Notes under the pieces: generated by a model
What the model was told of the DNA's origin: nothing
Seen by the model: only the letters and a program-made list of their open reading frames with translations
Database searches by the model: none
Position numbers and translations under genes: made by a program
Assembly: GCF_056746865.1 (NCBI RefSeq)
Contig: NZ_CM163382.1
Length of the DNA stretch: 64,000 nt
Strand: one strand, 5' to 3'
In this document: in pieces, positions 1 through 64,000 of the stretch
How positions within the stretch are numbered: the stretch's first letter is position 1
How the letters are laid out: each line of letters begins with the position of its first letter

Positions 1-3000
1 CATCGCCACGGACGACGTGATTAACGCCGCAGAAAAAGGCGCTGATTTAACGCTTTCCGGCACCACCACTAACGTAGAACCCGGTCAAACCGTCACCGTC
101 ACCTTTGGCGGGAAAAATTACACTGCCAGCGTAGCGAGCGATGGTAGCTGGACTGCCACCGTACCCGCCGCCGATCTGGCGTCATTACCCGAGGGCAGCG
201 CCTCCGCACAGGCCAGCGTCAGCAATATCAACGGCAATAGCGCCTCGGCGGTGCATAACTACAGCATCGATAGCAGTGCCCCGACCATCATTATCAATAC
301 CGTCGCCAGCGACAATATCGTCAACGCCAGCGAAGCCGATGCGGGTGTGACGGTGAGCGGCAGCACCACCGCTGAAGCGGGGCAGATTGTTACGGTTACG
401 CTCAATAGCCCGACCGTGCAGACCTATCAGGCAACGGTGCAGGCGGACGGCAGCTGGAGCATCAATATTCCGGCGGCAGATCTTGAGGCATTGACCGATG
501 GCAGCCACACCCTGACCGCCACGGTCAATGACAAAGCGGGCAACCCGGCGAGCACCACGCATAATCTGGCGGTGGATCTCACCGTTCCGGTACTTACCAT
601 CAACACCATTGCGGGCGACGATATTATTAACGCCGCCGAACACGGGCAGGCGCTGGTGATTTCCGGTTCCAGCACTGGCGGAGAAGCGGGGGATGTCGTC
701 ACCGTCACGCTAAACAGTAAAACCTACACCACGACGCTGGATGCTTCCGGCAACTGGAGCGTCGGCGTTCCGGCGGCGGATGTCACGGCACTGGGCAGCG
801 GCCCGCAAACTGTTACCGCCACGGTGACTGATGCGGCGGGTAATAGCGATAACGAGACGCACACGGTTACCGTTAACCTTGCTGCGCCGACCATTGGCAT
901 TAACACCATTGCTACCGATGACGTGATTAACGCCACCGAAAAAGGCGCGGATCTGCAAATTTCCGGCACCAGTAATCAGCCAGCAGGCACCACAATTACG
1001 CTGACGCTGAACGGGCAAAATTACACTGCGACGACGGACGCCGCAGGCAACTGGAGCACCACGGTGCCAGCTTCCGCAGTCGGTGCGCTGGGCGAAGCCA
1101 GCTACACGGTGACGGCGAACGTCACCGACAGCGCGGGCAACAGCAATTCCGCCAGTCATAACGTGCAGGTCAATACCGCGCTGCCTGGCGTCACCCTTAA
1201 TCCGGTGGCGAGCGACGACATTATTAACGCTGCCGAATCGGGCGTGGCGCAGACCATCAGCGGGCAGGTGACGGGCGCGGCGGCGGGCGATACGGTTACC
1301 GTAACGCTTGGCGGGAAAACTTACACCGCTACCGTGCAGGGGAATTTAAGCTGGAGCGTGGACGTTCCGGCGGCGGATATTCAGGCCATCGGCAATGGCG
1401 ACCTGACAGTTAATGCCTCGGTGACCAACGGCGTTGGTAATACCGGCAGCGGTTCGCGAGATATTACTATCGACGCTAATTTGCCTGGCCTGCGCGTCGA
1501 TACCGTGGCGGGCGATGATGTGGTCAACAGCATCGAGCACAGTCAGGCACTGGTGATAACTGGTAGCAGCAGCGGGCTGGCGGCGGGCGCGGCGCTGACG
1601 GTGGTGATTAACACGGTCACTTACGCTGCGACAGTATTAGCCGATGGCACATGGAGCCTTGGCGTTCCGGCGGCAGATGTGGGCAACTGGCCTGCGGGTA
1701 CGGTGAATATCACGGTTTCAGGTGCCACTAGCGCAGGAAACCCGGTCACTATCACCCATCCGGTCACCGTCGATCTGGCGGCGGTGGCGATCTCCATTAA
1801 CACCGTTTCCGGCGACGATGTGATTAACGCCGCCGAAAAAGGGGCAGATTTAACCCTTTCCGGCAGCACCTCCGGCGTGGAGCTGGGGCAAACGGTCACC
1901 GTTACCTTTGGCGGCAAAACCTACACCGCCACCGTAGCGGGCGATGGCAGCTGGACAACCAGTGTACCTGCTGCCGATCTCGCCGCATTACGCGACGGCG
2001 ACGCCACGGTACAGGCCAGCGTCAGCAATATTAACGGCAACACGGCTTCGGCGACCCACGCCTACAGCGTCGATGCCACGGCACCGACGTTTGCCATTAA
2101 CACCATCGCCACCGACGATATTCTGAACGCCGCCGAGGCGGGCAATCCGCTAACCATCAGCGGCAGTAGCACCGCCGAAGCGGGGCAGACGGTAACCGTC
2201 ACGCTTAATGGCGTGACTTACACCGGCACCGTCCAGGCGGATGGCAGCTGGAGCGTCAGCGTGCCGACGGCGGATCTCAGCAATCTGACCGCCAGCCAGT
2301 ACACGGTCAGCGCCTCGGTAAGCGATAAAGCGGGTAACCCGGCAACCGCCACTCATGGGCTGGCGGTGGATCTCACCGTTCCCGTATTAACCATCAACAC
2401 CGTCTCCGGCGATGACATTATTAACGCTGCCGAACACGGACAGGCGCTGGTGATCTCCGGCTCCAGCACTGGCGGGGAAGCGGGCGATGTCATCACCGTC
2501 ACGTTAAACAGTAAAACCTACACCACCACGCTGGACGCTTCCGGCAACTGGAGCGTCGGCGTTCCGCTGTCAGACGTTACTGCCCTTGGCAGCGGCCCGC
2601 AAACCATCACAGCTACCATTACCGACGCGGCAGGCAACAGCGATGATGCCAGCCGCACGGTCACCGTGAATCTGACCGCGCCAACCATTGGCATTAATAC
2701 TATTGCCGACGATGACGTGATTAACGCTACGGAAAAAGGCGCGGATCTGCAAATTACCGGCACCAGTAATCAGCCCGCAGGCACCACAATAACGGTGACG
2801 CTGAACGGGCAAAATTACACCGCCATAACAGATGCTTCCGGCAACTGGAGCGCCACGGTGCCAGCGTCAGCGGTCAGTGCATTGGGTGAGGCCAACTACA
2901 CGGTAACCGCGAACGTCACCGACAGCGCAGGCAACAGCAATTCCGCCAGCCATAACGTGCTGGTCAACAGCGCGTTACCTGCCGTCACCATTAACGCGGT

Positions 3001-6000
3001 GGCGGCCGATGACATTATTAACGCTGCCGAAGCGGGCAATGCGCAAACCATCAGTGGGCAGGTGACGGGTGCCGCGGCGGGCGACACAGTTACCGTTACG
3101 CTGGGTGGCAACACCTACACCGCCACGGTGCAGGCTAATTTAAGCTGGAGCGTTAGCGTGCCGGCGGCGGATATTCAGGCCATCGGCAATGGTAATCTCA
3201 CAGTAAACGCCTCGGTCACTAATGGCGTGGGCAACACCGGCAGCGGCTCGCGCGATATCACGATCGATGCCAATCTGCCTGGCTTGCGGGTCGATACCGT
3301 GGCGGGCGATGATGTTATTAACAGCATTGAGCACAATCAGGCGCTGGTGATAACAGGTAGCAGCACCGGGTTAACGGCGGGAACGGCGTTAACGGTCGAG
3401 ATTAACAACGTTACTTATGGCGCGACGGTATTAGCCGACGGCACGTGGAGCCTCGGTATTCCGGCGGCAGACGTCAGCAACTGGCCTGCGGGTACGGTGG
3501 ATATTACGGTAAGCGGCACCAACAGCGCCGGAACAACCTCTACCATTACCCATCCGGTTACCGTCGATCTGGCGGCGGTCGCCATCACCATTAACACCCT
3601 TTCCGGCGATGATGTGATCAACGCCGTGGAGAAAGGCGAAACGCTGGTCGTAAGCGGCAGCACCAGCGGTGTGGAAGCTGGGCAGACGGTGACCGTCACC
3701 TTTGGCGGTAAAAATTACACCACCACTGTGGAAGCCAACGGCAGCTGGACGGTGAATGTGCCGCCTGCCGATCTCGCTGCGCTACCGGACGGCGCGGGCA
3801 ACGTGCAGGCGAGCGTCAGCAATATTAACGGCAACAGCGCCCAGGCCGATCGCGCGTATAGCGTCGATGCCACCGCGCCGCTTATTACTATCAACACCAT
3901 CGCCAGCGACGATACTCTTAACGTGAGCGAAGCGGGCGCGGGGATCACCATCAGCGGCACCACCACGGCGCAGGCCGGGCAGACGCTGACCGTCACGCTC
4001 AATAACAACACGTACCAGACCACCATTCTCGCGGATGGCACCTGGAGCGTGAACGTTCCGGCAACGGATTTAAGCGGATTAACCGCCAGCAGTTATACCG
4101 TGACTGCGACGGTGAGCGACAAAGCGAGCAACCCGGCAAGCGCCGATCATGCGCTGGCGGTGGACGTTACCGCTCCGGATCTCACCATTAACACCGTCGC
4201 GGGCGATGACATCATCAACGCTATCGAACACGGGCAGGCGCTGGTGGTGAGCGGCACCAGCACGGGCGCGGCGGCAGGCGATGTGGTGACCGTCTCGCTC
4301 AACGGCAAAAACTACACCACCACGCTGGATGCCTCTGGTAACTGGAGCGTCGGTATCCCGGCGGCAGATGTGACGGCGCTGGCAACCGGAAGCCAGACCA
4401 TTACTGCCAGCCTGAGCGATCGCGCGGGCAACAGCGACAGCGCTACCCATAATGTCACCGTTGATCTTAGCGGCCCGACGCTGACCATCAGTACCGTCTC
4501 CGGCGACGACATCATCAATAATGCGGAGAAAACTCAGGATCTGACCATCAGCGGCGGCTCCAGCGGTCTGGCGACCGGCACCACGGTCACCGTGATGTTG
4601 AACGGCCTGGCGTACAGCGCCACCACCGATAGTTCCGGCAACTGGAGCGTTACCGTGCCTGCTTCGGCGGTCGGTGCCCTGGGCGAGGCGGTCTATTCGA
4701 TTAGCGCCAGCGCCACCGACAGCGCGGGCAACAGCGGCAGTACCACCCATACGGTGAATGTCGAATCGCTCCTGCCTGGGGTGATCATTAATACCGTGGC
4801 GGGCGATGACATTATCAACGCCGCTGAAATCGTTGTGGCGCAGACCATCAGCGGTCAGGTCACGGGAACGGCGGTTGCCGGGAATACGGTGATTGTCACC
4901 ATTGGCGGCAATCAATATAACGCCACCGTGCAGTCAGATTTAAGCTGGAGCGTCAGCGTACCGGCGAACGTTTTGCAGGCGCTGGGTAACGGTGAACTGA
5001 CCATCAGCGCCTCGGTGACCAATTCCGCAAATAATACCAGCACCGCGACGCACGATATCGTGATAGATGCCAACCTGCCAGGTCTGCGCGTCGATACCGT
5101 GGCAGGCGATGATGTGATTAACAGCATCGAGCACACTCAGGCGTTGGTGATCACCGGTAGCAGTAGCGGACTGGCGGCGGGCGCGGCGTTGACGGTGGTT
5201 ATCAATAGCGTCACCTACGGCGCAACGGTACTCGCCGATGGCAGCTGGAGCGTCGGTGTTCCGGCGGCAGATGTCACAAACTGGCCTGCGGGAACGGTCA
5301 ATATTGCCGTTTCTGGCACCAATACCGCCGGAACCACAACCAGCATTAGCCATCCGGTCACGGTCGATCTCGCGGCCGTGGCGATTACCATTAACACCCT
5401 TTCCACTGACGATGTGATTAATGCCGCCGAAAAAGGCAGCGATTTGCAGCTCTCCGGCACCACCTCCGATGTGGAAGCGGGGCAAACCATCACCGTTATC
5501 TTCGGCGGCAAAAGCTACACCACCACGGTTGCCGCGGGCGGCACCTGGGGGCTGACAATCCCAGCAGCCGATCTCGCAACCTTGCCTGACGGCGCAGCAA
5601 ACGTCCAGGCCAGCGTCAGCAACGTCGCAGGTAACAGCGCCCAGGCAACGCATGCTTACAGCGTCGATGCCACCGCGCCTTCCGTTACCATCAACACCAT
5701 CGCCACGGACGATATTCTTAACGCCGACGAAGCGGGATCGGCGCTGACCATCAGCGGCACCAGCACGGCGGAAGCCGGGCAGACGGTGACCGTGACGCTA
5801 AACGGCGTCAATTACAGCGGCAACGTGCAGGCAGACGGGAGCTGGAGCGTCAGCGTCCCGACCGGCGATTTAGCTAACCTCACTGCCAGCCCCTATACGG
5901 TGAGCGCAGCGGTCAGCGACAAAGCCGGAAATCCGGCCTCGGCGACGCATAACCTGACGGTGGATCTTGTTGCGCCGGTCGTTACCATTAACACGGTAGC

Positions 6001-9000
6001 GGGCGATGACATCATTAACGCCACAGAACACGGACAGGCGCAGATTATCAGCGGCTCGGCAACGGGCGCGACGACCGGTAACACGGTGTCCGTGACGATT
6101 GGCACGACCACTTACACCACCGTGCTGGACGCCAACGGCAACTGGAGCATCGGCGTGCCTGCCAGCGTGATTTCCGCACTGGCGCAGGGGAATGTGACCA
6201 TTACCGCCACGGTCACCGACTCCGCAGGCAACAGCGGCACGGCCTCGCACACTGTCAGCGTGGCGCTCGGCGCGCCGATACTGAGTATTAACACCATCGC
6301 CGTTGATGACATCATTAATGCCACGGAGAAAGGCGCGGATCTGGCGATTTCCGGAAGCAGCAACCAGCCTGCGGGTACGCAGATAACCGTTACGCTCAAC
6401 GGGCAAAATTACACCACCACTGCCGATGCATCCGGTAACTGGAGCGTGACCGTTCCGGCGTCACGGGTGAGCACCCTCGGTGAAGCCACTTACACGGTGA
6501 CTGCCGCCGCCACTGACGCCGATGGCAACAGCGGTTCCGCCAGCCATAACGTGCAGGTTAATACCGCGCTGCCGGGCGTCACCATTAACGTTGTCGCGAG
6601 CGACGATATTATTAACGCTGCCGAAGCGGGCGCGGGCCAGAGCATCAGCGGGCAGGTGACGGGCGCGGCAGCGGGCGACACGGTAACCGTCACGCTCGGC
6701 GAGGCGACTTACACTGCCACGGTGCAGGCGAATTTAAGCTGGAGCGTCGATGTTCCGGCCTCCGCGCTACAGGCGTTGGGCAACGGTGAACTGACCATTT
6801 CGGCTTCGGTAACGAACAGCGTAGGCAATACCGGCAACGGCACGCGCGAAATCACCATCGACGCGAATCTCCCCGGTCTGCGGATTGACACCGTGGCGGG
6901 CGATGATGTGGTCAACATTATCGAGCACGGGCAGGCGCTGGTGATTACCGGCAGCAGCTCCGATCTGGCAGCGGGCAGCAACGTCACGCTGACCATTAAC
7001 GGGCAAACCTATGTTGCGGCGGTACTGGCGGATGGCTCATGGAGCGTCGGCGTTCCGGCGGTGGATGTCAGCGCCTGGCCTGCGGGGACGGTCACGATTA
7101 CAGCCAGCGGCAACACCACCGCCGGAAACCCGGTGAGCGTTACGCATCCGGTGACTGTCGATCTCACTGCGGTGGCGGTCAGCATCAACGCCATTACTGC
7201 CGATGACGTGATTAACGCTGCCGAAAAAGGCGCGGCGTTAACGCTCTCTGGCAGCACTTCTGGTGTCGAAGCCGGGCAAACGGTCACCGTCACCTTTGGC
7301 GGCAAAACCTACACTGCAAGCGTCGCGGCGAATGGTTCCTGGAGTACCACGGTTCCGGCGACAGATATGGCAGCCCTGCGTGATGGCGATGCCAGCGCGC
7401 AGGCCAACGTCAGCAATGTTAACGGCAACAGCGCCACCACTACCCACGCTTACAGCGTCGATGCTACCGCGCCAACGGTGACCATTAACACCATTGCGGG
7501 CGACGACATTCTTAACGCCGCCGAAGCCGGAGCGGCGCTGACCATCACTGGCAGCAGCACGGCGGAAGCGGGGCAGACGGTGACCGTCACCCTCAATGGT
7601 GCAAACTATACTGGCACCGTACAGACGGACGGCAGCTGGAGCATCAGCGTACCGCCAGCCGACTTAAGCGCCCTGACCGCCAGCAACTACACCGTTAGCG
7701 CGGCGGTGAGCGACAAAGTCGGAAACCCGGCCTCGGTTAATCACAACCTGACGGTGGATACGTCTGTTCCGGTCGTCACCATCAACACGGTGGCAGGCGA
7801 TGATGTGATCAACGCGACGGAACACGCCCAGGCGCAGATTATCAGCGGCTCCGCCACGGGTGCGGCAACCGGCAGCGCCGTGACGGTGACTATCGGCACA
7901 AACACCTTTACCACCGTACTGGATGCCAGCGGTAACTGGAGCGTCGGCGTTCCGGCAAGCGTCGTCTCGGCGCTGGCGAACGGCACGGTGACCATTAACG
8001 CCAGCGTCACCGATGCCGCCGGAAACAGCGGCAGCGCTACGCATCTGGTGACGGTCAATACTGGCCTTCCGTCAATTACCTTTAACGCCATCAGCGGCGA
8101 TAACGTCCTGAACGCCGATGAAAAAGGCCAGCCGTTGACCATTAGCGGTAGCAGTACGGGGTTGGCGACCGGCGCACAGGTTACCGTCACACTCAACGGT
8201 CATAACTACAGCGCTACCACCGACGCGGCGGGCAACTGGACGTTAACCGTGCCGGTGAGCGATCTGGCGGCTTTAGGCCAGGCCAACTATATCGTCAGCG
8301 CCAGCGCCACCAGTGCGGCAGGCAACATCGCCAGCAGCCAGGCGAATTTACTGGTCGATAGCGGCCTGCCGGGCGTCACCATCAACACCGTGGCGGGCGA
8401 TGATATTATCAACGCCGCCGAAGCCGGGGCCGATCAAACCATCAGCGGGGTGGTCACTCGTGCCGCCGCTGGCGATACGGTTACCGTCACGCTGGGCGGC
8501 AACACTTACACCACCACGGTACAGGGCAACTTAAGCTGGAGTATCAGCGTTCCGGCAGCCGATCTCCAGGCGTTGGGCAATGGCGATTTGACCATTAACG
8601 CTTCGGTCACCAACGCGAATGGCAATACGGGCAGCGGTACGCGGGATATCACCATTGACGCTAACCTGCCAGGGCTGCGCGTGGATACGGTAGCGGGCGA
8701 TGATATCGTCAACAGCATTGAACACGGGCAGGCGCTGGTGATCACTGGCGGCAGTAGCGGCCTGAATGCAGGCGTGCCATTGACGATCACGATTAACGGC
8801 ACGGCTTATTCCGCCACGGTACAGGCAGACGGGAGCTGGAGCGTCGGCATTCCGGCGACAAACGTCAGCGCATGGCCTGCGGGGGCGTTAACCGTTGACG
8901 TGGCAGGCCAGAGCAGCGCCGGAAATCCGGTCAGCGTCAGCCATCCGTTCACCGTCGATTTAACGGCGGTGGCAATCAGCATCAACACCGTTGCCAGCGA

Positions 9001-12000
9001 CGACGTAATTAACGCCGCCGAAAAAGGCACCGACCTGACCCTTTCTGGCAGCACCAGCGGAATTGAAAGCGGGCAAACCGTTACCGTCACTTTTGGCGGT
9101 AAAACCTACACTGCAAGCGTCGCCGCCAACGGTAGCTGGAGTGTGAACGTTCCAGCGGCAGATCTGGCAACTCTGCCAGACGGCGCGGCGAACGTGCAGG
9201 CCAGTGTCAGCAGCGCGAGCGGTAACAGTGCCTCGGCGACCCATGCGTACAGCGTTGACGCCAGCGCACCGACGCTCACCATTAACACCATTGCCAGCGA
9301 CGATATTCTTAACGCCACGGAGGCGGGAAGCCCGCTCACCATCAGCGGCACCAGCACCGCCGAAACCGGGCAGACGGTCACCGTAACCCTTAACGGCGCA
9401 ACCTACAGCGGTAATGTGCAGGCAGACGGTAGCTGGAGCGTCAGCGTTCCCCCTTCAGCCTTAGGCGCGCTGACCGCAAGCAATTACACCGTCAGCGCCA
9501 CGGTCAACGACAAAGCGGGCAACCCCGGCAGCACCAGCCATAATCTGGCGGTAGACACCACCGCGCCGGTTCTCACCATTAACACCGTGGCAGGCGATGA
9601 CATCATCAACGATGCTGAACACGCCCAGGCGCTGGTGATTTCCGGCACCAGCAGCGGCGGGGAAGCGGGCGATGTGGTGAGCGTTGTGCTCAACGGCAAA
9701 ACCTACACCTCCACCCTGGATGCCTCCGGCAACTGGAGCGTTGGCGTTCCGGCGGCGGATGTTACGGCGCTGGGTAGCGGCGCACAGACCATCACCGCCA
9801 GCGTCAGCGATCGGGCGGGTAACAGCGATGACGCCAGCCGCACCGTGACCGTCAGCCTCAGCGCGCCAGTGATTAGCATCAACACCATCGCGGGCGATGA
9901 TGTGATCAACGCGACGGAAAAAGGATCTGATCTGACGCTTTCCGGCACCAGCGATCAGCCTGCGGGTACGGCGATCACCGTTACGCTGAACGGACAAAAC
10001 TACAGCGCCACCACCGACGCCTCCGGCAACTGGAGCGTTACCGTGCCTGCCTCTGCTGTCAGTGCGCTGGGCGAAGCCACCTACAGCGTGACGGCGAGCG
10101 TCACCAATGCTCAGGGTAACAGCAGCACCGCCAGCCATAACGTGCAGGTCAATACCGCGCTGCCGGGCGTCACCATTAATCCGGTGGCGACGGACGATAT
10201 TATCAACGCCGCTGAAGCAGGCAGTGCGCAAACCATCAGCGGCCAGGTAACCGGTGCGGCGGCGGGCAGCACCGTCACCGTTGAACTGGGCGGCAAAACT
10301 TACACCGCCACGGTCCAGGCTGATTTAAGTTGGAGTGTGAGCGTACCTGCCGCCGACTGGCAGGCGCTGGGTAACGGTGAGTTAACGGTTAATGCCTCGG
10401 TGACCAACGCCGTTGGCAACACCGGTAGCGGCACGCGCGATATCACCATCGATGCCAGTCTGCCTGGCCTGCGGGTGGATACCGTCGCGGGTGATGATGT
10501 GGTCAATATCATCGAACACAGTCAGGCGCAGGTGATCACCGGTAGCAGCTCCGGCTTTGCGGTGGGCACGGCGCTGAACGTAGTGATAAATAATCAAACT
10601 TACGCCGCCACGGTGCTGGCGAACGGCAGCTGGAGCGTCGGCGTTCCTGCGACGGATGTCAGTAACTGGCCTGCGGGAACGCTGAATATTACCGTTAGCG
10701 GCGCGAACAGTGCCGGAACGCAAACCAGCATTACCCATCCGCTGACCGTTGATCTCACCACCGTCGCCGTCAGCATAAACAGCATCACCAGCGATGATGT
10801 GATTAACGCCGCCGAAAAAGGCGCGGCGCTAACGCTCTCCGGCAGCACGTCCGGCGTCGAAGCGGGGCAAACCGTTACCATTACTTTTGGCGGTAAAACC
10901 TACACCACCACGGTGGCGGCAAACGGTAGCTGGAGCACCACCGTTCCGGCGGCGGATATGGCGGCCCTGCGTGACGGCGATGCCAGCGCCCAGGTGCGGG
11001 TGACTAACGTCAACGGCAACAGCGCCACGGCAACGCATGAATACAGCGTCGATAGCGCCGCGCCAACGGTCACCATCAACACCATTGCCAGCGATAACAT
11101 CATCAATGCCAGCGAAGCGGCGGCGGGCGTAACGGTGTCCGGCACCAGCACGGCGCAAACCGGGCAGACGCTCACCGTCACGCTTAATGGCACTAACTAC
11201 CAGACCACGGTGCAGGCAGACGGCAGCTGGAGCTTAACGCTGCCCGCCAGCGACTTAACCGCACTTGCCAATAACGGCTACACCCTGACCGCCACGGTCA
11301 GCGATTTGGCGGGTAACCCTGGCAGCGCCAGCAAAGGTGTGACCGTCGATACCACCGCGCCCGTCATCAGCTTTAACACCGTGGCGGGCGACGATGTGAT
11401 TAACAGAGTTGAACACACTCAGGCGCAGATTATCAGCGGCACCGCCACGGGCGCGGTGGCGGGCGACCGTCTGGTGGTGACCATCGCCGGGCAGCAGTAT
11501 GTCACCAGCACCGATGCCAGCGGCAACTGGAGCGTCGGCGTGCCTGCCAGCGTGATTTCCGGCCTTGCAGATGGCACAGTGACTATCAGCGCCACTATCA
11601 CCGATAGCGCAGGCAACAGCAGCACCCAGACGCACAACGTACAGGTAAACACGGCGGCAGTGTCGCTCTCGGTCAGCACCATCAGCGGCGATAATATTAT
11701 TAACGCCGCCGAAGCGGGCAGTGCGCTGACCCTGAGCGGCACCGGAACGAACTTTGCCGCAGGTACAGTGGTGACCGTGTTGCTTAACGGCAAAGGCTAC
11801 AGCGCTACCATTCAGAACAACGGGAGCTGGAGTGTGAACGTGCCGGCGGCAGACGTCGCGGCACTGGCGGATGGCACCAGCTACACGGTTAGCGCCTCCG
11901 CCCAGGATAGCGCCGGAAACAGCGCCACGGCCTCGCGCAGTGTGGCGGTGGATCTCACCGCGCCGGTTATCAGCATAAACACGGTTTCAACGGACGACCG

Positions 12001-15000
12001 ACTCAACGCCGCCGAACAGCAGCAGCCGTTAACCCTTAACGGCTCGACCAGCGCGGAAGTAGGGCAGACGGTAACCGTCACCTTTGGCGGCAAAACTTAT
12101 ACCGCCACGGTGGCCGCCAATGGCACCTGGGCGCTGAACGTGCCTGCGGCAGATCTGGCCGCGCTCGGGCAGGGCGCACAGACCATTACCGCCAGCGTGA
12201 ACGATCGCGCCGGTAACCCCGGTCAAACCACGCACGCCCTGACCGTCGATACCGTTGCGCCAACGGTCACCATCGCCACGGTGGCGGGTGACGATATTAT
12301 CAACAACGCCGAACAGCTCGCTGGGCAAACCATCAGCGGCACCACCACCGCTGAAGTGGGCCAGACGGTGACCGTCACCTTTAACGGTCAGAGCTGGACT
12401 GCAACGGTCGGCAGCGGCGGAAGCTGGTCGGTGTTTATTCCGGCGCAGCAGTTTGCCGGATTAAGCGACGGCAGCTACACCATTAGCGCGACGGTTAGCG
12501 ATCAGGCCGGAAACCCTGGTAGCGCCAGCCGTGGCGTGACATTGAACGGCGACGTCCCCTCCGTCACCATCAACACCTTTGCGGGCGATGATGTGGTGAA
12601 TGCGGCGGAGCACGGCTCGTCGCTGGTGATCAGCGGCACCACCACCGCCCCAGTCGGGCAGACGCTGACCCTGACCTTAAACGGCAAAACCTACACTACC
12701 ACGGTACAGACCGGCGGTAGCTGGAGCTACACCCTCGGCAGCGCCGATGTCACCGCGCTGGCGGACGGCAATGCCTACGTGATTAACGCCTCGGTGAGCA
12801 ACGCCATTGGCAACACCGGCAGCAGCAATCACACCATTACCGTCGACCTCAGCGCCCCGGCGATGGGCATTAATATCGATTCCCTGCAAGCCGACACTGG
12901 CCTTAGCTCCAGCGACTTTATCACCAGCGTCAGCCCGGTGGTGGTCAACGGCTCGCTCACCGCCGCGCTTGCCAGTAACGAGACGGCGCAAATCAGTATC
13001 GACGGCGGCGTAACCTGGACCACGCTTACCGTTACCGGCACGACCTGGCGCTATAACGACAGCCGCACGCTGACCGATGGTAACTATCTCTATCAGGTAC
13101 GGGTGATTGACGCAGCGGGCAACGTCGGTGCCACTGACAGCCAGAATGTGGTGATCGACACCATCGCGCCAGATCCAGCAGTAAAAACCATCGCCATCAG
13201 CGCGATCACCACCGATACTGGATTGATTACTAACGATTTTGTCACCAGCGACACGACGCTTGCGGTGAGCGGCACGCTGGGGGCGGCGCTTTCTGCCGGT
13301 GAGTTCGCGCAAATCAGCATTGATGGCGGCACCACCTGGCAGAATCTTTCGGTAAGCGGTTTGACCTGGACATATCTTGACGGGCGTACGCTGACTGACG
13401 GCAACTACAACTATCAGGTACGGGTGATCGACACCGCCGGAAATATCGGCGCGACTGCCAGCCAGATAGTCACCGTGGATACCACCGCGCCGCTGGCGAG
13501 CAAAACCATCGCCATTGCGGGCATTAGCGATGACACCGGGTTAAGCAGCAGCGATTTTGTTACTCGCGACACTACGCTTACTGTGCGCGGCACGCTCGGC
13601 GCGGCGCTGGCGGCAGACGAACGGGCGCAAATCAGCCTCGACGGCGGTGTCACCTGGACCACGTTAACCGTTATCGGCACCAGCTGGAGCTATGCCGATG
13701 GTCGCACACTGACCGACGGCACCTGGAACTACACGGTGCGGGTGGTGGATCTGGCGGGGAACGTTGGGCAGACCGCAACGCAAAACGTGGTGGTCGACAC
13801 CACCAGCCCGGAAGCGGCGAAAAGTATCACCATTACCGGTATCAGCGATGACACCGGAGCCAGCAGCAGCGATTTTATTACCAGCGACACCTCGCTTACC
13901 GTGCGCGGCGTATTGGGGGCGGCGCTCGGCGCTAACGAATTCGCGCAAATCAGTACCGACAACGGCGCAACCTGGGTGAACGTGACCGTCGCCGCAGACG
14001 GCCTTAACTGGAGTTACGTTGACGGACGCACGCTCACCAACGGCACCACCACCTGGCAGGTGCGGGTGGTGGATCTGGCGGGCAACGTTGGCGCAACCGG
14101 CAGCCAGTCGGCGCAGATTGACACCGTGAACCCGGCGCAGGTACTCACCATCGCCAGCATCAGCACCGACACGGGGAGTTCGGCAACTGACTTTATCACC
14201 AGCGATACCTCGCTCACGCTGACCGGTTCGCTGGGGGCGGGGCTTGCCAGCGGCGAAGTGGCGCAGATTAGCCTCGACGGCGGCGCGACCTGGATCACGC
14301 TCACCACCAACGGCACGCAGTGGACCTACACTGACAGCCGCACGCTGACCGACGGCAGCTACGTTTACCAGGTGCGGGTGCTGGATCTGGCGGGGAATAC
14401 TGGCCCGGTGGTGTCGAAAACGGTGGTGGTCGATACGATTAACCCCACCGCGACGCCGACCATTGTGTCGTACACTGATGACGTCGGGCAGCGGCAGGGG
14501 ACATTAAGCAGTTCGCAGGCCACCGACGACACTACGCCGTTGCTGAACGGCGTGCTCTCCGGCCCGCTTGCCAGCGGTGAAGTGGTTTACCTCTACCGTA
14601 ACGGCCTGCTGTTAGGCGCGGTAACGATGGTAGGCGCACTGAACTGGACCTACAGCGACAGCGGGCTGGTGAGCGGTGCCTACACCTACAGCGCGCGAGT
14701 GGTGGATCTGGCGGGGAATATCACCTCCTCCAGTGATTTTGTCCTGATGGTCGATACCTCTATTCCGACCACGCTGGCGCAAATTACCAGCCAGACCACG
14801 CGCGATACTACGCCGATTATCAGCGGGGTGATCACCGCCGCGCTTGCCAGCGGGCAGTATGTTGAAGTGGTGATCAACGGCAAAACCTACACCTCTGAAC
14901 CGGGCGGTGCGGTGGTGGTCGATCCGGCGCACAACACCTGGTATGTACAGTTGCCGGATACCGACGCGCTGGCGGCTTCTGCGACCGCCTATAACGTCAC

Positions 15001-17248
15001 CGCGCAGGTAAAAAGCTCGGCGGGCAACGGCAATAACGCCAATATTAGCAACGGCACGGTGACGGTTAACGCGGCGATTGATTACACACCGACCTGGACC
15101 ACCGCCAGCAAAACCACCGCCTGGGGGCTGACCTACGGCCTCGACACGCACGGAATGTGGACGGTGCTGGCAAACCAGCAGGTAATGCAATCGACTGACC
15201 CACTCACCTGGTCGAAGACCGCGCTGACGCTGTATCAGAGCGGCAACAACTACGCCACCAGCTCCATCGCCGATTACGACCGTAACGGCACGGGCGATCT
15301 GTTTATCACCCGTGATGACTACGGTACAGGCTATATCAACGGCTTTACCAATAACGGCGACGGCACCTTTTCCAGCGCTATTCAGGTCACCGTCGGCACC
15401 CTGACGTGGTACGGCTCGATTGTGGCATTTGATAAAGAGGGCGACGGCTATCTCGACTTCTGGATTGGCGACGCGGGCGGGCCGGACTCCAACACCTTCC
15501 TGTGGAACAACGCAGGTACGCTGGTAGGTAACTCCACTACGTCGAACAGCGGCGGTAGCGCCACGGTGGGCGGGGCGGTGACGGGGTATCTTTCGCTCAA
15601 CGAAGGTTCTGGCGTCGATCTGAACAATGACGGCAGGATCGACCTGGTTCAGCACACCTACAACCTGAACAACTATTACACGCTATCTTCGCTCATCAAC
15701 CAGGGGAATGGCACGTTTGTCTGGGGGCAGAACACCACCAATACCTTCCTGAGCGGGGCGGGTAGTGGCGCTATGAGCAGCAGCGTTTCTATGACCTGGG
15801 CCGATTTCGATGGCGACGGCGATATGGACCTCTTCCTGCCTGCCAGCCAGGGAAGAGCTAACTACGGCTCGCTGTTATTCAACACCAACGGCGTGCTGGG
15901 CAGTCCGGTGGCGGTGGGCGCAACGGCAACCACCTACGCCAGCCAGTTTAGCGTGGCGGTGGACTGGAACCACGACGGCCTGATGGATATCGCCCGTATC
16001 GCCCAGACCGGACAATCGTATCTTTACACCAACGTTGGTGGTGCCAGCAACTGGACACAATCGGCCCTCGGCGGCAGCCAGAGCGGTACCACCAGCGGCG
16101 TGGCGGCAATGGACTACGACTGGGACGGCGCGGTGGATGTACTGGTGACCAAACAGTCGGGCAGCGTGTTCCTGATCCGCAACACCAACACGGTGAGCTA
16201 CGGCACTTCGCTACACCTGCGCATCACCGATCCCAACGGCATTAACGTCTATTACGGTAATACCGTAAAACTGTATAACTCGGCGGGGGTGCTGGTCGCC
16301 ACGCAAATCATTAACCCGCAGTCGGGGATGGGGGTTAACGACACCTCGGCGCTGGTCAACTTCTACGGGCTGAATGCCGGAGAAACCTACAACGCGGTGC
16401 TGATCAAATCCACTGGCACCACCGCCAGCAATATCGACCAGACGGTCAACACCAGCTGGGGCGGCTTACAGGCCACCGATGCCACTCACGCTTACGACCT
16501 CAGCGCCGAAGCAGGCACCGCGAGCAACAATGGCAAGTTCGTCGGCACGGGCTATAACGACACCTTCTTTGCCACCGCAGGTACTGACACTTACGACGGC
16601 TCCGGCGGCTGGGTGTACAGCTCCGGCACCGGAACGTGGCTGGCAAACGGCGGCATGGACGTGGTTGATTTCCGCCTCTCGACGGTGGGCGTGACCGCGA
16701 ACTTAAGCAGCACCGCCGCACAGGCCACCGGCTTTAACACCTCGACATTTACCAATATCGAAGGCATTTCCGGCTCGAATTTTAACGACACTCTGACCGG
16801 CAGCAGCGGCGATAACCAACTGGAAGGGCGCGGCGGCAACGACACCCTTAACATCGGAAACGGCGGTCACGATACCTTGCTCTATAAATTGCTCAACGCC
16901 AGTGACGCTACCGGCGGCAACGGCTCAGACGTGGTGAATGGCTTTACGGTAGGGACATGGGAAGGCACCGCCGACACCGATCGCATTGATATCCGCGAGT
17001 TGTTACAGGGCAGCGGCTACACCGGCAACGGCAAAGCCAGCTACGTCAACGGCGTGGCAACGCTGGATGCGCAGGCTGGAAACATCGGTGATTTTGTCAA
17101 AGTCACCCAGAGCGGCAGCGACACCATCGTGCAGATCGACCGCGACGGCACGGGCGGCACTTTTGCGGCAACTAACGTGGTCACGCTGACGGGCGTGCAT
17201 ACCGACCTCGCCACTTTGCTGGCGAATCATCAGTTGATGGTGGTGTAG
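1..17248 (+). CDS. Giant T1SS-secreted repeat adhesin (SiiE/LapA/Bap-like), 5' partial; 5743 codons in window
   Basis: Reading frame is open from window start (frame 2) to the stop at 17248. About 12.8 kb of ~100-aa Ig-like repeats, then a second repeat class, FG-GAP/VCBS-like motifs, RTX-like Gly/Asp-rich repeats and an acidic C-terminus, with a T1SS ABC transporter gene 4 bp downstream. Confidence 0.9.
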   Translation, partial: IATDDVINAAEKGADLTLSGTTTNVEPGQTVTVTFGGKNYTASVASDGSWTATVPAADLASLPEGSASAQASVSNINGNSASAVHNYSIDSSAPTIIINTVASDNIVNASEADAGVTVSGSTTAEAGQIVTVTLNSPTVQTYQATVQADGSWSINIPAADLEALTDGSHTLTATVNDKAGNPASTTHNLAVDLTVPVLTINTIAGDDIINAAEHGQALVISGSSTGGEAGDVVTVTLNSKTYTTTLDASGNWSVGVPAADVTALGSGPQTVTATVTDAAGNSDNETHTVTVNLAAPTIGINTIATDDVINATEKGADLQISGTSNQPAGTTITLTLNGQNYTATTDAAGNWSTTVPASAVGALGEASYTVTANVTDSAGNSNSASHNVQVNTALPGVTLNPVASDDIINAAESGVAQTISGQVTGAAAGDTVTVTLGGKTYTATVQGNLSWSVDVPAADIQAIGNGDLTVNASVTNGVGNTGSGSRDITIDANLPGLRVDTVAGDDVVNSIEHSQALVITGSSSGLAAGAALTVVINTVTYAATVLADGTWSLGVPAADVGNWPAGTVNITVSGATSAGNPVTITHPVTVDLAAVAISINTVSGDDVINAAEKGADLTLSGSTSGVELGQTVTVTFGGKTYTATVAGDGSWTTSVPAADLAALRDGDATVQASVSNINGNTASATHAYSVDATAPTFAINTIATDDILNAAEAGNPLTISGSSTAEAGQTVTVTLNGVTYTGTVQADGSWSVSVPTADLSNLTASQYTVSASVSDKAGNPATATHGLAVDLTVPVLTINTVSGDDIINAAEHGQALVISGSSTGGEAGDVITVTLNSKTYTTTLDASGNWSVGVPLSDVTALGSGPQTITATITDAAGNSDDASRTVTVNLTAPTIGINTIADDDVINATEKGADLQITGTSNQPAGTTITVTLNGQNYTAITDASGNWSATVPASAVSALGEANYTVTANVTDSAGNSNSASHNVLVNSALPAVTINAVAADDIINAAEAGNAQTISGQVTGAAAGDTVTVTLGGNTYTATVQANLSWSVSVPAADIQAIGNGNLTVNASVTNGVGNTGSGSRDITIDANLPGLRVDTVAGDDVINSIEHNQALVITGSSTGLTAGTALTVEINNVTYGATVLADGTWSLGIPAADVSNWPAGTVDITVSGTNSAGTTSTITHPVTVDLAAVAITINTLSGDDVINAVEKGETLVVSGSTSGVEAGQTVTVTFGGKNYTTTVEANGSWTVNVPPADLAALPDGAGNVQASVSNINGNSAQADRAYSVDATAPLITINTIASDDTLNVSEAGAGITISGTTTAQAGQTLTVTLNNNTYQTTILADGTWSVNVPATDLSGLTASSYTVTATVSDKASNPASADHALAVDVTAPDLTINTVAGDDIINAIEHGQALVVSGTSTGAAAGDVVTVSLNGKNYTTTLDASGNWSVGIPAADVTALATGSQTITASLSDRAGNSDSATHNVTVDLSGPTLTISTVSGDDIINNAEKTQDLTISGGSSGLATGTTVTVMLNGLAYSATTDSSGNWSVTVPASAVGALGEAVYSISASATDSAGNSGSTTHTVNVESLLPGVIINTVAGDDIINAAEIVVAQTISGQVTGTAVAGNTVIVTIGGNQYNATVQSDLSWSVSVPANVLQALGNGELTISASVTNSANNTSTATHDIVIDANLPGLRVDTVAGDDVINSIEHTQALVITGSSSGLAAGAALTVVINSVTYGATVLADGSWSVGVPAADVTNWPAGTVNIAVSGTNTAGTTTSISHPVTVDLAAVAITINTLSTDDVINAAEKGSDLQLSGTTSDVEAGQTITVIFGGKSYTTTVAAGGTWGLTIPAADLATLPDGAANVQASVSNVAGNSAQATHAYSVDATAPSVTINTIATDDILNADEAGSALTISGTSTAEAGQTVTVTLNGVNYSGNVQADGSWSVSVPTGDLANLTASPYTVSAAVSDKAGNPASATHNLTVDLVAPVVTINTVAGDDIINATEHGQAQIISGSATGATTGNTVSVTIGTTTYTTVLDANGNWSIGVPASVISALAQGNVTITATVTDSAGNSGTASHTVSVALGAPILSINTIAVDDIINATEKGADLAISGSSNQPAGTQITVTLNGQNYTTTADASGNWSVTVPASRVSTLGEATYTVTAAATDADGNSGSASHNVQVNTALPGVTINVVASDDIINAAEAGAGQSISGQVTGAAAGDTVTVTLGEATYTATVQANLSWSVDVPASALQALGNGELTISASVTNSVGNTGNGTREITIDANLPGLRIDTVAGDDVVNIIEHGQALVITGSSSDLAAGSNVTLTINGQTYVAAVLADGSWSVGVPAVDVSAWPAGTVTITASGNTTAGNPVSVTHPVTVDLTAVAVSINAITADDVINAAEKGAALTLSGSTSGVEAGQTVTVTFGGKTYTASVAANGSWSTTVPATDMAALRDGDASAQANVSNVNGNSATTTHAYSVDATAPTVTINTIAGDDILNAAEAGAALTITGSSTAEAGQTVTVTLNGANYTGTVQTDGSWSISVPPADLSALTASNYTVSAAVSDKVGNPASVNHNLTVDTSVPVVTINTVAGDDVINATEHAQAQIISGSATGAATGSAVTVTIGTNTFTTVLDASGNWSVGVPASVVSALANGTVTINASVTDAAGNSGSATHLVTVNTGLPSITFNAISGDNVLNADEKGQPLTISGSSTGLATGAQVTVTLNGHNYSATTDAAGNWTLTVPVSDLAALGQANYIVSASATSAAGNIASSQANLLVDSGLPGVTINTVAGDDIINAAEAGADQTISGVVTRAAAGDTVTVTLGGNTYTTTVQGNLSWSISVPAADLQALGNGDLTINASVTNANGNTGSGTRDITIDANLPGLRVDTVAGDDIVNSIEHGQALVITGGSSGLNAGVPLTITINGTAYSATVQADGSWSVGIPATNVSAWPAGALTVDVAGQSSAGNPVSVSHPFTVDLTAVAISINTVASDDVINAAEKGTDLTLSGSTSGIESGQTVTVTFGGKTYTASVAANGSWSVNVPAADLATLPDGAANVQASVSSASGNSASATHAYSVDASAPTLTINTIASDDILNATEAGSPLTISGTSTAETGQTVTVTLNGATYSGNVQADGSWSVSVPPSALGALTASNYTVSATVNDKAGNPGSTSHNLAVDTTAPVLTINTVAGDDIINDAEHAQALVISGTSSGGEAGDVVSVVLNGKTYTSTLDASGNWSVGVPAADVTALGSGAQTITASVSDRAGNSDDASRTVTVSLSAPVISINTIAGDDVINATEKGSDLTLSGTSDQPAGTAITVTLNGQNYSATTDASGNWSVTVPASAVSALGEATYSVTASVTNAQGNSSTASHNVQVNTALPGVTINPVATDDIINAAEAGSAQTISGQVTGAAAGSTVTVELGGKTYTATVQADLSWSVSVPAADWQALGNGELTVNASVTNAVGNTGSGTRDITIDASLPGLRVDTVAGDDVVNIIEHSQAQVITGSSSGFAVGTALNVVINNQTYAATVLANGSWSVGVPATDVSNWPAGTLNITVSGANSAGTQTSITHPLTVDLTTVAVSINSITSDDVINAAEKGAALTLSGSTSGVEAGQTVTITFGGKTYTTTVAANGSWSTTVPAADMAALRDGDASAQVRVTNVNGNSATATHEYSVDSAAPTVTINTIASDNIINASEAAAGVTVSGTSTAQTGQTLTVTLNGTNYQTTVQADGSWSLTLPASDLTALANNGYTLTATVSDLAGNPGSASKGVTVDTTAPVISFNTVAGDDVINRVEHTQAQIISGTATGAVAGDRLVVTIAGQQYVTSTDASGNWSVGVPASVISGLADGTVTISATITDSAGNSSTQTHNVQVNTAAVSLSVSTISGDNIINAAEAGSALTLSGTGTNFAAGTVVTVLLNGKGYSATIQNNGSWSVNVPAADVAALADGTSYTVSASAQDSAGNSATASRSVAVDLTAPVISINTVSTDDRLNAAEQQQPLTLNGSTSAEVGQTVTVTFGGKTYTATVAANGTWALNVPAADLAALGQGAQTITASVNDRAGNPGQTTHALTVDTVAPTVTIATVAGDDIINNAEQLAGQTISGTTTAEVGQTVTVTFNGQSWTATVGSGGSWSVFIPAQQFAGLSDGSYTISATVSDQAGNPGSASRGVTLNGDVPSVTINTFAGDDVVNAAEHGSSLVISGTTTAPVGQTLTLTLNGKTYTTTVQTGGSWSYTLGSADVTALADGNAYVINASVSNAIGNTGSSNHTITVDLSAPAMGINIDSLQADTGLSSSDFITSVSPVVVNGSLTAALASNETAQISIDGGVTWTTLTVTGTTWRYNDSRTLTDGNYLYQVRVIDAAGNVGATDSQNVVIDTIAPDPAVKTIAISAITTDTGLITNDFVTSDTTLAVSGTLGAALSAGEFAQISIDGGTTWQNLSVSGLTWTYLDGRTLTDGNYNYQVRVIDTAGNIGATASQIVTVDTTAPLASKTIAIAGISDDTGLSSSDFVTRDTTLTVRGTLGAALAADERAQISLDGGVTWTTLTVIGTSWSYADGRTLTDGTWNYTVRVVDLAGNVGQTATQNVVVDTTSPEAAKSITITGISDDTGASSSDFITSDTSLTVRGVLGAALGANEFAQISTDNGATWVNVTVAADGLNWSYVDGRTLTNGTTTWQVRVVDLAGNVGATGSQSAQIDTVNPAQVLTIASISTDTGSSATDFITSDTSLTLTGSLGAGLASGEVAQISLDGGATWITLTTNGTQWTYTDSRTLTDGSYVYQVRVLDLAGNTGPVVSKTVVVDTINPTATPTIVSYTDDVGQRQGTLSSSQATDDTTPLLNGVLSGPLASGEVVYLYRNGLLLGAVTMVGALNWTYSDSGLVSGAYTYSARVVDLAGNITSSSDFVLMVDTSIPTTLAQITSQTTRDTTPIISGVITAALASGQYVEVVINGKTYTSEPGGAVVVDPAHNTWYVQLPDTDALAASATAYNVTAQVKSSAGNGNNANISNGTVTVNAAIDYTPTWTTASKTTAWGLTYGLDTHGMWTVLANQQVMQSTDPLTWSKTALTLYQSGNNYATSSIADYDRNGTGDLFITRDDYGTGYINGFTNNGDGTFSSAIQVTVGTLTWYGSIVAFDKEGDGYLDFWIGDAGGPDSNTFLWNNAGTLVGNSTTSNSGGSATVGGAVTGYLSLNEGSGVDLNNDGRIDLVQHTYNLNNYYTLSSLINQGNGTFVWGQNTTNTFLSGAGSGAMSSSVSMTWADFDGDGDMDLFLPASQGRANYGSLLFNTNGVLGSPVAVGATATTYASQFSVAVDWNHDGLMDIARIAQTGQSYLYTNVGGASNWTQSALGGSQSGTTSGVAAMDYDWDGAVDVLVTKQSGSVFLIRNTNTVSYGTSLHLRITDPNGINVYYGNTVKLYNSAGVLVATQIINPQSGMGVNDTSALVNFYGLNAGETYNAVLIKSTGTTASNIDQTVNTSWGGLQATDATHAYDLSAEAGTASNNGKFVGTGYNDTFFATAGTDTYDGSGGWVYSSGTGTWLANGGMDVVDFRLSTVGVTANLSSTAAQATGFNTSTFTNIEGISGSNFNDTLTGSSGDNQLEGRGGNDTLNIGNGGHDTLLYKLLNASDATGGNGSDVVNGFTVGTWEGTADTDRIDIRELLQGSGYTGNGKASYVNGVATLDAQAGNIGDFVKVTQSGSDTIVQIDRDGTGGTFAATNVVTLTGVHTDLATLLANHQLMVV
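2..12850 (+). repeat. Tandem array of ~300-bp (~100-aa) Ig-like domain repeats organised as a ~1.8-kb higher-order unit of six domain subtypes, at least 7 copies
   Basis: Recurring motifs (INAAEKGADLTLSG, TVTFGGKTYTA, INAAEHGQALVISG, INATEKGADLQISG, AQTISGQVTGAAAGDTVTVTLGG, VNSIEHSQALVITG) return in the same order. Antisense artefact ORFs recur at 1621, 3415, 5215, 7009, 8806 and 10600, giving a period of about 1797 bp. Confidence 0.85.
12851..14450 (+). repeat. Second class of ~105-aa repeats in the adhesin (about six copies)
   Basis: Repeated pattern DTGLSSSDFITSDTSLTVRGTLGAALAA.E.AQIS.DGG.TW..LTV.G..W.Y.DGRTLTDG.Y.YQVRV.D.AGN; two more degenerate copies follow to about 15050. Confidence 0.6.
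15270..16150 (+). repeat. FG-GAP/VCBS-like calcium-binding repeats (probable beta-propeller) in the adhesin
   Basis: Spaced Dx[DN]xDGxxD motifs: DYDRNGTGDLF, FDKEGDGYLDF, DLNNDGRIDLV, DFDGDGDMDLF, DWNHDGLMDIA, DYDWDGAVDVLV. Confidence 0.55.
16540..16890 (+). repeat. RTX-like glycine/aspartate-rich nonapeptide repeats preceding the C-terminal secretion signal
   Basis: GTGYNDTFFATAGTDTYDGSGG and GSNFNDTLTGSSGDNQLEGRGGNDTLNIGNGGHDTLLY resemble GGxGxDxUx repeats; the protein ends ...TLLANHQLMVV. Confidence 0.6.
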
Positions 17249-17251
17249 AGA

Positions 17252-19414
17252 ATGAAAAAAAATGCCCAGTCCGTGGAAGCCTGGCTGGAGGCGATGATCG
17301 CCGTGGCGCGTTATTACCGCCTTGATTTTTCTCAGGAGAATGTGCGCGCGACCGTCAACTGGGAGCGCGACAGTAAGCGGGAGGAGTTACTCACCGACAT
17401 GGCGCGGCAGTTGGGGATGGGGCTTCGGCTGGTGGAGTTCTCCACCGACTCGCTCAACCCGTGGCGGCTGCCGTTGATCGCCGTTTTTGATAATCAACAA
17501 ATTGGCGTGATCACCCGCCGTGACAATCACGACAATATCAGCATTCAGTTTAGCGGTGACGAAGGGCTGGAAACTACGCTTAACGTCGCGGATGTTGAGG
17601 ATAAAATCGTTGAACTGGCGCTACTGCGCCCGCTCAGCGCCATCCCTGACGCGCGGGTAGATGACTATATTCGCCCGTATCAGGCGAACTGGTTCTGGAG
17701 CCTTTCGCTAAAAGACTGGCGGCGCTACGGCGATATTATGCTGGCCTCGCTGGTGGCGAACGTGCTGGCGCTGGCGGCGATGATTTTCTCGATGCAGGTT
17801 TACGACCGGGTGGTTCCGGCGCAATCGTACCCGACGCTATGGGTGCTGTTCGCCGGGGTGATGATGGCGATCCTGTTTGAGTTCTGTATGCGCATGGTGC
17901 GCACACATCTTTCGGATGTGATCGGCAAGCGGGCGGATCTGCGCATTTCGGATCGCGTTTTTGGTCACGCATTACGGCTGAAAAATAACGTGCGATCGAA
18001 ATCCACCGGATCGTTTATCTCGCAGATCCGCGAGCTGGAATCGGTGCGGGAGCTGATTACTTCCACCACCATCGGCGCGGTGGCGGATCTGCCGTTCTTC
18101 CTGCTGTTTGTCTTTATTTTATGGATGATCGGCGGCTGGCTGGTGCTGGTGGTTTTGCTGGCGCTGCCGTTATTGGTGATCCCCGGCCTGCTGGTGCAAC
18201 GCCCGCTGGCGCGGCTGGCGAACGAAGGGATGCGCGAGTCGGCGGTGCGTAACGCTACGCTGGTGGAAGCCGTGCAGTCGATTGAAGATATTAAGCTGCT
18301 GCGCGCCGAACAGCGTTTTCAGAATCAGTGGAACCACACCAACGACGTGGCCTCGTCCATCAGCATGAAGCAACGTTTTCTCACCGGGCTACTGCTCACC
18401 TGGACCCAGGAAGTGCAGTCCATCGTTTACGTCGTGGTGCTGTTGGTGGGCTGCTTTATGGTAATGAACGGTGACATGACCACCGGCGCGCTGGTCGGGA
18501 CGACGATCCTGGCTTCGCGCACCATCGCGCCGCTGTCGCAGATATCCGGCGTGCTCTCGCGCTGGCAGCAGGCGAAAGTGGCGCGCAACGGACTTGATGA
18601 ACTGATGAAGCGCCCGGTGGATCAGCCGGAACACGGCAAACTGGTGCATAAAGCGGTGCTACACGGCAATTATCAGTTCAGCAACGCTATCTTTTATTAC
18701 GATGAAGAAGAGAAAATTGCCGATGTGGCGATTGGCAAACTCAACATTCAGGCCGGAGAGAAAATCGCCATTCTTGGGCGCAACGGCGCGGGTAAATCAA
18801 CGCTACTGCAAATGCTCGCCGGAATGCGTATCGCCCAGCAGGGGCAGGTGCTGCTGGATAACATCAGCATCGGTCAGCTTGATCCGGCGGATCTGCGCCG
18901 CGACATGGGGCTGCTGAGCCAGACCGGGAGACTCTTTTTCGGTTCGCTGCGGGAAAACCTGACGATGGGGATGCCGGAAGCCAGCGATGAAGATATCGAA
19001 CGCGCGTTAACCCTCAGCGGGGCGCTGCCGTTTGTGCAGAAGCAGAAAAACGGCCTCAACTACATGATTCAGGAAGGGGGATTTGGCCTCTCTGGTGGTC
19101 AGCGGCAAACGCTGCTGCTGGCGCGGCTGCTCATCTCTCAACCCAATATCGTGCTGCTCGATGAACCCAGCGCCTCGCTGGACGAAATGGCGGAAGCGCA
19201 TTTAATCGAACAACTGAAACAGTGGATTGGCCATCGCACGCTGATTATCGCCACTCACCGCACGGCGATGCTGCAACTGGTGGACCGCATTATCGTGATG
19301 GATCAGGGGCGGATTGTGATGGATGGCGCGAAAGAGGCCATTTTGCGTGAACAGAGCGAACCCACGGCGCGACGGGTGGTGTTGCAGGAGAAGAATAAGG
19401 GGTCTGCCGCATGA
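17252..19414 (+). CDS. T1SS ABC transporter (ATPase/permease, HlyB/LapB-like) with N-terminal C39-like domain
   Basis: 720 aa. Walker A GRNGAGKST, ABC signature LSGGQRQ, Walker B IVLLDEP and H-loop ATHR are present, with hydrophobic segments in the middle. Starts 4 bp after the adhesin stop and overlaps the next gene by 4 bp. Confidence 0.9.
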   Translation: MKKNAQSVEAWLEAMIAVARYYRLDFSQENVRATVNWERDSKREELLTDMARQLGMGLRLVEFSTDSLNPWRLPLIAVFDNQQIGVITRRDNHDNISIQFSGDEGLETTLNVADVEDKIVELALLRPLSAIPDARVDDYIRPYQANWFWSLSLKDWRRYGDIMLASLVANVLALAAMIFSMQVYDRVVPAQSYPTLWVLFAGVMMAILFEFCMRMVRTHLSDVIGKRADLRISDRVFGHALRLKNNVRSKSTGSFISQIRELESVRELITSTTIGAVADLPFFLLFVFILWMIGGWLVLVVLLALPLLVIPGLLVQRPLARLANEGMRESAVRNATLVEAVQSIEDIKLLRAEQRFQNQWNHTNDVASSISMKQRFLTGLLLTWTQEVQSIVYVVVLLVGCFMVMNGDMTTGALVGTTILASRTIAPLSQISGVLSRWQQAKVARNGLDELMKRPVDQPEHGKLVHKAVLHGNYQFSNAIFYYDEEEKIADVAIGKLNIQAGEKIAILGRNGAGKSTLLQMLAGMRIAQQGQVLLDNISIGQLDPADLRRDMGLLSQTGRLFFGSLRENLTMGMPEASDEDIERALTLSGALPFVQKQKNGLNYMIQEGGFGLSGGQRQTLLLARLLISQPNIVLLDEPSASLDEMAEAHLIEQLKQWIGHRTLIIATHRTAMLQLVDRIIVMDQGRIVMDGAKEAILREQSEPTARRVVLQEKNKGSAA

Positions 19415-20586
19415 ACGGACAACTGCAATACAACCGTGGCCTGACTGAACCCCGCTTGCCGCGTTCGGCGCTGGCGGTACGCGTTACCGCTGTGATGCTG
19501 CTCTGTTTTCTCGGCTGGGCGTGGTACTTCCAGCTTGATGAAGTCACCACCGGCAGCGGCACGGTAGAACCCTCCGGGCGCGAACAGGTGGTGCAGTCGC
19601 TGGAAGGCGGAATTCTGTATCATCTCGACGTCAAGGTTGGCGATATTGTTGAACAGGGCCAGCCACTGGCGCAGCTTAACCGCACCAAAACGGAATCCGA
19701 CGTCCAGGAAGCAATGTCGCGGCTGTACGCGGCGCTGGCAACCTCGGCGCGGCTGCGGGCGGAAGTGAGTAATAAACCGCTGGTCTTCCCTGACGAACTG
19801 AATAAATTCCCCGAACTTATCGAGTCGGAAACGGCGTTGTACAACACTCGCCGCGATGGGCTGAACAAAGCCACCACCGGGCTGACGCAGGGGATTAGCC
19901 TGGTCAACCGCGAACTGGCGATGACCCAGCCGCTGGTAAAACAGGGGGCGGCGAGCAGCGTTGAAGTGCTGCGCCTGCAACGCCAGGCCAATGAACTGGA
20001 AAACAAACTCAGCGACGTGCGCACGCAATACTACGTTCAGGCGCGCGAAGAGTTAGCAAAAGCCAATGCGGAAGTGGAAACCCAGCGTTCGGTGATCCGT
20101 GGACGGGAAGACTCCCTCACCCGGCTCAACTTTACCGCGCCGGTACGTGGCATTGTTCAGGACATTGACGTCACCACGGTTGGCGGCGTTATTGCCCCCG
20201 GTGGTAAACTGATGACCATCGTGCCGCTGGATGAGCAACTGCTGATCGAGGCAAAAATCTCCCCGCGCGATGTGGCGTTTATCCATCCGGGGCAAAAATC
20301 GCTGGTGAAAATAACCGCCTACGATTACTCCATCTACGGCGGCCTGCCGGGAGAAGTGGCGGTGATATCACCAGACACCGTGCAGGATGAAGTACGGCGC
20401 GATGTTTATTACTATCGGGTGTACATTCGCACTTTCAGCAACCATCTGGAAAATAAAAGCAAACAGCAGTTTCCGATATTCCCCGGTATGGTGGCGACGG
20501 TCGATATCCGCACCGGCAAAAAAAGCGTGCTGGATTATCTGTTGAAACCCTTTAACAAAGCACAGGAGGCGTTGCGCGAACGATGA
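19411..20586 (+). CDS. T1SS periplasmic adaptor (HlyD-family membrane fusion protein)
   Basis: 391 aa. N-terminal transmembrane helix ([20 protein letters not shown]), long coiled-coil-prone central region, C-terminal beta domain; start overlaps the ABC transporter stop. Confidence 0.85.
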
Positions 20587-20990
20587 ACATTAGCGATGTA
20601 GCAAAAATTACCGGCCTGACCAGCAAAGCCATTCGCTTCTATGAAGAGAAGGGGCTGGTGACGCCGCCGATGCGCAGCGAAAATGGTTATCGAACCTACA
20701 CGCAGCAGCATCTCAACGAACTGACCTTACTGCGCCAGGCGCGCCAGGTGGGCTTTAACCTGGAAGAGAGCGGCGAACTGGTGAATCTGTTTAACGATCC
20801 GCAGCGTCACAGTGCCGACGTCAAACGTCGCACCCTGGAGAAAGTGGCGGAGATCGAGCGACATATCGAAGAACTGCAATCCATGCGCAACCAGCTGTTG
20901 GCGCTGGCGAATGCCTGCCCTGGCGATGACAGCGCCGACTGCCCGATTATCGAAAATCTCTCCGGCTGCTGTCATCATCGGGCGGGGTGA
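20583..20990 (+). CDS. cueR: Copper-responsive MerR-family regulator CueR
   Basis: 135 aa, [25 protein letters not shown]...[24 protein letters not shown], recognised as E. coli CueR with its C-terminal Cys metal-binding motif. Confidence 0.95.
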
Positions 20991-20993
20991 AAA

Positions 20994-21197
20994 TCAGTTA
21001 ATCCCCGTTTGCACCGAAAGAATATGCTGCAAACTTTCTACCATAATGCGCCCCGACTGAAATAAGCCTTCCTGGATTTCGTTGTTAACATTCACAGCGT
21101 GAACCAGGGAGGCTAATAACACCACTTGCAAGAAGGCAAAAATAAACGCACCGATAATCATAATATGCGTCAGGGGGATTTTCCTTTGCTCTTTCAT
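20994..21197 (-). CDS. Small single-pass membrane protein (67 aa), last gene of the autotransporter operon
   Basis: Hydrophobic helix IMIIGAFIFAFLQVVLLASLV. Its ATG overlaps the stop of the upstream lipoprotein gene (ATGA), suggesting translational coupling. Confidence 0.45.
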   Translation of the reverse strand: MKEQRKIPLTHIMIIGAFIFAFLQVVLLASLVHAVNVNNEIQEGLFQSGRIMVESLQHILSVQTGIN

Positions 21198-21616
21198 TTT
21201 AAATAACCCACAAACTGACCTTCCTTCATTAAGGCGACTTTTCCCGTGTGGTGATAAACAATGACGTTATAAAGACCTGACTGATAAACAGTGGCATCTT
21301 TATTGTCTTCATCAATTGCACATAATGAATCATTGAGATAAGCAAAGTTCTTACTGCTCATTCTAAAGGTCATGCCAAATCCTTTATAAATAGATTTTTT
21401 AGCGGCCTGGGCATGTTGTGCGGCTTCTGCATTTTTAAATGCCTGCGCTTCTGATGCACTTAAAATAGCCGCCTGACGCTGTTGTTCTGCGAGATAACAG
21501 GTGTCATGGCTGACGCCCTGCGCCTGGCAATCTGCGATGCGGGAAGTGGGTGAACTACAGCCAGCCAGTAATATAACCGCCAGCAGGGAAAACGATTTAA
21601 TGGAGCTATTCATCAT
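21194..21616 (-). CDS. Lipoprotein (140 aa) encoded immediately downstream of the trimeric autotransporter
   Basis: Signal peptide with lipobox LLAGC|SS; same strand as and 53 bp downstream of the autotransporter gene. Confidence 0.7.
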   Translation of the reverse strand: MMNSSIKSFSLLAVILLAGCSSPTSRIADCQAQGVSHDTCYLAEQQRQAAILSASEAQAFKNAEAAQHAQAAKKSIYKGFGMTFRMSSKNFAYLNDSLCAIDEDNKDATVYQSGLYNVIVYHHTGKVALMKEGQFVGYLK

Positions 21617-21669
21617 TGTTAACCTTAAATAATGTACGGAAAATTGCGAATAAGAAATTGCTGTTAAAA

Positions 21670-23454
21670 TTAGAACGAATATCCCACGCCGACACCCGCA
21701 CCGAAATCAGATTGTGTATCCGCAGAAATACCTGCTTTAAGTACCGTATGCGTTCCGGCATTAAAAGATGTTCCTACAGACACCGCAGATTCACCGTTGT
21801 ACGTTCCCGCTCCCGCTGACACCATCATCAAGTCACCGGTTTTCACCTGTGGTTGTGAGGCGATAGCGATGGCAGATGCAGTTCCCGCATTGGCTTCTTT
21901 ACGATTGTCCTCAACTTCGTTTTTCAGAGAATCGAAATGGTTATTGAGCGTAGTAATCTGCTGGCTATTATCCGCTACTCGTTTTTGCGTGTTGCTTAAC
22001 TGCTGATGCGTTTGGGTTACGTCTTGTGTCAGGCTGTCAATTTGTTCATGCGTTTGTGTTGAGTCTTGCGCCAGACGCTGAATTTGTTCCCCGTACTGCA
22101 CACTATCGATATGCTGTTGCGTTGCCTGGTTAGTCGCCAGAGTATCTATTTTTTGTTTTTGTTCTGCTGCAGTACGCGCATTCGCATCATTTTGTGCTCT
22201 CAGTCCGGCGTTAACCATCTCTTGATAATGTGCGTTGGTCTGGGCATCGCCAAGTGCGGAAACCGTTTTTTGCGTCGCGTCGATTTGTTTCTGCTGATCG
22301 TCCATTTGTTGCTGCTGGGTGTCAGCTTGTGCCTGTTGCGCATTGGCAGCGGCTGTCTGTCTGGCGTCAATCATGCTCTGATATCGGGCGGCAGTCTGCA
22401 CATCCCCGGTGGCGGCAACGGTTTTCCGGGTTTCGTCGAGTTGTTGCTGCTGGTCAGCAATATCGCTGCGGTTCTGTTCGATATTATTTTTGTTTTCTGT
22501 CACAGCACCGGAAAGTTTGACGCCGTTCATCAGAGCGGTGTTGGCGTTAGCGTTGGCATGGTCAGCCGTTGACTGGGCATGTGCGACATCGCCTTTTATG
22601 TTGGTGACGTCTGACTGCACTGCGGAGACATCATTACGGGTGTCGGCGATGGCGGCTTTATTGGCATCAATATCCGTCTGCGCCACCATAATGGCGTGCT
22701 GCGCGTCATCAGCTTTCATTGAAGCCCAGTTGGCGACATGTTGTGCGTCCTGAATGGCGGTATCCTGCCCGTTGTCGCGGACGATCTGTTTTTGCTCGTT
22801 TGATGCCAACAGTTTCTGCTGGTCGGCAATATCGCTGCGGTTCTGTTCGATGTTGTTTTTGTTTTCTGTCACAGCACCGGAAAGTTTGACGCCGTTCATC
22901 AGAGCGGTGTTGGCGTTAGCGTTGGCATGGTCAGCCGTTGACTGGGCATGTGCGACATCGCCTTTTATGTTGGTGACGTCTGACTGCACTGCGGAGACAT
23001 CATTACGGGTGTCGGTGATGGCGGCTTTGTTGGCATCAATATCCGTCTGCGCCACCGTGATGGCGTGCTGCGCGTCATCAGCTTTCAGTGAAGCCCAGTT
23101 GGCGGCATGTTGTGCGTCCTGAATGGCGGTATCCTGCCCGTTGTCGCGGTCGGTCTGCGCTTGATTGGTTATCGGGTTCAGCGTATTGGCGGGCTGTACG
23201 GGAGAGGCAGCTGTATTTTCCTGAGGTGTCGTTGTCCGGTAATCATGCGCAATCAGATAATTTTGTGCGGCTGCACTATTCCCTGTCCTTTCTAAAAATC
23301 GACCAATTTTCTGATCAATTTCCGATTGCGACATTCCTGGCTGGATTGCCGTTAATTCTGTCGTTGCCGCCTCAACAGTATCACCCGCAAACGCAGATGG
23401 ACTTACCGCGGTAGCAACAACGACAGCCAGTAAAGACAGCTTTACAGTTTTCAT
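21670..23454 (-). CDS. Trimeric autotransporter adhesin-like protein with YadA-like C-terminal anchor (~594 aa)
   Basis: Sec signal MKTVKLSLLAVVVATAVSPSAFA; long Q/A/D-rich coiled-coil-like stalk with internal repeats; C-terminus GTASAIAIASQPQ...GAGVGVGYSF matches the YadA-type anchor pattern. ATG chosen at 23454; the ORF track extends to a TTG at 23472. Confidence 0.8.
   Translation of the reverse strand: MKTVKLSLLAVVVATAVSPSAFAGDTVEAATTELTAIQPGMSQSEIDQKIGRFLERTGNSAAAQNYLIAHDYRTTTPQENTAASPVQPANTLNPITNQAQTDRDNGQDTAIQDAQHAANWASLKADDAQHAITVAQTDIDANKAAITDTRNDVSAVQSDVTNIKGDVAHAQSTADHANANANTALMNGVKLSGAVTENKNNIEQNRSDIADQQKLLASNEQKQIVRDNGQDTAIQDAQHVANWASMKADDAQHAIMVAQTDIDANKAAIADTRNDVSAVQSDVTNIKGDVAHAQSTADHANANANTALMNGVKLSGAVTENKNNIEQNRSDIADQQQQLDETRKTVAATGDVQTAARYQSMIDARQTAAANAQQAQADTQQQQMDDQQKQIDATQKTVSALGDAQTNAHYQEMVNAGLRAQNDANARTAAEQKQKIDTLATNQATQQHIDSVQYGEQIQRLAQDSTQTHEQIDSLTQDVTQTHQQLSNTQKRVADNSQQITTLNNHFDSLKNEVEDNRKEANAGTASAIAIASQPQVKTGDLMMVSAGAGTYNGESAVSVGTSFNAGTHTVLKAGISADTQSDFGAGVGVGYSF
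22440..23160. repeat. Near-identical ~369-bp tandem duplication (two copies) inside the autotransporter stalk
   Basis: Sequence from ctgctggtcagcaatatcgctgcggttctgttcg at 22447 recurs at 22816 with few mismatches; encodes the duplicated ~123-aa block DNGQDTAIQDAQH...NIEQNRSDIADQQ. Confidence 0.85.
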
Positions 23455-23472
23455 GCATTTTTTCTCTTTCAA

Positions 23473-23820
23473 AGTAAGTCACATATTTGTTTCTATAAGC
23501 AACGTAAAACGTTGTTATAAGAATTAATCTGCGTTGCAATTTGATCGAAATCTACGCCGCCATTTGTGTGATGTAAAGCGCATTTTTGTCTGGTGTAAGC
23601 GTAAACATCACCAATAAGAAACAAAAAATGTTTCTTATATAAATAAAATCGAAAATCATTTTGTGCTCTTTCAATGTAAAAAAGAGTAAAGACTTGTTTT
23701 GATAAGCGAAATAAATTCTGTTTCTGGACTAAACGTGAAGCGGTTCCTGATGTGTGCTAAAATGCGTTTCTTTGATAAATCTCAATTTTTAAGAGGTTTA
23801 CGCCAGGCAGGAAAATTTAA
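23473..23820. promoter_or_regulatory. AT-rich divergent control region between the autotransporter operon and a small ORF
   Basis: About 350 bp of markedly AT-rich non-coding DNA; perfect palindrome aagaaaca-aaaaa-tgtttctt at 23616-23636. Confidence 0.4.
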
Positions 23821-24183
23821 ATGAATGAATTTGAGAAGATTTTTAATGAAATGAATCTGGACCGGGCATTGCTACCGATCCTTTTTCGTTCGAACCGGTC
23901 AACAGTGTGGAAATATTTAAGTGGCGATAGTACGGCTCCTGCCTCAGCTATGTCACTGATTATGCTGTTGCAGTTAATCCAGAAACGAAACCCCGATCTG
24001 TTAGCCGAATGGTTAACGCTTTCTGATTTCACCATTCCGCCAGAAGTTTACCTGGACCAGCCTGATTACTGGAAAGGGTGGGTGTATACGCAACACAAGG
24101 TCAATAAAAACGTCCTGGAATATCTAAAAAAACATTATCCGGATGAAGACCAAAAAAACATGAATAAAGGTAGTGACGAGTAA
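23821..24183 (+). CDS. Hypothetical small protein (120 aa), possible helix-turn-helix regulator
   Basis: AT-rich ORF divergent from the autotransporter; segment SNRSTVWKYLSGDSTAPASAMSLIMLL loosely resembles an XRE-type HTH. No confident family assignment. Confidence 0.4.
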   Translation: MNEFEKIFNEMNLDRALLPILFRSNRSTVWKYLSGDSTAPASAMSLIMLLQLIQKRNPDLLAEWLTLSDFTIPPEVYLDQPDYWKGWVYTQHKVNKNVLEYLKKHYPDEDQKNMNKGSDE

Positions 24184-24194
24184 TTTGCCAATGC

Positions 24195-24365
<171 letters not shown>

Positions 24366-24367
24366 CA

Positions 24368-24826
24368 TCAGGCGATGACCGCACGGATGATCAGCGTTAT
24401 CCCTTCTATCGCAATGACTTCAACATGCGTACCTGCACCGAGATCCTCGCTGGCGCTGACAGGCCATGAACTGTCACCGACGCGCATATGACCTCGCCCG
24501 TTGACCAGCGGAGATTCCAGCACAAAACGTCGGCCAATAAGCTGCTGCCCGCGCTGGTTTAAATGACTGTCGCTGTGCTTTTGTTCGCGCACCCGCCGCG
24601 ACAACCATTTCCACCACAGCCAGGCGGCGAGCAGCGTCAGGACGGCAAACATCACCCCTTGCCACTCCCAACCCAGCGGCACCAGCCAGACCACCAGACC
24701 GGTAATCACCGCTGCCACGCCGCTCCACAACAAATAACCATTTCCGCCCAGCATCTCGGCTGCCAGCAGCAACCCGCCGAGACTGAGCCAGAAAATATGT
24801 GGATGAACGACCATTAACTCCATCAT
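24368..24826 (-). CDS. ybbJ: NfeD-family inner membrane protein YbbJ
   Basis: 152 aa, hydrophobic N-terminal half; overlaps the upstream stomatin-like gene, consistent with the qmcA-ybbJ pair. Confidence 0.85.
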
Positions 24827-25740
24827 GGCTGAGTCCGTTTGTTGGCGCTGTCTTTCACCAGCTCGGCAATCCCGGCAATCGACCCCATCAGGCTGCTGGC
24901 CTCTAATGGCATCATCACTACTTTGCTGTTACTGGAGGAACCGATCTGCTGTAACGCTTCGGTGTATTTCTGCGCTACGAAGTAGTTCACCGCCTGAATA
25001 TCACCGGAGGCGATGGCTTCAGACACCATTTTGGTGGCGCGGGCTTCTGCTTCAGCGGAACGTTCACGAGCTTCAGCCTGTAAAAACGCCGACTGACGTT
25101 CGCCTTCCGCTTTCAGGATTTGCGACTGTTTTTCACCTTCGGCTTTGAGGATTTCCGCCTGACGGATCCCTTCCGCTTCGAGGATGTAAGCGCGTTTGGT
25201 ACGTTCCGCTTTCATCTGCGCGTTCATTGAAGAGATAAGCTCTGCCGGTGGGCGCACGTCGCGAATTTCAATACGGGTGACTTTAATCCCCCACGGGTTG
25301 GTGGCTTCATCGACAATACGCAGCAGGCGTGAGTTGATGCTGTCGCGCTGAGAGAGCATTTCGTCAAGTTCCATTGAACCCAACACGGTACGGATGTTAG
25401 TCATGGTCAGGTTGATGATCGCCAGCTCCAGATTGCTGACTTCATAGGCAGCGCGTGGCGCGTCAATCACCTGAATAAAGCACACGGCGTCGATGGTAAC
25501 GTTGGCGTTATCTTTCGAGATAACTTCCTGGGAAGGGATATCGAGCACTTGCTCCATCATATTGATCTTGCGACCAATGCGATCCATAAACGGCACCACC
25601 AGACTGAGCCCCGGCTGTAACGTTTTGGTATAGCGACCAAAACGTTCTACTGTCCACTGATAGCCCTGCGGCACGATTTTGACGCCCGCGCCGACAATGA
25701 CCAGCGCGACAAAAATGAGAATCGGGATAAAGATAAGCAT
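24823..25740 (-). CDS. qmcA: SPFH/band-7 stomatin-like protein QmcA
   Basis: 305 aa, [37 protein letters not shown]..., recognised as E. coli QmcA (YbbK). Confidence 0.9.
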
Positions 25741-25885
25741 CGGAAAAACCTCCTGTTGTACCGTCCATAATCAGCAAAATTGCTGCTTGATTAAACAAAT
25801 TATACCTGATTACTGAAAGAGAGTTCCCCCTTATTCCTGCGAAGGATAAACTGTTTTTAGTAAAAATCAGAAAAAGGGAACAGCG

Positions 25886-26563
25886 ATGCAGGAAAATAGT
25901 CCTTTGCTTCAGCTACAAAACGTAGGATATCTGGCGGGTGATGCGAAGATTCTTAATAACATCAATTTTTCGCTGCGTGCTGGCGAATTTAAGTTAATTA
26001 CCGGTCCTTCTGGTTGTGGCAAAAGTACGCTGCTAAAAATAGTTGCTTCATTGATCAGCCCAACCAGCGGAACGTTACTGTTTGAAGGTGAGGATGTCAG
26101 CACACTAAAGCCAGAAATCTACCGCCAGCAAGTGTCTTACTGCGCCCAGACGCCGACGCTGTTTGGCGATACGGTATACGATAATCTGATCTTTCCCTGG
26201 CAGATCCGTAACCAGCAGCCTGACCCGGCCATTTTTCTCGATTTTCTTGAACGTTTCGCTTTGCCGGACAGCATTTTGACGAAGAATATCGCCGAGCTAT
26301 CTGGTGGTGAAAAACAACGCATCTCATTGATTCGTAACCTGCAATTTATGCCGAAGGTTTTATTGCTGGATGAAATCACCAGTGCGCTGGATGAAAGTAA
26401 TAAACATAACGTTAATGAGATGATCCATCGCTATGTGCGCGAGCAAAATATTGCCGTGCTGTGGGTGACACACGATAAAGACGAAATTAATCATGCGGAT
26501 AAAGTGATTACACTGCAACCGCATGCCGGAGAAATGCAGGAAGCACGCTATGAACTCGCATAA
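25886..26563 (+). CDS. fetA: ABC transporter ATP-binding protein FetA (YbbL)
   Basis: 225 aa; Walker A GPSGCGKST, signature LSGGEKQR. Confidence 0.9.
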   Translation: MQENSPLLQLQNVGYLAGDAKILNNINFSLRAGEFKLITGPSGCGKSTLLKIVASLISPTSGTLLFEGEDVSTLKPEIYRQQVSYCAQTPTLFGDTVYDNLIFPWQIRNQQPDPAIFLDFLERFALPDSILTKNIAELSGGEKQRISLIRNLQFMPKVLLLDEITSALDESNKHNVNEMIHRYVREQNIAVLWVTHDKDEINHADKVITLQPHAGEMQEARYELA

Positions 26564-27329
26564 TATTACTAACGAATCATTGGCACTGGCATTAATGCTG
26601 GTGGTGGTGGCAATCTTAATTAGCCATAAAGAAAAACTGGCGCTGGAGAAAGATATTCTCTGGAGCGTCGGGCGCGCGATAATTCAGCTGATTATTGTCG
26701 GCTATGTGCTGAAGTATATTTTCAGCGTGGATGATGCCAGCCTGACATTATTGATGGTGTTATTTATCTGCTTTAATGCGGCGTGGAACGCGCAAAAACG
26801 CAGTAAATATATTGCTAAAGCTTTTATCTCATCGTTTATTGCCATTACGGTCGGGGCGGGAATTACCCTGGCGGTGCTGATTCTCTCAGGGTCGATTGAA
26901 TTTATCCCGATGCAGGTGATCCCTATCGCCGGGATGATAGCCGGTAACGCCATGGTAGCGGTGGGGTTGTGTTACAACAATTTAGGGCAACGGGTGATTA
27001 GCGAACAGCAACAGATTCAGGAGAAACTGAGTCTTGGCGCGACGCCGAAACAGGCTTCAGCGATATTGATTCGCGACAGTATTCGCGCTGCTTTAATTCC
27101 GACGGTCGATTCAGCAAAAACGGTAGGCTTAGTGAGTTTACCAGGAATGATGTCCGGGCTGATATTTGCCGGGATTGATCCGGTGAAGGCGATTAAATAT
27201 CAGATTATGGTGACCTTTATGCTGCTCTCAACCGCCAGCCTGTCGACCATTATTGCCTGCTATTTAACCTATCGTAAGTTTTACAATTCGCGCCACCAGT
27301 TGGTGGTGACGCAATTGAAGAAGAAATGA
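26550..27329 (+). CDS. fetB: ABC transporter permease FetB (YbbM)
   Basis: Start placed at the ATG giving MNSHNITNESLALALMLVVVAIL...; multiple transmembrane segments; overlaps the fetA 3' end. Confidence 0.9.
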   Translation: MNSHNITNESLALALMLVVVAILISHKEKLALEKDILWSVGRAIIQLIIVGYVLKYIFSVDDASLTLLMVLFICFNAAWNAQKRSKYIAKAFISSFIAITVGAGITLAVLILSGSIEFIPMQVIPIAGMIAGNAMVAVGLCYNNLGQRVISEQQQIQEKLSLGATPKQASAILIRDSIRAALIPTVDSAKTVGLVSLPGMMSGLIFAGIDPVKAIKYQIMVTFMLLSTASLSTIIACYLTYRKFYNSRHQLVVTQLKKK

Positions 27330-27335
27330 TGCAAT

Positions 27336-27361
27336 GCCGGATGCGCAGCATCGCATCCGGC
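27336..27361. terminator. Hairpin between convergent fetB and ybbN (probable bidirectional terminator)
   Basis: gccggatgcg-cagcat-cgcatccggc, a 10-bp perfect stem. Confidence 0.5.
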
Positions 27362-27391
27362 GTTGTGGTTCATGTGCCGATCAACGGAAAC

Positions 27392-28288
<897 letters not shown>

Positions 28289-28306
28289 TTAAGCGCGCGC
28301 TTCAAC

Positions 28307-29116
28307 TCACCCCTGCAATATTTTGTCCATCACGCGCCCCGGCAGCAGGCGCTTAAGCACCATTACTGCCCAGGTCACCAGCGTTACCGGATAGCGCATC
28401 TTCGGTTTCTCGCTAATAAAAGCATGGCGTACTTTGTCGACCACCGCTTCCGGTCCCAACGTAAAGCGGGCGGCGATGCCAGGATTTTCGACTGGTTTAT
28501 CACTTTGCGTCTGGTTGACGTTGTCGGTGAAGCGAGTACGAATGGGACCGGGTTCGATCAGGCTAACTTTAACTCCGCTGTGGCGCAGCTCCATGCGCAG
28601 CGCATCCGACCACGCCTCCAGCGCATATTTACTGGCTGCGTAAGCGCCGCGACCCGGCGTGGAGATTAATCCCATCACCGATGAGGTCATCACAATACGC
28701 CCTTCACCGTGCGGTAACATCGCGGGTAACAGGCGCATGGTGAGCTGGTGAGCGCCGAAAAAGTTGGCAGAAAACTGCTGTTCCATCTGCGCACGGCTGA
28801 TGGTGGAAAGGGGGCCATACATGCCGAATCCGGCATTGTTAAAGATCCCATACAGACAATTATCGGTCAGGGCGATCACTTCGTCGGCTGCGCGATCAAC
28901 ACTTTCTGGTGAATCCAGATCGATCAACACGCCGGTAAATCCCATGCTGTTCATGCGCTCAACATCATCCGGTTTCCGGCAACCTGCCAGCACATGAAAA
29001 CCCTGGCGTTTTAATTCGAGCGCGCTTTCCAGGCCAATTCCACTGGAACATCCGGTAATTAAGACCGATTTTTGCATAACTTTACCTGTCAGGATCTCCG
29101 TTGCTTTATGAGTCAT
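28307..29116 (-). CDS. ybbO: Short-chain dehydrogenase/reductase YbbO
   Basis: 269 aa; SDR glycine motif TGCSSGIG and catalytic YAASK. Confidence 0.9.
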   Translation of the reverse strand: MTHKATEILTGKVMQKSVLITGCSSGIGLESALELKRQGFHVLAGCRKPDDVERMNSMGFTGVLIDLDSPESVDRAADEVIALTDNCLYGIFNNAGFGMYGPLSTISRAQMEQQFSANFFGAHQLTMRLLPAMLPHGEGRIVMTSSVMGLISTPGRGAYAASKYALEAWSDALRMELRHSGVKVSLIEPGPIRTRFTDNVNQTQSDKPVENPGIAARFTLGPEAVVDKVRHAFISEKPKMRYPVTLVTWAVMVLKRLLPGRVMDKILQG

Positions 29117-29732
29117 GATTTACTAAAGGCTGCAACTGCTTCGCCATCCAGTCGGCAATAAACGGCTGGGCGTCGCGGTTGGGATGAATACCGTCATCCT
29201 GCATCCATTGTGGCTTGAGGTAGACCTCTTCCATAAAAAAGGGCAGCAGCGGAACATCAAACTCTTTGGCGAGTTTGGGGTAAATGGCGCTAAAGGCTTC
29301 ATTATAACGGCGACCATAGTTTGCAGGCAGACGTATTTGCATTAACAATGGTTCAGCGTTGGCGGCTTTGACATCCTGCAAAATCTGGCGCAGCGTCTGC
29401 TCGGTTTGTTGTGGCTGAAAACCACGCAAACCGTCATTGCCGCCCAGTTCTACCAGCACCCAGCGCGGCTGATGCTGTTTCAGCAGAGCCGGAAGGCGCG
29501 CCAGCCCTTGTTGCGAGGTGTCGCCGCTGATGCTGGCATTGACTACCGACGTTTTATTCTGCCACTTATCATTCAACAAGGCAGGCCAGGCCGCGCTGGC
29601 AGACATTCGATACCCGGCGCTCAGGCTATCACCCAGAATCAATAACGTGTCCGCTGCGGCGGCACGGAAGGTTAACAGGACCAGGAACAGGAAGGGCAAA
29701 TGCCAGCGGAAAACATTGTTGAAGTTCATCAT
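29106..29732 (-). CDS. tesA: Acyl-CoA thioesterase I / lysophospholipase L1 TesA (SGNH hydrolase)
   Basis: Start placed at MMNFNNVFRWHLPFLFLVLLTFRAAAADTLLILGDSLSAGY; GDSL motif present. Confidence 0.9.
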   Translation of the reverse strand: MMNFNNVFRWHLPFLFLVLLTFRAAAADTLLILGDSLSAGYRMSASAAWPALLNDKWQNKTSVVNASISGDTSQQGLARLPALLKQHQPRWVLVELGGNDGLRGFQPQQTEQTLRQILQDVKAANAEPLLMQIRLPANYGRRYNEAFSAIYPKLAKEFDVPLLPFFMEEVYLKPQWMQDDGIHPNRDAQPFIADWMAKQLQPLVNHDS

Positions 29733-30386
29733 CTTAAGAAGTCCGTCGGTCAGGGGGAGCATGAACTCTCCATCCTCACCGGAGTTGAGCTGGTTGTCAA
29801 ACGTGGCGAGACCATCGCACTGGTGGGCGAGTCGGGATCGGGTAAGTCAACCTTGCTGGCGATCCTCGCCGGGCTGGATGACGGCAGCAGTGGCGAAGTG
29901 AGTCTGGTGGGACAACCGCTACATAATATGGACGAAGAAGCGCGGGCAAAGTTGCGCGCGAAGCACGTCGGCTTTGTTTTTCAGTCATTTATGTTAATTC
30001 CTACCCTTAACGCGCTGGAAAACGTCGAGCTTCCGGCGCTGCTGCGCGGTGAGAGTAGCGCGGAAAGTCGTAACGGAGCGAAAGCGTTGCTCGAACAGTT
30101 AGGGCTGGGTAAACGTCTGGATCATCTTCCGGCACAGCTTTCCGGCGGTGAACAGCAACGAGTGGCGCTGGCACGAGCCTTTAACGGTCGACCTGATGTG
30201 CTGTTTGCCGACGAACCCACCGGCAACCTTGACCGCCAGACCGGCGATAAAATTGCCGACCTGCTGTTTTCCCTCAACCGTGAACATGGCACCACGTTGA
30301 TTATGGTGACCCACGACCTGCAACTGGCGGCACGCTGCGACCGCTGCTTACGGCTGGTGAACGGGCAGTTGCAGGAGGAAGCATGA
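29700..30386 (+). CDS. ybbA: ABC transporter ATP-binding protein YbbA
   Basis: 228 aa; Walker A GESGSGKST, signature LSGGEQQR. Confidence 0.9.
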   Translation: MPAENIVEVHHLKKSVGQGEHELSILTGVELVVKRGETIALVGESGSGKSTLLAILAGLDDGSSGEVSLVGQPLHNMDEEARAKLRAKHVGFVFQSFMLIPTLNALENVELPALLRGESSAESRNGAKALLEQLGLGKRLDHLPAQLSGGEQQRVALARAFNGRPDVLFADEPTGNLDRQTGDKIADLLFSLNREHGTTLIMVTHDLQLAARCDRCLRLVNGQLQEEA

Positions 30387-32797
30387 TTGCACGTTGGTTC
30401 TGGCGCGAATGGCGTTCGCCGTCGCTATTAATTGTCTGGCTGGCGCTAAGCCTGGCGGTGGCCTGCGTGCTGGCGCTGGGCAATATCAGCGATCGCATGG
30501 AGAAGGGCTTAAGCCAACAAAGCCGGGAGTTTATGGCGGGCGATCGGGCGTTGCGCAGTTCGCGCGAAGTGCCGCAAGCATGGCTGGAGGAAGCGCAAAA
30601 GCGCGGCCTGAAAGTCGGCAAGCAGCTGACTTTCGCCACCATGACATTTGCAGGCGACACACCGCAGCTGGCGAACGTTAAAGCGGTGGATGATATCTAC
30701 CCGATGTATGGCGATCTGCAAACCAATCCCCCTGGCCTGAAACCGCAGGCGGGCAGCGTATTGCTGGCCCCACGCCTGATGGCACTGCTTAACCTAAAAA
30801 CGGGCGACACCATTGACGTGGGCGATGCCACCTTGCGGATTGCCGGAGAAGTGATTCAGGAACCGGATTCCGGTTTTAACCCCTTCCAGATGGCTCCGCG
30901 TCTGATGATGAATCTGGCGGATGTCGATAAAACCGGAGCCGTGCAGCCGGGGAGTCGGGTCACCTGGCGCTATAAATTCGGCGGCAACGAGAACCAGCTC
31001 GACAGCTATGAGAAATGGTTGTTACCTCAGCTTAAACCCGAACAACGCTGGTACGGTCTGGAACAGGACGAAGGCGCGCTGGGGCGCTCGATGGAACGCT
31101 CGCAACAGTTCCTGCTGCTTTCGGCGCTTCTGACCTTGCTGCTGGCAGTGGCAGCGGTGGCGGTGGCGATGAATCATTACTGTCGCAGTCGCTACGATCT
31201 TGTGGCGATCCTCAAAACGCTGGGGGCAGGGCGAGCGCAACTGCGTAAGCTAATCGTCGGTCAGTGGTTGATGGTGCTGACGCTTTCAGCCGTTACCGGC
31301 GGGGCGATAGGCCTGTTGTTCGAAAACGTGTTGATGGTGCTGCTCAAGCCCGTTTTGCCTGCTGCACTACCGCCAGCCAGCCTCTGGCCGTGGTTGTGGG
31401 CGCTGGGCACCATGACGGTCATCTCGCTGCTGGTGGGGCTACGACCGTACCGCTTGTTGCTGGCAACCCAGCCTTTACGCGTATTGCGTAATGATGTGGT
31501 CGCGAACGTCTGGCCGCTCAAGTTTTATCTGCCGATTGTCAGTGTGGTGGTTGTGCTGCTGCTCGCCGGATTAATGGGCGGCAGTATGCTGCTCTGGGCG
31601 GTGCTGGCGGGCGCGGTAGTACTGGCTTTGCTGTGCGGTGTGCTGGGCTGGATGCTGCTGAATGTACTTCGCCGCATGACGCTGAAATCGCTACCTCTGC
31701 GCCTGGCGGTTAGCCGCCTGTTACGTCAGCCGTGGTCAACGTTAAGCCAGCTTTCGGCATTTTCGCTCTCCTTTATGCTGCTGGCGCTGTTGCTGGTATT
31801 GCGTGGCGATCTGCTCGACCGCTGGCAACAGCAGCTACCGCCAGAAAGCCCGAACTACTTTTTAATCAACATCGCCACAGAACAGGTAGAACCGCTAAAA
31901 GCGTTCCTCGCGGAACATCAGATAGTCCCGGAATCATTTTATCCGGTGGTGCGGGCGCGACTGACGGCGATTAACGACAAGCCGACAGAAGGCAATGAAG
32001 ATGAGGCGCTTAACCGCGAACTCAATCTTACCTGGCAAAATACGCGGCCCGATCATAATCCGATTGTCGCCGGTAACTGGCCGCCAAAAGCCGATGAAGT
32101 GTCAATGGAAGAGGGGCTGGCGAAACGCTTAAACGTTGCCCTCGGCGATACCGTGACTTTTATGGGCGATACCCAGGAGTTCCGCGCTAAAGTGACCAGC
32201 CTGCGCAAAGTGGACTGGGAAAGTCTGCGGCCTAATTTCTATTTTATTTTCCCTGAAGGGGCATTAGACGGACAACCGCAGAGTTGGCTTACCAGTTTCC
32301 GCTGGGAGAATGGCAACGGCATGTTGACGCAACTCAACCGCCAGTTCCCTACCATTAGCCTGTTAGACATTGGCGCGATTTTAAAACAGGTCGGTCAGGT
32401 GCTGGAGCAGGTAAGTCGGGCGCTGGAAGTGATGGTGGTGCTGGTCACCGCCTGCGGTATGTTGCTGTTGCTGGCACAGGTGCAGGTGGGAATGCGTCAG
32501 CGTCATCAGGAGCTGGTGGTGTGGCGCACACTCGGTGCGGGCAAAAAACTGCTGCGCACGACATTGTGGTGTGAGTTCGCCATGCTCGGGTTTGTATCCG
32601 GCCTGGTGGCCGCAATTGGTGCGGAAACGGCACTGGCGGTACTGCAATCGAAAGTGTTTGATTTCCCGTGGGAGCCAGACTGGCGATTGTGGATTGTTCT
32701 GCCGTGCAGCGGTGCGCTGCTGCTGTCGCTTTGCGGCGGCTGGCTGGGTGCGCGACTGGTTAAGGGTAAGGCGCTATTCAGGCAGTTTGTGGGATGA
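30383..32797 (+). CDS. ybbP: FtsX-like ABC transporter permease YbbP
   Basis: 804 aa, multiple transmembrane segments; start overlaps the ybbA stop. Confidence 0.9.
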   Translation: MIARWFWREWRSPSLLIVWLALSLAVACVLALGNISDRMEKGLSQQSREFMAGDRALRSSREVPQAWLEEAQKRGLKVGKQLTFATMTFAGDTPQLANVKAVDDIYPMYGDLQTNPPGLKPQAGSVLLAPRLMALLNLKTGDTIDVGDATLRIAGEVIQEPDSGFNPFQMAPRLMMNLADVDKTGAVQPGSRVTWRYKFGGNENQLDSYEKWLLPQLKPEQRWYGLEQDEGALGRSMERSQQFLLLSALLTLLLAVAAVAVAMNHYCRSRYDLVAILKTLGAGRAQLRKLIVGQWLMVLTLSAVTGGAIGLLFENVLMVLLKPVLPAALPPASLWPWLWALGTMTVISLLVGLRPYRLLLATQPLRVLRNDVVANVWPLKFYLPIVSVVVVLLLAGLMGGSMLLWAVLAGAVVLALLCGVLGWMLLNVLRRMTLKSLPLRLAVSRLLRQPWSTLSQLSAFSLSFMLLALLLVLRGDLLDRWQQQLPPESPNYFLINIATEQVEPLKAFLAEHQIVPESFYPVVRARLTAINDKPTEGNEDEALNRELNLTWQNTRPDHNPIVAGNWPPKADEVSMEEGLAKRLNVALGDTVTFMGDTQEFRAKVTSLRKVDWESLRPNFYFIFPEGALDGQPQSWLTSFRWENGNGMLTQLNRQFPTISLLDIGAILKQVGQVLEQVSRALEVMVVLVTACGMLLLLAQVQVGMRQRHQELVVWRTLGAGKKLLRTTLWCEFAMLGFVSGLVAAIGAETALAVLQSKVFDFPWEPDWRLWIVLPCSGALLLSLCGGWLGARLVKGKALFRQFVG

Positions 32798-32809
32798 TGA
32801 CAGGCGTTA

Positions 32810-32930
32810 GATTGCCTGATGCGCTACGCTTATCAGGCCTACGAGGATCGTGCAATATATTGATTTTGCAAGATTGTGTAGGCCGGATAAGGCGTTTACG
32901 CCGCATCTGGCATGAACAGTGTGCATTTTG
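32810..32930. repeat. REP/BIME palindromic repeats downstream of ybbP
   Basis: gcctgatgcgctacgcttatcaggcctac and gtaggccggataaggcgtttacgccgcatc motifs. Confidence 0.6.
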
Positions 32931-32942
32931 GCAATAAATATG

Positions 32943-32997
32943 AAACCAACTGTCATGTCGGTTTTTTTAAAGGCCGAAGGTGGTAAACCTTCGGCCT
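32943..32997. terminator. Hairpin pair: imperfect copy of a 30-bp terminator-like element plus a strong adjacent 10-bp stem-loop
   Basis: aaccaactgtcatgtcggttttttt followed by aggccgaagg-tggtaaa-ccttcggcct. Confidence 0.45.
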
Positions 32998-33305
32998 TAG
33001 CTACGTTTCCTCAGTTATTCAATAAACTGACGGATCAGTTCCAGCAGCGCGATTAGCGCCTTAAGAACGATGAGAACTGCCTCTCTCCAAATTAGAGCAC
33101 CAGAATCAGCACCACCTGTATCCTGACCAGGACTTAAAAGTACTTTTCCGCACTGCGGTAATCCCTTGAGGCAGTATCACTACTAGCGTCGGGATTGTAT
33201 CGCCAACATAGCTGTTTGAATATGTAGGCATCCTGACTTATAATTCATTTGCTAGATGAGGACTGTTTCATTTCTGCCCGGAACCACCAAGTCTTGGGCG
33301 GAAAA

Positions 33306-33340
33306 AATAAAAAAACCGACTGTCATGTCGGTTTTTTTAT
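33306..33340. terminator. Bidirectional rho-independent terminator downstream of selU
   Basis: aaaaaaaccgac-tgtcat-gtcggttttttt: stem-loop flanked by an A-run and a T-run. Confidence 0.65.
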
Positions 33341-33401
33341 ATCTGTATTCTGGTGCAACCATTCTGTTCTCACGACAATCGCCGTTTCAGAATACCGCCC
33401 A

Positions 33402-34511
<1,110 letters not shown>

Positions 34512-34564
34512 TCAAATCAGCTTGCGCGCTATTTTACGCGCCAACGCGCAAGGAAACTTGATTT

Positions 34565-35491
34565 TTAACTGCGTGGGTTGCCGAAAATTTCTAAAAATCC
34601 GCTGATTTCCGGCCTGCGCTGGGTAAACAAGGTCACAATATCTTCTACCGCTTTGCCGCTGCCAAATTTGCGCCATGCCAGACTCAATGGCGAAGGAGGG
34701 CGCATCGTTGGGATTACCCGGCTGACCAGTTGTTGATTATCGATCATTGACTGGCAAAGTGATTTTGGCAAAAAACCAATGCCAACGCCCGCCAGATGGG
34801 CGGCGATTTTCGTTTCCATATCGGGAACAATAATCTCTTTTTGCCCCGGCAATCGCCAGGCGACGCGTTTGGTTAGTGTTCGGGCGCTGTCTTCAATATT
34901 GACCGCCGGAAAGCGCCGCAACTGTGCTTCTGTTAGCGGCTCTTCAACGTTCGCCAGCGGATGATCCGCCGCCATGACAAAGCGCCATTGCACCGATCCT
35001 AAGGGATCAAGACTAAAGGTATTTGCCAGCGCCTCGGTTCCCGTGACGCCGATAGCCAGTGAAAAACCTTCGTACAATAGCGAGTCCCAGACGCCCATAT
35101 AGATTTGTCGGGAGATGTGAAACTGGGTAAACGGGTAACGTTCATTCAGCCACGCCAGCAGCTGGGCGACGGCCTGGGGGGTGTAGAGCAGGTTGTTGAT
35201 GACAATATTCACCTGGCGTTCCACGCCATCATTCACCTGTTGCAGCTCGCTGGGCATACTTTCCAGCCAGCTCAGCCAGTCTCTGGCCTGGGAAAGTAGA
35301 TGCTCGCCAGCCGCTGTCAACGTCACGCTGCGAGTCGTGCGGAAAAACAGCGCCACTCCGGTATTCTCTTCCAGAAGTTTAATGCGATAACTGATCGTCG
35401 CCGTGGTTTTACACAATCGTTCTGCCGCTTTTGAAAAACTTCCTGTTTCAGCAACCGCAATGAAAGTCCGCAAGGTTTCTGGATCGAACAT
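34565..35491 (-). CDS. allS: LysR-type activator AllS
   Basis: 308 aa with N-terminal HTH; divergent from allA. Confidence 0.9.
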
Positions 35492-35598
35492 CTTCAGGTA
35501 TCCCCTTTTAAATCCGCAAGTTGCGTGATTTTCTTATCCTCTGATTTATCAGTATTTTTACATGATAACCCTGTTCAATTTGTGGACTAAATCTAGTT

Positions 35599-35615
35599 TT
35601 GGAAAAATATTCCAA
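35599..35615. promoter_or_regulatory. Candidate AllR operator in the allS-allA intergenic region
   Basis: Palindrome ttggaaaaatattccaa, near-identical to the palindrome upstream of gcl. Confidence 0.55.
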
Positions 35616-35720
35616 CTTTTGTGTTGATGTTGTTCTCTTAAGGTTTTAGATTGCCTGTTATTGAAACCAAGCTGACCGGTCGGCGGTGGTTGAACGGAAT
35701 TATGTTATAAGGACAAAAAG

Positions 35721-36203
35721 ATGAAACTTCAGGTATTACCGTTAAGTCAGGAAGCCTTTAGTGCTTATGGCGACGTAATCGAAACGCAGAAACGGGATTT
35801 TTTCCATATTAACAATGGACTGGTGGAGCGTTACCACGATTTGGCGCTGGTTGAGATTCTTGAGCAAGACCGTACGCTTATCAGCATTAACCGCGCGCAA
35901 CCGGCGAATCTGCCGCTGACCATTCACGAACTCGAACGTCATCCGCTGGGTACTCAGGCCTTTATCCCGATGAAAGGTGAAGTGTTTGTGGTGGTCGTGG
36001 CGTTAGGTGACGACAAACCAGACCTGTCAACGCTGCGGGCGTTTATTACCAACGGCGAACAGGGGGTGAATTACCATCGTAACGTCTGGCATCATCCACT
36101 TTTCGCCTGGCAGCGCGTCACCGATTTTCTGACCATCGATCGCGGCGGCAGTGACAACTGTGATGTTGAAAGTATTCCTGAACAGGAACTCTGTTTTGCG
36201 TGA
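35721..36203 (+). CDS. allA: Ureidoglycolate lyase AllA
   Basis: 160 aa, [21 protein letters not shown]... Confidence 0.9.
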
Positions 36204-36280
36204 CGCCTGCAACCGACTTGCATAAGATAAACTAATTGTTCATTGTTTATGCTCACTTGTAGGTCGGAGTTAACGTAGGT

Positions 36281-37096
36281 ATGACGGAAGTTAGACGGCG
36301 CGGCAGGCCAGGACAGGCGGAGCCTGTGGCACAGAAGGGCGCACAGGCGTTAGAGCGGGGAATTGCGATTCTGCAATATCTGGAAAAAAGTGGGGGAAGT
36401 TCGTCGGTTAGCGATATCTCTCTCAATCTGGATTTGCCGCTCTCCACGACCTTTCGCTTGCTGAAGGTTTTACAGGCAGCGGATTTTGTCTATCAGGACA
36501 GTCAGTTAGGCTGGTGGCATATAGGATTAGGTGTCTTTAACGTCGGTGCGGCGTACATCCATAACCGCGATGTCCTCTCCGTCGCCGGGCCGTTTATGCG
36601 CCGCCTGATGTTACTTTCCGGCGAAACGGTCAATGTCGCGATCCGTAACGGTAATGAAGCGGTATTAATTGGTCAGTTAGAGTGTAAATCGATGGTCAGG
36701 ATGTGCGCGCCACTGGGCAGTCGTCTGCCGCTGCATGCTTCCGGTGCGGGCAAAGCGCTGCTTTATCCGCTGGCGGAAGAGGAGTTGATGAGCATCATTC
36801 TGCAAACCGGTTTGCAGCAGTTTACGCCAACTACGCTTGTGGATATGCCCACCTTGCTGAAGGACCTGGAACAAGCGCGTGAACTGAGCTATACCGTAGA
36901 TAAAGAAGAGCATGTTGTCGGCCTGAATTGTATAGCTTCAGCAATTTACGATGATGTAGGTAGCGTTGTTGCCGCTATCTCCATCTCCGGGCCTTCATCA
37001 AGACTGACAGAAGATCGTTTTGTCAGTCAGGGTGAGCTGGTCAGAGACACCGCCCGCGATATCAGCACGGCGTTGGGACTGAAAGCACATCCATAG
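36281..37096 (+). CDS. allR: IclR-family repressor AllR
   Basis: 271 aa; N-terminal HTH and C-terminal IclR effector domain. Confidence 0.9.
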
Positions 37097-37108
37097 TGTC
37101 TGTCGCAT

Positions 37109-37133
37109 CCCGCTCTGCGGAGCGGGTTTTTTT
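37109..37133 (+). terminator. Rho-independent terminator after allR
   Basis: cccgctc-tgcg-gagcggg followed by ttttttt. Confidence 0.65.
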
Positions 37134-37148
37134 GACAAAATTTGAAAG

Positions 37149-37165
37149 TTGGAAAATTTTTCCAA
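37149..37165. promoter_or_regulatory. Candidate AllR operator in the gcl promoter
   Basis: Perfect palindrome ttggaaaatttttccaa, about 20 bp upstream of the gcl ribosome-binding site. Confidence 0.6.
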
Positions 37166-37185
37166 TTAATAGAGGTAGGAATAAA

Positions 37186-38967
37186 ATGGCAAAAATGAGA
37201 GCCGTTGACGCGGCAATGTATGTGCTGGAGAAAGAAGGTATCACCACCGCCTTCGGCGTTCCGGGAGCTGCAATCAATCCGTTCTACTCAGCGATGCGTA
37301 AGCACGGCGGTATTCGTCACATTCTGGCGCGTCATGTGGAAGGTGCTTCGCACATGGCGGAAGGTTATACCCGCGCAACGGCAGGGAATATCGGCGTATG
37401 TCTGGGAACCTCGGGACCAGCAGGCACTGACATGATCACCGCGCTCTATTCCGCTTCTGCTGATTCCATTCCTATTCTGTGTATTACCGGTCAGGCACCG
37501 CGCGCCCGTCTGCATAAAGAAGATTTTCAGGCCGTAGATATTGAAGCAATTGCTAAACCGGTCAGCAAAATGGCGGTTACAGTTCGTGAAGCGGCGCTGG
37601 TGCCTCGTGTGCTGCAACAGGCATTTCACCTGATGCGTTCTGGTCGTCCGGGGCCGGTACTGGTGGATTTACCGTTTGACGTACAGGTTGCGGAAATCGA
37701 GTTTGATCCTGACATGTACGAACCGCTGCCGGTCTACAAACCTGCAGCCAGCCGTATGCAGATCGAAAAAGCGGTAGAAATGTTAATTCAGGCCGAACGT
37801 CCGGTGATTGTTGCCGGGGGCGGGGTAATCAATGCTGACGCAGCTGCACTGTTACAACAGTTTGCTGAACTGACCAGCGTTCCGGTGATCCCAACGCTGA
37901 TGGGCTGGGGCTGTATCCCGGATGACCACGAACTGATGGCCGGGATGGTGGGTCTGCAAACTGCGCATCGTTACGGTAACGCAACGCTACTGGCGTCCGA
38001 CATGGTGTTTGGTATCGGTAACCGTTTTGCTAACCGTCATACCGGTTCGGTAGAGAAATACACCGAAGGGCGCAAAATCGTTCATATCGATATTGAGCCG
38101 ACGCAAATTGGCCGCGTGCTGTGTCCGGATCTGGGCATTGTCTCTGATGCTAAAGCGGCGCTGACGCTGCTGGTTGAAGTGGCGCAGGAGATGCAAAAAG
38201 CGGGTCGTCTGCCGTGTCGTAAAGAATGGGTCGCCGACTGCCAGCAGCGCAAACGCACTTTGCTGCGCAAAACCCACTTCGACAATGTGCCGGTGAAACC
38301 GCAGCGCGTGTATGAAGAGATGAACAAAGCCTTTGGTCGCGATGTTTGTTATGTCACCACCATTGGTTTGTCACAAATCGCTGCGGCACAAATGCTACAT
38401 GTCTTTAAAGACCGCCACTGGATCAACTGTGGGCAGGCAGGCCCGTTGGGCTGGACCATTCCGGCGGCGCTGGGCGTGTGTGCCGCTGATCCAGAGCGCA
38501 ATGTGGTGGCGATTTCCGGTGACTTCGACTTCCAGTTTCTGATTGAAGAATTAGCCGTTGGCGCACAGTTCAACATTCCGTACATCCATGTACTGGTCAA
38601 TAACGCCTATCTGGGTCTGATTCGCCAGTCGCAGCGCGCGTTTGATATGGATTACTGCGTACAGCTCGCGTTCGAAAATATTAACTCCAGCGAAGTGAAC
38701 GGTTACGGCGTCGACCACGTAAAAGTAGCGGAAGGTTTAGGTTGTAAAGCGATTCGCGTTTTCAAACCGGAAGATATAGCACCAGCCTTTGAACAGGCGA
38801 AAGCCTTAATGGCGCAATATCGGGTACCGGTAGTCGTGGAAGTTATTCTCGAGCGTGTGACCAATATTTCGATGGGCAGCGAACTGGATAATGTCATGGA
38901 ATTTGAAGATATCGCCGATAACGCAGTGGATGCACCGACTGAAACCTGCTTCATGCACTATGAATAA
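37186..38967 (+). CDS. gcl: Glyoxylate carboligase (tartronate-semialdehyde synthase)
   Basis: Start placed at [27 protein letters not shown]...; ThDP-enzyme architecture; RBS aggtagga upstream. Confidence 0.95.
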
Positions 38968-38979
38968 GGGAGATAAATA

Positions 38980-39756
38980 ATGTTACGTTTCTCTGCTAAT
39001 TTATCGATGTTATTTGGTGAATATGATTTTCTCGCCCGTTTTGAGAAAGCTGCGCAGTGTGGTTTTCGCGGCGTTGAATTTATGTTCCCTTATGACTACG
39101 ACATTGAAGAATTAAAACAGGTGCTGGCGAGTAATAAACTCGAACATACGCTGCACAATTTACCGGCAGGTGACTGGGCGGCGGGCGAGCGGGGTATTGC
39201 CTGTATTCCTGGCCGTGAAGAAGAGTTTCGGGATGGCGTAGCAGCAGCGATTCGTTATGCCCGTGCGCTGGGTAATAAAAAAATTAACTGTCTGGTCGGT
39301 AAAACGCCGGCTGGTTTCAGCAGTGAACAGATTCACGCAACGCTTGTAGAAAACCTGCGTTATGCCGCGAATATGCTGATGAAAGAAGATATTTTATTAC
39401 TGATTGAACCTATTAACCATTTTGATATTCCTGGTTTCCATCTCACCGGAACTCGGCAGGCACTGAAACTGATTGATGATGTTGGTTGCTGCAATTTGAA
39501 AATACAGTATGACATTTATCACATGCAGCGGATGGAAGGTGAATTAACCAACACTATGACGCAATGGGCCGATAAAATTGGTCACCTGCAAATTGCTGAT
39601 AATCCGCATCGCGGCGAACCGGGGACCGGAGAAATTAATTATGATTATCTCTTTAAGGTAATCGAAAATTCTGACTACAACGGTTGGGTTGGGTGTGAAT
39701 ATAAACCCCAAACCACCACGGAAGCCGGTTTACGCTGGATGGATCCGTACCGTTAA
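38980..39756 (+). CDS. hyi: Hydroxypyruvate isomerase
   Basis: 258 aa, MLRFSANLSMLFGEYDFLARFEKAAQCGFRGVEF... Confidence 0.9.
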   Translation: MLRFSANLSMLFGEYDFLARFEKAAQCGFRGVEFMFPYDYDIEELKQVLASNKLEHTLHNLPAGDWAAGERGIACIPGREEEFRDGVAAAIRYARALGNKKINCLVGKTPAGFSSEQIHATLVENLRYAANMLMKEDILLLIEPINHFDIPGFHLTGTRQALKLIDDVGCCNLKIQYDIYHMQRMEGELTNTMTQWADKIGHLQIADNPHRGEPGTGEINYDYLFKVIENSDYNGWVGCEYKPQTTTEAGLRWMDPYR

Positions 39757-39855
39757 AACGTAACGCTATTCAGACAATGCTTTTTTAGGCCGCTAAGTTG
39801 GCAGGGGATCGTGTTGTCTGAATTCAGGAAAAGCGAAATTTAAAAGAGGTTAATT

Positions 39856-40734
39856 ATGAAACTGGGATTTATTGGCTTAGGCATTATGGGTACACCGATG
39901 GCCATTAATCTGGCGCGAGCCGGTCATCAACTGCATGTCACAACCATTGGTCCGGTTGCTGATGAATTACTGTCACTGGGTGCCGTCAGTGTTGAAACTG
40001 CGCGCCAGGTAACGGAAGCATCGGACATCATTTTTATTATGGTGCCGGATACGCCACAGGTTGAAGAAGTTCTGTTTGGTGAAAATGGTTGTACCAAAGC
40101 CTCGCTGAAGGGCAAAACCATTGTTGATATGAGCTCCATTTCCCCGATTGAAACTAAGCGTTTCGCTCGTCAGGTGAATGAACTGGGCGGCGATTATCTC
40201 GATGCGCCCGTCTCCGGCGGTGAAATCGGCGCGCGTGAAGGGACGTTGTCGATTATGGTTGGCGGTGACGAAGCGGTATTTGAACGTGTTAAACCGCTGT
40301 TTGAACTGCTCGGTAAAAATATCACCCTCGTGGGCGGTAACGGCGACGGTCAAACCTGCAAAGTGGCAAATCAGATTATCGTGGCGCTCAATATTGAAGC
40401 GGTTTCTGAAGCCCTGCTGTTTGCTTCAAAAGCCGGTGCAGATCCGGTACGTGTGCGCCAGGCGCTGATGGGCGGCTTTGCTTCCTCACGTATTCTGGAA
40501 GTTCACGGTGAGCGCATGATTAAACGCACCTTTAATCCAGGTTTTAAAATTGCGCTGCACCAGAAAGATCTCAACCTGGCACTGCAAAGTGCGAAAGCAC
40601 TTGCGCTGAACCTGCCAAACACTGCGACCTGCCAGGAGTTATTTAATACCTGTGCGGCAAACGGTGGCAGCCAGTTGGATCACTCTGCGTTAGTGCAGGC
40701 GCTGGAATTAATGGCTAACCATAAACTGGCCTGA
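39856..40734 (+). CDS. glxR: Tartronate semialdehyde reductase
   Basis: 292 aa; NAD-binding GFIGLGIMG motif. Confidence 0.9.
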   Translation: MKLGFIGLGIMGTPMAINLARAGHQLHVTTIGPVADELLSLGAVSVETARQVTEASDIIFIMVPDTPQVEEVLFGENGCTKASLKGKTIVDMSSISPIETKRFARQVNELGGDYLDAPVSGGEIGAREGTLSIMVGGDEAVFERVKPLFELLGKNITLVGGNGDGQTCKVANQIIVALNIEAVSEALLFASKAGADPVRVRQALMGGFASSRILEVHGERMIKRTFNPGFKIALHQKDLNLALQSAKALALNLPNTATCQELFNTCAANGGSQLDHSALVQALELMANHKLA

Positions 40735-40903
40735 TACCCGCAATAAAAATGGCCGATATCAGAAAATGAATCGGCCAGCAATATTAAAAAAAGAAAGCAG
40801 CCAAAGATGTTGCTTCAGTATTAAAAATAATATTTTTATTTTATTTGTTCCTCATAGCTAGATTAAAACAGCGTTATTCGATACGTGAAATTAAGAGGGA
40901 TTT

Positions 40904-42358
40904 ATGGAACATCAGAGAAAACTATTCCAGCAACGCGGCTATAGCGAAGATCTATTGCCGAAAACGCAAAGCCAGCGGACCTGGAAAACATTTAACTATT
41001 TTACCTTATGGATGGGTTCGGTTCATAACGTTCCCAATTATGTGATGGTCGGCGGCTTTTTTATTCTCGGCTTGTCTACCTTTAGTATTATGCTGGCAAT
41101 TATCCTCAGCGCCTTTTTCATTGCCGCGGTAATGGTATTAAACGGTGCTGCGGGCAGTAAATACGGTGTGCCTTTTGCCATGATCCTGCGTGCTTCTTAC
41201 GGCGTACGTGGTGCACTGTTTCCCGGATTATTAAGAGGCGGGATTGCTGCCATTATGTGGTTTGGCCTGCAATGTTACGCTGGATCGCTGGCCTGCTTGA
41301 TTCTGATTGGCAAAATCTGGCCGGGATTTTTAACTCTCGGTGGTGATTTTACCCTGTTAGGGCTTTCTCTACCGGGCTTAATCACTTTCTTACTCTTCTG
41401 GCTGGTGAACGTCGGAATCGGTTTCGGTGGTGGCAAAGTTTTAAATAAATTCACTGCCATTCTTAACCCGTGCATCTATATCGTTTTCGGCGGTATGGCG
41501 ATTTGGGCGATTTCGCTGGTCGGGCTCGGTCCAATCTTTGACTACATTCCGAGCGGTATTCAGAAAGCAGAAAACAGTGGCTTCCTGTTCCTGGTGGTGA
41601 TTAACGCGGTAGTTGCGGTCTGGGCGGCACCGGCGGTGAGCGCATCCGACTTTACGCAAAACGCCCACTCGTTTCGTGAGCAGGCGCTGGGGCAAACGCT
41701 CGGTTTAGTTGTGGCCTATATTCTGTTTGCGGTCGCCGGGGTATGTATTATTGCCGGAGCCAGTATTCACTACGGCGCTGACACCTGGAACGTGCTGGAT
41801 ATTGTTCAGCGTTGGGATAGCCTGTTTGCCTCGTTCTTTGCGGTACTGGTTATTCTGATGACGACTATCTCCACTAACGCCACCGGTAATATTATTCCTG
41901 CTGGTTATCAGATTGCCGCTATTGCACCGACGAAACTGACCTATAAAAACGGCGTACTGATTGCCAGTATTATCAGCCTGCTGATCTGCCCGTGGAAATT
42001 AATGGAAAATCAGGACAGTATTTATCTGTTCCTCGATATTATCGGCGGAATGCTGGGTCCGGTAATTGGTGTCATGATGGCGCATTATTTTGTGGTGATG
42101 CGTGGGCAAATTAATCTTGATGAACTGTACACCGCACCTGGCGATTATAAATATTACGATAACGGTTTTAACCTCACTGCGTTTTCAGTAACTCTGGTGG
42201 CCGTTATTTTATCTCTTGGCGGTAAGTTTATTCCCTTTATGGAACCGTTATCTCGTGTTTCATGGTTTGTCGGCGTCATCGTCGCCTTTGCGGCCTACGC
42301 CTTATTAAAGAAACGTACAACAGCAGAAAAAACAGGAGAGCAAAAAACCATAGGTTAA
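40904..42358 (+). CDS. ybbW: Allantoin permease (NCS1 family) YbbW
   Basis: 484 aa, polytopic membrane protein within the allantoin cluster. Confidence 0.85.
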   Translation: MEHQRKLFQQRGYSEDLLPKTQSQRTWKTFNYFTLWMGSVHNVPNYVMVGGFFILGLSTFSIMLAIILSAFFIAAVMVLNGAAGSKYGVPFAMILRASYGVRGALFPGLLRGGIAAIMWFGLQCYAGSLACLILIGKIWPGFLTLGGDFTLLGLSLPGLITFLLFWLVNVGIGFGGGKVLNKFTAILNPCIYIVFGGMAIWAISLVGLGPIFDYIPSGIQKAENSGFLFLVVINAVVAVWAAPAVSASDFTQNAHSFREQALGQTLGLVVAYILFAVAGVCIIAGASIHYGADTWNVLDIVQRWDSLFASFFAVLVILMTTISTNATGNIIPAGYQIAAIAPTKLTYKNGVLIASIISLLICPWKLMENQDSIYLFLDIIGGMLGPVIGVMMAHYFVVMRGQINLDELYTAPGDYKYYDNGFNLTAFSVTLVAVILSLGGKFIPFMEPLSRVSWFVGVIVAFAAYALLKKRTTAEKTGEQKTIG

Positions 42359-42417
42359 TTAATCCCGATATTGAACATTGAGTTAAAAACCAATCTGTAT
42401 TTTACAAGGAGTTTGTT

Positions 42418-43779
42418 ATGTCTTTTGATTTAATCATTAAAAACGGCACCGTTATTTTAGAAAACGAAGCTCGCGTTGTAGATATCGCCGTTAAAGGCGG
42501 AAAAATTGCTGCTATCGGTCAGGATCTGGGCGATGCAAAAGAAGTTATGGATGCGTCTGGTCTGGTGGTTTCGCCAGGCATGGTTGATGCGCACACCCAT
42601 ATTTCTGAACCGGGTCGTAGCCACTGGGAAGGTTATGAAACTGGTACTCGCGCAGCGGCAAAAGGTGGTATCACCACCATGATCGAAATGCCGCTCAACC
42701 AGCTGCCTGCAACGGTTGACCGCGCTTCAATTGAACTGAAGTTCGATGCCGCTAAAGGCAAGCTGACTATCGATGCGGCACAACTCGGTGGCCTGGTGTC
42801 TTACAACATCGACCGTCTGCATGAGCTGGATGAAGTGGGCGTTGTCGGCTTCAAATGCTTCGTTGCGACCTGTGGCGATCGCGGTATCGACAACGACTTC
42901 CGTGACGTCAATGACTGGCAGTTCTTCAAAGGTGCGCAGAAGCTGGGCGAACTGGGGCAGCCGGTGCTGGTGCACTGCGAAAACGCACTGATCTGTGATG
43001 CACTGGGCGAAGAAGCGAAAAGTGAAGGTCGCGTAACTGCCCATGACTATGTGGCTTCGCGTCCGGTATTTACCGAAGTGGAAGCGATTCGCCGCGTACT
43101 GTACCTGGCGAAAGTTGCCGGTTGCCGTCTGCACATTTGCCATATCAGCAGCCCGGAAGGCGTTGAGGAAGTGACTCGTGCACGTCAGGAAGGTCAGGAT
43201 GTTACCTGTGAATCCTGCCCGCATTACTTTGTACTGGATACCGAACAGTTCGAAGAAATCGGTACTCTGGCGAAGTGTTCACCGCCGATCCGCGATCTGG
43301 AAAACCAGAAAGGCATGTGGGAAAAACTATTTAACGGTGAAATCGACTGCCTGGTTTCCGACCACTCACCATGCCCTCCGGAAATGAAAGCCGGCAACAT
43401 CATGGAAGCATGGGGCGGTATTGCCGGTCTGCAAAACTGTATGGACGTGATGTTCGATGAAGCGGTACAGAAACGCGGAATGTCTCTGCCAATGTTCGGC
43501 AAATTAATGGCGACTAACGCAGCAGATATTTTCGGTCTGCAGCAAAAAGGCCGTATCGCCCCAGGAAAAGATGCCGACTTCGTCTTCATTCAGCCGAATA
43601 GCAGCTATGTTCTTACCAATGACGATCTGGAATATCGCCACAAAGTCAGCCCGTATGTTGGCCGTACCATTGGCGCGCGTATCACGAAAACCATCTTACG
43701 TGGTGATGTGATTTACGACATTGAACAGGGCTTCCCTGTTGCGCCGAAAGGTCAATTTATCCTTAAACATCAGCAGTAA
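42418..43779 (+). CDS. allB: Allantoinase
   Basis: 453 aa; amidohydrolase metal-binding motif DAHTH. Confidence 0.9.
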
Positions 43780-43835
43780 TCTGGCCCCTGCAATGCCCGT
43801 CCTTGCGGCGGGCATTCTCCGGTTAAGGTGTGTTT

Positions 43836-45137
43836 ATGTTCAATTTTGCAGTCAGCCGCGAAAGCCTGTTATCAGGATTTCAGTGGTTTTTCTTTATTTT
43901 TTGCAACACTGTTGTGGTTCCTCCTACGCTACTTTCTGCTTTTCAGTTGCCGCAAAGCAGCCTGCTTACGCTCACGCAATATGCTTTTCTTGCTACCGCA
44001 CTGGCCTGCTTCGCTCAGGCGTTCTGCGGTCATCGTCGCGCTATTATGGAAGGGCCGGGTGGCCTGTGGTGGGGAACCATCCTTACTATCACCCTTGGCG
44101 AAGCATCGCGCGGGACACCGATCAACGATATCGCTACCAGTCTGGCGGTGGGGATTGCGCTCTCCGGCGTGCTGACGATGTTGATTGGTTTTAGCGGATT
44201 AGGTCATCGCCTGGCGCGATTATTTACGCCGTCGGTGATGGTCCTGTTTATGTTGATGCTGGGCGCACAGCTGACCACTATCTTTTTCAAAGGTATGCTC
44301 GGGCTGCCGTTTGGCATAGCCGACCCGAATTTTAAAATTCAGTTACCGCCGTTCGCGCTCTCGGTGGCGGTGATGTGCCTGGTACTGGCGATGATTATTT
44401 TCCTGCCGCAACGTTTTGCCCGTTACGGCCTGCTGGTCGGCACGATAACCGGCTGGTTGTTGTGGTACTTTTGCTTTCCTTCTTCGCATTCGCTCTCCGG
44501 TGAGTTGCACTGGCAGTGGTTCCCGCTCGGCAGTGGAGGTGCTTTGTCGCCGGGGATTATTCTGACGGCGGTGATTACAGGTCTGGTTAATATCAGCAAT
44601 ACCTACGGTGCGATTCGGGGCACGGATGTTTTTTATCCGCAGCAGGGCGCGGGGAATACGCGTTATCGTCGTAGCTTTGTGGCGACCGGATTTATGACGC
44701 TGATAACCGTACCGCTGGCGGTAATTCCATTTTCACCGTTTGTTTCATCCATTGGTTTATTAACCCAGACTGGCGATTACACGCGGCGTTCGTTTATTTA
44801 TGGCAGCGTTATTTGCCTGCTGGTTGCACTGGTTCCGGCACTCACTCGACTGTTTTGCAGTATCCCTTTACCCGTGAGTAGCGCGGTTATGCTGGTTTCT
44901 TATCTGCCTTTACTCTTTTCCGCGCTGGTGTTTAGCCAGCAAATCACGTTTACCGCTCGCAATATTTATCGACTCGCATTGCCGTTATTTGTCGGCATAT
45001 TTTTAATGGCATTACCGCCTGTGTATCTGCAAGACCTTCCATTAACGCTTCGTCCTCTGCTCAGTAACGGCTTACTGGTCGGGATTTTACTGGCTGTTCT
45101 TATGGATAATCTTATTCCGTGGGAACGCATCGAATAA
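43836..45137 (+). CDS. ybbY: Putative purine/uracil permease YbbY
   Basis: Polytopic membrane protein; ATG at 43836 gives MFNFAVSRESLLSG...; the ORF track extends to a GTG at 43830. Confidence 0.8.
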   Translation: MFNFAVSRESLLSGFQWFFFIFCNTVVVPPTLLSAFQLPQSSLLTLTQYAFLATALACFAQAFCGHRRAIMEGPGGLWWGTILTITLGEASRGTPINDIATSLAVGIALSGVLTMLIGFSGLGHRLARLFTPSVMVLFMLMLGAQLTTIFFKGMLGLPFGIADPNFKIQLPPFALSVAVMCLVLAMIIFLPQRFARYGLLVGTITGWLLWYFCFPSSHSLSGELHWQWFPLGSGGALSPGIILTAVITGLVNISNTYGAIRGTDVFYPQQGAGNTRYRRSFVATGFMTLITVPLAVIPFSPFVSSIGLLTQTGDYTRRSFIYGSVICLLVALVPALTRLFCSIPLPVSSAVMLVSYLPLLFSALVFSQQITFTARNIYRLALPLFVGIFLMALPPVYLQDLPLTLRPLLSNGLLVGILLAVLMDNLIPWERIE

Positions 45138-45158
45138 TTTGTTGAAAAAGGATTGATA

Positions 45159-46304
45159 ATGAAGATTGTCATTGCGCCAGACTCGTTTAAAGAGAGCTTA
45201 AGTGCAGAAAAATGTTGTCAGGCAATTAAAGCCGGGTTTTCGACCCTCTTTCCCGATGCGAACTATATCTGTTTGCCGATAGCGGATGGCGGCGAAGGGA
45301 CGGTGGATGCGATGGTCGCCGCGACGGGCGGCAACATCGTGACGCTTGAAGTCTGCGGGCCGATGGGCGAAAAAGTGAATGCTTTTTATGGCCTTACCGG
45401 CGACGGGAAAACAGCGGTGATTGAGATGGCGGCAGCAAGTGGTCTGATGCTGGTCGCGCCTGAAAAGCGTAATCCGTTGCTGGCCTCCAGTTTTGGTACG
45501 GGGGAGTTAATTCGTCATGCGCTGGATAACGGCATTCGCCATATTATTCTCGGCATAGGCGGCAGTGCGACGGTCGACGGTGGTATGGGCATGGCGCAGG
45601 CGCTTGGTGTGCGTTTCCTTGATGCCGACGGTCAGGTGCTGGCGGCTAACGGCGGCAATTTAGCACGCGTGGCAAGTATTGAGATGGATGAATGCGATCC
45701 GCGTCTGGCGAACTGCCATATTGAAGTAGCATGTGATGTTGATAACCCGCTGGTGGGGCCACGCGGTGCGGCGGCGGTGTTTGGTCCGCAAAAAGGGGCA
45801 ACGCCGGAAATGGTCGAAGAGCTGGAGCAGGGACTGCAAAATTACGCCCGTGTTTTACAACAGCAAACTGAAATCAACGTCTGCCAGATGGCGGGCGGCG
45901 GCGCGGCGGGCGGGATGGGCATTGCGGCGGCGGTATTCCTCAATGCGGATATTAAACCGGGTATTGAGATTGTACTGCGGGCGGTCAACCTGGAGCAGGC
46001 GGTGCAGGGCGCAGCGCTGGTGATCACCGGGGAAGGGCGCATCGACTCGCAAACGGCAGGCGGTAAAGCACCGCTGGGCGTGGCGTCGGTGGCGAAGCAG
46101 TTTAATGTCCCGGTGATTGGGATTGCTGGCGTATTGGGTGATGGCGTGGAAGTGGTGCACCAGTACGGCATTGACGCGGTGTTCAGCATTTTGCCACGTC
46201 TGGCACCTTTAGCCGAAGTGCTCGCCAGCGGTGAAACCAATCTCTTCAACAGCGCACGAAATATTGCCTGCGCCATTAAAATAGGTCAGGGAATTAAAAA
46301 CTGA
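45159..46304 (+). CDS. glxK: Glycerate 2-kinase
   Basis: Start placed at [27 protein letters not shown]... Confidence 0.9.
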
Positions 46305-46318
46305 CTCTTGCCATTAGA

Positions 46319-46349
46319 GCGGATGCATTTTATCCCGCATCCGTTTTTT
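46319..46349 (+). terminator. Rho-independent terminator after glxK
   Basis: cggatgc ... gcatccg followed by tttttt. Confidence 0.6.
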
Positions 46350-46364
46350 ACCTGAATTTACCGC

Positions 46365-46395
46365 AAAAAAAGCCACGGTATAAACCGTGGCAAAA
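46365..46395. terminator. Bidirectional terminator between glxK and allE
   Basis: aaaaaaa-gccacggt-ataa-accgtggc-aaaa. Confidence 0.6.
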
Positions 46396-46433
46396 TCCAA
46401 CATAGCTAAAAATAATCAGGCGAGTGGTATGAC

Positions 46434-47219
46434 TTAAATCTCTACGTCGCGGTTGCAATCTTTCGAGTAAATATAACTAAACGCTTCACCACGCCCTACG
46501 CCATAACCGGCCTGTAAGGAATAAGCGCCCATGAAGATGTAATCGCCTTTTTTCACCGGGATCCAGTTATTGTCGAGGTTATAAACCCCCTGACCGGAAA
46601 GAATATAGGCACCGTGTTCCTGGACGTGAGTTTCGATATAACCGTGGCTGGCACCTGGCGCAAAAGAGAGGATATGCATGTTCATATCAAAACCTAACTC
46701 TTTGGGCAGAAAATCTAGCAGAATAACATCGTCCATGCCTTCATAATGAATGCGTTCGAGTTCGCTGGCATTGCCAGAAACCAGCCACGGTGCATGGCCT
46801 TCTACCGGAACATAGCGGCGCTTATATAAAAAGATTTGGCTGTCTTCGGCCTGGGCGTTAACAAACGTCATTAAGGAGCCTGGTGGGCAATAAAGATAGC
46901 CACCTTCGCTTAAGGCAAATGTTTTGCCTTCAGCTTTGGCAGTGATATTTCCAGAGATCACATACAGGAACGTTTCAATGCCTTCGCCACCGAAGCCCTG
47001 TTGGTTGCCACCGTTTTGATGCAGTGTGACCAGATAATCAACAAAAGAGGCACCCAGCTTTGGCGTGGAGAGGATTGTCGCGTCACAATTTTCAAAGCCC
47101 GGAATAATATTTTTTACCAGACCATCCGGGGTTAAAAGTGCGAAATTACCGTGTTTAACAATCGCACGGTTAGCCAGTAAATCATCGCGGTAACCGGTGA
47201 CGTTATTTAAATATCCCAT
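46434..47219 (-). CDS. allE: Ureidoglycine aminohydrolase (cupin) AllE/YlbA
   Basis: 261 aa, MGYLNNVTGYRDDLLANRAIVKHGNFALL... Confidence 0.9.
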   Translation of the reverse strand: MGYLNNVTGYRDDLLANRAIVKHGNFALLTPDGLVKNIIPGFENCDATILSTPKLGASFVDYLVTLHQNGGNQQGFGGEGIETFLYVISGNITAKAEGKTFALSEGGYLYCPPGSLMTFVNAQAEDSQIFLYKRRYVPVEGHAPWLVSGNASELERIHYEGMDDVILLDFLPKELGFDMNMHILSFAPGASHGYIETHVQEHGAYILSGQGVYNLDNNWIPVKKGDYIFMGAYSLQAGYGVGRGEAFSYIYSKDCNRDVEI

Positions 47220-47229
47220 TTATGACTCC

Positions 47230-48465
47230 TTATTTCTGCCAGGCAAGTTGATAAAGCATGAGTGCCAACGTTTTGACCCCTTCGGCAAGGTCGGTAATAT
47301 TGGTGCGTTCCGCCGGGTTATGGCTGATCCCGTTGATGCTGGGGATAAAAATCATGCAGGTTGGTACGCGAGGCGCGAAAATTTGCGCGTCGTGCCCGGC
47401 ACCACTGTGCATCACCCGGTAATTCAGTTTTTCACTTTCACACAATTCTATCAGGGTGGCGACCAGTTCCTTGTTCATCGGCACGGGTTCTTCGTCCATC
47501 CATAAATCGATATCAATACCAATGTCCATTTCATCGCAAATCGCCCGCATGTCGTTTTCTAACTGTTGGGTGAAATCGCGCAGCACGGCAGCATCGGTAT
47601 GGCGACAATCAATGGTGAACGTGGTTTTACCCGGCACCACATTCACCGTATTCGGGCGCGGCTCCACCTTACCAAAGGTCAGCACCAGCGGGTCGCCCAT
47701 CTTTTTCGCTTTTTCGACAGACTGATGGCAAATGCGACTGAAAGCGTAAACCGTATCACGACGATAACCCATCGGCGTGGTGCCTGCATGGTTTGATTCG
47801 CCGTTCAGCGTCACCGTATAGCGACGCTGCCCGACAATTGCATTCACCACGCCAATTGATTGACCATTACTTTCCAGCACACAGCCCTGTTCGATATGCA
47901 GTTCGACAAAGGCTTTAATATCCTGACGCGGAGTTAGTGGGGCGTTCGGCAGAGTAAATCCGCAAGCCTTCATCGCATCGACAAAACTATTTCCTTTGGC
48001 ATCACAGATATTCCGCACGTCGTCAGGATTCGCCAGCCCAAAGATATTTTTACTGCCCCAGAAGACATACGGGAAGCGGCTGCCTTCTTCTTCTGCCATC
48101 GCCACCACTTCGACCGTACGTAACGGCGCGCCGTATTGCGTTTTCAGCCAGTCAATTGCCAGCCACGCCGCCAGCGCGCCGAATTGCCCGTCGAGGTTAC
48201 CGCCGTTAACCACGGTATCGATATGCGAACCGCTCAGAACCACTTCTTGTGGATATTCGGTGCCACTCAGGCGACCATATAAATTCCCCACTTCATCGAA
48301 ACGTGTTTCCAGCCCGCTTGCTGCCATTCTTTTTTTAAATTGCTGCTGAGTTTCCAGCCATTCCGGCGAATAAAGTAAACGGGTCATCCCACCCGTTGGG
48401 TCAGCGCCAAAAGAGGAAAGCCAGGGCAGCGTTTCTTCTATGGCTTGACGGAAATGTGTAATCAT
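47230..48465 (-). CDS. allC: Allantoate amidohydrolase
   Basis: Start placed at MITHFRQAIEETLPWLSSFGADPTGGMTRLLY...; M20-family peptidase fold. Confidence 0.9.
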   Translation of the reverse strand: MITHFRQAIEETLPWLSSFGADPTGGMTRLLYSPEWLETQQQFKKRMAASGLETRFDEVGNLYGRLSGTEYPQEVVLSGSHIDTVVNGGNLDGQFGALAAWLAIDWLKTQYGAPLRTVEVVAMAEEEGSRFPYVFWGSKNIFGLANPDDVRNICDAKGNSFVDAMKACGFTLPNAPLTPRQDIKAFVELHIEQGCVLESNGQSIGVVNAIVGQRRYTVTLNGESNHAGTTPMGYRRDTVYAFSRICHQSVEKAKKMGDPLVLTFGKVEPRPNTVNVVPGKTTFTIDCRHTDAAVLRDFTQQLENDMRAICDEMDIGIDIDLWMDEEPVPMNKELVATLIELCESEKLNYRVMHSGAGHDAQIFAPRVPTCMIFIPSINGISHNPAERTNITDLAEGVKTLALMLYQLAWQK

Positions 48466-48486
48466 AAGAAAGTCCTGTCTCAATAA

Positions 48487-49536
48487 TTATTGCGCAAAGG
48501 GATTTTTCGTTTCGTATGACGTGTTATAAAGCGCGTCAGAAATTAAATACTGGTAAATATCATCAACAATTTCGATGCCTTCGACGGCGGCTTTGCGTTG
48601 TTTAATATCCTGATCCTGTCCGGGATAATAAACCTGGTTAAAACCGGGCGCGGGGGTTATGGCATTTAATTCGCGCATGGTCTGGCTAAGATGTTGACGG
48701 AATAGTTCGCTGGAGGAGAAAAAGTTCGGGTTAATAACGATATGTAATTGCCCCAAATTACGCCCGGCGTGTAAATCGTCATACATCGAACTAACCTGTC
48801 GCCCGAACGGTAAGCCGAGTAAGACGCCTGAGAGGACGTCAATCATCATCATCAGGCCATACCCTTTCGGTCCGGCGGCAGGGAGCAGGGCGTTAACTGC
48901 AAATGGATCGGTTGTTGGTGCTCCGTTTTTATCGACCGCCCAGGTATCCGGGATAGACATATTACGCGAGCGGGCGTCGAGCACTTTTCCCCATGCCTGT
49001 ACGGTAGTCGCCATATCAAAGGTAAGGATCTCGTCGCCTTCTCCCGGCGCGGCAAAGGCCAGTGGGTTAGTACCGTAGTAAATTTCCGCGCCGCCAAACG
49101 GCACCACCATTGGATCGGACTGGCACATCGAAATGCCAATTAATCCTGCGCGGGCTGCCTGCTGCACAAAATAAGAGATTGCGCCGCTGTGACCCATCCG
49201 GCTGATACCGACCACCGCAACGCCATTTTGCTGGGCGGTTTTGATGGCATGTTCCATACCCATTTTCGCCGCGACCTGTCCGGCAGCATTGTCGGCATGT
49301 AAAATTGCCGAACACGGCCCGGTTTCTTCAAGACGAAATTCCGGTTCACGGTTGGTGCCGCCTTTTGAAATGCGTTCCGCGTAGTATTCCACGCGCACCG
49401 CGCCATGAGAGTGGATCCCTCTGGCATCGGCGTAAACCAATACTTCAGCCACGGTTGCAGCGTGCTCACGTTTTAACCCAGCCTGGCAGAGTTTATTCTC
49501 GATTAGCTGGCGGAGTGTTTCCCGACTGATTTTCAT
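48487..49536 (-). CDS. allD: Ureidoglycolate dehydrogenase
   Basis: 349 aa, MKISRETLRQLIENKLCQAGLKREHAATVAEVLVYADARGIHSHG... Confidence 0.9.
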   Translation of the reverse strand: MKISRETLRQLIENKLCQAGLKREHAATVAEVLVYADARGIHSHGAVRVEYYAERISKGGTNREPEFRLEETGPCSAILHADNAAGQVAAKMGMEHAIKTAQQNGVAVVGISRMGHSGAISYFVQQAARAGLIGISMCQSDPMVVPFGGAEIYYGTNPLAFAAPGEGDEILTFDMATTVQAWGKVLDARSRNMSIPDTWAVDKNGAPTTDPFAVNALLPAAGPKGYGLMMMIDVLSGVLLGLPFGRQVSSMYDDLHAGRNLGQLHIVINPNFFSSSELFRQHLSQTMRELNAITPAPGFNQVYYPGQDQDIKQRKAAVEGIEIVDDIYQYLISDALYNTSYETKNPFAQ

Positions 49537-49595
49537 CTGTCTTCCTTTTTAACGACGGTGTGAAGCATGACTGCAATTAACATACAGGGAAAATA

Positions 49596-49615
49596 TCTGG
49601 ATTATGTGATCCAGA
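49596..49615. promoter_or_regulatory. Palindrome in the divergent allD/fdrA control region (candidate operator)
   Basis: tctggat-tatgtg-atccaga, a perfect 7-bp inverted repeat with 6-bp spacer in a 316-bp AT-rich intergenic region. Confidence 0.3.
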
Positions 49616-49852
49616 CAGGCAAAAAAATATAGTTAGAATTTATTTGATAATCCGCTCGCTTTTAACCTGGTTTTTAAAACAACCACGCTTATTAAAAAAT
49701 AACACGTAATAGCATGGCGGTTATTTGAATTCTTTTGTTAATAATCCCTGTGTGATATTCATCACCTTATTTTCCCGTTCTCATCGATACCGTAATCGCC
49801 ACATTAACACTGCTCGTGCAATTGCCATGGGTGCAATTTTTAAGGAGTTGTT

Positions 49853-51520
49853 ATGATCCACGCCTTTATTAAAAAAGGGTGTTTTCAGGATTCTGTCAGT
49901 TTAATGATTATTTCACGAAAACTCAGCGAATCAGAAAATGTTGATGATGTTTCCGTAATGATGGGTACGCCCGCCAATAAAGCGTTATTAGATACCACAG
50001 GTTTCTGGCATGACGATTTTAATAACGCCACGCCGAACGATATTTGCGTGGCAATTCGTAGCGAAGCGGCGGATGCGGGGATCGCGCAGGCGATTATGCA
50101 ACAGCTTGAAGAGGCGCTAAAACAACTGGCGCAGGGTTCAGGCAGCAGCCAGGCGTTGACGCAGGTGCGTCGCTGGGACAGTGCCTGTCAGAAATTACCC
50201 GATGCCAGTCTGGCGCTGATTTCAGTGGCTGGCGAGTATGCGGCGGAGCTGGCTAATCAGGCGCTGGATCGCAACCTCAACGTGATGATGTTCTCCGATA
50301 ACGTCACGCTGGAAGATGAAATCCAGCTCAAAACCCGCGCACGCGATAAAGGCTTGCTGGTGATGGGGCCGGACTGCGGTACGTCGATGATTGCCGCCAC
50401 GCCGCTGGCTTTTGCTAACGTGATGCCGGAAGGCAATATTGGCGTCATTGGCGCTTCCGGTACCGGGATTCAGGAGCTGTGTTCGCAGATTGCGCTGGCA
50501 GGTGAGGGAATTACCCACGCGATTGGTCTTGGCGGGCGCGACCTCAGCCGTGAAGTGGGCGGCATCAGTGCGCTAACGGCGCTGGAAATGTTAAGCGCCG
50601 ACGCGAAAAGCGAAGTGCTGGCATTTGTTTCAAAACCACCTGCCGAAGCTGTGCGTCTGAAAATTGTTAATGCCATGAAAGCAACCGGCAAACCGACGGT
50701 GGCGCTGTTTTTAGGTTATACCCCGGCGGTGGCCCGCGACGAGAATGTCTGGTTTGCCTCCTCGCTTGATGAGGCCGCACGCCTGGCTTGCCTGCTTTCA
50801 CGCGTCACGGCGCGACGTAACGCAATAGCACCTGTCAGCAGCGGATTTATTTGCGGTTTGTATACCGGCGGTACGCTGGCTGCTGAAGCGGCGGGATTAC
50901 TTGCCGGACACCTTGGCGTGGAAGCCGACGATACCCATCAACATGGCATGATGCTCGACGCCGACGGACATCAGATCCTCGACCTGGGCGATGATTTTTA
51001 CACCGTCGGGCGTCCCCATCCGATGATCGACCCGACCTTACGCAACCTGTTAATTGCCGATCTCGGCGCTAAACCGCAAGTGCGCGTGTTGCTGCTTGAT
51101 GTCGTGATTGGCTTCGGTGCGACTGCCGATCCTGCCGCCTCGCTGGTGAGCGCCTGGCAAAAAGCCTGTGCCGCGCGTCCAGACAATCAACCACTGTATG
51201 CCATTGCCACGGTGACAGGCACCGAACGTGACCCGCAATGCCGCTCGCAACAAATCGCCACGCTGGAAGATGCGGGGATCGCGGTCGTGAGTTCGCTGCC
51301 GGAAGCCACCTTGCTGGCGGCAGCGTTAATTCATCCGCTCTCGCCTGCCACACAGCAACACACACCGTCATTACTGGAAAACGTCGCCGTGATTAACATC
51401 GGATTACGCAGCTTTGCGCTGGCGCTACAAAGCGCCAGCAAACCGGTTGTGCATTACCAATGGTCGCCAGTCGCCGGCGGCAATAAAAAACTGGCTCGTT
51501 TATTAGAACGTTTGCAATAA
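49853..51520 (+). CDS. fdrA: FdrA (CoA-binding, succinyl-CoA synthetase alpha-like) protein
   Basis: 555 aa, MIHAFIKKGCFQDSVSLMIISRKLSESENVDDVSVMMGTPANK... Confidence 0.85.
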   Translation: MIHAFIKKGCFQDSVSLMIISRKLSESENVDDVSVMMGTPANKALLDTTGFWHDDFNNATPNDICVAIRSEAADAGIAQAIMQQLEEALKQLAQGSGSSQALTQVRRWDSACQKLPDASLALISVAGEYAAELANQALDRNLNVMMFSDNVTLEDEIQLKTRARDKGLLVMGPDCGTSMIAATPLAFANVMPEGNIGVIGASGTGIQELCSQIALAGEGITHAIGLGGRDLSREVGGISALTALEMLSADAKSEVLAFVSKPPAEAVRLKIVNAMKATGKPTVALFLGYTPAVARDENVWFASSLDEAARLACLLSRVTARRNAIAPVSSGFICGLYTGGTLAAEAAGLLAGHLGVEADDTHQHGMMLDADGHQILDLGDDFYTVGRPHPMIDPTLRNLLIADLGAKPQVRVLLLDVVIGFGATADPAASLVSAWQKACAARPDNQPLYAIATVTGTERDPQCRSQQIATLEDAGIAVVSSLPEATLLAAALIHPLSPATQQHTPSLLENVAVINIGLRSFALALQSASKPVVHYQWSPVAGGNKKLARLLERLQ

Positions 51521-51529
51521 GGGGTTCCC

Positions 51530-52789
51530 ATGTTTACATCAGTGGCGCAAGCCAATGCTGCGGTTATCGAACAAATTCGTCGTGCTCGTCCACACTGGCT
51601 GGATGTGCAACCGGCTTCTTCACTTATCAGCGAACTAAACGAGGGCAAAACACTGCTTCACGCCGGGCCGCCAATGTGCTGGCAGGAGATGACCGGACCC
51701 ATGAAAGGGGCATGTGTGGGCGCATGTCTGTTTGAAGGCTGGGCGAAAGATGAAGCGCAGGCGCTGGCAATGCTGGATCAGGGGGAAGTGAACTTCATTC
51801 CTTGTCACCATGTGAATGCCGTCGGGCCAATGGGCGGCATTACTTCTGCCAGTATGCCGATGCTGGTGGTCGAGAACGTGACCGACGGCAACCGGGCGTA
51901 CTGCAACCTCAACGAAGGTATCGGCAAAGTGATGCGTTTTGGCGCTTACGGCGAAGATGTCCTGACTCGCCATCGCTGGATGCGCGATGTGTTAATGCCA
52001 GTATTAAGCGCGGCGCTGGGGCGCATGGAGCGCGGTATCGATCTCACCGCGATGATGGCGCAGGGCATTACCATGGGCGATGAGTTCCATCAACGCAATA
52101 TTGCTTCCTCAGCACTGTTAATGCGTACGCTGGCCCCACAAATTGCTCGCCTCGATCATGATAAACAGCACATTGCGGAAGTGATGGATTTCCTCAGCGT
52201 GACCGATCAGTTCTTCCTCAACCTCGCGATGGCCTACTGCAAGGCGGCGATGGATGCTGGCGCGATGATCCGCTCAGGCAGCATCGTCACGGCTATGACC
52301 CGCAACGGCAATATGTTCGGGATTCGGGTCAGCGGGCTGGGCGAACGCTGGTTTACTGCGCCTGTAAACACTCCCCAAGGTCTGTTTTTCACCGGTTTCT
52401 CGCAGGAGCAGGCGAACCCGGATATGGGCGATAGCGCAATTACCGAAACCTTTGGTATTGGCGGAGCGGCGATGATCGCAGCGCCTGGCGTAACGCGCTT
52501 TGTCGGTGCGGGTGGCATGGAAGCGGCCAGAGCGGTATCTGAAGAGATGGCGGAAATCTTCCTTGAACGCAATATGCAGTTGCAGATCCCCGGCTGGGAT
52601 TTTCAGGGCGCGTGCCTGGGGCTGGATATTCGTCGCGTGGTAGAAACCGGCATTACGCCACTCATCAATACCGGTATCGCCCATAAAGAGGCGGGGATCG
52701 GGCAGATTGGCGCAGGCACTGTGCGGGCACCGCTGGCGTGCTTTGAACAGGCGCTGGAAGCACTGGCTGAAAGCATGGGGATTGGTTGA
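51530..52789 (+). CDS. ylbE: DUF1116-family protein YlbE (intact)
   Basis: 419-aa uninterrupted ORF between fdrA and ylbF. Confidence 0.8.
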
Positions 52790-52799
52790 GGAACGCACA

Positions 52800-53615
52800 A
52801 TGACGATCATCCATCCTCTGCTTGCCAGCCGTAGTGCACCGAATTATCGCCAGTCCTGGCGGTTAGCGGGCGTGTGGCGGCGGGCGATTAACCTGATGAC
52901 GGAAAGCGGTGAATTGTTAACACTGCATCGTCAGGGTAGTGGTTTCGGCCCCGGAGGATGGGTGCTTCGCCGCGCGCAATTCGATGCGTTATGCGGTGGA
53001 TTATGCGGCAATGAACAACCGCAGGTTGTGGCACAAGGGATTCGCCTCGGACGTTTCACGGTTAAACAGCCACAGCGTTATTGTTTGCTGCGTATTACGC
53101 CGCCTGCGCATCCTCAACCGCTTGCAGCTGCATGGATGCAACGCGCGGAGGAAACCGGGCTTTTCGGGCCACTGGCGTTGGCGGCAGGCGATCCGCTTCC
53201 TGCTGAATTACGCCAGTTTCGCCACTGTTTTCAGGCCGCGCTCAATGGCGTGAAGACCGACTGGCGGCACTGGCTGGGCAAAGGTCCGGGATTAACGCCG
53301 AGTCATGATGACACGCTGAGCGGAATGCTGCTGGCGGCCTGGTATTATGGCGCTTTAGATACGCGCTCCGGTCGCCAGTTTTTTGCCTGTTCCGACAATC
53401 TTCAACTCGTTACCACAGCGGTGAGCGTCAGTTATTTACGTTATGCCGCGCAAGGATATTTCGCCTCGCCACTCCTGCACTTTGTCCATGCTCTGAGTTG
53501 CCCGAAACGTACCGCTGTTGCGATTGATTCGCTGCTGGCGCTGGGGCATACGTCAGGGGCAGATACGCTGCTGGGGTTCTGGCTTGGTCAACAATTATTA
53601 CAAGGAAAACCATGA
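52800..53615 (+). CDS. ylbF: DUF2877-family protein YlbF
   Basis: Start placed at [28 protein letters not shown]...; the longer ORF from 52707 overlaps ylbE out of frame. Confidence 0.8.
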
Positions 53616-54505
53616 AAACACTGGTTGTGGCTCTTGGGGGCAACGCCTTACTCCAGCGCGGTGAGGCGCTGACGGCGGAAAATCAATATCGCAATATCGC
53701 CAGTGCTGTACCCGCGCTGGCACGCCTGGCCCGTTCTTATCGGCTGGCGATTGTTCACGGCAACGGGCCGCAGGTGGGGCTGCTGGCATTGCAGAATCTG
53801 GCGTGGAAAGAAGTGGAACCGTATCCGCTGGATGTGCTGGTGGCGGAAAGCCAGGGGATGATTGGCTATATGCTGGCGCAGAGCTTGAGCGCACAGCCGC
53901 AGATGCCGCCTGTCACGACGGTGCTGACGCGCATTGAAGTTTCGCCTGATGATCCGGCATTTTTACAGCCAGAGAAGTTTATCGGTCCGGTTTATCAGCC
54001 AGAAGAACAAAAGGCACTGGAAGCGGCTTACGGCTGGCAGATGAAACGTGATGGTAAATACTTGCGCCGGGTGGTGGCGTCTCCGCAACCGCGTAAAATT
54101 CTCGACAGCGAAGCCATCGAGTTGTTGCTCAAAGAGGGGCATGTGGTGATTTGCAGTGGTGGTGGCGGTGTGCCTGTGACGGACGACGGAGCAGGGAGCG
54201 AAGCAGTGATTGATAAAGATCTCGCCGCTGCGTTGCTCGCCGAGCAGATTAACGCCGATGGGCTGGTGATCCTCACCGATGCTGACGCGGTTTATGAAAA
54301 CTGGGGAACGCCGCAGCAACGCGCCATTCGCCGTGCCACACCGGATGAGTTAGCGCCATTTGCCAAAGCCGATGGTTCGATGGGGCCGAAGGTAACGGCG
54401 GTGAGTGGCTATGTCAGAAGCCGTGGCAAACCTGCGTGGATTGGGGCGTTATCGCGGATTGAAGAGACGCTGGCGGGCGAAGCGGGGACCTGTATTTCGC
54501 TGTAG
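53612..54505 (+). CDS. ybcF: Carbamate kinase-like protein YbcF
   Basis: 297 aa, [29 protein letters not shown]... (amino acid kinase fold); start overlaps the ylbF stop. Confidence 0.85.
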
Positions 54506-54630
54506 TCGTAGGCATTAGACATTTGTGCCTGATGCGACGCTTGACGCGTCTTATCAGGCCTACAATGGGTACCGGAGCGTTAAGCCGGATAAGGCGTTCA
54601 CGCCGAATCCGGTAAGAATATGTGCACCAG
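54506..54630. repeat. REP/BIME palindromic repeats between ybcF and purK
   Basis: gcctgatgcgacgcttgacgcgtcttatcaggcctaca and gccggataaggcgttcacgccgaatccggt motifs. Confidence 0.6.
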
Positions 54631-54631
54631 G

Positions 54632-55699
54632 TTAACTGAACTTACTCTGCGCCCAAATCACGCCGCTGGCATACTCTGGCGGCAGCAGCGGGATTAAGGC
54701 TTCCAGCGTCGCGGTCAGACGCGATGTGTCGCTGTCGGTCAAATTCAGATGCCCCACTTTACGGCCCGGACGGACTTCTTTGTCGTACCAGTGCAGATGC
54801 ACCAGCGGCAATTTCAGCCAGTCATAATTCACATCGCTACCAATCAGGTTGATCATCACCGACGGACTATTCACTACCGGTTGCGGTAACGGCAGATCGG
54901 TAATCGCCCGCAGATGCAGCTCAAACTGGCTGATGCTGGCACCGTTTTGTGTCCAGTGACCGCTGTTATGCACACGCGGAGCCAGTTCGTTGATCAGCAG
55001 ACCTTGCGGGGTGACAAAACACTCCATCGCCATCACGCCCACATAGCCCAGCTCCTGCATAATCGCCGACAGCATCTCTTCGGCTTGCGCTTGCTGCTGC
55101 GCATTGGCCTGCGGGAAAGCGACGCTGGTACGCAAAATACCGTCCTGATGCAGGTTATGCGTCAGCGGATAAAACACGGTGCTACCATCAAAGCCGCGCG
55201 CGCCAACCAGCGACACTTCGCCAGAGAAGTTAATGCCCTGCTCGACAATACATTCGCCGTAACACTCTGCCGGTAACTGTTCGGTTTCATCGGCACGTAA
55301 ACGCCATTGACCGCGACCGTCATAGCCACCAGTGCGACGCTTAACAATCGCCAGCTCACCTAAACGATCAAACACCGCAGGCCACTCGCTGCGATCGGCA
55401 AGTAACTGCCACGGTGCGGTCGGCAGGTGGAGCTTATCGAAAAGCTGTTTCTGAGTCAGACGGTCGGCAATAATCGGGAACACATCGCGGTTCACAAAGG
55501 CCGGATGGCGCGCCAGTTCGCGGGTTAATGCGGTTTCCGGCCAGCGTTCGATCTCAGCGGTAATCACGCTTTGTTGAAAAGGCACCGCCGCCGGTTCAGC
55601 GTCCAGTCCGACCGGCCAGACAGCAATGCCTAACGGTTCGCCTGCCTGACGCAGCATACGGCCTAACTGCCCGTTACCGAGGACGCAAACCTGTTTCAT
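54632..55699 (-). CDS. purK: N5-carboxyaminoimidazole ribonucleotide synthase
   Basis: 355 aa, [25 protein letters not shown]... (ATP-grasp). Confidence 0.95.
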
Positions 55700-56205
55700 G
55701 CCGCACCTCGCGGGTCCGGGTTTTCCAGCACTTCATCAGTTTGTGCTTTGCGCCAGTCATTCAGACGCTGGTGCAGTTCTTTATCATGAGTCGCAAGAAT
55801 TTGTGCTGCCAGTAATGCCGCGTTTGCCGCGCCAGCTTTACCAATCGCCAGCGTACCCACCGGAATGCCGCGTGGCATTTGTACGATGGAGTAGAGGCTA
55901 TCGACACCGCTCAGTGCGGCGCTCTGTACTGGCACGCCCAGCACCGGCACCAGCGTTTTGGCGGCAATCATACCTGGCAGGTGCGCTGCGCCGCCTGCGC
56001 CCGCAATAATCACCTGATAACCGTTCTCTTCGGCGCTTTCGGCGAAGCTGAACAGTTTATCGGGGGTGCGGTGAGCAGAAACCACTTCAACGTGGTGCGG
56101 GACATTCAGGATTTCGAAGATTTCGGCGGCGAACTGCATGGTAGCCCAGTCGCTTTTGGACCCCATCACGATGGCGACACGCGCCGGATTATTGCGGGAA
56201 GACAT
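55696..56205 (-). CDS. purE: N5-CAIR mutase
   Basis: Start placed at [28 protein letters not shown]...; overlaps the purK start. Confidence 0.95.
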
Positions 56206-56322
56206 GCGTCTTAAAACTCCTGTGGTGCACAACTCTCGGCTTTAGAGGGCACAGAGAATAGCACGGAAAGAGAGCAAGGAAAACGGTTGCGTGGCTGTGA
56301 AATCAGCAAAGTTGCGGGTTTT

Positions 56323-57045
56323 TTAAAACGGAAAATGAATCAGCTCAACGTCATCCGCCGTGACTTTCACCATTGAACCTTCAGTATGCCAGGCTCCCAG
56401 CACGACGCGGAAAGCAGGTTGCTGATTGGCGATAAGTTCATGTACTGCCGGGCGATGGGTATGCCCGTGAATCAGCCATTGCACCTGATGTTTTTCCATC
56501 GCACTGACTACCGCGTTTTGGTTAACGTCCATGATCGCCAGCGATTTACTGCTGTTGGCTTCTTTGCTGTTCGCTCGCATTCGCGCGGCAATGCGTTTGC
56601 GCACAAACAACGGCAGGGCGAGGAATAGCGTTTGCAGCCAGGGTTTGTGGACTTTGGCGCGAAAAGCCTGATAACCGGCGTCATCGGTGCACAGCGTGTC
56701 GCCATGCATAATCAATACCCGGCGACCATACAGTTCGAGCACCTTTTCTTCCGGCAATAACGTCATGCCGCTTTCACGGGCAAAGCGTTTGCCGAGCAGA
56801 AAATCACGGTTGCCATGAATGAAATAACAGGGAACACCGGAATCGGACACCGCTTTGATCGCTGCCGCCATCTGGCGATGGAGTGGGTTGGGATCGTCGT
56901 CGCCAATCCACGCTTCAAACAGATCGCCAAGAATATACAGCGCGTCGGCCTTGCGGGCTTCCCCCGCTAAAAAACGCAGAAAACCGGCGGTGATCGCCGG
57001 TTCTTCCGCGCAGAGATGAAGATCTGCAATAAAGAGTGTCGCCAC
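56323..57045 (-). CDS. lpxH: UDP-2,3-diacylglucosamine hydrolase
   Basis: 240 aa, [26 protein letters not shown]... (metallophosphatase). Confidence 0.9.
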
Positions 57046-57047
57046 GA

Positions 57048-57542
57048 TTACTCGCTAACGGTCACGCTTTCAATGATAACGTCTTCTTTTGGCACGTCCT
57101 GGTGCATACCGCTACGACCGGTTGCAACACCTTTGATTTTGTCTACCACGTCCATGCCTTCAACCACTTCAGCAAACACGCAGTAGCCCCAACCTTGCAG
57201 GCTTTCGCCAGAGAAGTTCAGGAAGTCGTTATCAACCACGTTGATGAAGAACTGTGCAGTTGCAGAGTGCGGTGCCTGAGTACGGGCCATTGCCAGCGTA
57301 CCACGGGTATTTTTCAGACCGTTGTTGGCTTCGTTTTTGATCGGTTCTTTGGTGGCTTTTTGTTTCATACCCGGTTCAAAACCGCCGCCCTGAATCATAA
57401 AGCCGTTGATAACACGGTGGAAAATGGTGTTGTTGTAAAAACCTTCGCGGCAGTAGTCCAGGAAGTTTTTAACTGTTTCAGGTGCTTTATCGTCAAAAGT
57501 TTTGATGACAATATCGCCGTGATTGGTGTGGAAAGTAACCAT
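57048..57542 (-). CDS. ppiB: Peptidyl-prolyl cis-trans isomerase B (cyclophilin)
   Basis: 164 aa, [44 protein letters not shown]... Confidence 0.95.
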
Positions 57543-57715
57543 TTTTGCATCCTGTTCCGTTTGATTGGTGCTTCAACCCGGTTCGGGTCATATATAGGGT
57601 GGTGTTATAGCATAACCGCACGATCGGATCATCACGCAATGTATGCTGATTCGCGCGGGAAATATGGGTATTATACGCAACTCAATTACCCACACATGTC
57701 TAAACGGAATCTTCG

Positions 57716-59101
57716 ATGCTAAAAATCTTCAATACTCTGACACGCCAAAAAGAGGAATTTAAGCCTATTCACGCCGGGGAAGTCGGCATGTACGTGTGTG
57801 GAATCACCGTTTACGATCTCTGTCATATCGGTCACGGGCGTACCTTTGTTGCCTTTGACGTGGTTGCGCGCTATCTGCGTTTCCTCGGCTATAAGCTGAA
57901 GTATGTGCGCAACATTACTGATATCGACGACAAAATCATCAAACGCGCCAATGAAAATGGCGAAAGCTTTGTGGCGCTGGTGGATCGCATGATCGCCGAA
58001 ATGCACAAAGATTTTGATGCTTTGAACATTCTGCGCCCGGATATGGAGCCGCGCGCGACGCACCATATCGCAGAAATTATTGAACTCACTGAACAACTGA
58101 TCGCCAAAGGTCACGCTTATGTGGCGGACAACGGCGACGTGATGTTTGACGTACCGACCGATCCGACATATGGCGTGCTGTCGCGTCAGGATCTCGACCA
58201 GCTGCAGGCAGGCGCGCGCGTTGACGTGGTCGACGACAAACGCAACCCGATGGATTTCGTTCTGTGGAAGATGTCGAAAGAGGGCGAACCGAGCTGGCCG
58301 TCGCCGTGGGGCCCGGGCCGTCCAGGCTGGCACATTGAATGTTCGGCAATGAACTGCAAGCAGCTGGGGAACCACTTTGATATCCACGGCGGCGGTTCTG
58401 ACCTGATGTTCCCACACCACGAAAACGAAATCGCTCAGTCCACCTGTGCGCATGATGGTCAGTATGTGAACTACTGGATGCACTCCGGGATGGTAATGGT
58501 TGACCGCGAGAAGATGTCCAAATCGCTGGGTAACTTCTTCACCGTGCGCGATGTGCTGAAATACTACGATGCCGAAACCGTGCGTTACTTCCTGATGTCG
58601 GGCCACTATCGCAGCCAGCTGAACTACAGCGAAGAGAACCTGAAGCAGGCGCGTGCGGCGCTGGAGCGTCTCTACACTGCGCTGCGCGGCACCGATAAAA
58701 CCGTTGCGCCTGCGGGTGGCGAAGCGTTTGAAGCGCGCTTTATTGAAGCGATGGACGACGATTTCAACACCCCGGAAGCCTATTCCGTGCTGTTTGATAT
58801 GGCGCGTGAAGTAAACCGTCTGAAAGCAGAAGATATGGCAGCGGCAAACGCGATGGCGTCTCATCTGCGTAAACTTTCCTCCGTATTGGGCCTGCTGGAG
58901 CAAGAACCGGAAGCGTTCCTGCAAAGCGGCGCGCAGGCAGACGACAGCGAAGTGGCTGAGATTGAAGCGTTAATTCAACAGCGTCTGGATGCCCGTAAAG
59001 CGAAAGACTGGGCGGCGGCAGATGCGGCGCGTGACCGTCTTAACGAGATGGGGATCGTGCTGGAAGATGGCCCGCAAGGGACCACCTGGCGTCGTAAGTA
59101 A
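57716..59101 (+). CDS. cysS: Cysteinyl-tRNA synthetase
   Basis: 461 aa; class I motifs HIGH (CHIGHGRT) and KMSKS present. Confidence 0.95.
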
Positions 59102-59111
59102 TTGCGCTATT

Positions 59112-59137
59112 GCCGGATGCGAGTTTTCGCATCCGGT
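59112..59137. terminator. Hairpin between convergent cysS and ybcI
   Basis: ccggatgcg-agtttt-cgcatccgg, a 9-bp stem. Confidence 0.5.
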
Positions 59138-59658
59138 TATCGTCTGCGCCACCACAACATTCCCATCAGTAGCATCCCCGGCAACCACACCCACATCAAT
59201 TCAGAAATAATCACCTGATGCCCGTACGGTGTGCTGTAACGAGACAATGCAAACGGCGCGACTTTAATCACCTGCCAGGGAGCGAAAAAGCGTTCATCTG
59301 ACCACGGCCACAGCCAGCCAACCCCTTTACCGCCAGTGGTTACCGAATCCAGCAAGCTGTGCGATAGCAACGAGACGGTTAAAAACAGCCAGCAGCGAAT
59401 CAGCCCAGCCCTGAACCATCGGCGTCCAATCAGCACACATAACAGCGGGACAACAAACGCAAACACCAGCGAATGGGTAAACCCGCGATGACCAAAAACA
59501 TTGCCGTAAGCAACGCCAAATTTAAACGACAAGACGTCGGCATCGGGCAGCATCGCCAGGATGATTCCGGCAAATAACAGGCGCGGAGGGATGACTTTCG
59601 AACCCAACCCTAAACCAATGCAAAGGGGAACGGCGGCGTGCGTAATAACGGTTGGCAT
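59137..59658 (-). CDS. ybcI: Inner membrane protein YbcI (DUF457, membrane-bound metal-dependent hydrolase family)
   Basis: 173 aa, multiple transmembrane segments, His-rich. Confidence 0.85.
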   Translation of the reverse strand: MPTVITHAAVPLCIGLGLGSKVIPPRLLFAGIILAMLPDADVLSFKFGVAYGNVFGHRGFTHSLVFAFVVPLLCVLIGRRWFRAGLIRCWLFLTVSLLSHSLLDSVTTGGKGVGWLWPWSDERFFAPWQVIKVAPFALSRYSTPYGHQVIISELMWVWLPGMLLMGMLWWRRR

Positions 59659-59765
59659 GATGGTCCCTTCGGCAAAATGTCGATGCTATCAGCATGGATG
59701 AACGGGGCGTAGAGGGCAAAAGTCTGAAAAGAGAACCGGCCTGTTGATACAGGCCGGGGAAGGGA

Positions 59766-59978
59766 TCAGGCAACAACCTGTACGCTGTGACCGGCAAAAC
59801 TCACTGTCTGACCGGCGACGATTTTGCAGCGTTTGCGCGTTTCAACCGCACCGTCGACTTTTACCTGGCCTTCGGCAATCGCGATTTTCGCCTGCGCGCC
59901 GCTTTCGCTCCAGCCTTCCAGTTTCAGCAAGTCGCACAGCTCAACGTGCGGATGTTTACCTAAAGAAAATGTCGCCAT
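59766..59978 (-). CDS. ybcJ: S4-like RNA-binding protein YbcJ
   Basis: Start placed at MATFSLGKHPHVELCDLLKLEGWSESGAQAK... (70 aa), one base from the folD stop. Confidence 0.85.
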   Translation of the reverse strand: MATFSLGKHPHVELCDLLKLEGWSESGAQAKIAIAEGQVKVDGAVETRKRCKIVAGQTVSFAGHSVQVVA

Positions 59979-59979
59979 G

Positions 59980-60846
59980 TTACTCACCCTGTGGATCATG
60001 ATATTCAACGCACGCCTGTAGCGTGTTTTCAATCAGCGTGGCAACCGTCATCGGGCCAACGCCGCCGGGAACAGGCGTAATGTATGAGGCGCGTTTAGCC
60101 GCGTCTTCAAACACGACGTCGCCCACAACTTTGCCATTTTCCAGACGGTTGATGCCGACATCAATCACAATTGCGCCTTCTTTGATCCAGTCACCGGGAA
60201 TAAAGCCTGGCTTACCGACGGCAACGATCAATAGATCGGCATTTTCTACGTGGTGACGCAGATTTTTAGTGAAACGGTGAGTCACGGTGGTGGTGCAACC
60301 TGCCAGTAGCAGTTCCATGCTCATCGGGCGGCCAACGATATTCGATGCGCCAATCACCACGGCGTTGAGGCCGAAGGTATCAATGTTGTAACGCTCAAGC
60401 AGCGTGACAATACCGCGCGGGGTGCAGGGACGCAGACGCGGCGCGCGCTGGCACAGGCGACCGACGTTATAAGGATGGAAACCGTCTACGTCTTTGTCCG
60501 GGTGAATTCGTTCCAGCACTTTGACGTTATCAATACCCGCCGGTAACGGCAGTTGAACCAGAATGCCATCGATGGTGTTGTCGGCATTCAGCGTATCGAT
60601 AAGCTCCAGCAGCTCCGCTTCGCTGGTGGTTTCCGGGAGGTCGTAAGAGCGGGAGACGAACCCGACTTCTTCACAAGCCTTGCGTTTGCTTGCGACATAA
60701 ATTTGCGATGCAGGGTTACTACCCACCAGCACAACGGCCAGTCCTGGTGCCCGCAGTCCGGCTGCAATACGCGCCTGAACTTTTTGAGCAACTTCAGAGC
60801 GCACCTGCTGCGCAATCGTTTTACCGTCAATAATCTTTGCTGCCAT
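59980..60846 (-). CDS. folD: Bifunctional methylenetetrahydrofolate dehydrogenase/cyclohydrolase
   Basis: 288 aa, [42 protein letters not shown]... Confidence 0.95.
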
Positions 60847-61316
60847 CAGAGAGAGGATTCCATCTGTTACGTAGGTCGAAGGGGATGCGCCTATTTTGTC
60901 AGAAGCGGGGCGCGCTGTCAGGTTTCGTTTCAGATTTATCGCGTGAAGCGACCTCGTGCGAAGGTGAGGCGCACTGTCGCTGAGATTGAAAGCTTCATTT
61001 TTCGTCCATGATGGCGTTGTAAATCTGGAACTGACTTATTTCCTTGTCAAAGGATTAAGATAATTTAAGAAATACCTGACAATATAAAAAGAATTTTCGG
61101 CCTGGTAATTTACCGCTTCAGGTCTATATTTGTGTTGAATATATTTTGCGCGGAAGTATTCATCTAACGGGGCTCTCTATTTTTTAGAATAGAGTGCATA
61201 TTTTCAATTAAGACATTCTTAGAGGATAAAAAGGAATTTACTACTATCAGTGTCTTAAATAAAGTAATCGGTTATATACGGATGTGGAGTCGATAAATGA
61301 GATTGAAGGAATATAT

Positions 61317-61859
61317 ATGAAATTAAGATTTATTTCGTCTGCGCTGGCCGCCGCACTATTCGCCGCTACGGGTAGTTATGCTGCCGTTGTAGATGGCGGT
61401 ACAATTCACTTTGAAGGCGAACTGGTGAATGCTGCCTGTTCAGTGAATACTGACTCGGCAGACCAGGTTGTCACACTCGGTCAATATCGTACCGATATTT
61501 TCAATGCTGTTGGTAATACCTCTGCATTAATTCCATTCACTATACAGTTGAACGACTGCGATCCTGTCGTTGCCGCTAATGCTGCCGTTGCATTTTCTGG
61601 TCAGGCGGATGCAATCAATGATAATTTATTGGCCATTGCATCCAGTACTAATACAACAACAGCAACGGGTGTCGGTATTGAAATACTTGATAATACATCC
61701 GCAATTCTCAAACCTGATGGGAATAGCTTCTCAACCAACCAGAACTTGATCCCCGGGACCAACGTTCTTCATTTTTCTGCACGTTATAAAGGCACCGGTA
61801 CAAGTGCATCAGCAGGGCAAGCAAATGCTGACGCGACTTTTATTATGAGATACGAATAA
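61317..61859 (+). CDS. sfmA: Type 1-like fimbrial major subunit SfmA
   Basis: Start placed at [23 protein letters not shown] (signal peptide); FimA-like pilin. Confidence 0.85.
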
Positions 61860-62078
61860 TCAAAACCACGTTGTTTTGAATTATATATCACGTCTTATAA
61901 CAAAGTAATGTACCGGTTGTCTGAAGCGGTATGGTGGCAATGTAAATCGAAATCATATTCACTTTGTATCATGCCGCTTTATTAAATGAAAAGGGAATGA
62001 TGTGTTGTAAGAAACCAAAGCAATCATTTCTTTATATTTCTTATTTTTGCCGTCAGGAATACACAAGGCGTATTAACT

Positions 62079-62771
62079 ATGATGACTAAAATAAAGTTAT
62101 TGATGCTCATTATATTTTATTTAATCATTTCGGCCAGCGCTCATGCTGCCGGAGGGATCGCATTAGGTGCCACGCGTATTATTTATCCCGCTGATGCTAA
62201 ACAGACTGCGGTATGGATTAGAAATAGCCATACCAATGAGCGCTTTCTGGTCAATTCATGGATTGAAAACAGCAGCGGTGTAAAAGAAAAGTCATTCATC
62301 ATTACACCGCCACTGTTTGTTAGTGAACCCAAAAGCGAAAATACTTTGCGTATTATTTACACCGGTCCACCGCTGGCGGCAGATCGTGAGTCTCTGTTCT
62401 GGATGAATGTTAAGACGATCCCTTCGGTAGATAAAAATGCATTGAACGGCAGGAATGTTTTGCAACTGGCGATTTTATCGCGCATGAAATTATTTCTCCG
62501 TCCAATTCAATTACAAGAATTACCCGCAGAAGCGCCGTACACACTCAAGTTTTCGCGATCCGGTAACTATATCAATGTTCATAATCCATCACCTTTTTAT
62601 GTCACCCTGGTTAACTTGCAAGTGGGCAGCCAAAAACTGGGGAATGCTATGGCTGCACCCAGAGTTAATTCACAAATTCCCTTACCCTCAGGAGTGCAGG
62701 GAAAGCTGAAATTTCAGACCGTTAATGATTATGGTTCAGTAACCCCGGTCAGAGAAGTGAACTTAAACTAA
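62079..62771 (+). CDS. sfmC: Fimbrial periplasmic chaperone SfmC
   Basis: 230 aa with signal peptide; PapD-like chaperone. Confidence 0.85.
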
Positions 62772-62791
62772 CCGAATCATCTGACAATATC

Positions 62792-64000
62792 AGAGCTAAT
62801 TATGAAAATACCCACTACTACGGATATTCCGCAGAGGTATACCTGGTGTCTGGCCGGAATTTGTTATTCATCTCTTGCCATTTTACCCTCCTTTTTAAGC
62901 TATGCGGAAAGTTATTTCAACCCGGCATTTTTATTAGAGAATGGCACATCCGTTGCTGATTTATCGCGCTTTGAGAGAGGTAATCATCAACCTGCGGGCG
63001 TGTATCGGGTGGATCTCTGGCGTAATGATGAGTTCATTGGTTCACAGGATATCGTATTTGAATCGACGACAGTAAATACAGGTGATAAATCAGGTGGGTT
63101 AATGCCTTGTTTTAATCAGGCACTCCTTGAACGAATTGGCCTTAATAGCAGTGCATTCCCCGAGTTAGCCCAGCAGCAAAATAATAAATGCATTAATTTA
63201 CTGAAAGCTGTACCTGATGCCACAATTAACTTTGATTTTGCAGCGATGCGCCTGAACATCACTATTCCTCAGATAGCGTTGTTGAGTAGCGCTCACGGTT
63301 ACATTCCGCCTGAAGAGTGGGATGAAGGTATTCCTGCTTTACTCCTGAATTATAATTTCACCGGTAACAGAGGTAATGGTAACGATAGCTATTTTTTTAG
63401 TGAGCTCAGCGGGATTAATATTGGCCCGTGGCGTTTACGCAACAATGGTTCCTGGAACTATTTTCGCGGAAATGGATATCATTCAGAACAGTGGAATAAT
63501 ATTGGCACCTGGGTACAGCGCGCCATTATTCCGCTGAAAAGTGAACTGGTAATGGGAGACGGCAATACAGGAAGTGATATTTTCGATGGCGTTGGATTTC
63601 GTGGTGTACGGCTTTATTCTTCCGATAATATGTATCCTGATAGCCAGCAAGGGTTTGCCCCAACGGTACGTGGGATTGCCCGTACGGCGGCCCAGCTAAC
63701 GATTCGGCAAAATGGTTTTATTATCTATCAAAGCTATGTTTCCCCCGGCGCTTTTGAAATTACAGATTTGCACCCGACATCTTCAAATGGCGATCTGGAT
63801 GTCACCATCGACGAGCGCGATGGCAATCAGCAGAATTATACAATTCCGTATTCAACAGTGCCGATTTTACAACGCGAAGGGCGTTTCAAATTTGACCTGA
63901 CGGCGGGCGATTTTCGTAGCGGTAATAGTCAGCAATCATCGCCTTTCTTTTTTCAGGGTACGGCACTCGGCGGTTTACCACAGGAATTTACTGCCTACGG
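62792..64000 (+). CDS. sfmD: Fimbrial usher SfmD, 3' partial (runs off the window)
   Basis: ATG at 62792 gives [48 protein letters not shown]..., a FimD-like usher N-terminus; absent from the ORF track because no stop lies within the window. Confidence 0.8.

Follow-up and report, generated by a model that had tools for sequence, protein, structure and literature searches.

The window, by which we mean the whole 64,000-nucleotide stretch of contig NZ_CM163382.1 (assembly GCF_056746865.1) that was analysed, opens with a giant adhesin gene, followed by an ABC exporter gene, a HlyD-family adaptor gene and the core gene cueR (Table 1). The first-pass annotation had described the first three as co-oriented and tightly coupled. 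Within the window this was borne out, with a 3-nt gap between the adhesin and ABC exporter genes and 4-nt overlaps at the ABC/adaptor and adaptor/cueR junctions, but the operon comprises four genes. The fourth encodes a TolC-family protein (416 bits, TIGR01844 above cut-off) and was seen just 5' of the window in a 100%-identical complete genome; in NZ_CP023142.1, ybaT and the TolC-family gene precede siiEA. Both this gene and the N-terminal module of the adhesin lie outside the window and are known only from identical genomes.

Table 1. Features of the siiEA locus (positions in the window)
Feature	Position	Strand	Evidence
siiEA, giant adhesin gene of RTX/BapA type by sequence, 5' end cut by the window	2..17248	+	open frame without stop; exact suffix of WP_000052484.1
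Extender region: 43 tandem ~100-aa Ca2+-stabilised Ig-like domains	2..12868	+	phmmer domain table; NF033510 Ca_tandemer
Seven Ig-like domains of a second type (Big_13 / Ig_like_ice)	12911..15088	+	Pfam Big_13; NF012196
Distal module, predicted ligand-binding: FG-GAP beta-propeller plus beta-sandwich, CRTAC1-like fold	15089..16500	+	Pfam FG-GAP_3 x3; AlphaFold2
RTX nonapeptide (beta-roll) repeats	16538..16876	+	Pfam HemolysinCabind E 2e-4; CyaA RTX block matches
C-terminal type I secretion target domain	16928..17236	+	TIGR03661 T1SS_VCA0849, 34.4 bits, cut-off 17.6
Type I secretion ABC permease/ATPase, LssB/LapB subfamily, with N-terminal degenerate C39-like domain	17252..19414	+	TIGR03375
HlyD-family periplasmic adaptor (membrane fusion protein)	19411..20586	+	TIGR01843
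Last 96 nt of the adaptor gene, surviving in K-12 as the right part of the ybaT-cueR spacer	20487..20582	+	local alignment
cueR, Cu(I)-responsive MerR-family regulator, core gene	20583..20990	+	NF007590 308 bits, full length

The ABC exporter has 720 aa (ATG at 17252) and scored 836.8 bits against TIGR03375 (cut-off 693). It carries the Pfam domains ABC_membrane and ABC_tran and a weak Peptidase_C39 match at residues 12-98, and there is no cysteine among its residues 1-170. The adaptor (391 aa) scored 327.7 bits against TIGR01843 (cut-off 208.65) and was aligned up to the last profile position. Thus a dedicated ABC exporter, a membrane fusion protein and a TolC-like channel all score above the cut-offs of TIGR03375, TIGR01843 and TIGR01844 and are encoded by adjacent or overlapping genes. 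The proposal that these genes form a type I secretion operon serving a giant modular adhesin was supported. The secretion target domain, the LssB-family ABC protein and the HlyD adaptor all exceed curated cut-offs. No Rfam match was found inside 1-20586. A defence-system reading was dropped because PADLOC returned only generic ABC-ATPase similarities.

On the + strand, frame 2 has no stop codon between base 2 and the TAG at 17246-17248 (5748 codons), so the adhesin gene continues beyond the 5' edge of the window, as the first reading had stated. The window is E. coli chromosomal DNA, and the full gene has 6925 codons in a 100%-identical complete E. coli genome. Of the encoded protein the window covers residues 1178-6925, which agree exactly with the C-terminal part of the 6925-aa product WP_000052484.1, named "BapA-related adhesin SiiEA" (NZ_CP023142.1). 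An interruption of this frame in the true sequence had been named as grounds for withdrawing the proposal; the frame is uninterrupted, and at least three independent complete genomes match all 17248 adhesin bases at 100% identity. No exact internal repeat is longer than 32 nt, and the 1.8-kb super-repeats are only ~72% identical to each other. Together with the matches in independent genomes, this indicates that the reading frame is no assembly artefact. Tandem Repeats Finder reported no repeats in 1-17300, since the repeats are too long or too diverged for it, and BLAST self-alignment and phmmer were used instead.

The full protein contains 52 extender domains, and the super-repeats of ~1.8 kb correspond to six domains each: DNA self-alignment of the extender region gave offsets of ~1.8, 3.6, 5.4, 7.2 and 9.0 kb at ~72% identity. 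In the PDB, the extenders matched the MpAFP RII tetra-tandemer (4P99, E 8e-59), an RTX adhesin (5IRB, E 2e-41) and 6XI3. The seven Ig-like domains of the second type weakly matched SiiE BIg50-52 (2YN3, E 2.5e-7). The earlier count of more than 40 Ig-like domains agrees with 43 + 7 = 50 in the window, and Ig-like extenders make up about 85% of the adhesin. The distinct C-terminal module noticed at first sight resolves into an FG-GAP propeller, RTX repeats and a type I secretion target domain. FG-GAP_3 was matched three times in the distal module (E 3e-9 to 3e-7), and its AlphaFold2 model (mean pLDDT 86, pTM 0.90) was most similar to CRTAC1 (9ETN, E 1.6e-14), followed by the fungal GlcNAc lectins PVL/PAL and integrin alpha propellers. 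We therefore predict, with good confidence, that the tip of the adhesin is a CRTAC1-like or integrin-like propeller. The RTX repeat signal is modest (Pfam E 2e-4), and short parallel strands appear there in the predicted model. Upstream sequence, which the first-pass annotation had wished to see for an N-terminal retention module, does hold one: in the full-length gene of the 100%-identical genome, Pfam BapA_N matched residues 5-132 (E 2.8e-19) and NF033677 scored 72 bits. A sequence search of the first 300 residues against the PDB gave chance-level matches only. By analogy, BapA_N would serve as a retention plug.

[quoted passage not shown] The siiEA protein has all three, as BapA_N, 52 tandem Ig-like domains, and HemolysinCabind with TIGR03661. 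From profile matches, it shares with Salmonella BapA and the BapA-prefix family the BapA_N domain, tandem Ig-like repeats, a C-terminal secretion signal and a dedicated ABC/adaptor/outer-membrane set. However, it is about twice as long as BapA (3824 aa), is covered by a curated "exception" model of its own and has an FG-GAP propeller tip. MpIBP of Marinomonas primoryensis, MhLap of Marinobacter and LapA of Pseudomonas have a comparable retention module, Ca2+-rigidified extenders, ligand-binding region and beta-roll with secretion signal; the extenders are homologous to this RTX adhesin class (4P99, E 8e-59; 5IRB; 6XI3), and the exporter also belongs to the LssB/LapB subfamily. In siiEA, a CRTAC1-like propeller replaces the ice-, sugar- or peptide-binding or vWFA domains of those proteins.

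The kinship with LapA raises the question of whether this is a LapA-type two-step adhesin, whose retention is controlled by the periplasmic protease LapG and the c-di-GMP receptor LapD. The exporter subfamily and a TAAG di-alanine motif at residues 97-100 of the full E. coli protein would fit such a system. However, the motif is missing at the aligned position in the N-terminal domain homologues of Pseudomonas and Citrobacter, and a search of the window, of the reference sequence for about 12 kb upstream of it and of the neighbours of two homologous loci (L007 and L037) revealed no LapG or LapD gene; we consider LapA-type control unlikely. The first-pass annotation had named the SiiE, LapA and BapA types of giant adhesin; the present one is BapA/LapA/MpIBP-like (BapA_N; 4P99, E 8e-59) and not SiiE-like (2YN3, only E 2.5e-7). 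Salmonella SiiE (SPI-4) is likewise a giant Ig-repeat adhesin exported by type I secretion, the gene name siiEA recalls it, and the seven C-proximal Ig-like domains are distantly similar to SiiE BIg50-52. A SiiE/SPI-4-type system, in which the adhesin is only transiently retained under the MotAB-like proteins SiiA/SiiB, is nevertheless very improbable: no siiA/siiB-like gene accompanies the TolC, adhesin, ABC and adaptor genes, the protein carries a BapA_N domain at its N-terminus, MpIBP/Lap-type extenders are a far closer match to its 52 main repeats (E 8e-59), the gene order differs, and PGAP labels the product "BapA-related". Judged by sequence, the siiEA product is an RTX/BapA-type adhesin and no orthologue of SiiE. 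RTX repeats and type I secretion also occur together in secreted toxins, and the wording of the O-island 28 paper occasionally leans that way (PMC12758282). The reported phenotype is adherence and not cytotoxicity (PMC12758282), and the locus has no acyltransferase gene as in HlyA-type RTX cytolysins. The protein lacks a pore-forming hydrophobic domain and consists of about 85% Ig-like extenders with a retention-type BapA_N and a propeller tip. That it is a secreted toxin instead of a cell-bound adhesin is therefore extremely improbable.

Gene identities, architecture and synteny come from sequence, profile, fold and genome comparison, and the following steps draw on what is known of the RTX adhesins LapA, MpIBP and BapA. 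We propose that the unfolded adhesin would be recognised by the ABC exporter via its uncleaved C-terminal domain, with the cysteine-less C39-like domain of the exporter serving as a substrate-docking domain, and would then pass, with its C-terminus leading, through the conduit formed by ABC exporter, adaptor and TolC-family channel. Binding of extracellular Ca2+ would make the RTX roll and the extenders fold and stiffen. The adhesin would stay on the cell because the N-terminal BapA_N module, which would need no Ca2+ to fold, becomes stuck in or beneath the channel, and the resulting long fibre may present its propeller tip to a ligand on the host or another surface. The predicted propeller tip offers a concrete domain for the search for a ligand.

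The family had been called poorly characterised in Escherichia, which did not hold: the siiEA locus is already known, with a RefSeq name, its own NCBIfam model and a 2025 functional study of the O157:H7 orthologue. NF047714 adhesin_SiiEA, an N-terminal model of 229 positions, matched residues 1-230 with 510.6 bits (cut-off 425). O-island 28 of EHEC O157:H7 comprises Z0608 (tolC28), Z0609/Z0615 (rtxA28/rtxB28), Z0634 (hlyB28) and Z0635 (hlyD28); it promotes early epithelial adherence and mouse colonisation and is activated by RstA and Ca2+ (PMC12758282). Z0608 and Z0609 are RpoS-dependent (PMC2907692). The present locus lies at the same site (ybaT ... cueR) in the same gene order, with 95.4% nucleotide identity over the ABC and adaptor genes and with identical genes on its flanks. 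O157:H7 strains and the reference genome encode the same adaptor and CueR proteins without any difference; the adhesin DNA reaches only about 93% identity. In O157:H7, O55:H7 and O145, the same genes lie between the TolC-family gene and cueR. Unlike in the present genome, where siiEA is intact, RefSeq annotates siiEA in EHEC strains as a pseudogene that contains an internal stop. Among the genomes examined, the nonsense codons lie at about codon 1462 in O157:H7, at 1139 in O55:H7 and at 1241 and 3395 in O145, where the TolC-family gene is also broken. From these sequences, the two "RTX genes" of O-island 28 appear to be parts of a single gene that a nonsense codon has split. Because the published EHEC strains have a siiEA pseudogene, what their phenotype says of intact siiEA is something we infer. 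We believe that the locus is very probably the E. coli siiEA locus, an orthologue of O-island 28 with the adhesin gene intact, encoding a four-gene type I secretion system for a calcium-stiffened surface adhesin and removed from K-12-type genomes by a deletion of ~25.8 kb.

Of 5426 complete E. coli genomes, 959 carry the ABC and adaptor genes, which makes the locus an accessory one, and K-12 lacks it as expected at the outset: MG1655 has just ybaT, a 124-bp spacer and cueR there. The first-pass annotation had concluded that an accessory island was inserted directly upstream of cueR; its variable presence stood, but the insertion did not. The K-12 spacer is built wholly from both flanks of the locus. 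It consists of 28 bp from downstream of ybaT, joined to the terminal 96 bp of the HlyD-family gene, which are frameshifted. Over the latter, 88/96 columns are identical to the window with a 1-nt gap (7 substitutions and a 1-nt deletion in K-12), and the remnant encodes 11 adaptor residues, a frameshift and then 18 residues of the family-conserved C-terminus. This C-terminus (35 residues from 20487..20582) is conserved in the homologues of Pseudomonas, Halomonas, Legionella and Zymomonas. The same scar junction was found in 4458 of the 5426 genomes (about 82%), and all 4458 island-less genomes share this one junction. A genome that had never carried the locus would not hold 96 bp of the 3' end of the adaptor gene, and the K-12 arrangement therefore represents a loss. 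Read from these alignments, the ybaT-cueR spacer of K-12 is the scar of one ~25.8-kb deletion, and the locus predates the K-12-type arrangement.

The alternative is that a K-12-like ancestor with ybaT next to cueR acquired an island by horizontal transfer and that this island landed precisely before cueR. The absence of the locus from K-12 and about 82% of genomes would agree with this, as would its G+C content (57-62%, against about 50% in the flanking core genes) and the site of the nearest non-Escherichia relative, that of Pseudocitrobacter (ABC 95% amino-acid identity), which lies beside cho and shows that the cluster moves between genera. Against these stand the adaptor remnant in the K-12 spacer, matching a C-terminus conserved in distant genera, and the single junction common to all island-less genomes, which make such an insertion decidedly unlikely. 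Deletion thus remains our reading of the K-12 difference. Escherichia whittamii carries the locus at the same site, and among 80 related loci of other species the cueR-adjacent arrangement was confined to Escherichia. The G+C difference shows that the Escherichia lineage acquired the locus at some earlier time, so that "insertion" holds on that deeper timescale.

The stop codon of the adaptor gene is overlapped by the cueR start codon (cgATGa), and the AGGAGG Shine-Dalgarno sequence of cueR sits within 20487..20582. A scan of 17000-21300 with sigma-70 and terminator consensus sequences found promoter-like sites no commoner than in shuffles; on the + strand, the 200 nt preceding cueR contained no such site. 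In Salmonella, copA and cueR are presumably adjacent. We tentatively suggest, as a possibility less likely than not, a joint reading in which the locus is the older ybaT-cueR state in Escherichia, the ribosome-binding site and leader of cueR are adaptor-derived in every E. coli, cueR is coupled to the adhesin operon, and the broken EHEC siiEA differs in behaviour.

For EHEC, the differing nonsense codons among lineages matter for the interpretation of published mutants. As these lineages have independently broken siiEA, the intact form may behave differently: its product may be a retained fibre, as opposed to an unanchored C-terminal fragment in EHEC. For E. coli as a whole, the view shifts from the gain of an island to an ancestral locus that was mostly lost. 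In K-12 and most E. coli, the cueR leader is an unannotated relic of a gene for a type I secretion adaptor, which bears on cueR expression. If the joint reading is true, the ~18% of genomes keeping the locus would co-transcribe cueR with an adhesin operon controlled by RpoS, RstA and Ca2+ and couple it translationally through the ATGA overlap, so that the dose of the copper regulator would be linked to adhesin expression, whereas the ~82% with the scar would need read-through from ybaT or a promoter that arose in the scar to express cueR.

Bases 15000-24500 and 1-17248 were each 100% identical to several complete genomes, which identifies the window as E. coli chromosome. The giant reading frame has zero stops and continues past the 5' edge, and the ABC exporter, adaptor and cueR genes follow it, tightly joined and all on the plus strand, as the first-pass annotation had described. 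The exporter scored 836.8 bits on TIGR03375 (LssB-type type I secretion permease/ATPase; cut-off 693 bits) and carries the membrane and ATPase domains typical of such proteins; the adaptor scored 327.7 bits on TIGR01843 (HlyD-family type I adaptor), with the alignment reaching the last profile position. The third product was full-length CueR. Residues 12-98 of the exporter gave a weak Peptidase_C39 match and its first 170 residues hold no cysteine; judged by sequence, this N-terminal domain is non-catalytic and C39-like. Such a domain also occurs in exporters of RTX proteins, for example HlyB. The G+C content was 57-62% over 1-20000 and then dropped to 43-54%; the minus-strand ORFs within the G+C-rich region are of the kind that commonly arises opposite coding sequence of high G+C. 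No RNA family was found by Rfam in 1-20586.

The complete genome NZ_CP023142.1 carries the gene at full length (20778 nt, 6925 codons), annotated "siiEA, BapA-related adhesin SiiEA", and the window protein is exactly its C-terminal 5748 residues. A TolC-family outer-membrane gene (product TIGR01844, 416 bits) lies 5' of siiEA there, and ybaT, glsA and copA lie further upstream. The SiiEA N-terminus scored 510.6 bits on the dedicated NCBI model NF047714 adhesin_SiiEA (cut-off 425 bits), and the N-terminal module sought upstream of the window was found in this genome as a BapA_N domain. The Gly/Ala-rich stretch LAGAAVGGGALGALLASGG, which may be a membrane or channel segment, is kept in homologues from E. 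coli, Pseudomonas and Citrobacter. The expectation of more than 40 Ig-like domains was confirmed by the extenders within the window alone. They belong to the Ca2+-stabilised "tandemer" class (NF033510) and show clear homology to extenders of the ice-binding adhesin of Marinomonas (4P99, E 8e-59), to a Marinobacter RTX adhesin (5IRB) and to a Lap protein (6XI3). At the DNA level, six domains form a 1.8-kb super-repeat; because its copies are only ~72% identical and no exact internal repeat exceeds 32 nt, assembly collapse of siiEA is unlikely.

Features of the siiEA locus, the SiiEA protein and the adjoining DNA (residues refer to the full protein)
Feature	Position	Strand	Detail
siiEA frame	base 2 to TAG 17246-17248	+	5748 codons
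ABC exporter ORF	ATG 17252	+	720 aa
Adaptor ORF	19411-20586	+	391 aa; 4-nt overlap with ABC ORF
cueR ORF	20583-20990	+	135 aa; 4-nt overlap with adaptor ORF, sequence cgATGa
BapA_N prefix domain	residues 5-132		Pfam E 2.8e-19
Gly/Ala-rich hydrophobic stretch (LAGAAVGGGALGALLASGG)	~residues 134-152, after BapA_N		in L001:1472-2011 (N-terminus of full gene), upstream of window
One Big_6/Big_13 domain	before extender array
52 tandem ~100-aa extender domains	residues 278-5466		43 inside window
Seven second-type Ig-like domains	after extenders		weak match to SiiE BIg50-52, E 2.5e-7
FG-GAP repeat region	after second-type Ig-like domains
RTX nonapeptides	after FG-GAP region		Pfam E 2e-4
Type I secretion target domain	C-terminus		TIGR03661
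67-aa ORF	in 20991-24367
140-aa lipoprotein ORF	in 20991-24367
600-aa ORF	21670-23472	-	signal peptide, coiled-coil repeats, YadA-like anchor
120-aa ORF	23821-24183
Rfam naRNA4 (REP-derived nucleoid-associated RNA)	24241-24318	-	71.9 bits; just before ybbJ

The last 719 residues of SiiEA were modelled with AlphaFold2 on an alignment of 32 homologues (mean pLDDT 86, pTM 0.90). The closest solved structure was CRTAC1 9ETN (E 1.6e-14, 528 aligned columns), followed by the fungal GlcNAc-binding propeller lectins PVL/PAL and integrin alpha propellers. On these matches, the distinct C-terminal module noticed at first pass is a predicted Ca2+-type FG-GAP propeller with a beta-sandwich, followed by a beta-roll and the secretion signal. 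Given how RTX adhesins are generally built, the propeller may be the ligand-binding tip. The sequence shows the parts and their homologies; by analogy with established RTX adhesins, SiiEA would be exported C-terminus first through an ABC-adaptor-TolC channel, fold outside the cell driven by Ca2+ and be retained by its N-terminal module, which would leave the propeller displayed at the end of a long, rigid stalk made up of about 60 Ig-like domains.

[quoted passage not shown] Among the SiiE, LapA and BapA types first proposed, kinship with BapA held through the N-terminal domain, and SiiE orthology did not: siiA and siiB are absent, the N-terminus and main repeat family differ, and only the seven second-type Ig-like domains show weak kinship with SiiE. 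Control by LapG/LapD is improbable, since homologues do not share the TAAG motif of residues 97-100 and no LapG or LapD gene was found near siiEA or in the inspected surroundings of homologous loci. A cytolysin was also rejected, as there is neither an acyltransferase nor a pore-forming domain.

The first-pass annotation regarded the operon as inserted directly upstream of cueR. K-12 indeed lacks the locus, with a ybaT-cueR spacer of 124 bp. The first 28 nt of this spacer match the sequence just downstream of ybaT in an island-bearing strain at 27 positions, and nt 30-124 (8899-8993 of the K-12 region L002) match the 3'-terminal 96 nt of the adaptor gene (window 20487-20582) in 88 of 96 columns, with 7 substitutions and a 1-nt deletion. 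Translated, the spacer gives 11 adaptor-type residues, a frame shift and then 18 residues; the intact adaptor ends in 35 residues, a C-terminus kept in Pseudomonas, Halomonas, Legionella and Zymomonas adaptors. Since the spacer carries this frame-shifted remnant, we read K-12 as a clean ~25.8-kb deletion that starts 28 nt past ybaT and ends 100 nt short of the adaptor stop, and not as an empty site; relative to K-12, the insertion claim was the wrong way round. The cueR AGGAGG ribosome-binding site is embedded in adaptor sequence that encodes Gln-Glu-Ala, and the cueR ATG overlaps the adaptor TGA. Two scar substitutions change CTGGATTAT to CTTGAATAT, creating a TTGAAT hexamer that might act as a cueR promoter element. 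No mention of the scar was found in the literature searched, and RefSeq annotates no pseudogene at it in K-12.

A single chromosomal copy of the ABC and adaptor genes is present in 959 of the 5426 complete E. coli genomes, with identities of 95-100%, and the scar junction occurs in 4458; together they account for all but nine. siiEA is much more variable (at least 99% in 84 genomes, mostly 80-95%). Close relatives outside E. coli fall into two groups: other Escherichia, namely E. whittamii (at the same ybaT-cueR site) and strain E1V33 (Escherichia sp.), and Pseudocitrobacter, whose exporter is 95% identical in amino acids but whose copy lies beside cho instead of cueR. More distant relatives, in Enterobacillus, Enterobacter, Cedecea and others, reach at most 77%, and none is adjacent to cueR. 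The high G+C content and the Pseudocitrobacter copy indicate an earlier acquisition by the Escherichia lineage. Separately, E. coli SCPM-O-B-8794 (L083) has a degraded locus, with a partial TolC-family gene and only the adhesin N-terminal part joined to a partial ABC gene before adaptor and cueR, an independent internal deletion that differs from the K-12-type scar. The siiEA of the E. whittamii representative has a stop near codon 105.

Segment 20991-24367, between cueR and ybbJ, has a lower G+C content (43-52%) and is a second stretch absent from K-12, where cueR abuts ybbJ; variable DNA thus lies to either side of cueR. Of the 600-aa ORF in this segment, just 349 aa are annotated in RefSeq. 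At ~32800-33400, the ybbP-mnmH gap has no rhs element here and an RHS core gene in O157:H7, another presence/absence difference in the window.

O157:H7, O55:H7 and O145 carry the TolC-family gene, siiEA, ABC, adaptor and cueR at the same site, with 95.4% nucleotide identity over ABC and adaptor, which identifies the siiEA locus as O-island 28 of EHEC O157:H7. A study in Gut Microbes (December 2025) showed that loss of O-island 28, or of Z0608, Z0609, Z0615, Z0634 or Z0635 singly, lowers Caco-2 adherence and mouse colonisation, that RstA binds the upstream region and that Ca2+ increases expression (PMC12758282). In EDL933, RpoS dependence is 55-fold for Z0608 and 20-fold for Z0609 (PMC2907692). 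A curated name, an NCBI model and these functional data make the view of a family poorly characterised in Escherichia outdated. In the three EHEC-lineage genomes examined, different nonsense codons interrupt siiEA: at about codon 1462 in O157:H7 (L004), W1139 to TAG in O55:H7 (L087), and E1241 to TAG plus Q3395 to TAG in O145:NM (L088), where codon 295 of the TolC-family gene is a stop as well. Given these nonsense codons, the published rtxA28 and rtxB28 (Z0609, Z0615) appear to be two fragments of a single gene. The siiEA operon here is intact and represents an E. coli adhesin secretion operon that is already known and named and was recently characterised, and what goes beyond annotation and the literature found is the K-12 deletion scar and the broken EHEC siiEA alleles alone.

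Follow-up and report, generated by a model that had tools for sequence, protein, structure and literature searches.

A stretch of 64,000 nucleotides of an E. coli chromosome (hereafter, the window) carries two accessory blocks of contrasting base composition, one on either side of cueR. This locus raises the question of whether the contrast records two independent acquisitions of foreign DNA, as a first-pass annotation had suggested, or whether the two blocks have other histories. Gene annotation was read from the record of E. coli CFSAN061770, which was 100% identical over the 8-kb part searched (19000–27000).

The region was interpreted, at a probability of about 85% for the explanation as a whole, as two known variable segments of Escherichia with only cueR between them. 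Block A is O-island 28 (OI-28), which encodes a giant secreted adhesin together with the machinery for its export; block B is O-island 29 (OI-29), i.e., a small surface-adhesin cassette. Both have long been known, and they were identified from published papers and by primer mapping. The limits first drawn for the blocks had to be moved. OI-28 is approximately 25.8 kb here; it starts about 5.3 kb before the window and only its last 20.5 kb lie inside, and OI-29 is 3,377 bp long (20991–24367) and does not end at 24183. The observation of the blocks is itself a rediscovery of OI-28 and OI-29 (S-loops 42 and 43), which were named and experimentally studied, and adds little alone. The present analysis brings corrections to published descriptions, i.e., the probable ancestry of OI-28, the putative joining of cueR to glsA-ybaT, and the apparent autotransporter architecture of GmrA.

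Gene content of the two islands

The siiEA gene, annotated in RefSeq as 'BapA-related adhesin SiiEA' and equivalent to z0609/z0615 of O157, occupies positions 1..17248 on the plus strand with its 3' 17.2 kb. The full gene is an uninterrupted ORF of 20,778 nt (6,925 aa), and the window opens 3,530 nt inside it. The adhesin is thus a single intact ORF in this strain, whereas it is split or frameshifted in EDL933 and 042. In domain search, Big_13 repeats (E ~1e-61), FG-GAP and RTX nonapeptide (HemolysinCabind) domains were recognized, together with a T1SS target domain at the C-terminus (TIGR03661, 34.9 bits against a cut-off of 17.6). BapA_N was found in the N-terminus (E = 1.3e-18), a part that lies outside the window. 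For the name siiEA, nothing was found but a label in the annotation of ECUMN_0527, 'adhesin for cattle intestine colonization'.

The type I secretion genes follow on the plus strand. An ABC permease/ATPase of LssB/LapB type, the hlyB28/z0634 equivalent, was assigned to 17252..19414 by TIGR03375 (836.8 bits, cut-off 693) and by the Pfam ABC_membrane and ABC_tran domains. The membrane-fusion protein (MFP), the hlyD28/z0635 equivalent, is encoded at 19411..20586; its TIGR01843 match (327.7 bits, above the cut-off) reaches the last residue of both the protein and the profile. The TolC-like gene lies outside the window, and its product was recognized by TIGR01844 (416 bits, above the cut-off). The core gene cueR, encoding a Cu(I)-responsive MerR-family regulator, was annotated at 20583..20990 (plus strand), and its start overlaps the MFP stop by 4 nt (ATGA).

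The genes of block A form an operon for a TolC-like channel, a Ca-binding Ig-repeat adhesin of the BapA/SiiE type, an LssB-type ABC exporter, and an MFP. Their order and their position between ybaT and cueR are equal to those of OI-28 in O157:H7 EDL933 (z0608 tolC28, z0609/z0615 rtxA28/rtxB28, z0634 hlyB28, z0635 hlyD28), which corresponds to S-loop 42 of Sakai (ECs0540-0544). A syntenic locus was reported in EAEC 042 as Ec042-0526-0531 (PMC2808357). The ABC and MFP genes are 95–97% identical in DNA to those of EHEC strains including O145, and the MFP protein of O157 FRIK944 is identical to that of the window strain (one accession). Outside Escherichia, the nearest relatives were found in Citrobacter (ABC 84%) and Enterobacter (81%), and the MFP is 81% identical to that of Citrobacter amalonaticus as far as the C-terminus. 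The BapA_N prefix, the tandem bacterial Ig-like domains and the C-terminal RTX region with T1SS signal are shared with Salmonella BapA/BapBCD and SiiE/SPI-4 and with Pseudomonas LapA/LapBCE. These systems also have in common a dedicated LssB/LapB-type ABC protein, an MFP and a TolC-like channel, but the window system forms a distinct orthologue group. The C-terminal signal of the adhesin would direct its one-step export via the ABC-MFP-TolC channel, and the exported adhesin would mediate attachment. We infer this role in secretion and attachment for the window strain; the adhesion function of the T1SS was shown in O157 and O145 (PMC12758282).

Block B lies at the same position, i.e., between cueR and ybbJ, and has the same genes as OI-29 of EDL933 (z0638, z0639/gmrA, and z0640; 2,643 bp), known in Sakai as S-loop 43 (ECs0548, 'Saa-like protein'), and the primer sequences of PMC5826968 could be mapped to this block. 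It differs from the EDL933 island in its length of 3,377 bp, in a longer and partly duplicated stalk, and in a 67-aa ORF that was not named in that paper. This 67-aa gene (20994..21197, minus strand; ORF and annotation) closes the autotransporter operon and shares 4 nt with the lipoprotein gene. Its product has a hydrophobic stretch and is probably a membrane protein; no family match was found in Pfam or NCBIfam, and a homologue is placed at the same position in the Lelliottia module.

The 140-aa lipoprotein (21194..21616, minus strand), z0638 by primer mapping, has an LLAGC lipobox. The core of these two genes is 96% identical to O157. The lipoprotein family is found only in Enterobacteriaceae and has a conserved Cys pair, and the AF2 model (mean pLDDT 74) showed a helical hairpin with an eight-stranded beta domain. 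A role like that of SadB, which assists autotransporter biogenesis, was considered and rejected, as no PDB sequence match was obtained and no Foldseek match was better than E = 0.05, with TM below 0.3.

The third gene on the minus strand, at 21670..23454, encodes a YadA-type trimeric autotransporter (TAA) of 594 aa, i.e., z0639/ECs0548 or 'GmrA'. The C-terminus was assigned to PF03895 YadA_anchor (E = 3.6e-12; 1.1e-11 in the O157 orthologue), and in phmmer the anchor resembles the solved anchors of AtaA, Hia, and YadA. The N-terminus, read from the sequence directly, is signal-like, MKTVKLSLLAVVVATAVSPSAFA. The stalk was inferred to be coiled-coil from sub-threshold Rad50/SMC matches. A 369-bp tandem duplication in the stalk (22443..23157; 1.9 copies, 96–97% identical) contributes to the difference in size between this protein and that of O157, i.e., 594 and 338 aa. 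A C-terminal YadA anchor of 60 residues is common to this protein and to YadA, Hia, AtaA, E. coli Saa, UpaG, and EhaG, and the putative signal peptide and the predicted long Ala/Gln-rich helical stalk would be further shared features. Unlike the YadA-family adhesins, it has no recognizable head or neck (no such Pfam family was detected in the window protein or the O157 orthologue), it is very short in O157, and genes for a lipoprotein and a small membrane protein follow it.

An AT-rich divergent intergenic region (23455..23820, 32% GC), which had been called a leader, separates the TAA gene from a 120-aa ORF. In this spacer, one weak minus-strand promoter-like site was predicted. The ORF (23821..24183, plus strand) is z0640 by primer mapping and has a conserved NRST.xKYL motif. 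Its AF2 model (mean pLDDT 73) is all-helical and possibly HTH-like; only HigA/XRE-like matches were found, and these were insignificant (E ~3). It was also considered as a candidate for the actual regulator within the islet, and no Pfam, NCBIfam or PDB sequence match was obtained. A REP/BIME cluster (24213..24367) forms the right end of OI-29, and in it naRNA4 (RF02564) was detected at 24241–24318 with 71.9 bits against a gathering score of 59.5. This REP-derived element was the sole match above threshold in an Rfam scan of 20000–25000, and the cluster is multi-copy, with approximately 20 matching places per genome. The core gene ybbJ was annotated next to it (24368..24826, minus strand).

Base composition and codon usage

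The raw contrast was confirmed. The GC content is 60.3% in the part of block A inside the window (1–20582), 46.6% in block B (20991–24367), and an intermediate 51.8% in the remainder (24368–64000). Both blocks are heterogeneous, and the description of one as GC-rich and the other as AT-rich held only in part. In block A, the adhesin gene is the only outlier (60.9% GC, GC3 73%), whereas the ABC (57.5%) and MFP (56.9%) genes are no richer than cueR (56.4%), ybbJ (58.2%), or ybbP (57.7%); together they fall at the 95th percentile of equal-sized core windows. The TolC-like gene has a core-like GC content of 51.8%. In block B, the AT-rich parts are only the three small ORFs (42–43% GC) and the spacer, but the TAA CDS, at 51.4%, is the same as core; block B as a whole falls at the 4th percentile of equal-sized core windows.

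Codon usage was compared with 38 flanking core genes, a local sample of 40 kb. The Karlin codon bias was 0.31 for siiEA, 0.335 for ABC, 0.336 for MFP, and 0.277 for TAA, and that of core genes of at least 250 codons was 0.287 ± 0.05 with a maximum of 0.371. By this measure and with this local sample, codon usage is not distinguishable from core, which is the codon-usage part of the outcome that the first-pass annotation had itself named as speaking against its proposal. The dinucleotide signatures (delta*) of ABC with MFP and of block B are also within the core range. Because the codon bias matches that of the neighbouring core genes, the GC contrast is weak evidence of foreign origin.

It may be asked whether the contrast says anything about history. 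The composition may be due to gene function only, in block A because the repeat adhesin is rich in Thr/Ala/Gly, and in block B because the membrane or secreted proteins are short and the promoter spacers AT-rich. We hold this explanation to be plausible but less likely than not. Of the 7.7 points of excess GC in the adhesin, approximately 3.4 come from its Thr/Ala/Gly/Val/Ser-rich amino-acid composition. The adhesin orthologues of Citrobacter and E. albertii are equally GC-rich, so GC-richness is a trait of the gene family. The core-like TolC-like gene and TAA CDS, the Karlin bias, and delta* agree with it as well. Against it, a consistent synonymous shift stays, of +4 to +5 points in all three genes of block A and of -2 to -6 points in all four genes of block B, and comparison with other genera shows that both blocks were added to the enterobacterial backbone. 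In the adhesin and ABC genes, GC3 (72–73%) exceeds the maximum of 67.6% among the 38 local core genes, so that some compositional signal of foreign origin remains there. The contrast is mostly explained by the amino-acid make-up of the adhesin, by the GC3 bias of its family, and by a handful of short AT-rich ORFs and spacers, and it does not cleanly mark the DNA as foreign.

Proposed histories of OI-28 and OI-29

Presence and absence were surveyed in 5,426 complete E. coli genomes, and the comparison within Escherichia covered E. whittamii, E. albertii, and Escherichia sp. E1V33 and MOD1-EC7003. Both blocks are sporadic among E. coli strains, with block A in 959 genomes (18%), block B in 1,411 (26%), and both in 955. 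Block A is nested in block B, as 955 of the 959 genomes with A also have B. No mechanism of insertion was recognized for either island: no integrase, transposase, or tRNA was annotated, and no convincing flanking repeats were found.

The absence of block A leaves a trace. In E. coli without OI-28, a frameshifted 96-bp fragment of the MFP 3' end is kept 5' of cueR, and it has the same start point in all genomes that lack the T1SS. The 124-bp spacer between ybaT and cueR in K-12 is comprised of 28 bp following ybaT and 96 bp from the 3' end of the MFP gene, frameshifted by 1 bp; in the window, junction alignment with K-12 places this right-hand deletion endpoint at the last 96 nt of the MFP gene (20487..20582, plus strand). 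PGAP labels the scar upstream of cueR as a frameshifted partial pseudogene. The terminator hairpin of ybaT, -16.3 kcal/mol (z = -7.2) in the island strain, is destroyed in K-12. The contiguous K-12-type junction was found in 4,458 of the 5,426 genomes (82%), and these genomes and the 959 T1SS carriers add up to 5,417. The 'empty' state of K-12 is, from this junction, a deletion scar and not an unoccupied site, and K-12-like strains are deletion mutants still carrying a fossil of the last gene of OI-28.

Three other Escherichia, i.e., E. whittamii, Escherichia sp. E1V33, and one strain of E. albertii, have the adhesin, ABC, MFP, and cueR genes with the same 4-bp overlap. Because position and MFP/cueR overlap are identical in these species, OI-28 appears to be ancestral to Escherichia, with a single acquisition that preceded the diversification of the genus. 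In the E. albertii type strain, the scar is shorter and has another endpoint; Escherichia sp. MOD1-EC7003 bears the K-12 scar, and strain SCPM-O-B-8794 lacks an internal stretch that reaches from the TolC-like gene into the MFP gene. Outside Escherichia, T1SS homologues adjoined cueR in none of the 75 loci examined. In the eight of these loci whose upstream region was read, cueR is preceded by the divergent copA promoter with a CueR box, which is unrelated to the MFP sequence. The MFP gene of C. amalonaticus lies at a different locus, away from cueR, yet its product has the same C-terminus; together with the TIGR01843 alignment up to the last MFP residue, this favours deletion as the origin of the K-12 state. 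Relative to other genera, OI-28 is an addition to the enterobacterial backbone.

The following course of events is proposed. OI-28 would have been inserted in the Escherichia ancestor into the stretch that separates the cueR start codon from the copA/CueR-box promoter, either together with glsA-ybaT or after it. The original 5' region of cueR would have been replaced, so that the cueR start now overlaps the MFP stop by 4 nt. One deletion of approximately 25.8 kb would later have removed OI-28 from most E. coli, with its left end in the 3' arm of the ybaT hairpin and its right end at MFP codon 359, leaving the frameshifted 96-bp fossil. The identical junction, the 1-bp frameshift, and one recombinant example (GN03139) suggest that this allele was spread through recombination. 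Independent deletions would have occurred in E. albertii and in one further lineage. No paper linking ybaT, cueR, and type I secretion was found in full-text search, and the OI-28 papers do not mention cueR; the deletion scar of K-12 and the ancestral status of OI-28 therefore appear to be undescribed. OI-28 has been presented as an acquired pathogenicity island, and its association with "pathogenic" lineages would reflect retention instead of gain.

OI-29 is different. In most genera, cueR and ybbJ have overlapping or abutting stops (-4 to +5 bp), and in K-12 the stops abut with zero spacer and no remnant of OI-29. OI-29 would be a true insertion exactly between these stops, with the abutting arrangement as the ancestral enterobacterial order, and it would be the only member of the pair that is truly an insertion. 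In E. albertii and its relatives the same site is taken by a 409-aa ORF, and in Citrobacter, Kosakonia, and others by a pair of 714-aa and 251-aa genes. In Lelliottia, a homologous OI-29 module lies beside a large serine recombinase. The earlier notion of a hotspot beside cueR thus stands on its cueR/ybbJ side, where comparison across Enterobacteriaceae points to at least three unrelated cargoes. As for flanking direct repeats or a target-site duplication, only a 17-nt, 82% repeat (20922, 24371) was found; it is probably due to chance and is wrongly placed to explain a deletion. A plasmid vehicle was also considered and rejected, as the plasmid collection gave only mislabelled chromosomes or the REP part.

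In the first pass, and in the papers on OI-28 and OI-29, both blocks were taken as independent and fairly recent insertions into a K-12-type copA-glsA-ybaT-cueR-ybbJ backbone. The patchy distribution, the raw GC of both blocks, the GC3 of the adhesin and ABC genes above that of every local core gene, and published accounts of an 'acquisition' of OI-28 and of OI-29 having been gained four times independently are in its favour. Nevertheless, this account is very improbable. For block A, it is contradicted by the truncated ybaT terminator and the frameshifted MFP fragment at the 'empty' site, and OI-28 is found at the identical position in three other Escherichia species. The nesting of A within B does not suit independence, the codon bias is that of core genes, and neither mobility genes nor copies on genuine plasmids were found. 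What stands of the proposal is that the blocks are separate accessory segments with separate histories; block A does not seem to be an insertion within E. coli.

It is also conceivable, though unlikely, that both blocks were present in the Escherichia ancestor and that all absences are secondary. In that case, the K-12 junction of cueR and ybbJ would have arisen by deletion of OI-29 or by import of an empty allele. E. whittamii, Escherichia sp. E1V33, and basal E. coli lineages carry OI-29, a remnant of the 67-aa gene persists in MOD1-EC7003, and all four non-coli Escherichia genomes carry some insert at the site. The 3' half of cueR is unusually polymorphic, with 92.6% identity to K-12 and 94.6% to O157, near between-species values, and the divergence peak is centred on the cueR 3' end, which indicates very old haplotypes. 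From its presence in E. whittamii, E1V33, and basal E. coli, OI-29 could be ancestral and the empty site of K-12 secondary; the sole counter-argument is that this empty site has an outgroup-like form. The K-12 junction has the form seen in Salmonella, Enterobacter, Klebsiella, and others, and a deletion would have to be base-exact on both sides. The last ~10 codons of ybbJ read LHIRAVSS in the empty-site allele and LIIRAVIA in alleles with an insert; the K-12 tail resembles those of Salmonella and Citrobacter, whereas all insert-bearing Escherichia alleles share the other. A single early acquisition of OI-28 with later loss, and an insertion of OI-29 between cueR and ybbJ, are thus retained as the preferred histories.

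Possible consequences for GmrA and cueR

In PMC5826968, Z0639 was described as a transcriptional activator, and DNA binding was reported. The gmrA deletion primers flank exactly the TAA CDS, and the published and reviewed 'transcription factor GmrA' is, judged from its domain content, a gene with the architecture of an outer-membrane trimeric autotransporter. No DNA-binding domain was found in TAA/Z0639; YadA_anchor was the sole family above threshold, and the Rad50/SMC NCBIfam matches reached only 33 bits against a cut-off of 1,087. If the protein is a surface autotransporter, the effect of GmrA on motility would be indirect, OI-29 would be an adhesin cassette and not a regulatory island, and the mechanism of GmrA needs re-examination. 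Such an indirect role of GmrA, together with the possibility that the state of OI-28 rewires cueR expression, is tentative, and we consider the combined reading rather doubtful.

As parts of the same tentative reading, cueR in all Escherichia would lack the ancestral divergent copA/cueR promoter. No plus-strand promoter-like site was found upstream of cueR in sigma-70 scans of the window and K-12; promoter-like sites were overall no more numerous than in shuffled sequence, and the scan is only compatible with co-transcription. In strains with OI-28, cueR may be the final cistron of the adhesin-secretion operon, with translational coupling; this operon was reported to be under RstA and Ca2+ control. 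In the deletion strains, i.e., 82% of E. coli, cueR may instead end the glsA-ybaT operon, which is inducible by copper and acid, since the cut through the ybaT terminator would let cueR join that operon. If this fusion by the OI-28 deletion is true, cueR in deletion strains would be under positive autoregulation via the CueR box at copA/glsA.

Gene layout and identity of the two islands

Over positions 19000-27000, the window shows 100% identity to many E. coli genomes, among them the CFSAN061770 chromosome, whose annotation record supplied the gene layout. ybaT and a TolC-family gene are located outside the window, which begins 3,530 nt into siiEA, a 20,778-nt gene annotated as 'BapA-related adhesin' and ending at 17248. 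The adhesin gene is followed by the T1SS ABC gene (17252-19414), a HlyD-family MFP gene (19411-20586) and cueR (20583-20990). Beyond cueR are a 67-aa ORF (20994-21197, minus strand), a 140-aa lipoprotein gene (21194-21616, minus), a YadA-like protein gene (21670-23454, minus), a 120-aa ORF (23821-24183, plus), a REP cluster, and ybbJ (24368-24826, minus), then qmcA, fetAB, and further core genes. In K-12, 124 bp lie between ybaT and cueR, and the stop codons of cueR and ybbJ directly abut. A third polymorphic site was found at 32798-33401, between ybbP and selU/mnmH. K-12 carries a 7.3-kb RhsD element there, i.e., rhsD-ybbC-ylbH-ybbD-ylbI-ylbG; in its place, the window strain has an unrelated spacer of approximately 600 bp, in which the hairpin AAAAAAACCGACTGTCATGTCGGTTTTTTT occurs twice alongside REP-like sequence.

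The two blocks beside cueR singled out in the first-pass annotation are a rediscovery of known islands. The block left of cueR is O-island 28 (OI-28) of O157:H7, i.e., S-loop 42 of Sakai. Its genes were named tolC28, rtxA28/rtxB28, hlyB28, and hlyD28 in a 2025 paper, being switched on by RstA and Ca2+ and required for adherence and mouse colonisation (PMC12758282). For EAEC 042, a 2010 paper had reported the syntenic locus (PMC2808357). The domain matches are consistent with this identification: the adhesin has a BapA_N prefix, Big_13 and Big_6 repeats, FG-GAP, RTX nonapeptide, and the TIGR03661 T1SS target domain, the ABC protein is LssB-type (TIGR03375, 837 bits), the MFP is type I HlyD (TIGR01843), and the island TolC is a T1SS TolC (TIGR01844).

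The block between cueR and ybbJ is O-island 29 (OI-29), i.e., S-loop 43, which is 2,643 bp in EDL933 (PMC5826968). Under the name GmrA, its gene product Z0639 has been published and reviewed as a transcriptional activator (PMC5826968). The deletion primers of that study were placed on the O157 genome and on the window. By this mapping, z0638 is the lipoprotein gene and z0640 is the 120-aa ORF. The gene flanked by the primers, z0639 ('gmrA'; 21670-23454 on the minus strand of the window, 3711-4727 in the extracted O157 cueR locus L085), coincides exactly with the CDS annotated in RefSeq as 'YadA family autotransporter adhesin'. The protein has a signal-peptide-like N-terminus and a YadA_anchor domain (E=1.1e-11 in O157, E=3.6e-12 in the window protein), and it matches the solved AtaA, Hia, and YadA anchors in sequence. 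Family searches gave no hit to a DNA-binding family, and the only other matches were sub-threshold coiled-coil hits to Rad50/SMC. The gene was already annotated as 'Saa-like' in Sakai (PMC2323221). These matches identify GmrA as a predicted trimeric autotransporter, an identification apparently absent from the literature searched. In the window strain, the RefSeq (PGAP) product covers only 350 aa (21670-22719). An uninterrupted ORF of 594 aa reaches 23454, where its signal-peptide-like N-terminus lines up with the beginning of the O157 protein, and the stalk is lengthened by a 369-bp tandem duplication (22443-23157).

Base composition and codon usage

A GC-rich OI-28 and an AT-rich OI-29 had been taken as signs of at least two independent acquisitions on either side of cueR. 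The raw values had been read correctly, i.e., 60.3% GC at 1-20582, 46.6% at 20991-24367, and 51.8% in the remaining window, but the contrast is uneven within the blocks. GC and GC3 were 60.9% and 73.1% in siiEA, 57.5% and 72.3% in the ABC gene, and 56.9% and 66.6% in the MFP gene, compared with 56.4% and 67.6% in cueR, 58.2% and 66.7% in ybbJ, and 57.7% and 67.2% in ybbP, all three core genes. The island TolC-like gene has 51.8% GC. In OI-29, the autotransporter CDS has 51.4% GC and 51.8% GC3, and the three small ORFs have 42-43% GC. The 38 flanking core genes averaged 52.7 +/- 4.3% GC and 56.7 +/- 7.0% GC3 (range 35.9-67.6%). Among equal-sized windows of 24368-64000, OI-29 was at the 4th percentile and the ABC and MFP genes together at the 95th.

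Karlin codon bias against the pooled core was 0.31 for siiEA, 0.335 for ABC, 0.336 for MFP, and 0.277 for the autotransporter, and core genes of at least 250 codons showed 0.287 +/- 0.05 with a maximum of 0.371. Dinucleotide signatures of ABC plus MFP and of OI-29 were both inside the core range. The adhesin consists largely of T (15%), A (13%), G (11%), V (10%), and S (10%), and re-encoding with core codon preferences assigned 3.4 of its 7.7 points of GC excess to amino-acid composition. The synonymous residue left after re-encoding was consistent, at +4 to +5 points in OI-28 genes and -2 to -6 points in OI-29 genes. Because GC content is similarly high in the adhesin orthologues of Citrobacter amalonaticus and E. 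albertii (58-60% GC, GC3 68-72%), the GC-richness is a gene-family trait. Composition is a weak sign of foreign origin here, and the expectation that both blocks differ from the core in GC content and codon usage was borne out only by half.

Deletion scar and age of OI-28

The island had been read as a later insertion, and the K-12 junction decides against it. In all genomes without the T1SS, the final 100 nt of the MFP gene still find a match 5' of cueR, starting at the identical base. The 124-bp K-12 spacer is composed of 28 bp of post-ybaT sequence, as in the island strain, and 96 bp of the MFP 3' end with a 1-bp deletion; PGAP labels the K-12-type fragment as a frameshifted pseudogene with the N-terminus missing. 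In the island strain, the 28 bp run on into a perfect 9-bp hairpin and a T-run (-16.3 kcal/mol, z = -7.2), which is the ybaT terminator, and in K-12 its 3' arm is absent. The HlyD profile alignment extends to the final MFP residue. The MFP orthologue of C. amalonaticus Y19, encoded at another locus and not beside cueR, has a C-terminus in register with the E. coli protein. These observations show that the K-12 spacer is a deletion scar of OI-28.

Distribution was counted by megablast (coverage of at least 80%) in 5,426 complete E. coli genomes. ABC plus MFP were found in 959 genomes, the OI-29 core (67-aa ORF and lipoprotein genes) in 1,411, and 955 genomes matched a probe reaching from MFP through cueR to the OI-29 core. 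The pattern is nested: OI-28 almost never occurs without OI-29, OI-29 occurs alone in approximately 456 genomes, and approximately 4,000 have neither. The K-12-junction probe was contiguous in 4,458 genomes. Together with the 959 island carriers this makes 5,417/5,426, so a single deletion allele of approximately 25.8 kb accounts for essentially all absences. In the literature searched, the MFP fossil and the cut ybaT terminator, which 82% of complete E. coli genomes share, appear undescribed.

A CueR scan with one genome per species gave 80 loci, mapped by tblastn. T1SS homologues adjoined cueR in 0 of the 75 loci outside Escherichia, where the usual order is copA, approximately 110 bp, cueR, ybbJ, and qmcA, with copA more distant in some loci. 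In eight of these loci that were read upstream, a divergent copA promoter with a CueR box precedes the cueR ATG, and the DNA before cueR is unrelated to Escherichia sequence. The island adjoins cueR in E. whittamii, Escherichia sp. E1V33, and some E. albertii; in the last, MFP and cueR overlap by the identical 4 bp, and identity of the ABC protein is 90-91%. Comparison of Escherichia with the outgroup loci thus indicates that OI-28 was inserted once, before Escherichia diversified, displacing the native 5' region of cueR. The later-insertion reading was therefore wrong in polarity and timing. In the type strain of E. albertii, the ybaT hairpin is intact and what is left of the MFP gene is degenerate and shorter (approximately 55 nt), which marks an independent deletion. 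Escherichia sp. MOD1-EC7003 has the K-12 scar, and strain SCPM-O-B-8794 has lost an internal segment reaching from the TolC-like gene to within the MFP gene. OI-28 has thus been lost at least three times since insertion. Its ancestral status in Escherichia appears not to be in the literature searched.

In other genera, the CueR box is immediately 5' of cueR within the copA/cueR divergon. In Escherichia, it stayed with copA (copA-glsA intergenic region, outside the window; 7836-8097 of extracted locus L002), and glsA-ybaT, with or without OI-28, separates it from cueR. On this basis, glsA-ybaT are also Escherichia-specific additions here.

The cueR/ybbJ hotspot and cueR haplotypes

OI-29 is a different case, and its reading as an insertion holds. 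Outgroup genomes have the stop codons of cueR and ybbJ overlapping or abutting, at a spacing of -4 to +5 bp, and K-12 (0 bp) is of the same type. The K-12 ybbJ tail, LHIRAVSS, resembles the Salmonella and Citrobacter tails, and LIIRAVIA is common to all Escherichia alleles with an insert. Other cargoes occupy the same site. An ORF of 407-409 aa lies directly 3' of cueR in E. albertii, E. whittamii, Escherichia sp. E1V33, and MOD1-EC7003 (10409-11638 in locus L009, 11665-12888 in L087); it had no family match and was completely absent from E. coli. An insert of approximately 2.9 kb (around 10400-13270 in loci L012-L018, L021, L023, and others) is conserved in many Citrobacter, Kosakonia, Phytobacter, and Siccibacter genomes, encoding a 714-aa secreted-looking protein without Pfam family and a 251-aa DUF3142 protein. 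In Lelliottia sp. V86_10, a homologous module (L060, 5102-13036) holds a 120-aa ORF, two tandem YadA-anchor genes, a lipoprotein gene, and a small ORF. Next to it, qmcA appears to be split by a large serine recombinase of 600 aa with Resolvase, Recombinase, and Zn_ribbon domains, and the module is probably an integrative element. The abutting outgroup stops, the K-12 tail, and the other cargoes indicate that OI-29, whose right end is the REP/BIME cluster, is a real insertion at a recurrent hotspot. A multi-cargo hotspot at the cueR/ybbJ stop codons appears to be absent from the literature searched.

The K-12-type deletion would take away the ybaT terminator before cueR, which is consistent with the ybaS-ybaT-cueR operon predicted earlier for E. 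coli (PMC1526738) and with reported copper and acid co-induction (PMC9628877). In OI-28-positive strains, cueR would instead be the final gene of the T1SS operon. Simple scans for promoters showed no plus-strand site directly 5' of cueR in either state, which lends slight support to our inference that the operon membership of cueR may change with OI-28 state.

K-12 and the window diverge most, in a sharp peak, at the cueR 3' half and the final ybbJ codons, with 86-93% identity versus 97-100% in the flanks. Within E. coli, divergence of the cueR 3' half equals that between Escherichia species. The OI-29-only strain GN03139 combines the K-12 scar with a window-type cueR 3' end and is a recombinant within cueR. 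These data fit old haplotypes reshuffled by recombination, which explains the three-haplotype pattern. In its 5' half, O157 cueR shows 100% identity to the gene of Escherichia sp. E1V33, suggesting exchange between species. The cueR 3' half (20787-20990) is hyper-polymorphic at synonymous sites, the window being 92.6% identical to K-12 and 94.6% to O157, and the CueR protein is identical in O157 and the window strain (shared WP accession).

Follow-up and report, generated by a model that had tools for sequence, protein, structure and literature searches.

The giant open reading frame that enters the window (the whole 64,000-nucleotide stretch of DNA analysed here) at its 5′ end and closes with the stop codon at 17246-17248 raises the question of what kind of protein it encodes and what the tip of that protein is for. 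A sequence-only reading had described nt 12851-17248 as a composite C-terminal module, in which an Ig-like array gives way to repeats of about 105 aa, then to about six FG-GAP/VCBS calcium-binding motifs, RTX repeats, a secretion signal and an acidic C-terminus, and it had named profile searches and structure prediction as the checks. Apart from two details of wording taken up below, this description was borne out, both in its coordinates and in the order of the listed domains. We conclude, with a probability of roughly three in four, that nt 12851-17248 is the distal C-terminal cassette of the BapA-type RTX adhesin SiiEA, exported by the adjacent TolC, LssB-type ABC and HlyD proteins, with a head that is most likely ligand-binding. 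The features are collected in Table 1; residue i begins at window nt 2+3(i-1), and adding 1177 gives the position in WP_000052484.1.

Table 1. Features of the siiEA locus in the window, in gene order
Feature	Position (nt)	Strand	Residues, profile or remark
Extender: 43 tandem Ca_tandemer Ig-like repeats, 99-100 aa	2..12850	+	NF033510, custom HMM; siiEA starts 5′ outside the window
Second repeat class: five Big_13 Ig-like repeats, 104-108 aa	12851..14446	+	residues 4284-4815; PF19077 E 1.6e-13 to 1.9e-8
Two divergent Ig-like domains	14447..15076	+	residues 4816-4921 and 4922-5025
Seven-bladed FG-GAP/VCBS beta-propeller (modelled)	15077..16201	+	residues 5026-5400; putative calcium motif Dx[DNE]x[DN]GxxD in blades 2-7
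Beta-sandwich, ~85 aa (modelled)	16202..16459	+	residues 5401-5486; no Pfam family
RTX calcium-binding beta-roll (predicted)	16460..16927	+	residues 5487-5642
Type I secretion C-terminal target domain (VCA0849 class) and stop codon	16928..17248	+	TIGR03661
LssB-type type I secretion ABC permease/ATPase	17252..19414	+	TIGR03375 836.8 bits, cut-off 693
HlyD-family periplasmic adaptor	19411..20586	+	TIGR01843 327.7 bits; stop overlaps cueR start
cueR	20583-20990		directly after the HlyD-family gene

The gene and its Ig-like rod

The window is E. coli chromosome. Over the 4398 bases of nt 12851-17248, identity to strain 118UI and to many other isolates is 100%, and the annotation at the matching 118UI locus reads 'siiEA: BapA-related adhesin SiiEA', siiEA being the RefSeq name. 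In 118UI the gene is intact, and its 20778 nt encode 6925 aa (WP_000052484.1). The start of siiEA lies outside the window, so that the part seen here corresponds to the C-terminal 5748 residues of that protein (offset 1177). The gene sits in O-island 28, and its order in 118UI is TolC-family gene, siiEA, type I secretion permease/ATPase, HlyD-family adaptor and cueR; the TolC gene upstream scored 416 bits with TIGR01844. The G+C content of siiEA and the transport genes is 58-62%, compared with about 50% in core genes flanking the locus (such as ybbP, fetAB and allS), and for this reason the locus fits an acquired island.

At the other end of the protein, the N-terminal 229 aa of SiiEA match NF047714 (adhesin_SiiEA) with 507.8 bits at a cut-off of 425 (L001:3621-6620, the same gene as the window ORF), and a BapA_N prefix-like domain is found there with an E value of 1.3e-18. 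SiiEA thus matches the NCBI SiiEA model and shows each tested hallmark of RTX adhesins secreted by type I systems, namely adjacent ABC, membrane fusion and TolC-like genes, a C-terminal RTX roll and a secretion domain. The protein has no cysteine.

The Ca_tandemer-type array, whose upstream repeats show a six-repeat super-period, ends at nt 12851, which is residue 4284. NF033510 (Ca_tandemer) reached 300 bits on the final three repeats before the switch, or about 100 bits each, and 82.8 bits on the whole 1465-aa C-terminal module. A custom HMM made from the same three repeats gave 61-158 bits on the 43 upstream repeats and -1.4 to 19 bits from residue 4289 onwards. Mean identity within the upstream class was 48.5%, and its PDB matches by phmmer were the MpAFP RII tetra-tandemer (4p99, E 4.5e-48) and SiiE BIg50-52 (2yn3, E 4e-15), together with the RTX adhesin 5irb and Lap.

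Repeats 1-5 of the second class share 56-66% identity with one another and, on average, 28.7% with the upstream class; their DNA period is 312-324 nt with copies 60-80% identical, and their only clear PDB relative is again SiiE BIg50-52 (2yn3, E 5.9e-8). Big_13 (PF19077) covers six of the new repeats at nearly full length (E 1.6e-13 to 4.4e-8), the sixth being the first of the two divergent domains (E 4.4e-8). The second divergent domain, the seventh after the switch, is more Ca_tandemer-like, and the module's best match to Ca_tandemer lies in it. Each of the two divergent domains shares 28-39% identity with repeats 1-5. The repeats after the switch had been assigned to a different family. Their length and the position of the switch stood, and so did the low identity to the upstream class, but the upstream repeats, too, carry partial Big_13 matches in Pfam, and it is NCBIfam Ca_tandemer that separates the two classes. 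Judged by these profiles, the two classes are therefore better described as different subfamilies of bacterial Ig-like domains within one Pfam family. Tandem Repeats Finder reported no DNA array at a score of at least 200, the longest period being 500 nt and the copies only 60-80% identical, and the repeats were delimited on the protein level for this reason.

A modelled propeller-sandwich head and the RTX tail

The stretch following the Ig-like domains gave three matches to FG-GAP_3 (PF13517; E 1.9e-9, 9.4e-8 and 1.9e-7) and one to FG-GAP (PF01839; E 0.0094), and FG-GAP_3 matches were found in all 24 homologues examined. The expected six or so calcium-binding motifs proved to be exactly six of the form D.[DNE].[DN]G..D, at residues 5091, 5144, 5206, 5268, 5321 and 5371. 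None occurs elsewhere in the 5748 residues, and shuffles of the propeller contained 0.0075 on average. The calcium-blade motif was defined as Dx[DN]xDG (Rigden et al. 2011, PMC3123361); four of the six follow it strictly, and the other two deviate by an E at position 3 and an N at position 5, respectively. In an alignment of the 24 full-length matches, which are 31-64% identical, positions 1 and 9 were invariant in all six motifs, and for positions 5 and 6, five of the motifs showed full or at least 90% conservation. Calcium probably occupies the six sites.

The AlphaFold2 model of propeller plus sandwich, made with the 24-homologue alignment, had a mean pLDDT of 89.9 and a pTM of 0.92. Its 28 propeller strands form seven groups of four, and a seven-strand beta-sandwich comes after them; the calcium motifs lie between the first two strands of blades 2-7, and blade 1 carries none. 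The model thus describes a seven-bladed FG-GAP fold with putative calcium sites. Searched with Foldseek, it matched murine CRTAC1 best (PDB 9etn; E 2.8e-15, TMq 0.70, 15% identity), ahead of the integrins alphaIIb and alpha4 at about 1e-7 (alphaIIb E 4e-8), and the relatives also include BP39L/PLL lectins. By sequence, the propeller had no match in the PDB, where the RTX part alone was matched.

The integrin alpha propeller resembles that of SiiEA in its seven FG-GAP-family blades and in the calcium hairpins between strands 1 and 2. It differs in having three or four calcium blades instead of six, and SiiEA, unlike integrin alpha, has no beta-subunit partner and no I-domain, besides being a weaker structural match to it than to CRTAC1. 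Our literature search for propellers in RTX adhesins returned just BapP of Pseudoalteromonas, whose propeller is N-terminal, five-bladed and unrelated.

The sandwich that follows the propeller is the best-conserved part of the cassette, with a mean column identity of 65% among homologues, compared with 43% for the propeller-plus-sandwich alignment overall, and its protein sequence is 100% identical among the E. coli alleles compared. Its strands fall at model residues 382-456 with pLDDT above 90. Pfam gave no match to it even at E<=10, either in the query or in the 24 homologues. As 407 residues were aligned with CRTAC1 while the propeller spans about 350, the superposition probably covers the sandwich as well. 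The overall fold of propeller plus sandwich is common to CRTAC1 and the modelled SiiEA head. UnbV_ASPIC (PF07593) was tried as the family of the sandwich and rejected, with no match at E<=10 in the query or any of the 24 homologues; hhalign of the sandwich profile with a UnbV_ASPIC-bearing protein (P0207) aligned three columns at a probability of 0.2%. The link to CRTAC1 is therefore one of structure, and we regard the head as CRTAC1-like in its predicted fold and, by sequence, not as a member of the ASPIC family. SiiEA also lacks the EGF domain, and its head is embedded in a giant bacterial adhesin, whereas CRTAC1 is a vertebrate protein.

The RTX stretch shows the typical register '...NIEG.SGS...D.L.G....N.L.G..GND.L.G..G.D.L' and matched HemolysinCabind (E 1.4e-4) and, by phmmer, the RTX blocks of CyaA (7usl, E 7.8e-5). 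A model of the tail from 25 aligned tails formed a beta-roll with a pLDDT of 85.8 and a pTM of 0.84, in which only the first 20 residues, a linker, were uncertain. Both checks therefore came out as the sequence-only reading had anticipated, with significant FG-GAP and RTX matches on the one hand and a propeller and a beta-roll on the other, and the fold searches agree. The secretion signal, likewise anticipated, is recognised by TIGR03661 at 34.9 bits (curated cut-off 17.6, E 2.7e-8), from which secretion itself is predicted, and an ending of the form ...GVxTDLATLLANHQLxVx is kept in more than 30 homologues. The description of the C-terminus as acidic was only weakly apt: the whole protein has a pI of about 4, but its last 30 residues, ending in LATLLANHQLMVV, carry almost no charge.

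Distribution and selection of the cassette

A search of 1.84 billion cluster representatives returned 10208 relatives at E<=0.001, 119 of them at E<=1e-30. More than 30 representative proteins, 740-4866 aa in length, end in the propeller and the sandwich joined to a tail of 255-278 aa. They come from Enterobacteriaceae, Acinetobacter, Bartonella and other bacteria, the named sources including Pluralibacter, Enterobacter hormaechei, Huaxiibacter, Serratia, Acinetobacter baumannii, A. bereziniae, A. larvae, Bartonella apis, Diaphorobacter, Limnobaculum, Pseudomonas zeae and Desulfococcaceae. Existing annotations call these carriers 'VCBS repeat-containing', 'FG-GAP-like repeat-containing' or 'type I secretion C-terminal target domain-containing'. 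Given this spread and these labels, the architecture is common and automatically annotated.

Within E. coli, the region was present in 958 of the 5426 complete genomes at 90-100% nucleotide identity. Four other alleles were compared, and their proteins were 94-100% identical to that of the window in every domain. The dN/dS ratio was 0-0.17 at a dS of 0.08-0.30, two higher ratios resting on near-zero dS, and the adjacent ABC gene was similar at 0.02. This result indicates that the tip is under strong purifying selection among E. coli alleles. Diversifying selection on the tip was ruled out by the same ratios, which lay in this range in every domain; we counted this lack of diversification against the ligand-binding reading. 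EDL933 and ETEC6334 each lack one Big_13 repeat of about 106 aa, in frame. In each of the four other alleles, EDL933 among them, RefSeq marks siiEA as a pseudogene, which means that an intact full-length rod plus tip is not always present and calls for caution.

Proposed working of the tip

Type I secretion substrates leave the cell C-terminus first, and the working proposed here follows their established behaviour and the RTX-adhesin model (Guo et al. 2019, as cited in PMC12153261; SiiE review PMC6272769). By analogy, the ABC transporter would recognise the uncleaved C-terminal target domain of SiiEA and the chain would exit in that direction. The RTX beta-roll would fold in extracellular calcium, preventing back-sliding, and the sandwich and the seven-bladed propeller with its six putative calcium sites would fold next to form a CRTAC1-like globular head. 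The seven SiiE-like Ig domains and then the 99-100-aa Ca_tandemer rod, 43 repeats of which lie within the window, would hold this head off the cell. From C-terminus-first export together with the RTX-adhesin model, we infer that the tip emerges first and would stand at the greatest distance from the cell; such a distal position of the head requires retention in the envelope by the N-terminal BapA_N region.

The tip is plausibly a ligand-binding or a calcium-dependent folding module. The globular head would be the most likely specific ligand-binding element of SiiEA, since it is the sole non-repetitive globular part near the distal end, is highly conserved, and has extracellular ligand-binding propellers as its nearest relatives; binding by the propeller itself is suggested on the same grounds. 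The domains with which RTX adhesins bind ligands are as a rule located at the distal C-terminus, according to Guo et al. 2019 as cited in PMC12153261. In MpIBP of Marinomonas primoryensis, LapA, Aeromonas Lap and FrhA, the distal domain binds ice, sugars or peptides, whereas SiiEA has the propeller and sandwich instead, and its BapA prefix-like N-terminus also sets it apart from these four.

The comparison with Salmonella SiiE, encoded in SPI-4, is closer in name than in architecture. Both are giant type I secretion adhesins of Ig-like domains, the name siiEA derives from SiiE, and the second repeat class matches BIg50-52 of SiiE as described above. A review of SiiE gives it 53 BIg domains together with an insertion of 60 aa and a signal at the C-terminus, and never mentions RTX (PMC6272769). 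SiiE has neither RTX repeats nor a propeller (PMC6272769), whereas SiiEA has both, and the earlier statement that the tip of SiiEA differs from the Ig-based tip of SiiE therefore holds. SPI-4 also encodes SiiA and SiiB, and no siiA- or siiB-like genes are annotated at the siiEA locus. Despite its name, SiiEA is not SiiE-like in architecture.

O-island 28 has been tied to early adherence and colonisation by EHEC O157:H7, in a report that discusses the Ig-like and RTX domains alone (PMC12758282). When the island or its genes were deleted, the bacteria adhered less to Caco-2 cells and colonised mice less well; extracellular calcium enhanced adherence and colonisation alike, an effect that applies to the whole island (PMC12758282). 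In the same study, constructs with only two Ig-like domains partly restored adherence, which points to the Ig repeats and not to the propeller (PMC12758282). This partial complementation bears on the question of whether the head binds anything at all. The propeller might be ligand-free and act as a calcium-driven folding cap, which with the RTX roll would ratchet the chain out and steady the rod's end; adhesion would then be distributed among the Ig repeats, in line with a proposal made for SiiE, whose binding rises with the number of BIg domains (PMC6272769). The six conserved calcium motifs beside the RTX roll agree with such a role. We nevertheless consider it unlikely, because RTX rolls alone are enough for export in many substrates, a strongly conserved two-domain head of 460 aa would be costly for a mere cap, and the nearest structural relatives (CRTAC1, integrin alpha and the BP39L/PLL lectins) include ligand-binding propellers.

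A second alternative accepts binding by the head and assigns it to contacts between bacteria or with the matrix in biofilms, instead of to a host receptor. Salmonella BapA and the Bap-type proteins of Acinetobacter act in biofilm contacts. The BapA prefix-like domain of SiiEA agrees with this, as does a tip that is conserved and not diversifying, and the cassette is carried by environmental and insect bacteria (Diaphorobacter, Bartonella apis, Acinetobacter larvae, Limnobaculum and Desulfococcaceae) that share no common mammalian host. However, both Caco-2 adherence and mouse colonisation are reduced in mutants of O-island 28 (PMC12758282), and we consider the biofilm explanation unlikely as well. 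That the propeller is an enzyme, for instance a polysaccharide lyase or dehydratase acting on glycans of mucus or matrix, is highly improbable, as dozens of non-enzymatic propellers score at least as well and no catalytic family was matched in Pfam or NCBIfam.

Ligand binding by the head thus remains our preferred reading, and it may be extended, tentatively and with somewhat less than even confidence, to the cassette at large. The cassette could be a widespread, uncharacterised adhesive head of BapA-type giant adhesins, related to CRTAC1 in structure and perhaps in evolution, whose calcium-dependent binding is directed at some conserved ligand, for instance a glycan or a matrix component. If this is true, the head would be the real specificity determinant of O-island 28-mediated EHEC adherence. 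The CRTAC1-like propeller and the unclassified sandwich define a concrete fragment of about 460 aa that can be expressed for receptor hunting, blocking antibodies and vaccine work.

As a discovery the find is ordinary: the gene is named, its Pfam domains are assigned automatically and its architecture lies within the RTX-adhesin paradigm. Gene, domain matches and a role in adherence had all been recorded before (PMC12758282). The modest additions made here are the CRTAC1-like head, the conserved unclassified sandwich, the wide distribution of the cassette, and purifying selection beside frequent pseudogene annotation. Long minus-strand ORFs also occur inside siiEA (for example 14612-15655), and we took them as by-products of its 60% G+C.

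Repeat organization of siiEA

The extender of the giant BapA-type RTX adhesin gene siiEA is built from six-domain units. When its Ig-like repeats were compared with one another, protein identity was 70% at a lag of six repeats and 69% at a lag of twelve, and it was 44-47% at every other lag; at the DNA level, nucleotide identity peaked at a lag of 1794 nt. The number of repeats of the second class, the Big_13 type, differs between E. coli alleles, since one repeat of approximately 106 aa is missing, in frame, in EDL933 and likewise in ETEC6334, leaving four close copies in these two strains against five in the allele of the window (positions of the features discussed here are listed in the table). 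Within window 1-20000, siiEA has a strong positive AT skew of 0.14-0.18, a G+C content of 60-62% and no cysteine codons. It also contains many long minus-strand ORFs, such as one of 347 aa at 14612-15655, and these look like composition artefacts.

Features in and next to siiEA (window positions in nt)
Feature	Position	Strand	Remark
43-repeat Ig extender of siiEA	2-12850		six-domain super-repeat
Variable-copy Big_13 repeat region	13172-13900; also L002 and L005 (loci with other E. coli siiEA alleles)		allele comparison
Post-propeller beta-sandwich, ~85 aa	16202-16459		no Pfam family
HlyD gene	19411-20586		stop overlaps cueR start
cueR (copper regulator)	20583-20990		start overlapped by HlyD gene
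600-aa ORF	21670-23472	-	low-G+C stretch; coiled-coil-type matches

Propeller and following beta-sandwich

In some homologues (P0004, P0009 and P0010) the propeller lies far from the C-terminus or is matched in several stretches, and therefore the module is not always terminal. It occupies residues 442-903 of the 4108-aa P0004, which has seven matched stretches, and P0009 carries a tail of 1127 aa beyond it. No other part of the cassette is as conserved as the beta-sandwich that follows the propeller: its G..N...GNTV motif is invariant, and an F/YGL is conserved as well. A Pfam search with the sandwich matched no family even at E <= 10. This segment is a candidate for defining a new domain family.

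Island boundary and occurrence

The HlyD stop and the cueR start overlap by four bases, and therefore the acquired island directly adjoins the copper regulator gene; transcription reading through from the island into cueR is possible. The 600-aa ORF lies in a stretch with a G+C content of 0.48 and a strongly negative AT skew. It has weak matches of coiled-coil type only (Rad50/SMC, E about 1e-8), and strain 118UI, which is 100% identical to the window, carries only a partial annotation there as 'YadA-like family protein'. Possibly the ORF encodes the stalk of a trimeric autotransporter, either a remnant or a variant.

The siiEA region was found in 958 of 5426 complete genomes, at 90-100% nucleotide identity. 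Although O-island 28 was reported not to be present in ExPEC and EAEC genomes (PMC12758282), the siiEA allele identical to that of the window is carried by isolates of urinary, avian and other origin; the locus was noted earlier in an EAEC-related strain (PMC3256949).

Follow-up and report, generated by a model that had tools for sequence, protein, structure and literature searches.

The best-described counterpart of the locus presented here is O-island 28 of EHEC O157:H7, which comprises tolC28-rtxA28-rtxB28-hlyB28-hlyD28 (Gut Microbes 2025, PMC12758282). Each of these genes (tolC28, rtxA28, rtxB28, hlyB28, and hlyD28) is required for adherence and colonization, and RstA binds 5′ of tolC28 (PMC12758282); regulation by RstA/Ca2+ has been reported for O157. 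That study treats adherence, with no discussion of retention, LapG, or the final location of SiiEA. Substrates of the Lap type are recognized by a size of >1000 aa, C-terminal RTX repeats, and an N-terminal [T/A/P]AA[G/V] motif (10.1101/198937). In the PA1874-1877 system of Pseudomonas aeruginosa, a retention module anchors the adhesin without LapG-dependent release, and the LapG site is degenerate (10.1101/198937). The locus of Salmonella BapA harbors an adjoining TolC-like gene, an ABC exporter, and an adaptor (PMC12153261).

In the window, i.e. the whole stretch of 64,000 nucleotides under analysis, an adhesin gene, an ABC transporter gene, an adaptor gene, and cueR follow one another (Table 1). 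This order had been proposed for positions 17252-20990 from the sequence alone and is confirmed by open reading frames (ORFs) and family models. Positions 1-23000 show 1 mismatch in 23 kb to Escherichia coli strain 118UI (locus L001, 20001-43000; 22,999/23,000, 99.996%), for which RefSeq annotates the gene order ybaT, TolC family outer-membrane protein, siiEA, type I secretion system (T1SS) permease/ATPase, HlyD adaptor, and cueR. The island is flanked by ybaT and cueR, with junctions aligned with K-12, and the 118UI annotation places a total of four genes between them: an outer-membrane factor (OMF), siiEA, the ABC exporter, and the adaptor (MFP). The locus is thus O-island 28, the type I secretion/adhesin island of E. 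coli, in complete form, and the apparent gap in its gene set is a cutting artefact, as the window edge cuts the island. It is the same system as O-island 28 of O157:H7, sharing the ybaT-cueR site and the gene order, with a DNA identity of 95.7% over ABC-adaptor-cueR and 97.8% over the OMF gene and the adhesin start. The two differ in the adhesin, which is split in O157 (z0609 + z0615) and an intact 6,925-codon ORF here; for O157 strain PA20, RefSeq annotates an adhesin pseudogene with an internal stop. Because of this split or pseudogene state, findings made in O157 may apply only in part to the intact gene. Both the identity of the locus and its channel gene have been described before, and the locus carries little weight as a discovery, since RefSeq already annotates the island and a 2025 study characterized its whole T1SS in O157:H7, channel gene included.

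Table 1. Genes of the island and its right border within the window.
Feature	Position	Strand	Basis
siiEA, C-terminal 5,748 codons	1..17248	+	window vs. 118UI match and RefSeq annotation
T1SS ABC permease/ATPase, LssB/LapB subfamily (hlyB28), 720 aa	17252..19414	+	TIGR03375, Pfam
HlyD-family periplasmic adaptor (hlyD28), 391 aa	19411..20586	+	TIGR01843
CueR, 135 aa; core gene, right island border	20583..20990	+	NF007590

Directly 5′ of siiEA, 3.6-5.0 kb beyond the left end of the window as judged from 118UI, lies a gene for a TolC-family T1SS outer-membrane protein (TIGR01844, 416 bits vs. a cut-off of 225; Pfam OEP match, 1e-47). It opens the operon, is named tolC28 in O-island 28, and provides the island with a dedicated TolC-like channel, the LapE-type feature of the Lap system. 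Lying beyond the left edge, it was invisible to a reader of the window alone. The original prediction stated that neither an OMF nor a LapG/LapD-type release system is encoded downstream of the T1SS genes. Within the window this is borne out: tblastn over the 64 kb with the TolC-family protein of the island yielded only a 20-residue chance match (E=3), and two LapG proteins and the periplasmic domains of two LapDs, used as tblastn queries, yielded none at E<=1. For the locus as a whole, the OMF part of the statement fails because the OMF gene is situated just outside the left edge; an OMF gene immediately upstream of the adhesin had been named as counter-evidence, and a TIGR01844 gene indeed adjoins siiEA. 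Of the two options offered, recruitment of the chromosomal TolC is contradicted, and a location of the missing components 5′ of the adhesin gene, outside the window, holds for the OMF and not for lapG/lapD. When a gene seems to be missing at a window edge, the flanking DNA should be checked first; here it was found within 5 kb.

Of 5,426 complete E. coli genomes, 958 have the adhesin, 959 have the ABC exporter together with the adaptor, and 958 have the OMF gene joined to the adhesin start, so that the OMF is present in all island-bearing complete genomes (958/958). About 18% of E. coli keep the island, always in one copy and always on the chromosome. The full T1SS stretch is found in 959 genomes vs. 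5,424/5,426 for cueR, whose product matches NF007590 with 308 bits (cut-off 244). At the right border, the stop codon of the adaptor gene overlaps the start of cueR (ATGA). Matches of island-less genomes begin at window position 20487, and the last ~96 bp of the adaptor gene are kept in island-less E. coli as the region 5′ of cueR, as seen in the K-12 alignment. A promoter/terminator scan of 16900-21300 revealed nothing above chance between the adaptor gene and cueR.

The full-length siiEA of 118UI is a single intact ORF of 6,925 aa (RefSeq, L001 16471-37248) that starts 3,530 bp 5′ of window position 1. NCBI names the product ‘BapA-related adhesin SiiEA’, and residues 1-230, encoded outside the window in 118UI, match the SiiEA-specific model NF047714 adhesin_SiiEA (512 bits vs. 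a cut-off of 425). The part encoded in the window consists of Ig-like repeats, an FG-GAP/VCBS-like region, an RTX repeat, and a C-terminal T1SS signal, with Pfam matches to Big_13, FG-GAP_3, and HemolysinCabind (PF00353, 24.3 bits vs. a cut-off of 23) and a match of the secretion signal to TIGR03661 T1SS_VCA0849 (34.9 bits vs. 17.6). The size and C-terminal features of a Lap-type substrate are present (>1000 aa, C-terminal RTX repeats, and T1SS signal). Only 3 bp separate the end of the adhesin ORF (17248) from the ABC gene. The exporter contains ABC_membrane and ABC_tran domains and scores 837 bits against the LssB-type model TIGR03375 (cut-off 693); its 389 bits against the HlyB-type model TIGR01846 remain below the cut-off of 725. 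The adaptor matches TIGR01843 with 328 bits (cut-off 209).

The N-terminus of SiiEA, which would tether the adhesin, lies outside the window. PF22783 BapA_N spans residues 5-132, and in the AlphaFold model residues 1-120 show a block-mean pLDDT >90, except for 83 at 91-100, and a predicted helix spans 118-128. The succession of a BapA_N domain and a hydrophobic Gly/Ala-rich stretch is conserved in 141 representative homologues from an exhaustive HMMER search, used instead of a word-indexed search with the SiiEA N-terminus that returned E. coli and Shigella fragments only. The BapA-prefix domain, the LssB/LapB-type exporter, and the dedicated channel are features of retained adhesins, and SiiEA is most likely a surface protein held by its own channel and not subject to release under LapG/LapD control. 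N-terminal tethering and the absence of regulated proteolytic release are the two elements that we infer here. The choice between an adhesin regulated like LapA and one simply secreted like an RTX protein, as the original prediction had put it, appears too simple: features of the retention type are present, the LapG/LapD switch is missing, and a third state is likeliest.

It is unlikely that SiiEA instead leaves the cell by one-step release, as RTX toxins do, to act as a soluble or loosely associated factor with an N-terminal domain that plays no part in anchoring. Salmonella BapA is described as secreted and loosely cell-associated, and structure searches with the model of the SiiEA N-terminus gave no match to a solved retention module; a PDB sequence search with the same region gave chance matches only. 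Nevertheless, the N-terminal domain is conserved, confidently folded, and non-repetitive, and it opens the large adhesins of the family. Furthermore, the combination of an LssB/LapB-type exporter and a dedicated channel has been reported for retained adhesins (10.1101/198937), and cell adherence, which needs the adhesin and its T1SS, is hard to square with a fully released protein.

SiiEA carries TAAG at residues 97-100, the position equivalent to that in LapA, in three E. coli alleles; it is a canonical LapG-type motif and thus a putative site at which some protease might cut. SiiEA might be seen as an ‘orphan’ LapA-type adhesin that has a canonical TAAG, a retention-type N-terminus, and a LapB-type exporter in a species without LapG/LapD and is either permanently tethered or freed by an undescribed protease or signal, with cueR in addition being coupled to the RstA/Ca2+-controlled operon. 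As the start of cueR lies inside the adaptor stop, expression of the copper regulator could indeed be linked in this way to that of the adhesin. Taken as a whole, this reading is as doubtful as one-step release. Less probable still is that SiiEA is retained and then cut by a non-LapG protease in the exposed 95-104 loop or in the Gly-rich linker. TAAG sits in the loop predicted with least confidence within the folded domain (block 91-100, mean pLDDT 83) and is unchanged in the three E. coli alleles. Such conservation says little, being expected at the 93.5-100% DNA identity that these alleles show from the OMF gene to the start of the adhesin. Against such a cut, the island encodes no candidate protease, and the nearest homologues outside E. 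coli have lost TAAG: the closest ones (53-62% identity) show AAVG, EASG, DASG, or EVAG at the aligned position, and TAAG recurs in one distant representative only.

The genes for LapG and LapD might be encoded elsewhere in the chromosome, in which case SiiEA would be truly LapA-like, c-di-GMP-gated, and cut at TAAG (97-100). In some species, as in Legionella, lapGD is unlinked to the adhesin gene. SiiEA moreover combines all three published substrate features (10.1101/198937). However, this explanation is highly improbable in view of the searches. The genome search suggested along with the original prediction was performed by tblastn (E<=10) with chimeric queries that carry a SiiEA anchor, which forces E. 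coli chromosomes into a listing of matches that, for LapG alone, shows the ten commonest genera. With two seeds each for LapG and LapD, only the anchor matched, at one place per record, in two complete island-bearing E. coli chromosomes from a plasmid collection, one of which has an ABC gene identical to that of the window. The same queries recovered LapG/LapD in Aeromonas, Halomonas, Pseudoalteromonas, Marinomonas, and Arcobacter as positive controls (32-46% mean identity over the joined pieces). Among the 22 records matched by the LapD periplasmic domain (tblastn, E<=1), none was from Escherichia, with LapD of P. aeruginosa and Arcobacter found at 29% and 24% identity, respectively. Vibrio lapGD DNA had no match in 5,426 E. 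coli genomes by blastn in distant mode. The loss of TAAG from the closest homologues also argues against a LapG cut. LapG and LapD are therefore genuinely absent from the island and from the two island-bearing chromosomes examined.

The neighborhoods of related transporters were covered as well. Tblastn detected no LapG or LapD in 86 fetched loci except for two control loci, and the LapG active-site pattern C[ED]D[YFIW], checked afterwards on two true LapGs, does not occur in the ORFs up to 10 kb on either side of 80 related transporters. Among annotated plasmid-borne relatives, those in Pantoea and Ponticoccus and a lapEBC locus in Ralstonia are without lapGD. A Vibrio replicon harbors a true lapG-lapD pair next to a LapB-like gene, and a P. 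aeruginosa record has annotated lapG/lapD. The candidates for LapG/LapD near the 80 loci of other species, selected by motif, ORF clustering, and Pfam analysis of size-matched pairs, all proved unrelated (DUF2238, autotransporter, aminotransferase, LysE, GSP synthase, FtsY, and two-component regulators).

The E. coli hemolysin and colicin V exporters use an unlinked tolC, and the 64-kb window is devoid of an OMF gene. It is nonetheless just as improbable that the system has no private OMF and relies on the housekeeping TolC, in the manner of HlyBD with hemolysin, since a TolC-family T1SS gene opens the island in every island-bearing genome, deletion of tolC28 in O157 lowers adherence and complementation restores it (PMC12758282), and the exporter differs from that of a classical RTX-toxin T1SS (HlyBD plus unlinked TolC), scoring under the HlyB-type and over the LssB-type cut-off, with the OMF gene in the operon.

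With good confidence, the best explanation is an intact four-gene island (OMF-siiEA-ABC-adaptor) whose adhesin is tethered in its own channel without release by LapG/LapD. According to this model, the ABC exporter and the adaptor would recognize the C-terminal VCA0849-type signal, and the adhesin would be threaded C-terminus first through the dedicated TolC-like channel, export presumably being driven by the Ca2+-dependent folding that its Ig-like and RTX parts undergo once they are outside. The BapA-prefix domain (residues 1-~125), followed by the hydrophobic Gly/Ala-rich stretch, is supposed to fold on the periplasmic side. This N-terminal domain would stall the last export step and thereby leave the adhesin anchored in its own channel. 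As E. coli with the island has neither the LapG protease nor the c-di-GMP receptor LapD, surface display would not be under the control of LapG/LapD proteolysis, and regulation may be mainly transcriptional, as the RstA/Ca2+ control reported for O157 suggests.

Like Salmonella SPI-4 (siiABCDEF), the source of the ‘Sii’ name, the island has a giant adhesin of Ig repeats and an OMF, adaptor, and ABC exporter dedicated to its export. It differs from the SiiE system in having four genes, no SiiA/SiiB proton-channel accessory proteins (MotAB-like), and an adhesin N-terminus of the BapA-prefix type. That N-terminus (PF22783/NF033677) and the Ig-like repeats are shared with BapA-BapBCD of Salmonella enterica, which occupies another locus and has another repeat content; BapA is likened to SiiEA by domain models and description. 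The Lap system of Pseudomonas fluorescens (LapA, LapEBC, LapG, and LapD) likewise centers on a giant adhesin of Ig repeats that carries an RTX/T1SS signal at its C-terminus; its N-terminal domain is free of repeats and precedes a Gly-rich stretch, and TAAG lies close to residue 100. An LssB/LapB-type exporter and a dedicated TolC-like channel are shared as well. In contrast to the Lap system, the SiiEA island and the island-bearing chromosomes are devoid of LapG and LapD, and TAAG is not conserved among SiiEA homologues. SiiEA appears to unite every substrate- and exporter-side feature of the LapA class with the lack of the LapG/LapD switch, in an adhesin needed for early gut colonization. P. 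aeruginosa encodes LapG and LapD with a degenerate site in its adhesin, whereas E. coli has a canonical-looking site in SiiEA and no protease. With PA1874 set beside SiiEA by description, PA1874-1877 represents a reported precedent for the behavior proposed here for SiiEA.

The window is part of an E. coli chromosome and begins within siiEA, the giant adhesin gene of an island between ybaT and cueR that also encodes an ABC exporter and an HlyD-family adaptor. The adhesin ORF ends at 17248, leaving a gap of 3 bp to the ABC gene, whose product stays below the cut-off of the HlyB-type model TIGR01846 (389 bits, cut-off 725). Local tblastn across the 64 kb detected neither a TolC-family gene nor LapG (a periplasmic protease) nor the periplasmic domain of LapD (a c-di-GMP receptor), which bears out the original prediction that no outer-membrane factor (OMF), LapG or LapD is encoded there.

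Features of the window around cueR, with profile scores and cut-offs
Feature	Position	Strand	Family assignment
T1SS permease/ATPase, 720 aa	17252-19414	+	TIGR03375 (LssB-type NCBIfam), 837 bits, cut-off 693
HlyD-family adaptor, 391 aa	19411-20586	+	TIGR01843, 328 bits, cut-off 209
CueR	20583-20990	+	NF007590, 308 bits, cut-off 244
67-aa ORF in cueR-ybbJ insert	20994-21197	-	
140-aa lipoprotein-like ORF	21194-21616	-	no family
600-aa trimeric autotransporter, internal duplication of roughly 125 aa	21670-23472	-	YadA anchor
120-aa ORF	23821-24183	+	no family

The channel gene is located just beyond the left edge. The initial 3 kb of the window have matches in 958 of the 5,426 complete E. coli genomes, which carry this gene under the name 'siiEA: BapA-related adhesin SiiEA', and strain 118UI shows a single mismatch to positions 1-23000. 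Its annotation places, in this order, ybaT, a 1,356-bp gene for a TolC-family outer-membrane protein, siiEA with 20,778 bp (6,925 codons), the genes for the T1SS permease/ATPase and the HlyD adaptor, and cueR. According to this annotation, siiEA starts 3,530 bp left of window position 1 and the channel gene lies 3.6-5.0 kb left of it. The encoded protein belongs to the type I secretion TolC family (TIGR01844, 416 bits, cut-off 225) and also matches Pfam OEP. The OMF is a constant companion of the island, since DNA running from the ybaT end via the OMF gene up to where the adhesin begins occurs in 958 genomes and the part with the ABC and adaptor genes in 959, both in one copy per chromosome. 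Its absence from the window is a product of where the window was cut. The original interpretation was half right: an OMF upstream of the adhesin was found, adjoining siiEA in 118UI, which at the same time refutes a lack of this component at the locus, while the upstream position also considered for LapG and LapD did not hold.

EHEC O157:H7 carries this locus as O-island 28, an already known system comprising tolC28 (z0608), rtxA28 (z0609), rtxB28 (z0615), hlyB28 (z0634), and hlyD28 (z0635) (PMC12758282, 2025). All five genes are individually required for adherence to epithelial cells and for colonisation of mice; RstA binding was located upstream of tolC28, and expression increases with Ca2+ (PMC12758282). 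Export via the housekeeping TolC is contradicted by this linked tolC28, shown by others to be required in O157. The island was reported to be absent from ExPEC and EAEC (PMC12758282); however, matching islands are present in the urine isolate 118UI, the NMEC strain CE10, and UMN026 (ECUMN_0527).

About 4,465 of 5,424 complete E. coli genomes are island-less. These strains carry an adaptor-gene relic upstream of cueR, since in K-12 the 124 bp separating ybaT from cueR (L087, the K-12 locus, 3870-3993) consist of ~28 bp following ybaT and ~96 bp of the HlyD-adaptor 3' end, with a single 1-bp deletion in an A-run (window equivalent 20487-20586). This suggests that the island once resided at this site and was later deleted. 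Because the cueR ATG overlaps the stop codon of the adaptor gene in island strains, read-through or translational coupling between both genes is possible there. A second strain-variable insert occupies 20991-24367 between cueR and ybbJ, which abut in K-12; GC content is 0.48-0.49 over 20001-24000 vs. about 0.60 in the T1SS island. The sole difference from 118UI in 23 kb, position 22736, lies inside the YadA-like gene, for which the RefSeq annotation of 118UI (locus 41670-42719) is shorter than the ORF of the window. Degraded islands were observed in Escherichia whittamii, where ybaT and the ABC gene are at most 10 kb apart, the adhesin ORF has only ~2,077 aa and the expected OMF site holds small fragments, and in E. 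coli SCPM-O-B-8794, which retains only ABC-gene fragments and the adaptor gene.

The search for LapG and LapD covered 80 loci of other species with relatives of the ABC exporter (most 50-99% identity, up to 10 kb on each side). The LapG active-site pattern, later confirmed on two true LapGs (GDCEDF and ADCEDY), occurred in none of the 80, and none of their size-matched ORF pairs was LapG/LapD according to Pfam. Two of four seeds came from a Vibrio replicon on which the genes of a PF06035 protein and of a PF16448+GGDEF+EAL protein adjoin that of a LapB-like exporter, the other two from P. aeruginosa, in a record annotating lapG and lapD; in tblastn against the window and 86 collected loci, the four matched the two source loci only. 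A genome-wide protein-level test used two complete island-bearing E. coli chromosomes of 4.9 Mb each, mislabelled as plasmids in PLSDB, NZ_CP141089.1 and NZ_CP134663.1 (ABC genes 100% and 99.2% identical to that of the window). The LapD periplasmic domain matched 22 records (E<=1), none of them from Escherichia, with a sensitivity that recovered LapD of P. aeruginosa at 29% and of Arcobacter at 24% identity. A chimeric query (E<=10) that linked the two LapGs and the two LapD periplasmic domains to the SiiEA N-terminus as anchor found one place per E. coli chromosome, namely the SiiEA anchor, and recovered LapG/LapD of many other genera. Vibrio lapGD DNA had no match in the 5,426 E. coli genomes by blastn in distant mode, a weak test. 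We conclude that island-bearing E. coli lack a LapG/LapD-type module; an unlinked LapG/LapD is contradicted by these genome-wide searches, which at the protein level covered the two chromosomes.

PLSDB also files one Aeromonas caviae chromosome, two Acinetobacter baumannii chromosomes, and several Vibrio second chromosomes as plasmids, a trap for plasmid statistics. On a Ralstonia solanacearum megaplasmid (L084, a comparison locus, 3986-23335), a BapA-prefix adhesin accompanies annotated lapE-lapB-lapC, and neither lapG nor lapD occurs up to 20 kb away; outside E. coli, LapB-type systems may commonly lack a neighbouring Lap switch. In Enterobacter, Lelliottia and allies, related islands harbor two additional genes immediately downstream of the adaptor gene (L011, one such locus, 13359-16188). 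The first, a ~294-aa ORF of no family and varying strand (minus in L011), occurs in about 28 loci; the second, in 18 Enterobacter/Lelliottia-type loci including L011, encodes a ~485-aa EAL-domain protein (PF00563) with an N-terminal part that by eye resembles a LuxR-type helix-turn-helix. It is possibly a c-di-GMP link of these islands that is missing from the E. coli island.

Judged from sequence and structural model, several features of SiiEA would be those of a retained adhesin. Its first 132 residues match a BapA prefix-like domain (PF22783/NF033677). An AlphaFold model built on 29 homologues predicts eleven strands plus a helix (118-128) with a disordered segment behind it, and has 10-residue block means of pLDDT >90 over residues 1-120 except for 83 at 91-100. 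An exhaustive HMMER search yielded 141 representative homologues, most at the N-terminus of large proteins; conserved in their alignment are the beta-rich domain, a hydrophobic Gly/Ala-rich stretch (SiiEA residues 131-152, FPWGWLAGAAVGGGALGALLASGG), and a poly-Gly/acidic tail, a layout resembling the retention module and poly-glycine of LapA (10.1101/198937). The C-terminus contains a VCA0849-type T1SS target domain, an RTX repeat, and an FG-GAP region. TAAG at residues 97-100 fits the published LapG motif [T/A/P]AA[G/V], located at 107-110 in LapA (10.1101/198937), and is unchanged in three E. coli alleles. It is probably non-functional and is taken as incidental or vestigial, since the nearest non-E. 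coli homologues (53-62% identity) show AAVG, EASG, DASG, and EVAG, with TAAG at the aligned position in one distant representative only, and since chance occurrence amounts to a few percent per Ala-rich 80-residue stretch (a rough hand estimate).

Beyond the gene content, families, OMF linkage and LapG/LapD absence demonstrated above, we infer that SiiEA is tethered and lacks regulated release. In the most likely mechanism, a dedicated three-part T1SS, TolC28-ABC-adaptor, would export it C-terminus first, the BapA-prefix N-terminal domain would hold it in its own channel, and display would be set by transcription instead of LapG/LapD proteolysis. Cleavage by a protease unrelated to LapG is conceivable. 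A simple one-step release, although possible, agrees poorly with the conservation of the N-terminal domain, an exporter of the LssB type, and the adherence phenotype. Of some value is the question of how an E. coli adhesin that has LapA-class features would be both retained and released without a Lap switch. The O157 study makes no mention of LapG and does not address retention; there, the adhesin gene is broken up into two ORFs, treated as two RTX proteins (PMC12758282), whereas the window strain has one intact ORF. In O157:H7 PA20 (L088, 2396-3005), it is a RefSeq pseudogene with an internal stop. A reported precedent for anchoring of SiiEA without LapG-dependent release is PA1874 of P. aeruginosa, in which a retention module anchors the adhesin in this manner (10.1101/198937).

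Follow-up and report, generated by a model that had tools for sequence, protein, structure and literature searches.

Four-base ATGA start/stop overlaps between neighboring genes are well known in bacterial operons, together with coupling of the two genes by termination and reinitiation of translation. Promoters that lie within an upstream gene are familiar as well, as with the rpoS promoter inside nlpD and the ftsZ promoters inside ftsA and ddlB. In EHEC, O-island 28 (OI-28; tolC28, rtxA28/rtxB28, hlyB28, and hlyD28) has been described as an adhesin secretion system that is activated by RstA and Ca2+ (PMC12758282). Furthermore, cueR has been predicted to belong to a ybaS-ybaT-cueR operon in E. 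coli K-12 (PMC1526738). Here, we describe a locus at which the secretion system and the copper regulator share four bases. It lies in a stretch of 64,000 nucleotides (contig NZ_CM163382.1 of RefSeq assembly GCF_056746865.1), which we refer to as the window. The locus itself, the transcription start sites, and the pseudogene call discussed below are already in public data, and we found no description that connects them.

The locus is OI-28 of EHEC O157:H7. Over the stretches compared (positions 19900 to 21300 and 20000 to 20700), the window is 100% identical to the chromosome of E. coli 118UI (NZ_CP032515.1), in which the annotation gives the upstream order copA, glsA, ybaT, a TolC-family gene, and the adhesin gene. 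The OI-28 gene set (TolC-like gene, giant adhesin, ABC gene, and adaptor gene) thus lies between ybaT and cueR in 118UI, and the order in EDL933 is the same, with the adaptor gene at 603675 to 604850 and cueR at 604847 to 605254. The adaptor (WP_001014327.1) and CueR have identical protein accessions in the two strains. Between positions 19411 and 20990 of the window, EDL933 differs at 42 bases and has no indels.

The first-pass annotation of this DNA had claimed that the cueR start codon overlaps the stop codon of the secretion adaptor gene, and the sequence and translations bear this out. Read on the + strand, one ATGA is common to the 3' end of the adaptor gene and the 5' end of cueR (Table 1). 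Both the adaptor stop and the cueR start are genuine, because protein profiles reach the last residue of the one and the first residue of the other and because 77 homologues of the adaptor stop at the same residue. The adaptor scores 327.7 bits against TIGR01843 (type_I_hlyD; cutoff, 208.65), with its residue 391 at profile position 422 of 422, and the ABC ORF that adjoins it scores 836.8 bits against TIGR03375 (cutoff, 693.1). CueR matches the equivalog NF007590 over residues 1 to 135 of 135 (308 bits; cutoff, 244) and the equivalog TIGR02044 at 206.6 bits (cutoff, 147.4). Its translation contains both Cys112 and Cys120, which, going by the E. coli CueR structure, are the Cu(I)-binding cysteines. 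PGAP gives the same coordinates for the junction in every genome examined.

As a motif, the ATGA overlap is an ordinary compact gene junction. The ABC/adaptor junction (19411 to 19414) is likewise ATGA, and 4-bp overlaps are found in five adjacent gene pairs within the 41 kb annotated around the junction. In addition, because CueR begins with Met-Asn (ATG AAC), any ORF that enters in that frame must stop at TGA. The exactness of the join is beyond chance in that neither protein gains or loses a residue, and a deletion between two short ATGA/TGA repeats could yield a join of this kind.

Table 1. Features of the adaptor-cueR junction and its surroundings, in window coordinates except where another sequence is named.
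Feature	Position	Strand	Description
Giant adhesin gene, annotated siiEA, 3' part	ends 17248	+	Upstream of the ABC gene
Type I secretion ABC permease/ATPase gene (hlyB28 of OI-28)	17252-19414	+	TIGR03375; annotated in 118UI and EDL933
HlyD-family type I secretion periplasmic adaptor gene (hlyD28)	19411-20586	+	391 aa; final gene of the island; ends EALRER-TGA
Candidate promoter P2	20180-20218	+	-35 TTGGCG (20180-85), 19-nt spacer, extended -10 TGgTAAACT (20202-10), start A20218
Candidate promoter P1	20387-20423	+	-35 ATGAAG (20387-92), 17-nt spacer, -10 TACTAT (20410-15), start A20423
Terminal 100 nt of the adaptor gene	20487-20586	+	96 nt are upstream of the cueR ATG; only island part kept by island-less E. 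coli, as a frameshifted pseudogene stump
Shine-Dalgarno sequence of cueR, AGGAGG	20564-20569	+	Within adaptor codons Gln-Glu-Ala; 13 nt before the ATG
ATGA, cueR start codon/adaptor stop codon overlap	20583-20586	+	Kept in island-bearing and island-less genomes alike
cueR, Cu(I)-responsive MerR-family regulator gene	20583-20990	+	135 aa; protein WP_001026752.1; opens ATG-AAC-ATT-AGC
naRNA4/CssrE	24241-24318	-	Rfam, above gathering score; just upstream of ybbJ
ES036/CssrF	32835-32877	-	Rfam, above gathering score
AgrB	33252-33340	+	Antisense partner of the dinQ toxin locus; Rfam, above gathering score
STnc480	46361-46427	+	Rfam, above gathering score
Predicted ybaT hairpin	118UI 11608-11630 (left of the window); EDL933 270-292; K-12-type about 4983-5003		Positions in the extracted segments

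Next, we compared the junction with homologous clusters. Outside Escherichia, 77 of 77 adaptor homologues (56 to 73% identical) end in EALRER plus a stop codon of their own, at the same RER residue. In most of them the stop is TAA or TAG, and a GC-rich hairpin usually comes after it. None of these 77 loci has cueR within 4 kb of the adaptor gene. In the same survey, the fusion to cueR was found in all three Escherichia loci (E. sp. E1V33, E. whittamii, and a divergent E. coli) and nowhere else, and the adaptor-cueR fusion has so far been seen in Escherichia only. Escherichia has thus lost the adaptor stop and the operon terminator that are present in other genera. With the terminator lost, transcription arriving at the 3' end of the adaptor gene would have to run on into cueR.

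Where cueR transcripts begin has been mapped in EDL933. Cappable-seq places the start site of cueR (gene 2800) at 604687 and calls it in 8 of 8 growth and stress conditions (PMC10469882, supplementary tables). Its relative read scores run from 4.2 to 9.0 without significant stress regulation, and it gives cueR a leader of 160 nt versus 19 nt for MG1655 in RegulonDB 10.5 (PMC10469882). A second start site within the EDL933 adaptor gene is at 604482 (PMC10469882). On the window, 604687 falls on A20423, at -160 from the cueR ATG (604847 in EDL933), and 604482 falls on A20218, at -365. EDL933 is a proxy for the window strain in these data, and the promoter hexamers are identical in both.

Two candidate promoters, P1 and P2, end at these bases, and both had been picked by a loose position-weight scan before the Cappable-seq data were found. 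P1 (6.1 bits) is the best promoter fit to A20423, and P2 scores 7.66 bits; each leaves a gap of 7 nt between the -10 hexamer and the mapped start. The weight matrix is approximate, being modeled on published frequencies, and P1 and P2 are weak matches given that matches of at least 6 bits arise by chance about 3 times per kb. A strict consensus sigma-70 scan of positions 19400 to 21300 found no promoter on the + strand because both P1 and P2 are too weak for it. Eight in-register sequences from island-bearing Escherichia all have the same P1 hexamers and start base, and 7 island-bearing genomes agree at the P2 hexamers. Both sets include E. whittamii, in which the adaptor gene is 6.7% diverged from that of the window. 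A ninth sequence, from SCPM-O-B-8794, is out of register through a 2-bp insertion and was left out of the P1 hexamer comparison. In this island-bearing strain, the inserted TG lies about 50 nt before the adaptor end and causes a frameshift and an early stop, so that the overlap with cueR is lost. We dropped synonymous-site conservation as proof of a promoter. The identical run at P1 between E. whittamii and the window (63 to 75 nt) is not statistically exceptional, and another identical run, of 68 nt, is found elsewhere in the adaptor gene.

The start-site tables also cover the secretion operon. The island promoter upstream of the tolC-like gene (EDL933 579751) has scores of 0 to 4 in exponential phase and 9 to 65 in stationary phase, where exponential and stationary denote the first four and last four samples in the column order of the start-site table. 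Across the samples in which this promoter changes more than 10-fold, the cueR start site at 604687 stays flat. The EDL933 tables have further sense start sites whose transcripts would likewise enter cueR: 601588 (window 17324), 72 nt inside the ABC gene and active in most conditions, and 603894 (window 19630), 219 nt inside the adaptor gene. On the -160 transcript, the codon for adaptor Met359 (ATG at 20488 to 20490) opens an in-frame upstream ORF of 32 codons that ends at the ATGA. This ORF has no obvious Shine-Dalgarno sequence. Its ATG nearly coincides with the first base of the segment retained by island-less strains, in which it is mutated to ATT. Rfam has no match to a known RNA element near 19 to 22 kb. 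PMC7815308 and PMC10301672 make no mention of cueR in their supplements, PMC2760140 has no entry for it, and matches to "PcueR" in the literature turned out to be plasmid or strain names.

A cueR promoter inside the adaptor gene was the third option offered by the first-pass annotation, and it is the one best supported by the EDL933 5' ends, those at -160 in 8 of 8 conditions and those at -365. Taken together, these data make it probable that cueR is transcribed independently and constitutively from promoters inside the adaptor gene.

We also examined what lies upstream of cueR in E. coli that do not carry the island. The intact adaptor-cueR junction is present in 959 of 5,424 complete E. coli genomes with a BLAST match; the remaining genomes, about 82%, match only from window position 20487 on and share one breakpoint. 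In a K-12-type strain, PGAP calls the 98 bases before cueR an N-terminally truncated, frameshifted pseudogene with a 4-base overlap with cueR. This stump consists of the adaptor gene's final 96 nt, encoding the conserved HlyD C terminus. Its changes, a 1-bp deletion and seven substitutions, all fall in the first roughly 45 nt, and the roughly 55 nt before the cueR ATG are identical to the island-bearing sequence. Seven island-less genomes, including the K-12-type strain and CFT073, have an identical junction and share the derived changes. Because the stump keeps the HlyD C terminus, is frameshifted, and has a shared breakpoint, island-less strains are deletion derivatives. The island-less state is thus the derived one and goes back to a single deletion of about 25.8 kb, which removed both candidate promoters, P1 and P2.

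The AGGAGG of cueR is invariant in all 11 Escherichia sequences aligned, and the RNA around the Shine-Dalgarno sequence and AUG is unstructured (z-scores of +0.4 to +0.9). These z-scores rule out a sequestered start site, in which a hairpin holding the Shine-Dalgarno sequence and AUG would force coupling. At 13 nt, the spacing between AGGAGG and ATG exceeds the optimum, so that coupling could make a real contribution. Coupling at the ATGA is thus possible, and it would not be required, because cueR is preceded by an AGGAGG of its own in RNA that is unstructured, and because island-less strains express cueR behind a broken upstream frame. As for cotranscription, the junction has no space for a terminator, and EDL933 has start sites upstream at 601588 and 579751. 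Since no terminator can be fitted into the 4-nt overlap, read-through from the adaptor gene into cueR is structurally unavoidable, and we infer that it is probably a secondary input.

Other explanations of the junction were weighed against this one. It is barely conceivable that the overlap is an annotation artifact, with the true cueR start or the true adaptor stop elsewhere. The internal Met at residue 30 of CueR could in principle be used as a start, and we found nothing else in favor of an artifact, whereas the equivalog profile spans the whole of CueR, the adaptor profile finishes exactly at the last residue, the 77 homologues share the stop residue, and the PGAP coordinates agree across the genomes examined. 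The first-pass annotation had further held that the island replaced the DNA that normally lies upstream of cueR, that is, that a recently inserted island displaced a native upstream region and promoter. This is highly unlikely, since island-less E. coli retain the 96-bp adaptor stump and the ATGA, and the stump has a 1-bp frameshift, extra substitutions, and a single breakpoint. Furthermore, E. whittamii shares the junction at a divergence of species level, so the junction is old. A recent insertion would nevertheless agree with the absence of cueR next to the secretion cluster in all 77 loci from other genera and with the simple divergon that copA and cueR form in Salmonella (PMC1526738). DNA was thus inserted upstream of cueR at some depth in the Escherichia lineage. 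The first-pass interpretation is therefore supported as far as the internal promoter is concerned, and it is not supported as to the island having replaced normal upstream DNA.

Alternatively, cueR could in effect be the secretion operon's final gene, with most of its expression due to read-through from the island promoters and with its translation coupled to adaptor termination at the ATGA. The overlap without terminator room would suit this arrangement, as would the terminator that homologous operons have at exactly that place and that Escherichia lost, the ATGA at the ABC/adaptor junction upstream, the suboptimal distance of the Shine-Dalgarno sequence from the ATG, and the ABC-internal start site at EDL933 601588, which would feed through in most conditions. 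However, the primary 5' end assigned to cueR, at -160, is present in every condition and holds steady against a more than 10-fold change at the island promoter. Moreover, the large majority of E. coli genomes have no island and a broken frame upstream of cueR, so coupling is dispensable there, and the AGGAGG is invariant in RNA that is unstructured. On this evidence, we regard cueR as unlikely to be simply an operon gene of the secretion system.

The explanation that we favor, independent transcription of cueR from within the adaptor gene, can be put as follows. The locus is a compact and exact fusion that joins the final gene of the OI-28 type I secretion/giant-adhesin cluster to the core copper regulator gene cueR. 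The adaptor's own stop and terminator are gone in Escherichia, with the TGA supplied by the ATG-A of cueR. Two weak constitutive promoters of the sigma-70 type, both within the 3' half of the adaptor gene, would drive cueR, making its expression independent of the secretion operon. The resulting cueR mRNAs would carry leaders of 160 or 365 nt that consist of adaptor coding sequence, and they would be translated from their own AGGAGG. Transcripts from the island upstream would run into cueR and add extra cueR mRNA when the island is induced, and ribosomes that end the adaptor on these long transcripts could reinitiate at the overlapping ATG.

The deletion may also have changed how cueR is wired in strains such as K-12. 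In 118UI and EDL933, a strong terminator is predicted after ybaT, with GCGCAGTAC as its 5' arm, GTACTGCGC as its 3' arm, 5 nt of loop between them, and a T-rich tail (folding energy of the hairpin, -16.3 kcal/mol; z-score, -5.5). The left breakpoint of the deletion is inside this hairpin; the 5' arm and loop are kept in island-less strains, and the 3' arm is gone. No terminator is predicted between ybaT and cueR in these strains, and the loss fits the ybaS-ybaT-cueR operon predicted for K-12 (PMC1526738). The -19 start in RegulonDB is best served by TTGAAT-16-TAACAA (5.6 bits in the position-weight scan). At the position of this -35 hexamer, the ancestral island-bearing sequence is TGGATT (1.5 bits), and the two substitutions that make TTGAAT are fixed in the seven island-less genomes examined. 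An alternative K-12 promoter, TTCGCA-17-TGcTTGAAT (8.4 bits), was rejected because its predicted start near -40 misfits the -19 start. It is possible that one deletion of about 25.8 kb rewired cueR in the island-less majority, K-12 included, by leaving it with a new -19 promoter in the stump and with read-through from glsA-ybaT, an operon induced by acid and copper. We put this forward only tentatively, because the scores are low and the matrix is approximate. If true, the control of cueR would differ between K-12, the model for copper homeostasis, and EHEC or 118UI, and the stump would offer a natural example of a promoter replaced following a deletion. A sigma-54 ChIP-seq peak with a good motif has been reported inside ybaT of K-12, in the sense direction and 679 bp upstream of cueR, which is the next gene downstream (PMC4591121, Table 2).

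The other flank of cueR is variable as well. Homology to K-12-type genomes stops exactly at the cueR stop codon, and a 3.4-kb segment between cueR and ybbJ (20991 to 24367) is absent from K-12. Within it lie two small genes on the minus strand, an apparently truncated gene of the YadA-like family, and an ORF of 120 aa. CFT073 and C325 have a different gene between cueR and ybbJ, which encodes a hypothetical protein of 407 aa. With variable DNA on both sides, cueR and the 96 bp before it form a small conserved islet. In E. coli E25, a urine isolate, an IS1 insertion truncates the 3' end of cueR.

In itself, the junction is of little consequence, as a 4-base overlap and a promoter in an upstream gene are both familiar. 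Its consequences lie in how strains are built and compared. Deletion of OI-28 or hlyD28 in EHEC or UPEC, a step taken in the recent study of the island, would remove or disturb the cueR promoters and could alter copper homeostasis as a side effect. The cueR leaders differ, at 19 nt in K-12 versus 160 or 365 nt in island-bearing strains, as does the transcription arriving from upstream, and results on cueR expression from K-12 may not transfer. In addition, the "hypothetical pseudogene" that PGAP places before cueR in thousands of genomes is explained as the stump of hlyD28.

Lastly, we compared the locus with the systems that it most resembles. Like ATGA-coupled operon pairs, the junction has both genes on the same strand, an ATGA, and a Shine-Dalgarno sequence in the last codons of the upstream gene. 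Unlike them, it joins functionally unrelated genes, one for an adhesin secretion adaptor and one for a copper sensor, and cueR has mapped start sites of its own. As with rpoS within nlpD and ftsZ within ftsA and ddlB, the primary 5' ends map within the upstream ORF, whose codons also serve as promoter hexamers. However, the adaptor gene and cueR physically overlap as well, and here the embedded promoters have been deleted in most strains and a different start site has been substituted. The cluster shares an LssB-type ABC protein (TIGR03375), an HlyD adaptor, and a TolC-like protein with the giant-adhesin type I secretion clusters of the BapABCD, SiiCDEF, and LapBCE type, and its giant, repetitive adhesin, annotated as "BapA-related adhesin SiiEA," likens it to them further. 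In the 77 related clusters examined, a stop codon of its own closes the adaptor gene, usually with a terminator hairpin behind it, whereas in the window an overlapping regulator gene follows it. OI-28 as described in EHEC has the same location between ybaT and cueR and the same gene order, and the adaptor and CueR proteins of EDL933 are identical to those of the window (PMC12758282 for the island). That description treats OI-28 as five genes under the tolC28 promoter and nowhere mentions cueR; the overlap, the internal cueR promoters, and the K-12 stump are absent from it (PMC12758282). It also lists rtxA28/rtxB28, whereas the adhesin of 118UI is annotated as one giant gene, siiEA. In Salmonella, the same regulator gene adjoins copA in a copA-cueR divergon, with neither glsA-ybaT nor a secretion island between them (PMC1526738). 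K-12 has glsA-ybaT and a 96-bp adaptor stump in that interval, whereas the window strain has glsA-ybaT, the ybaT terminator, and the full 25.8-kb island.
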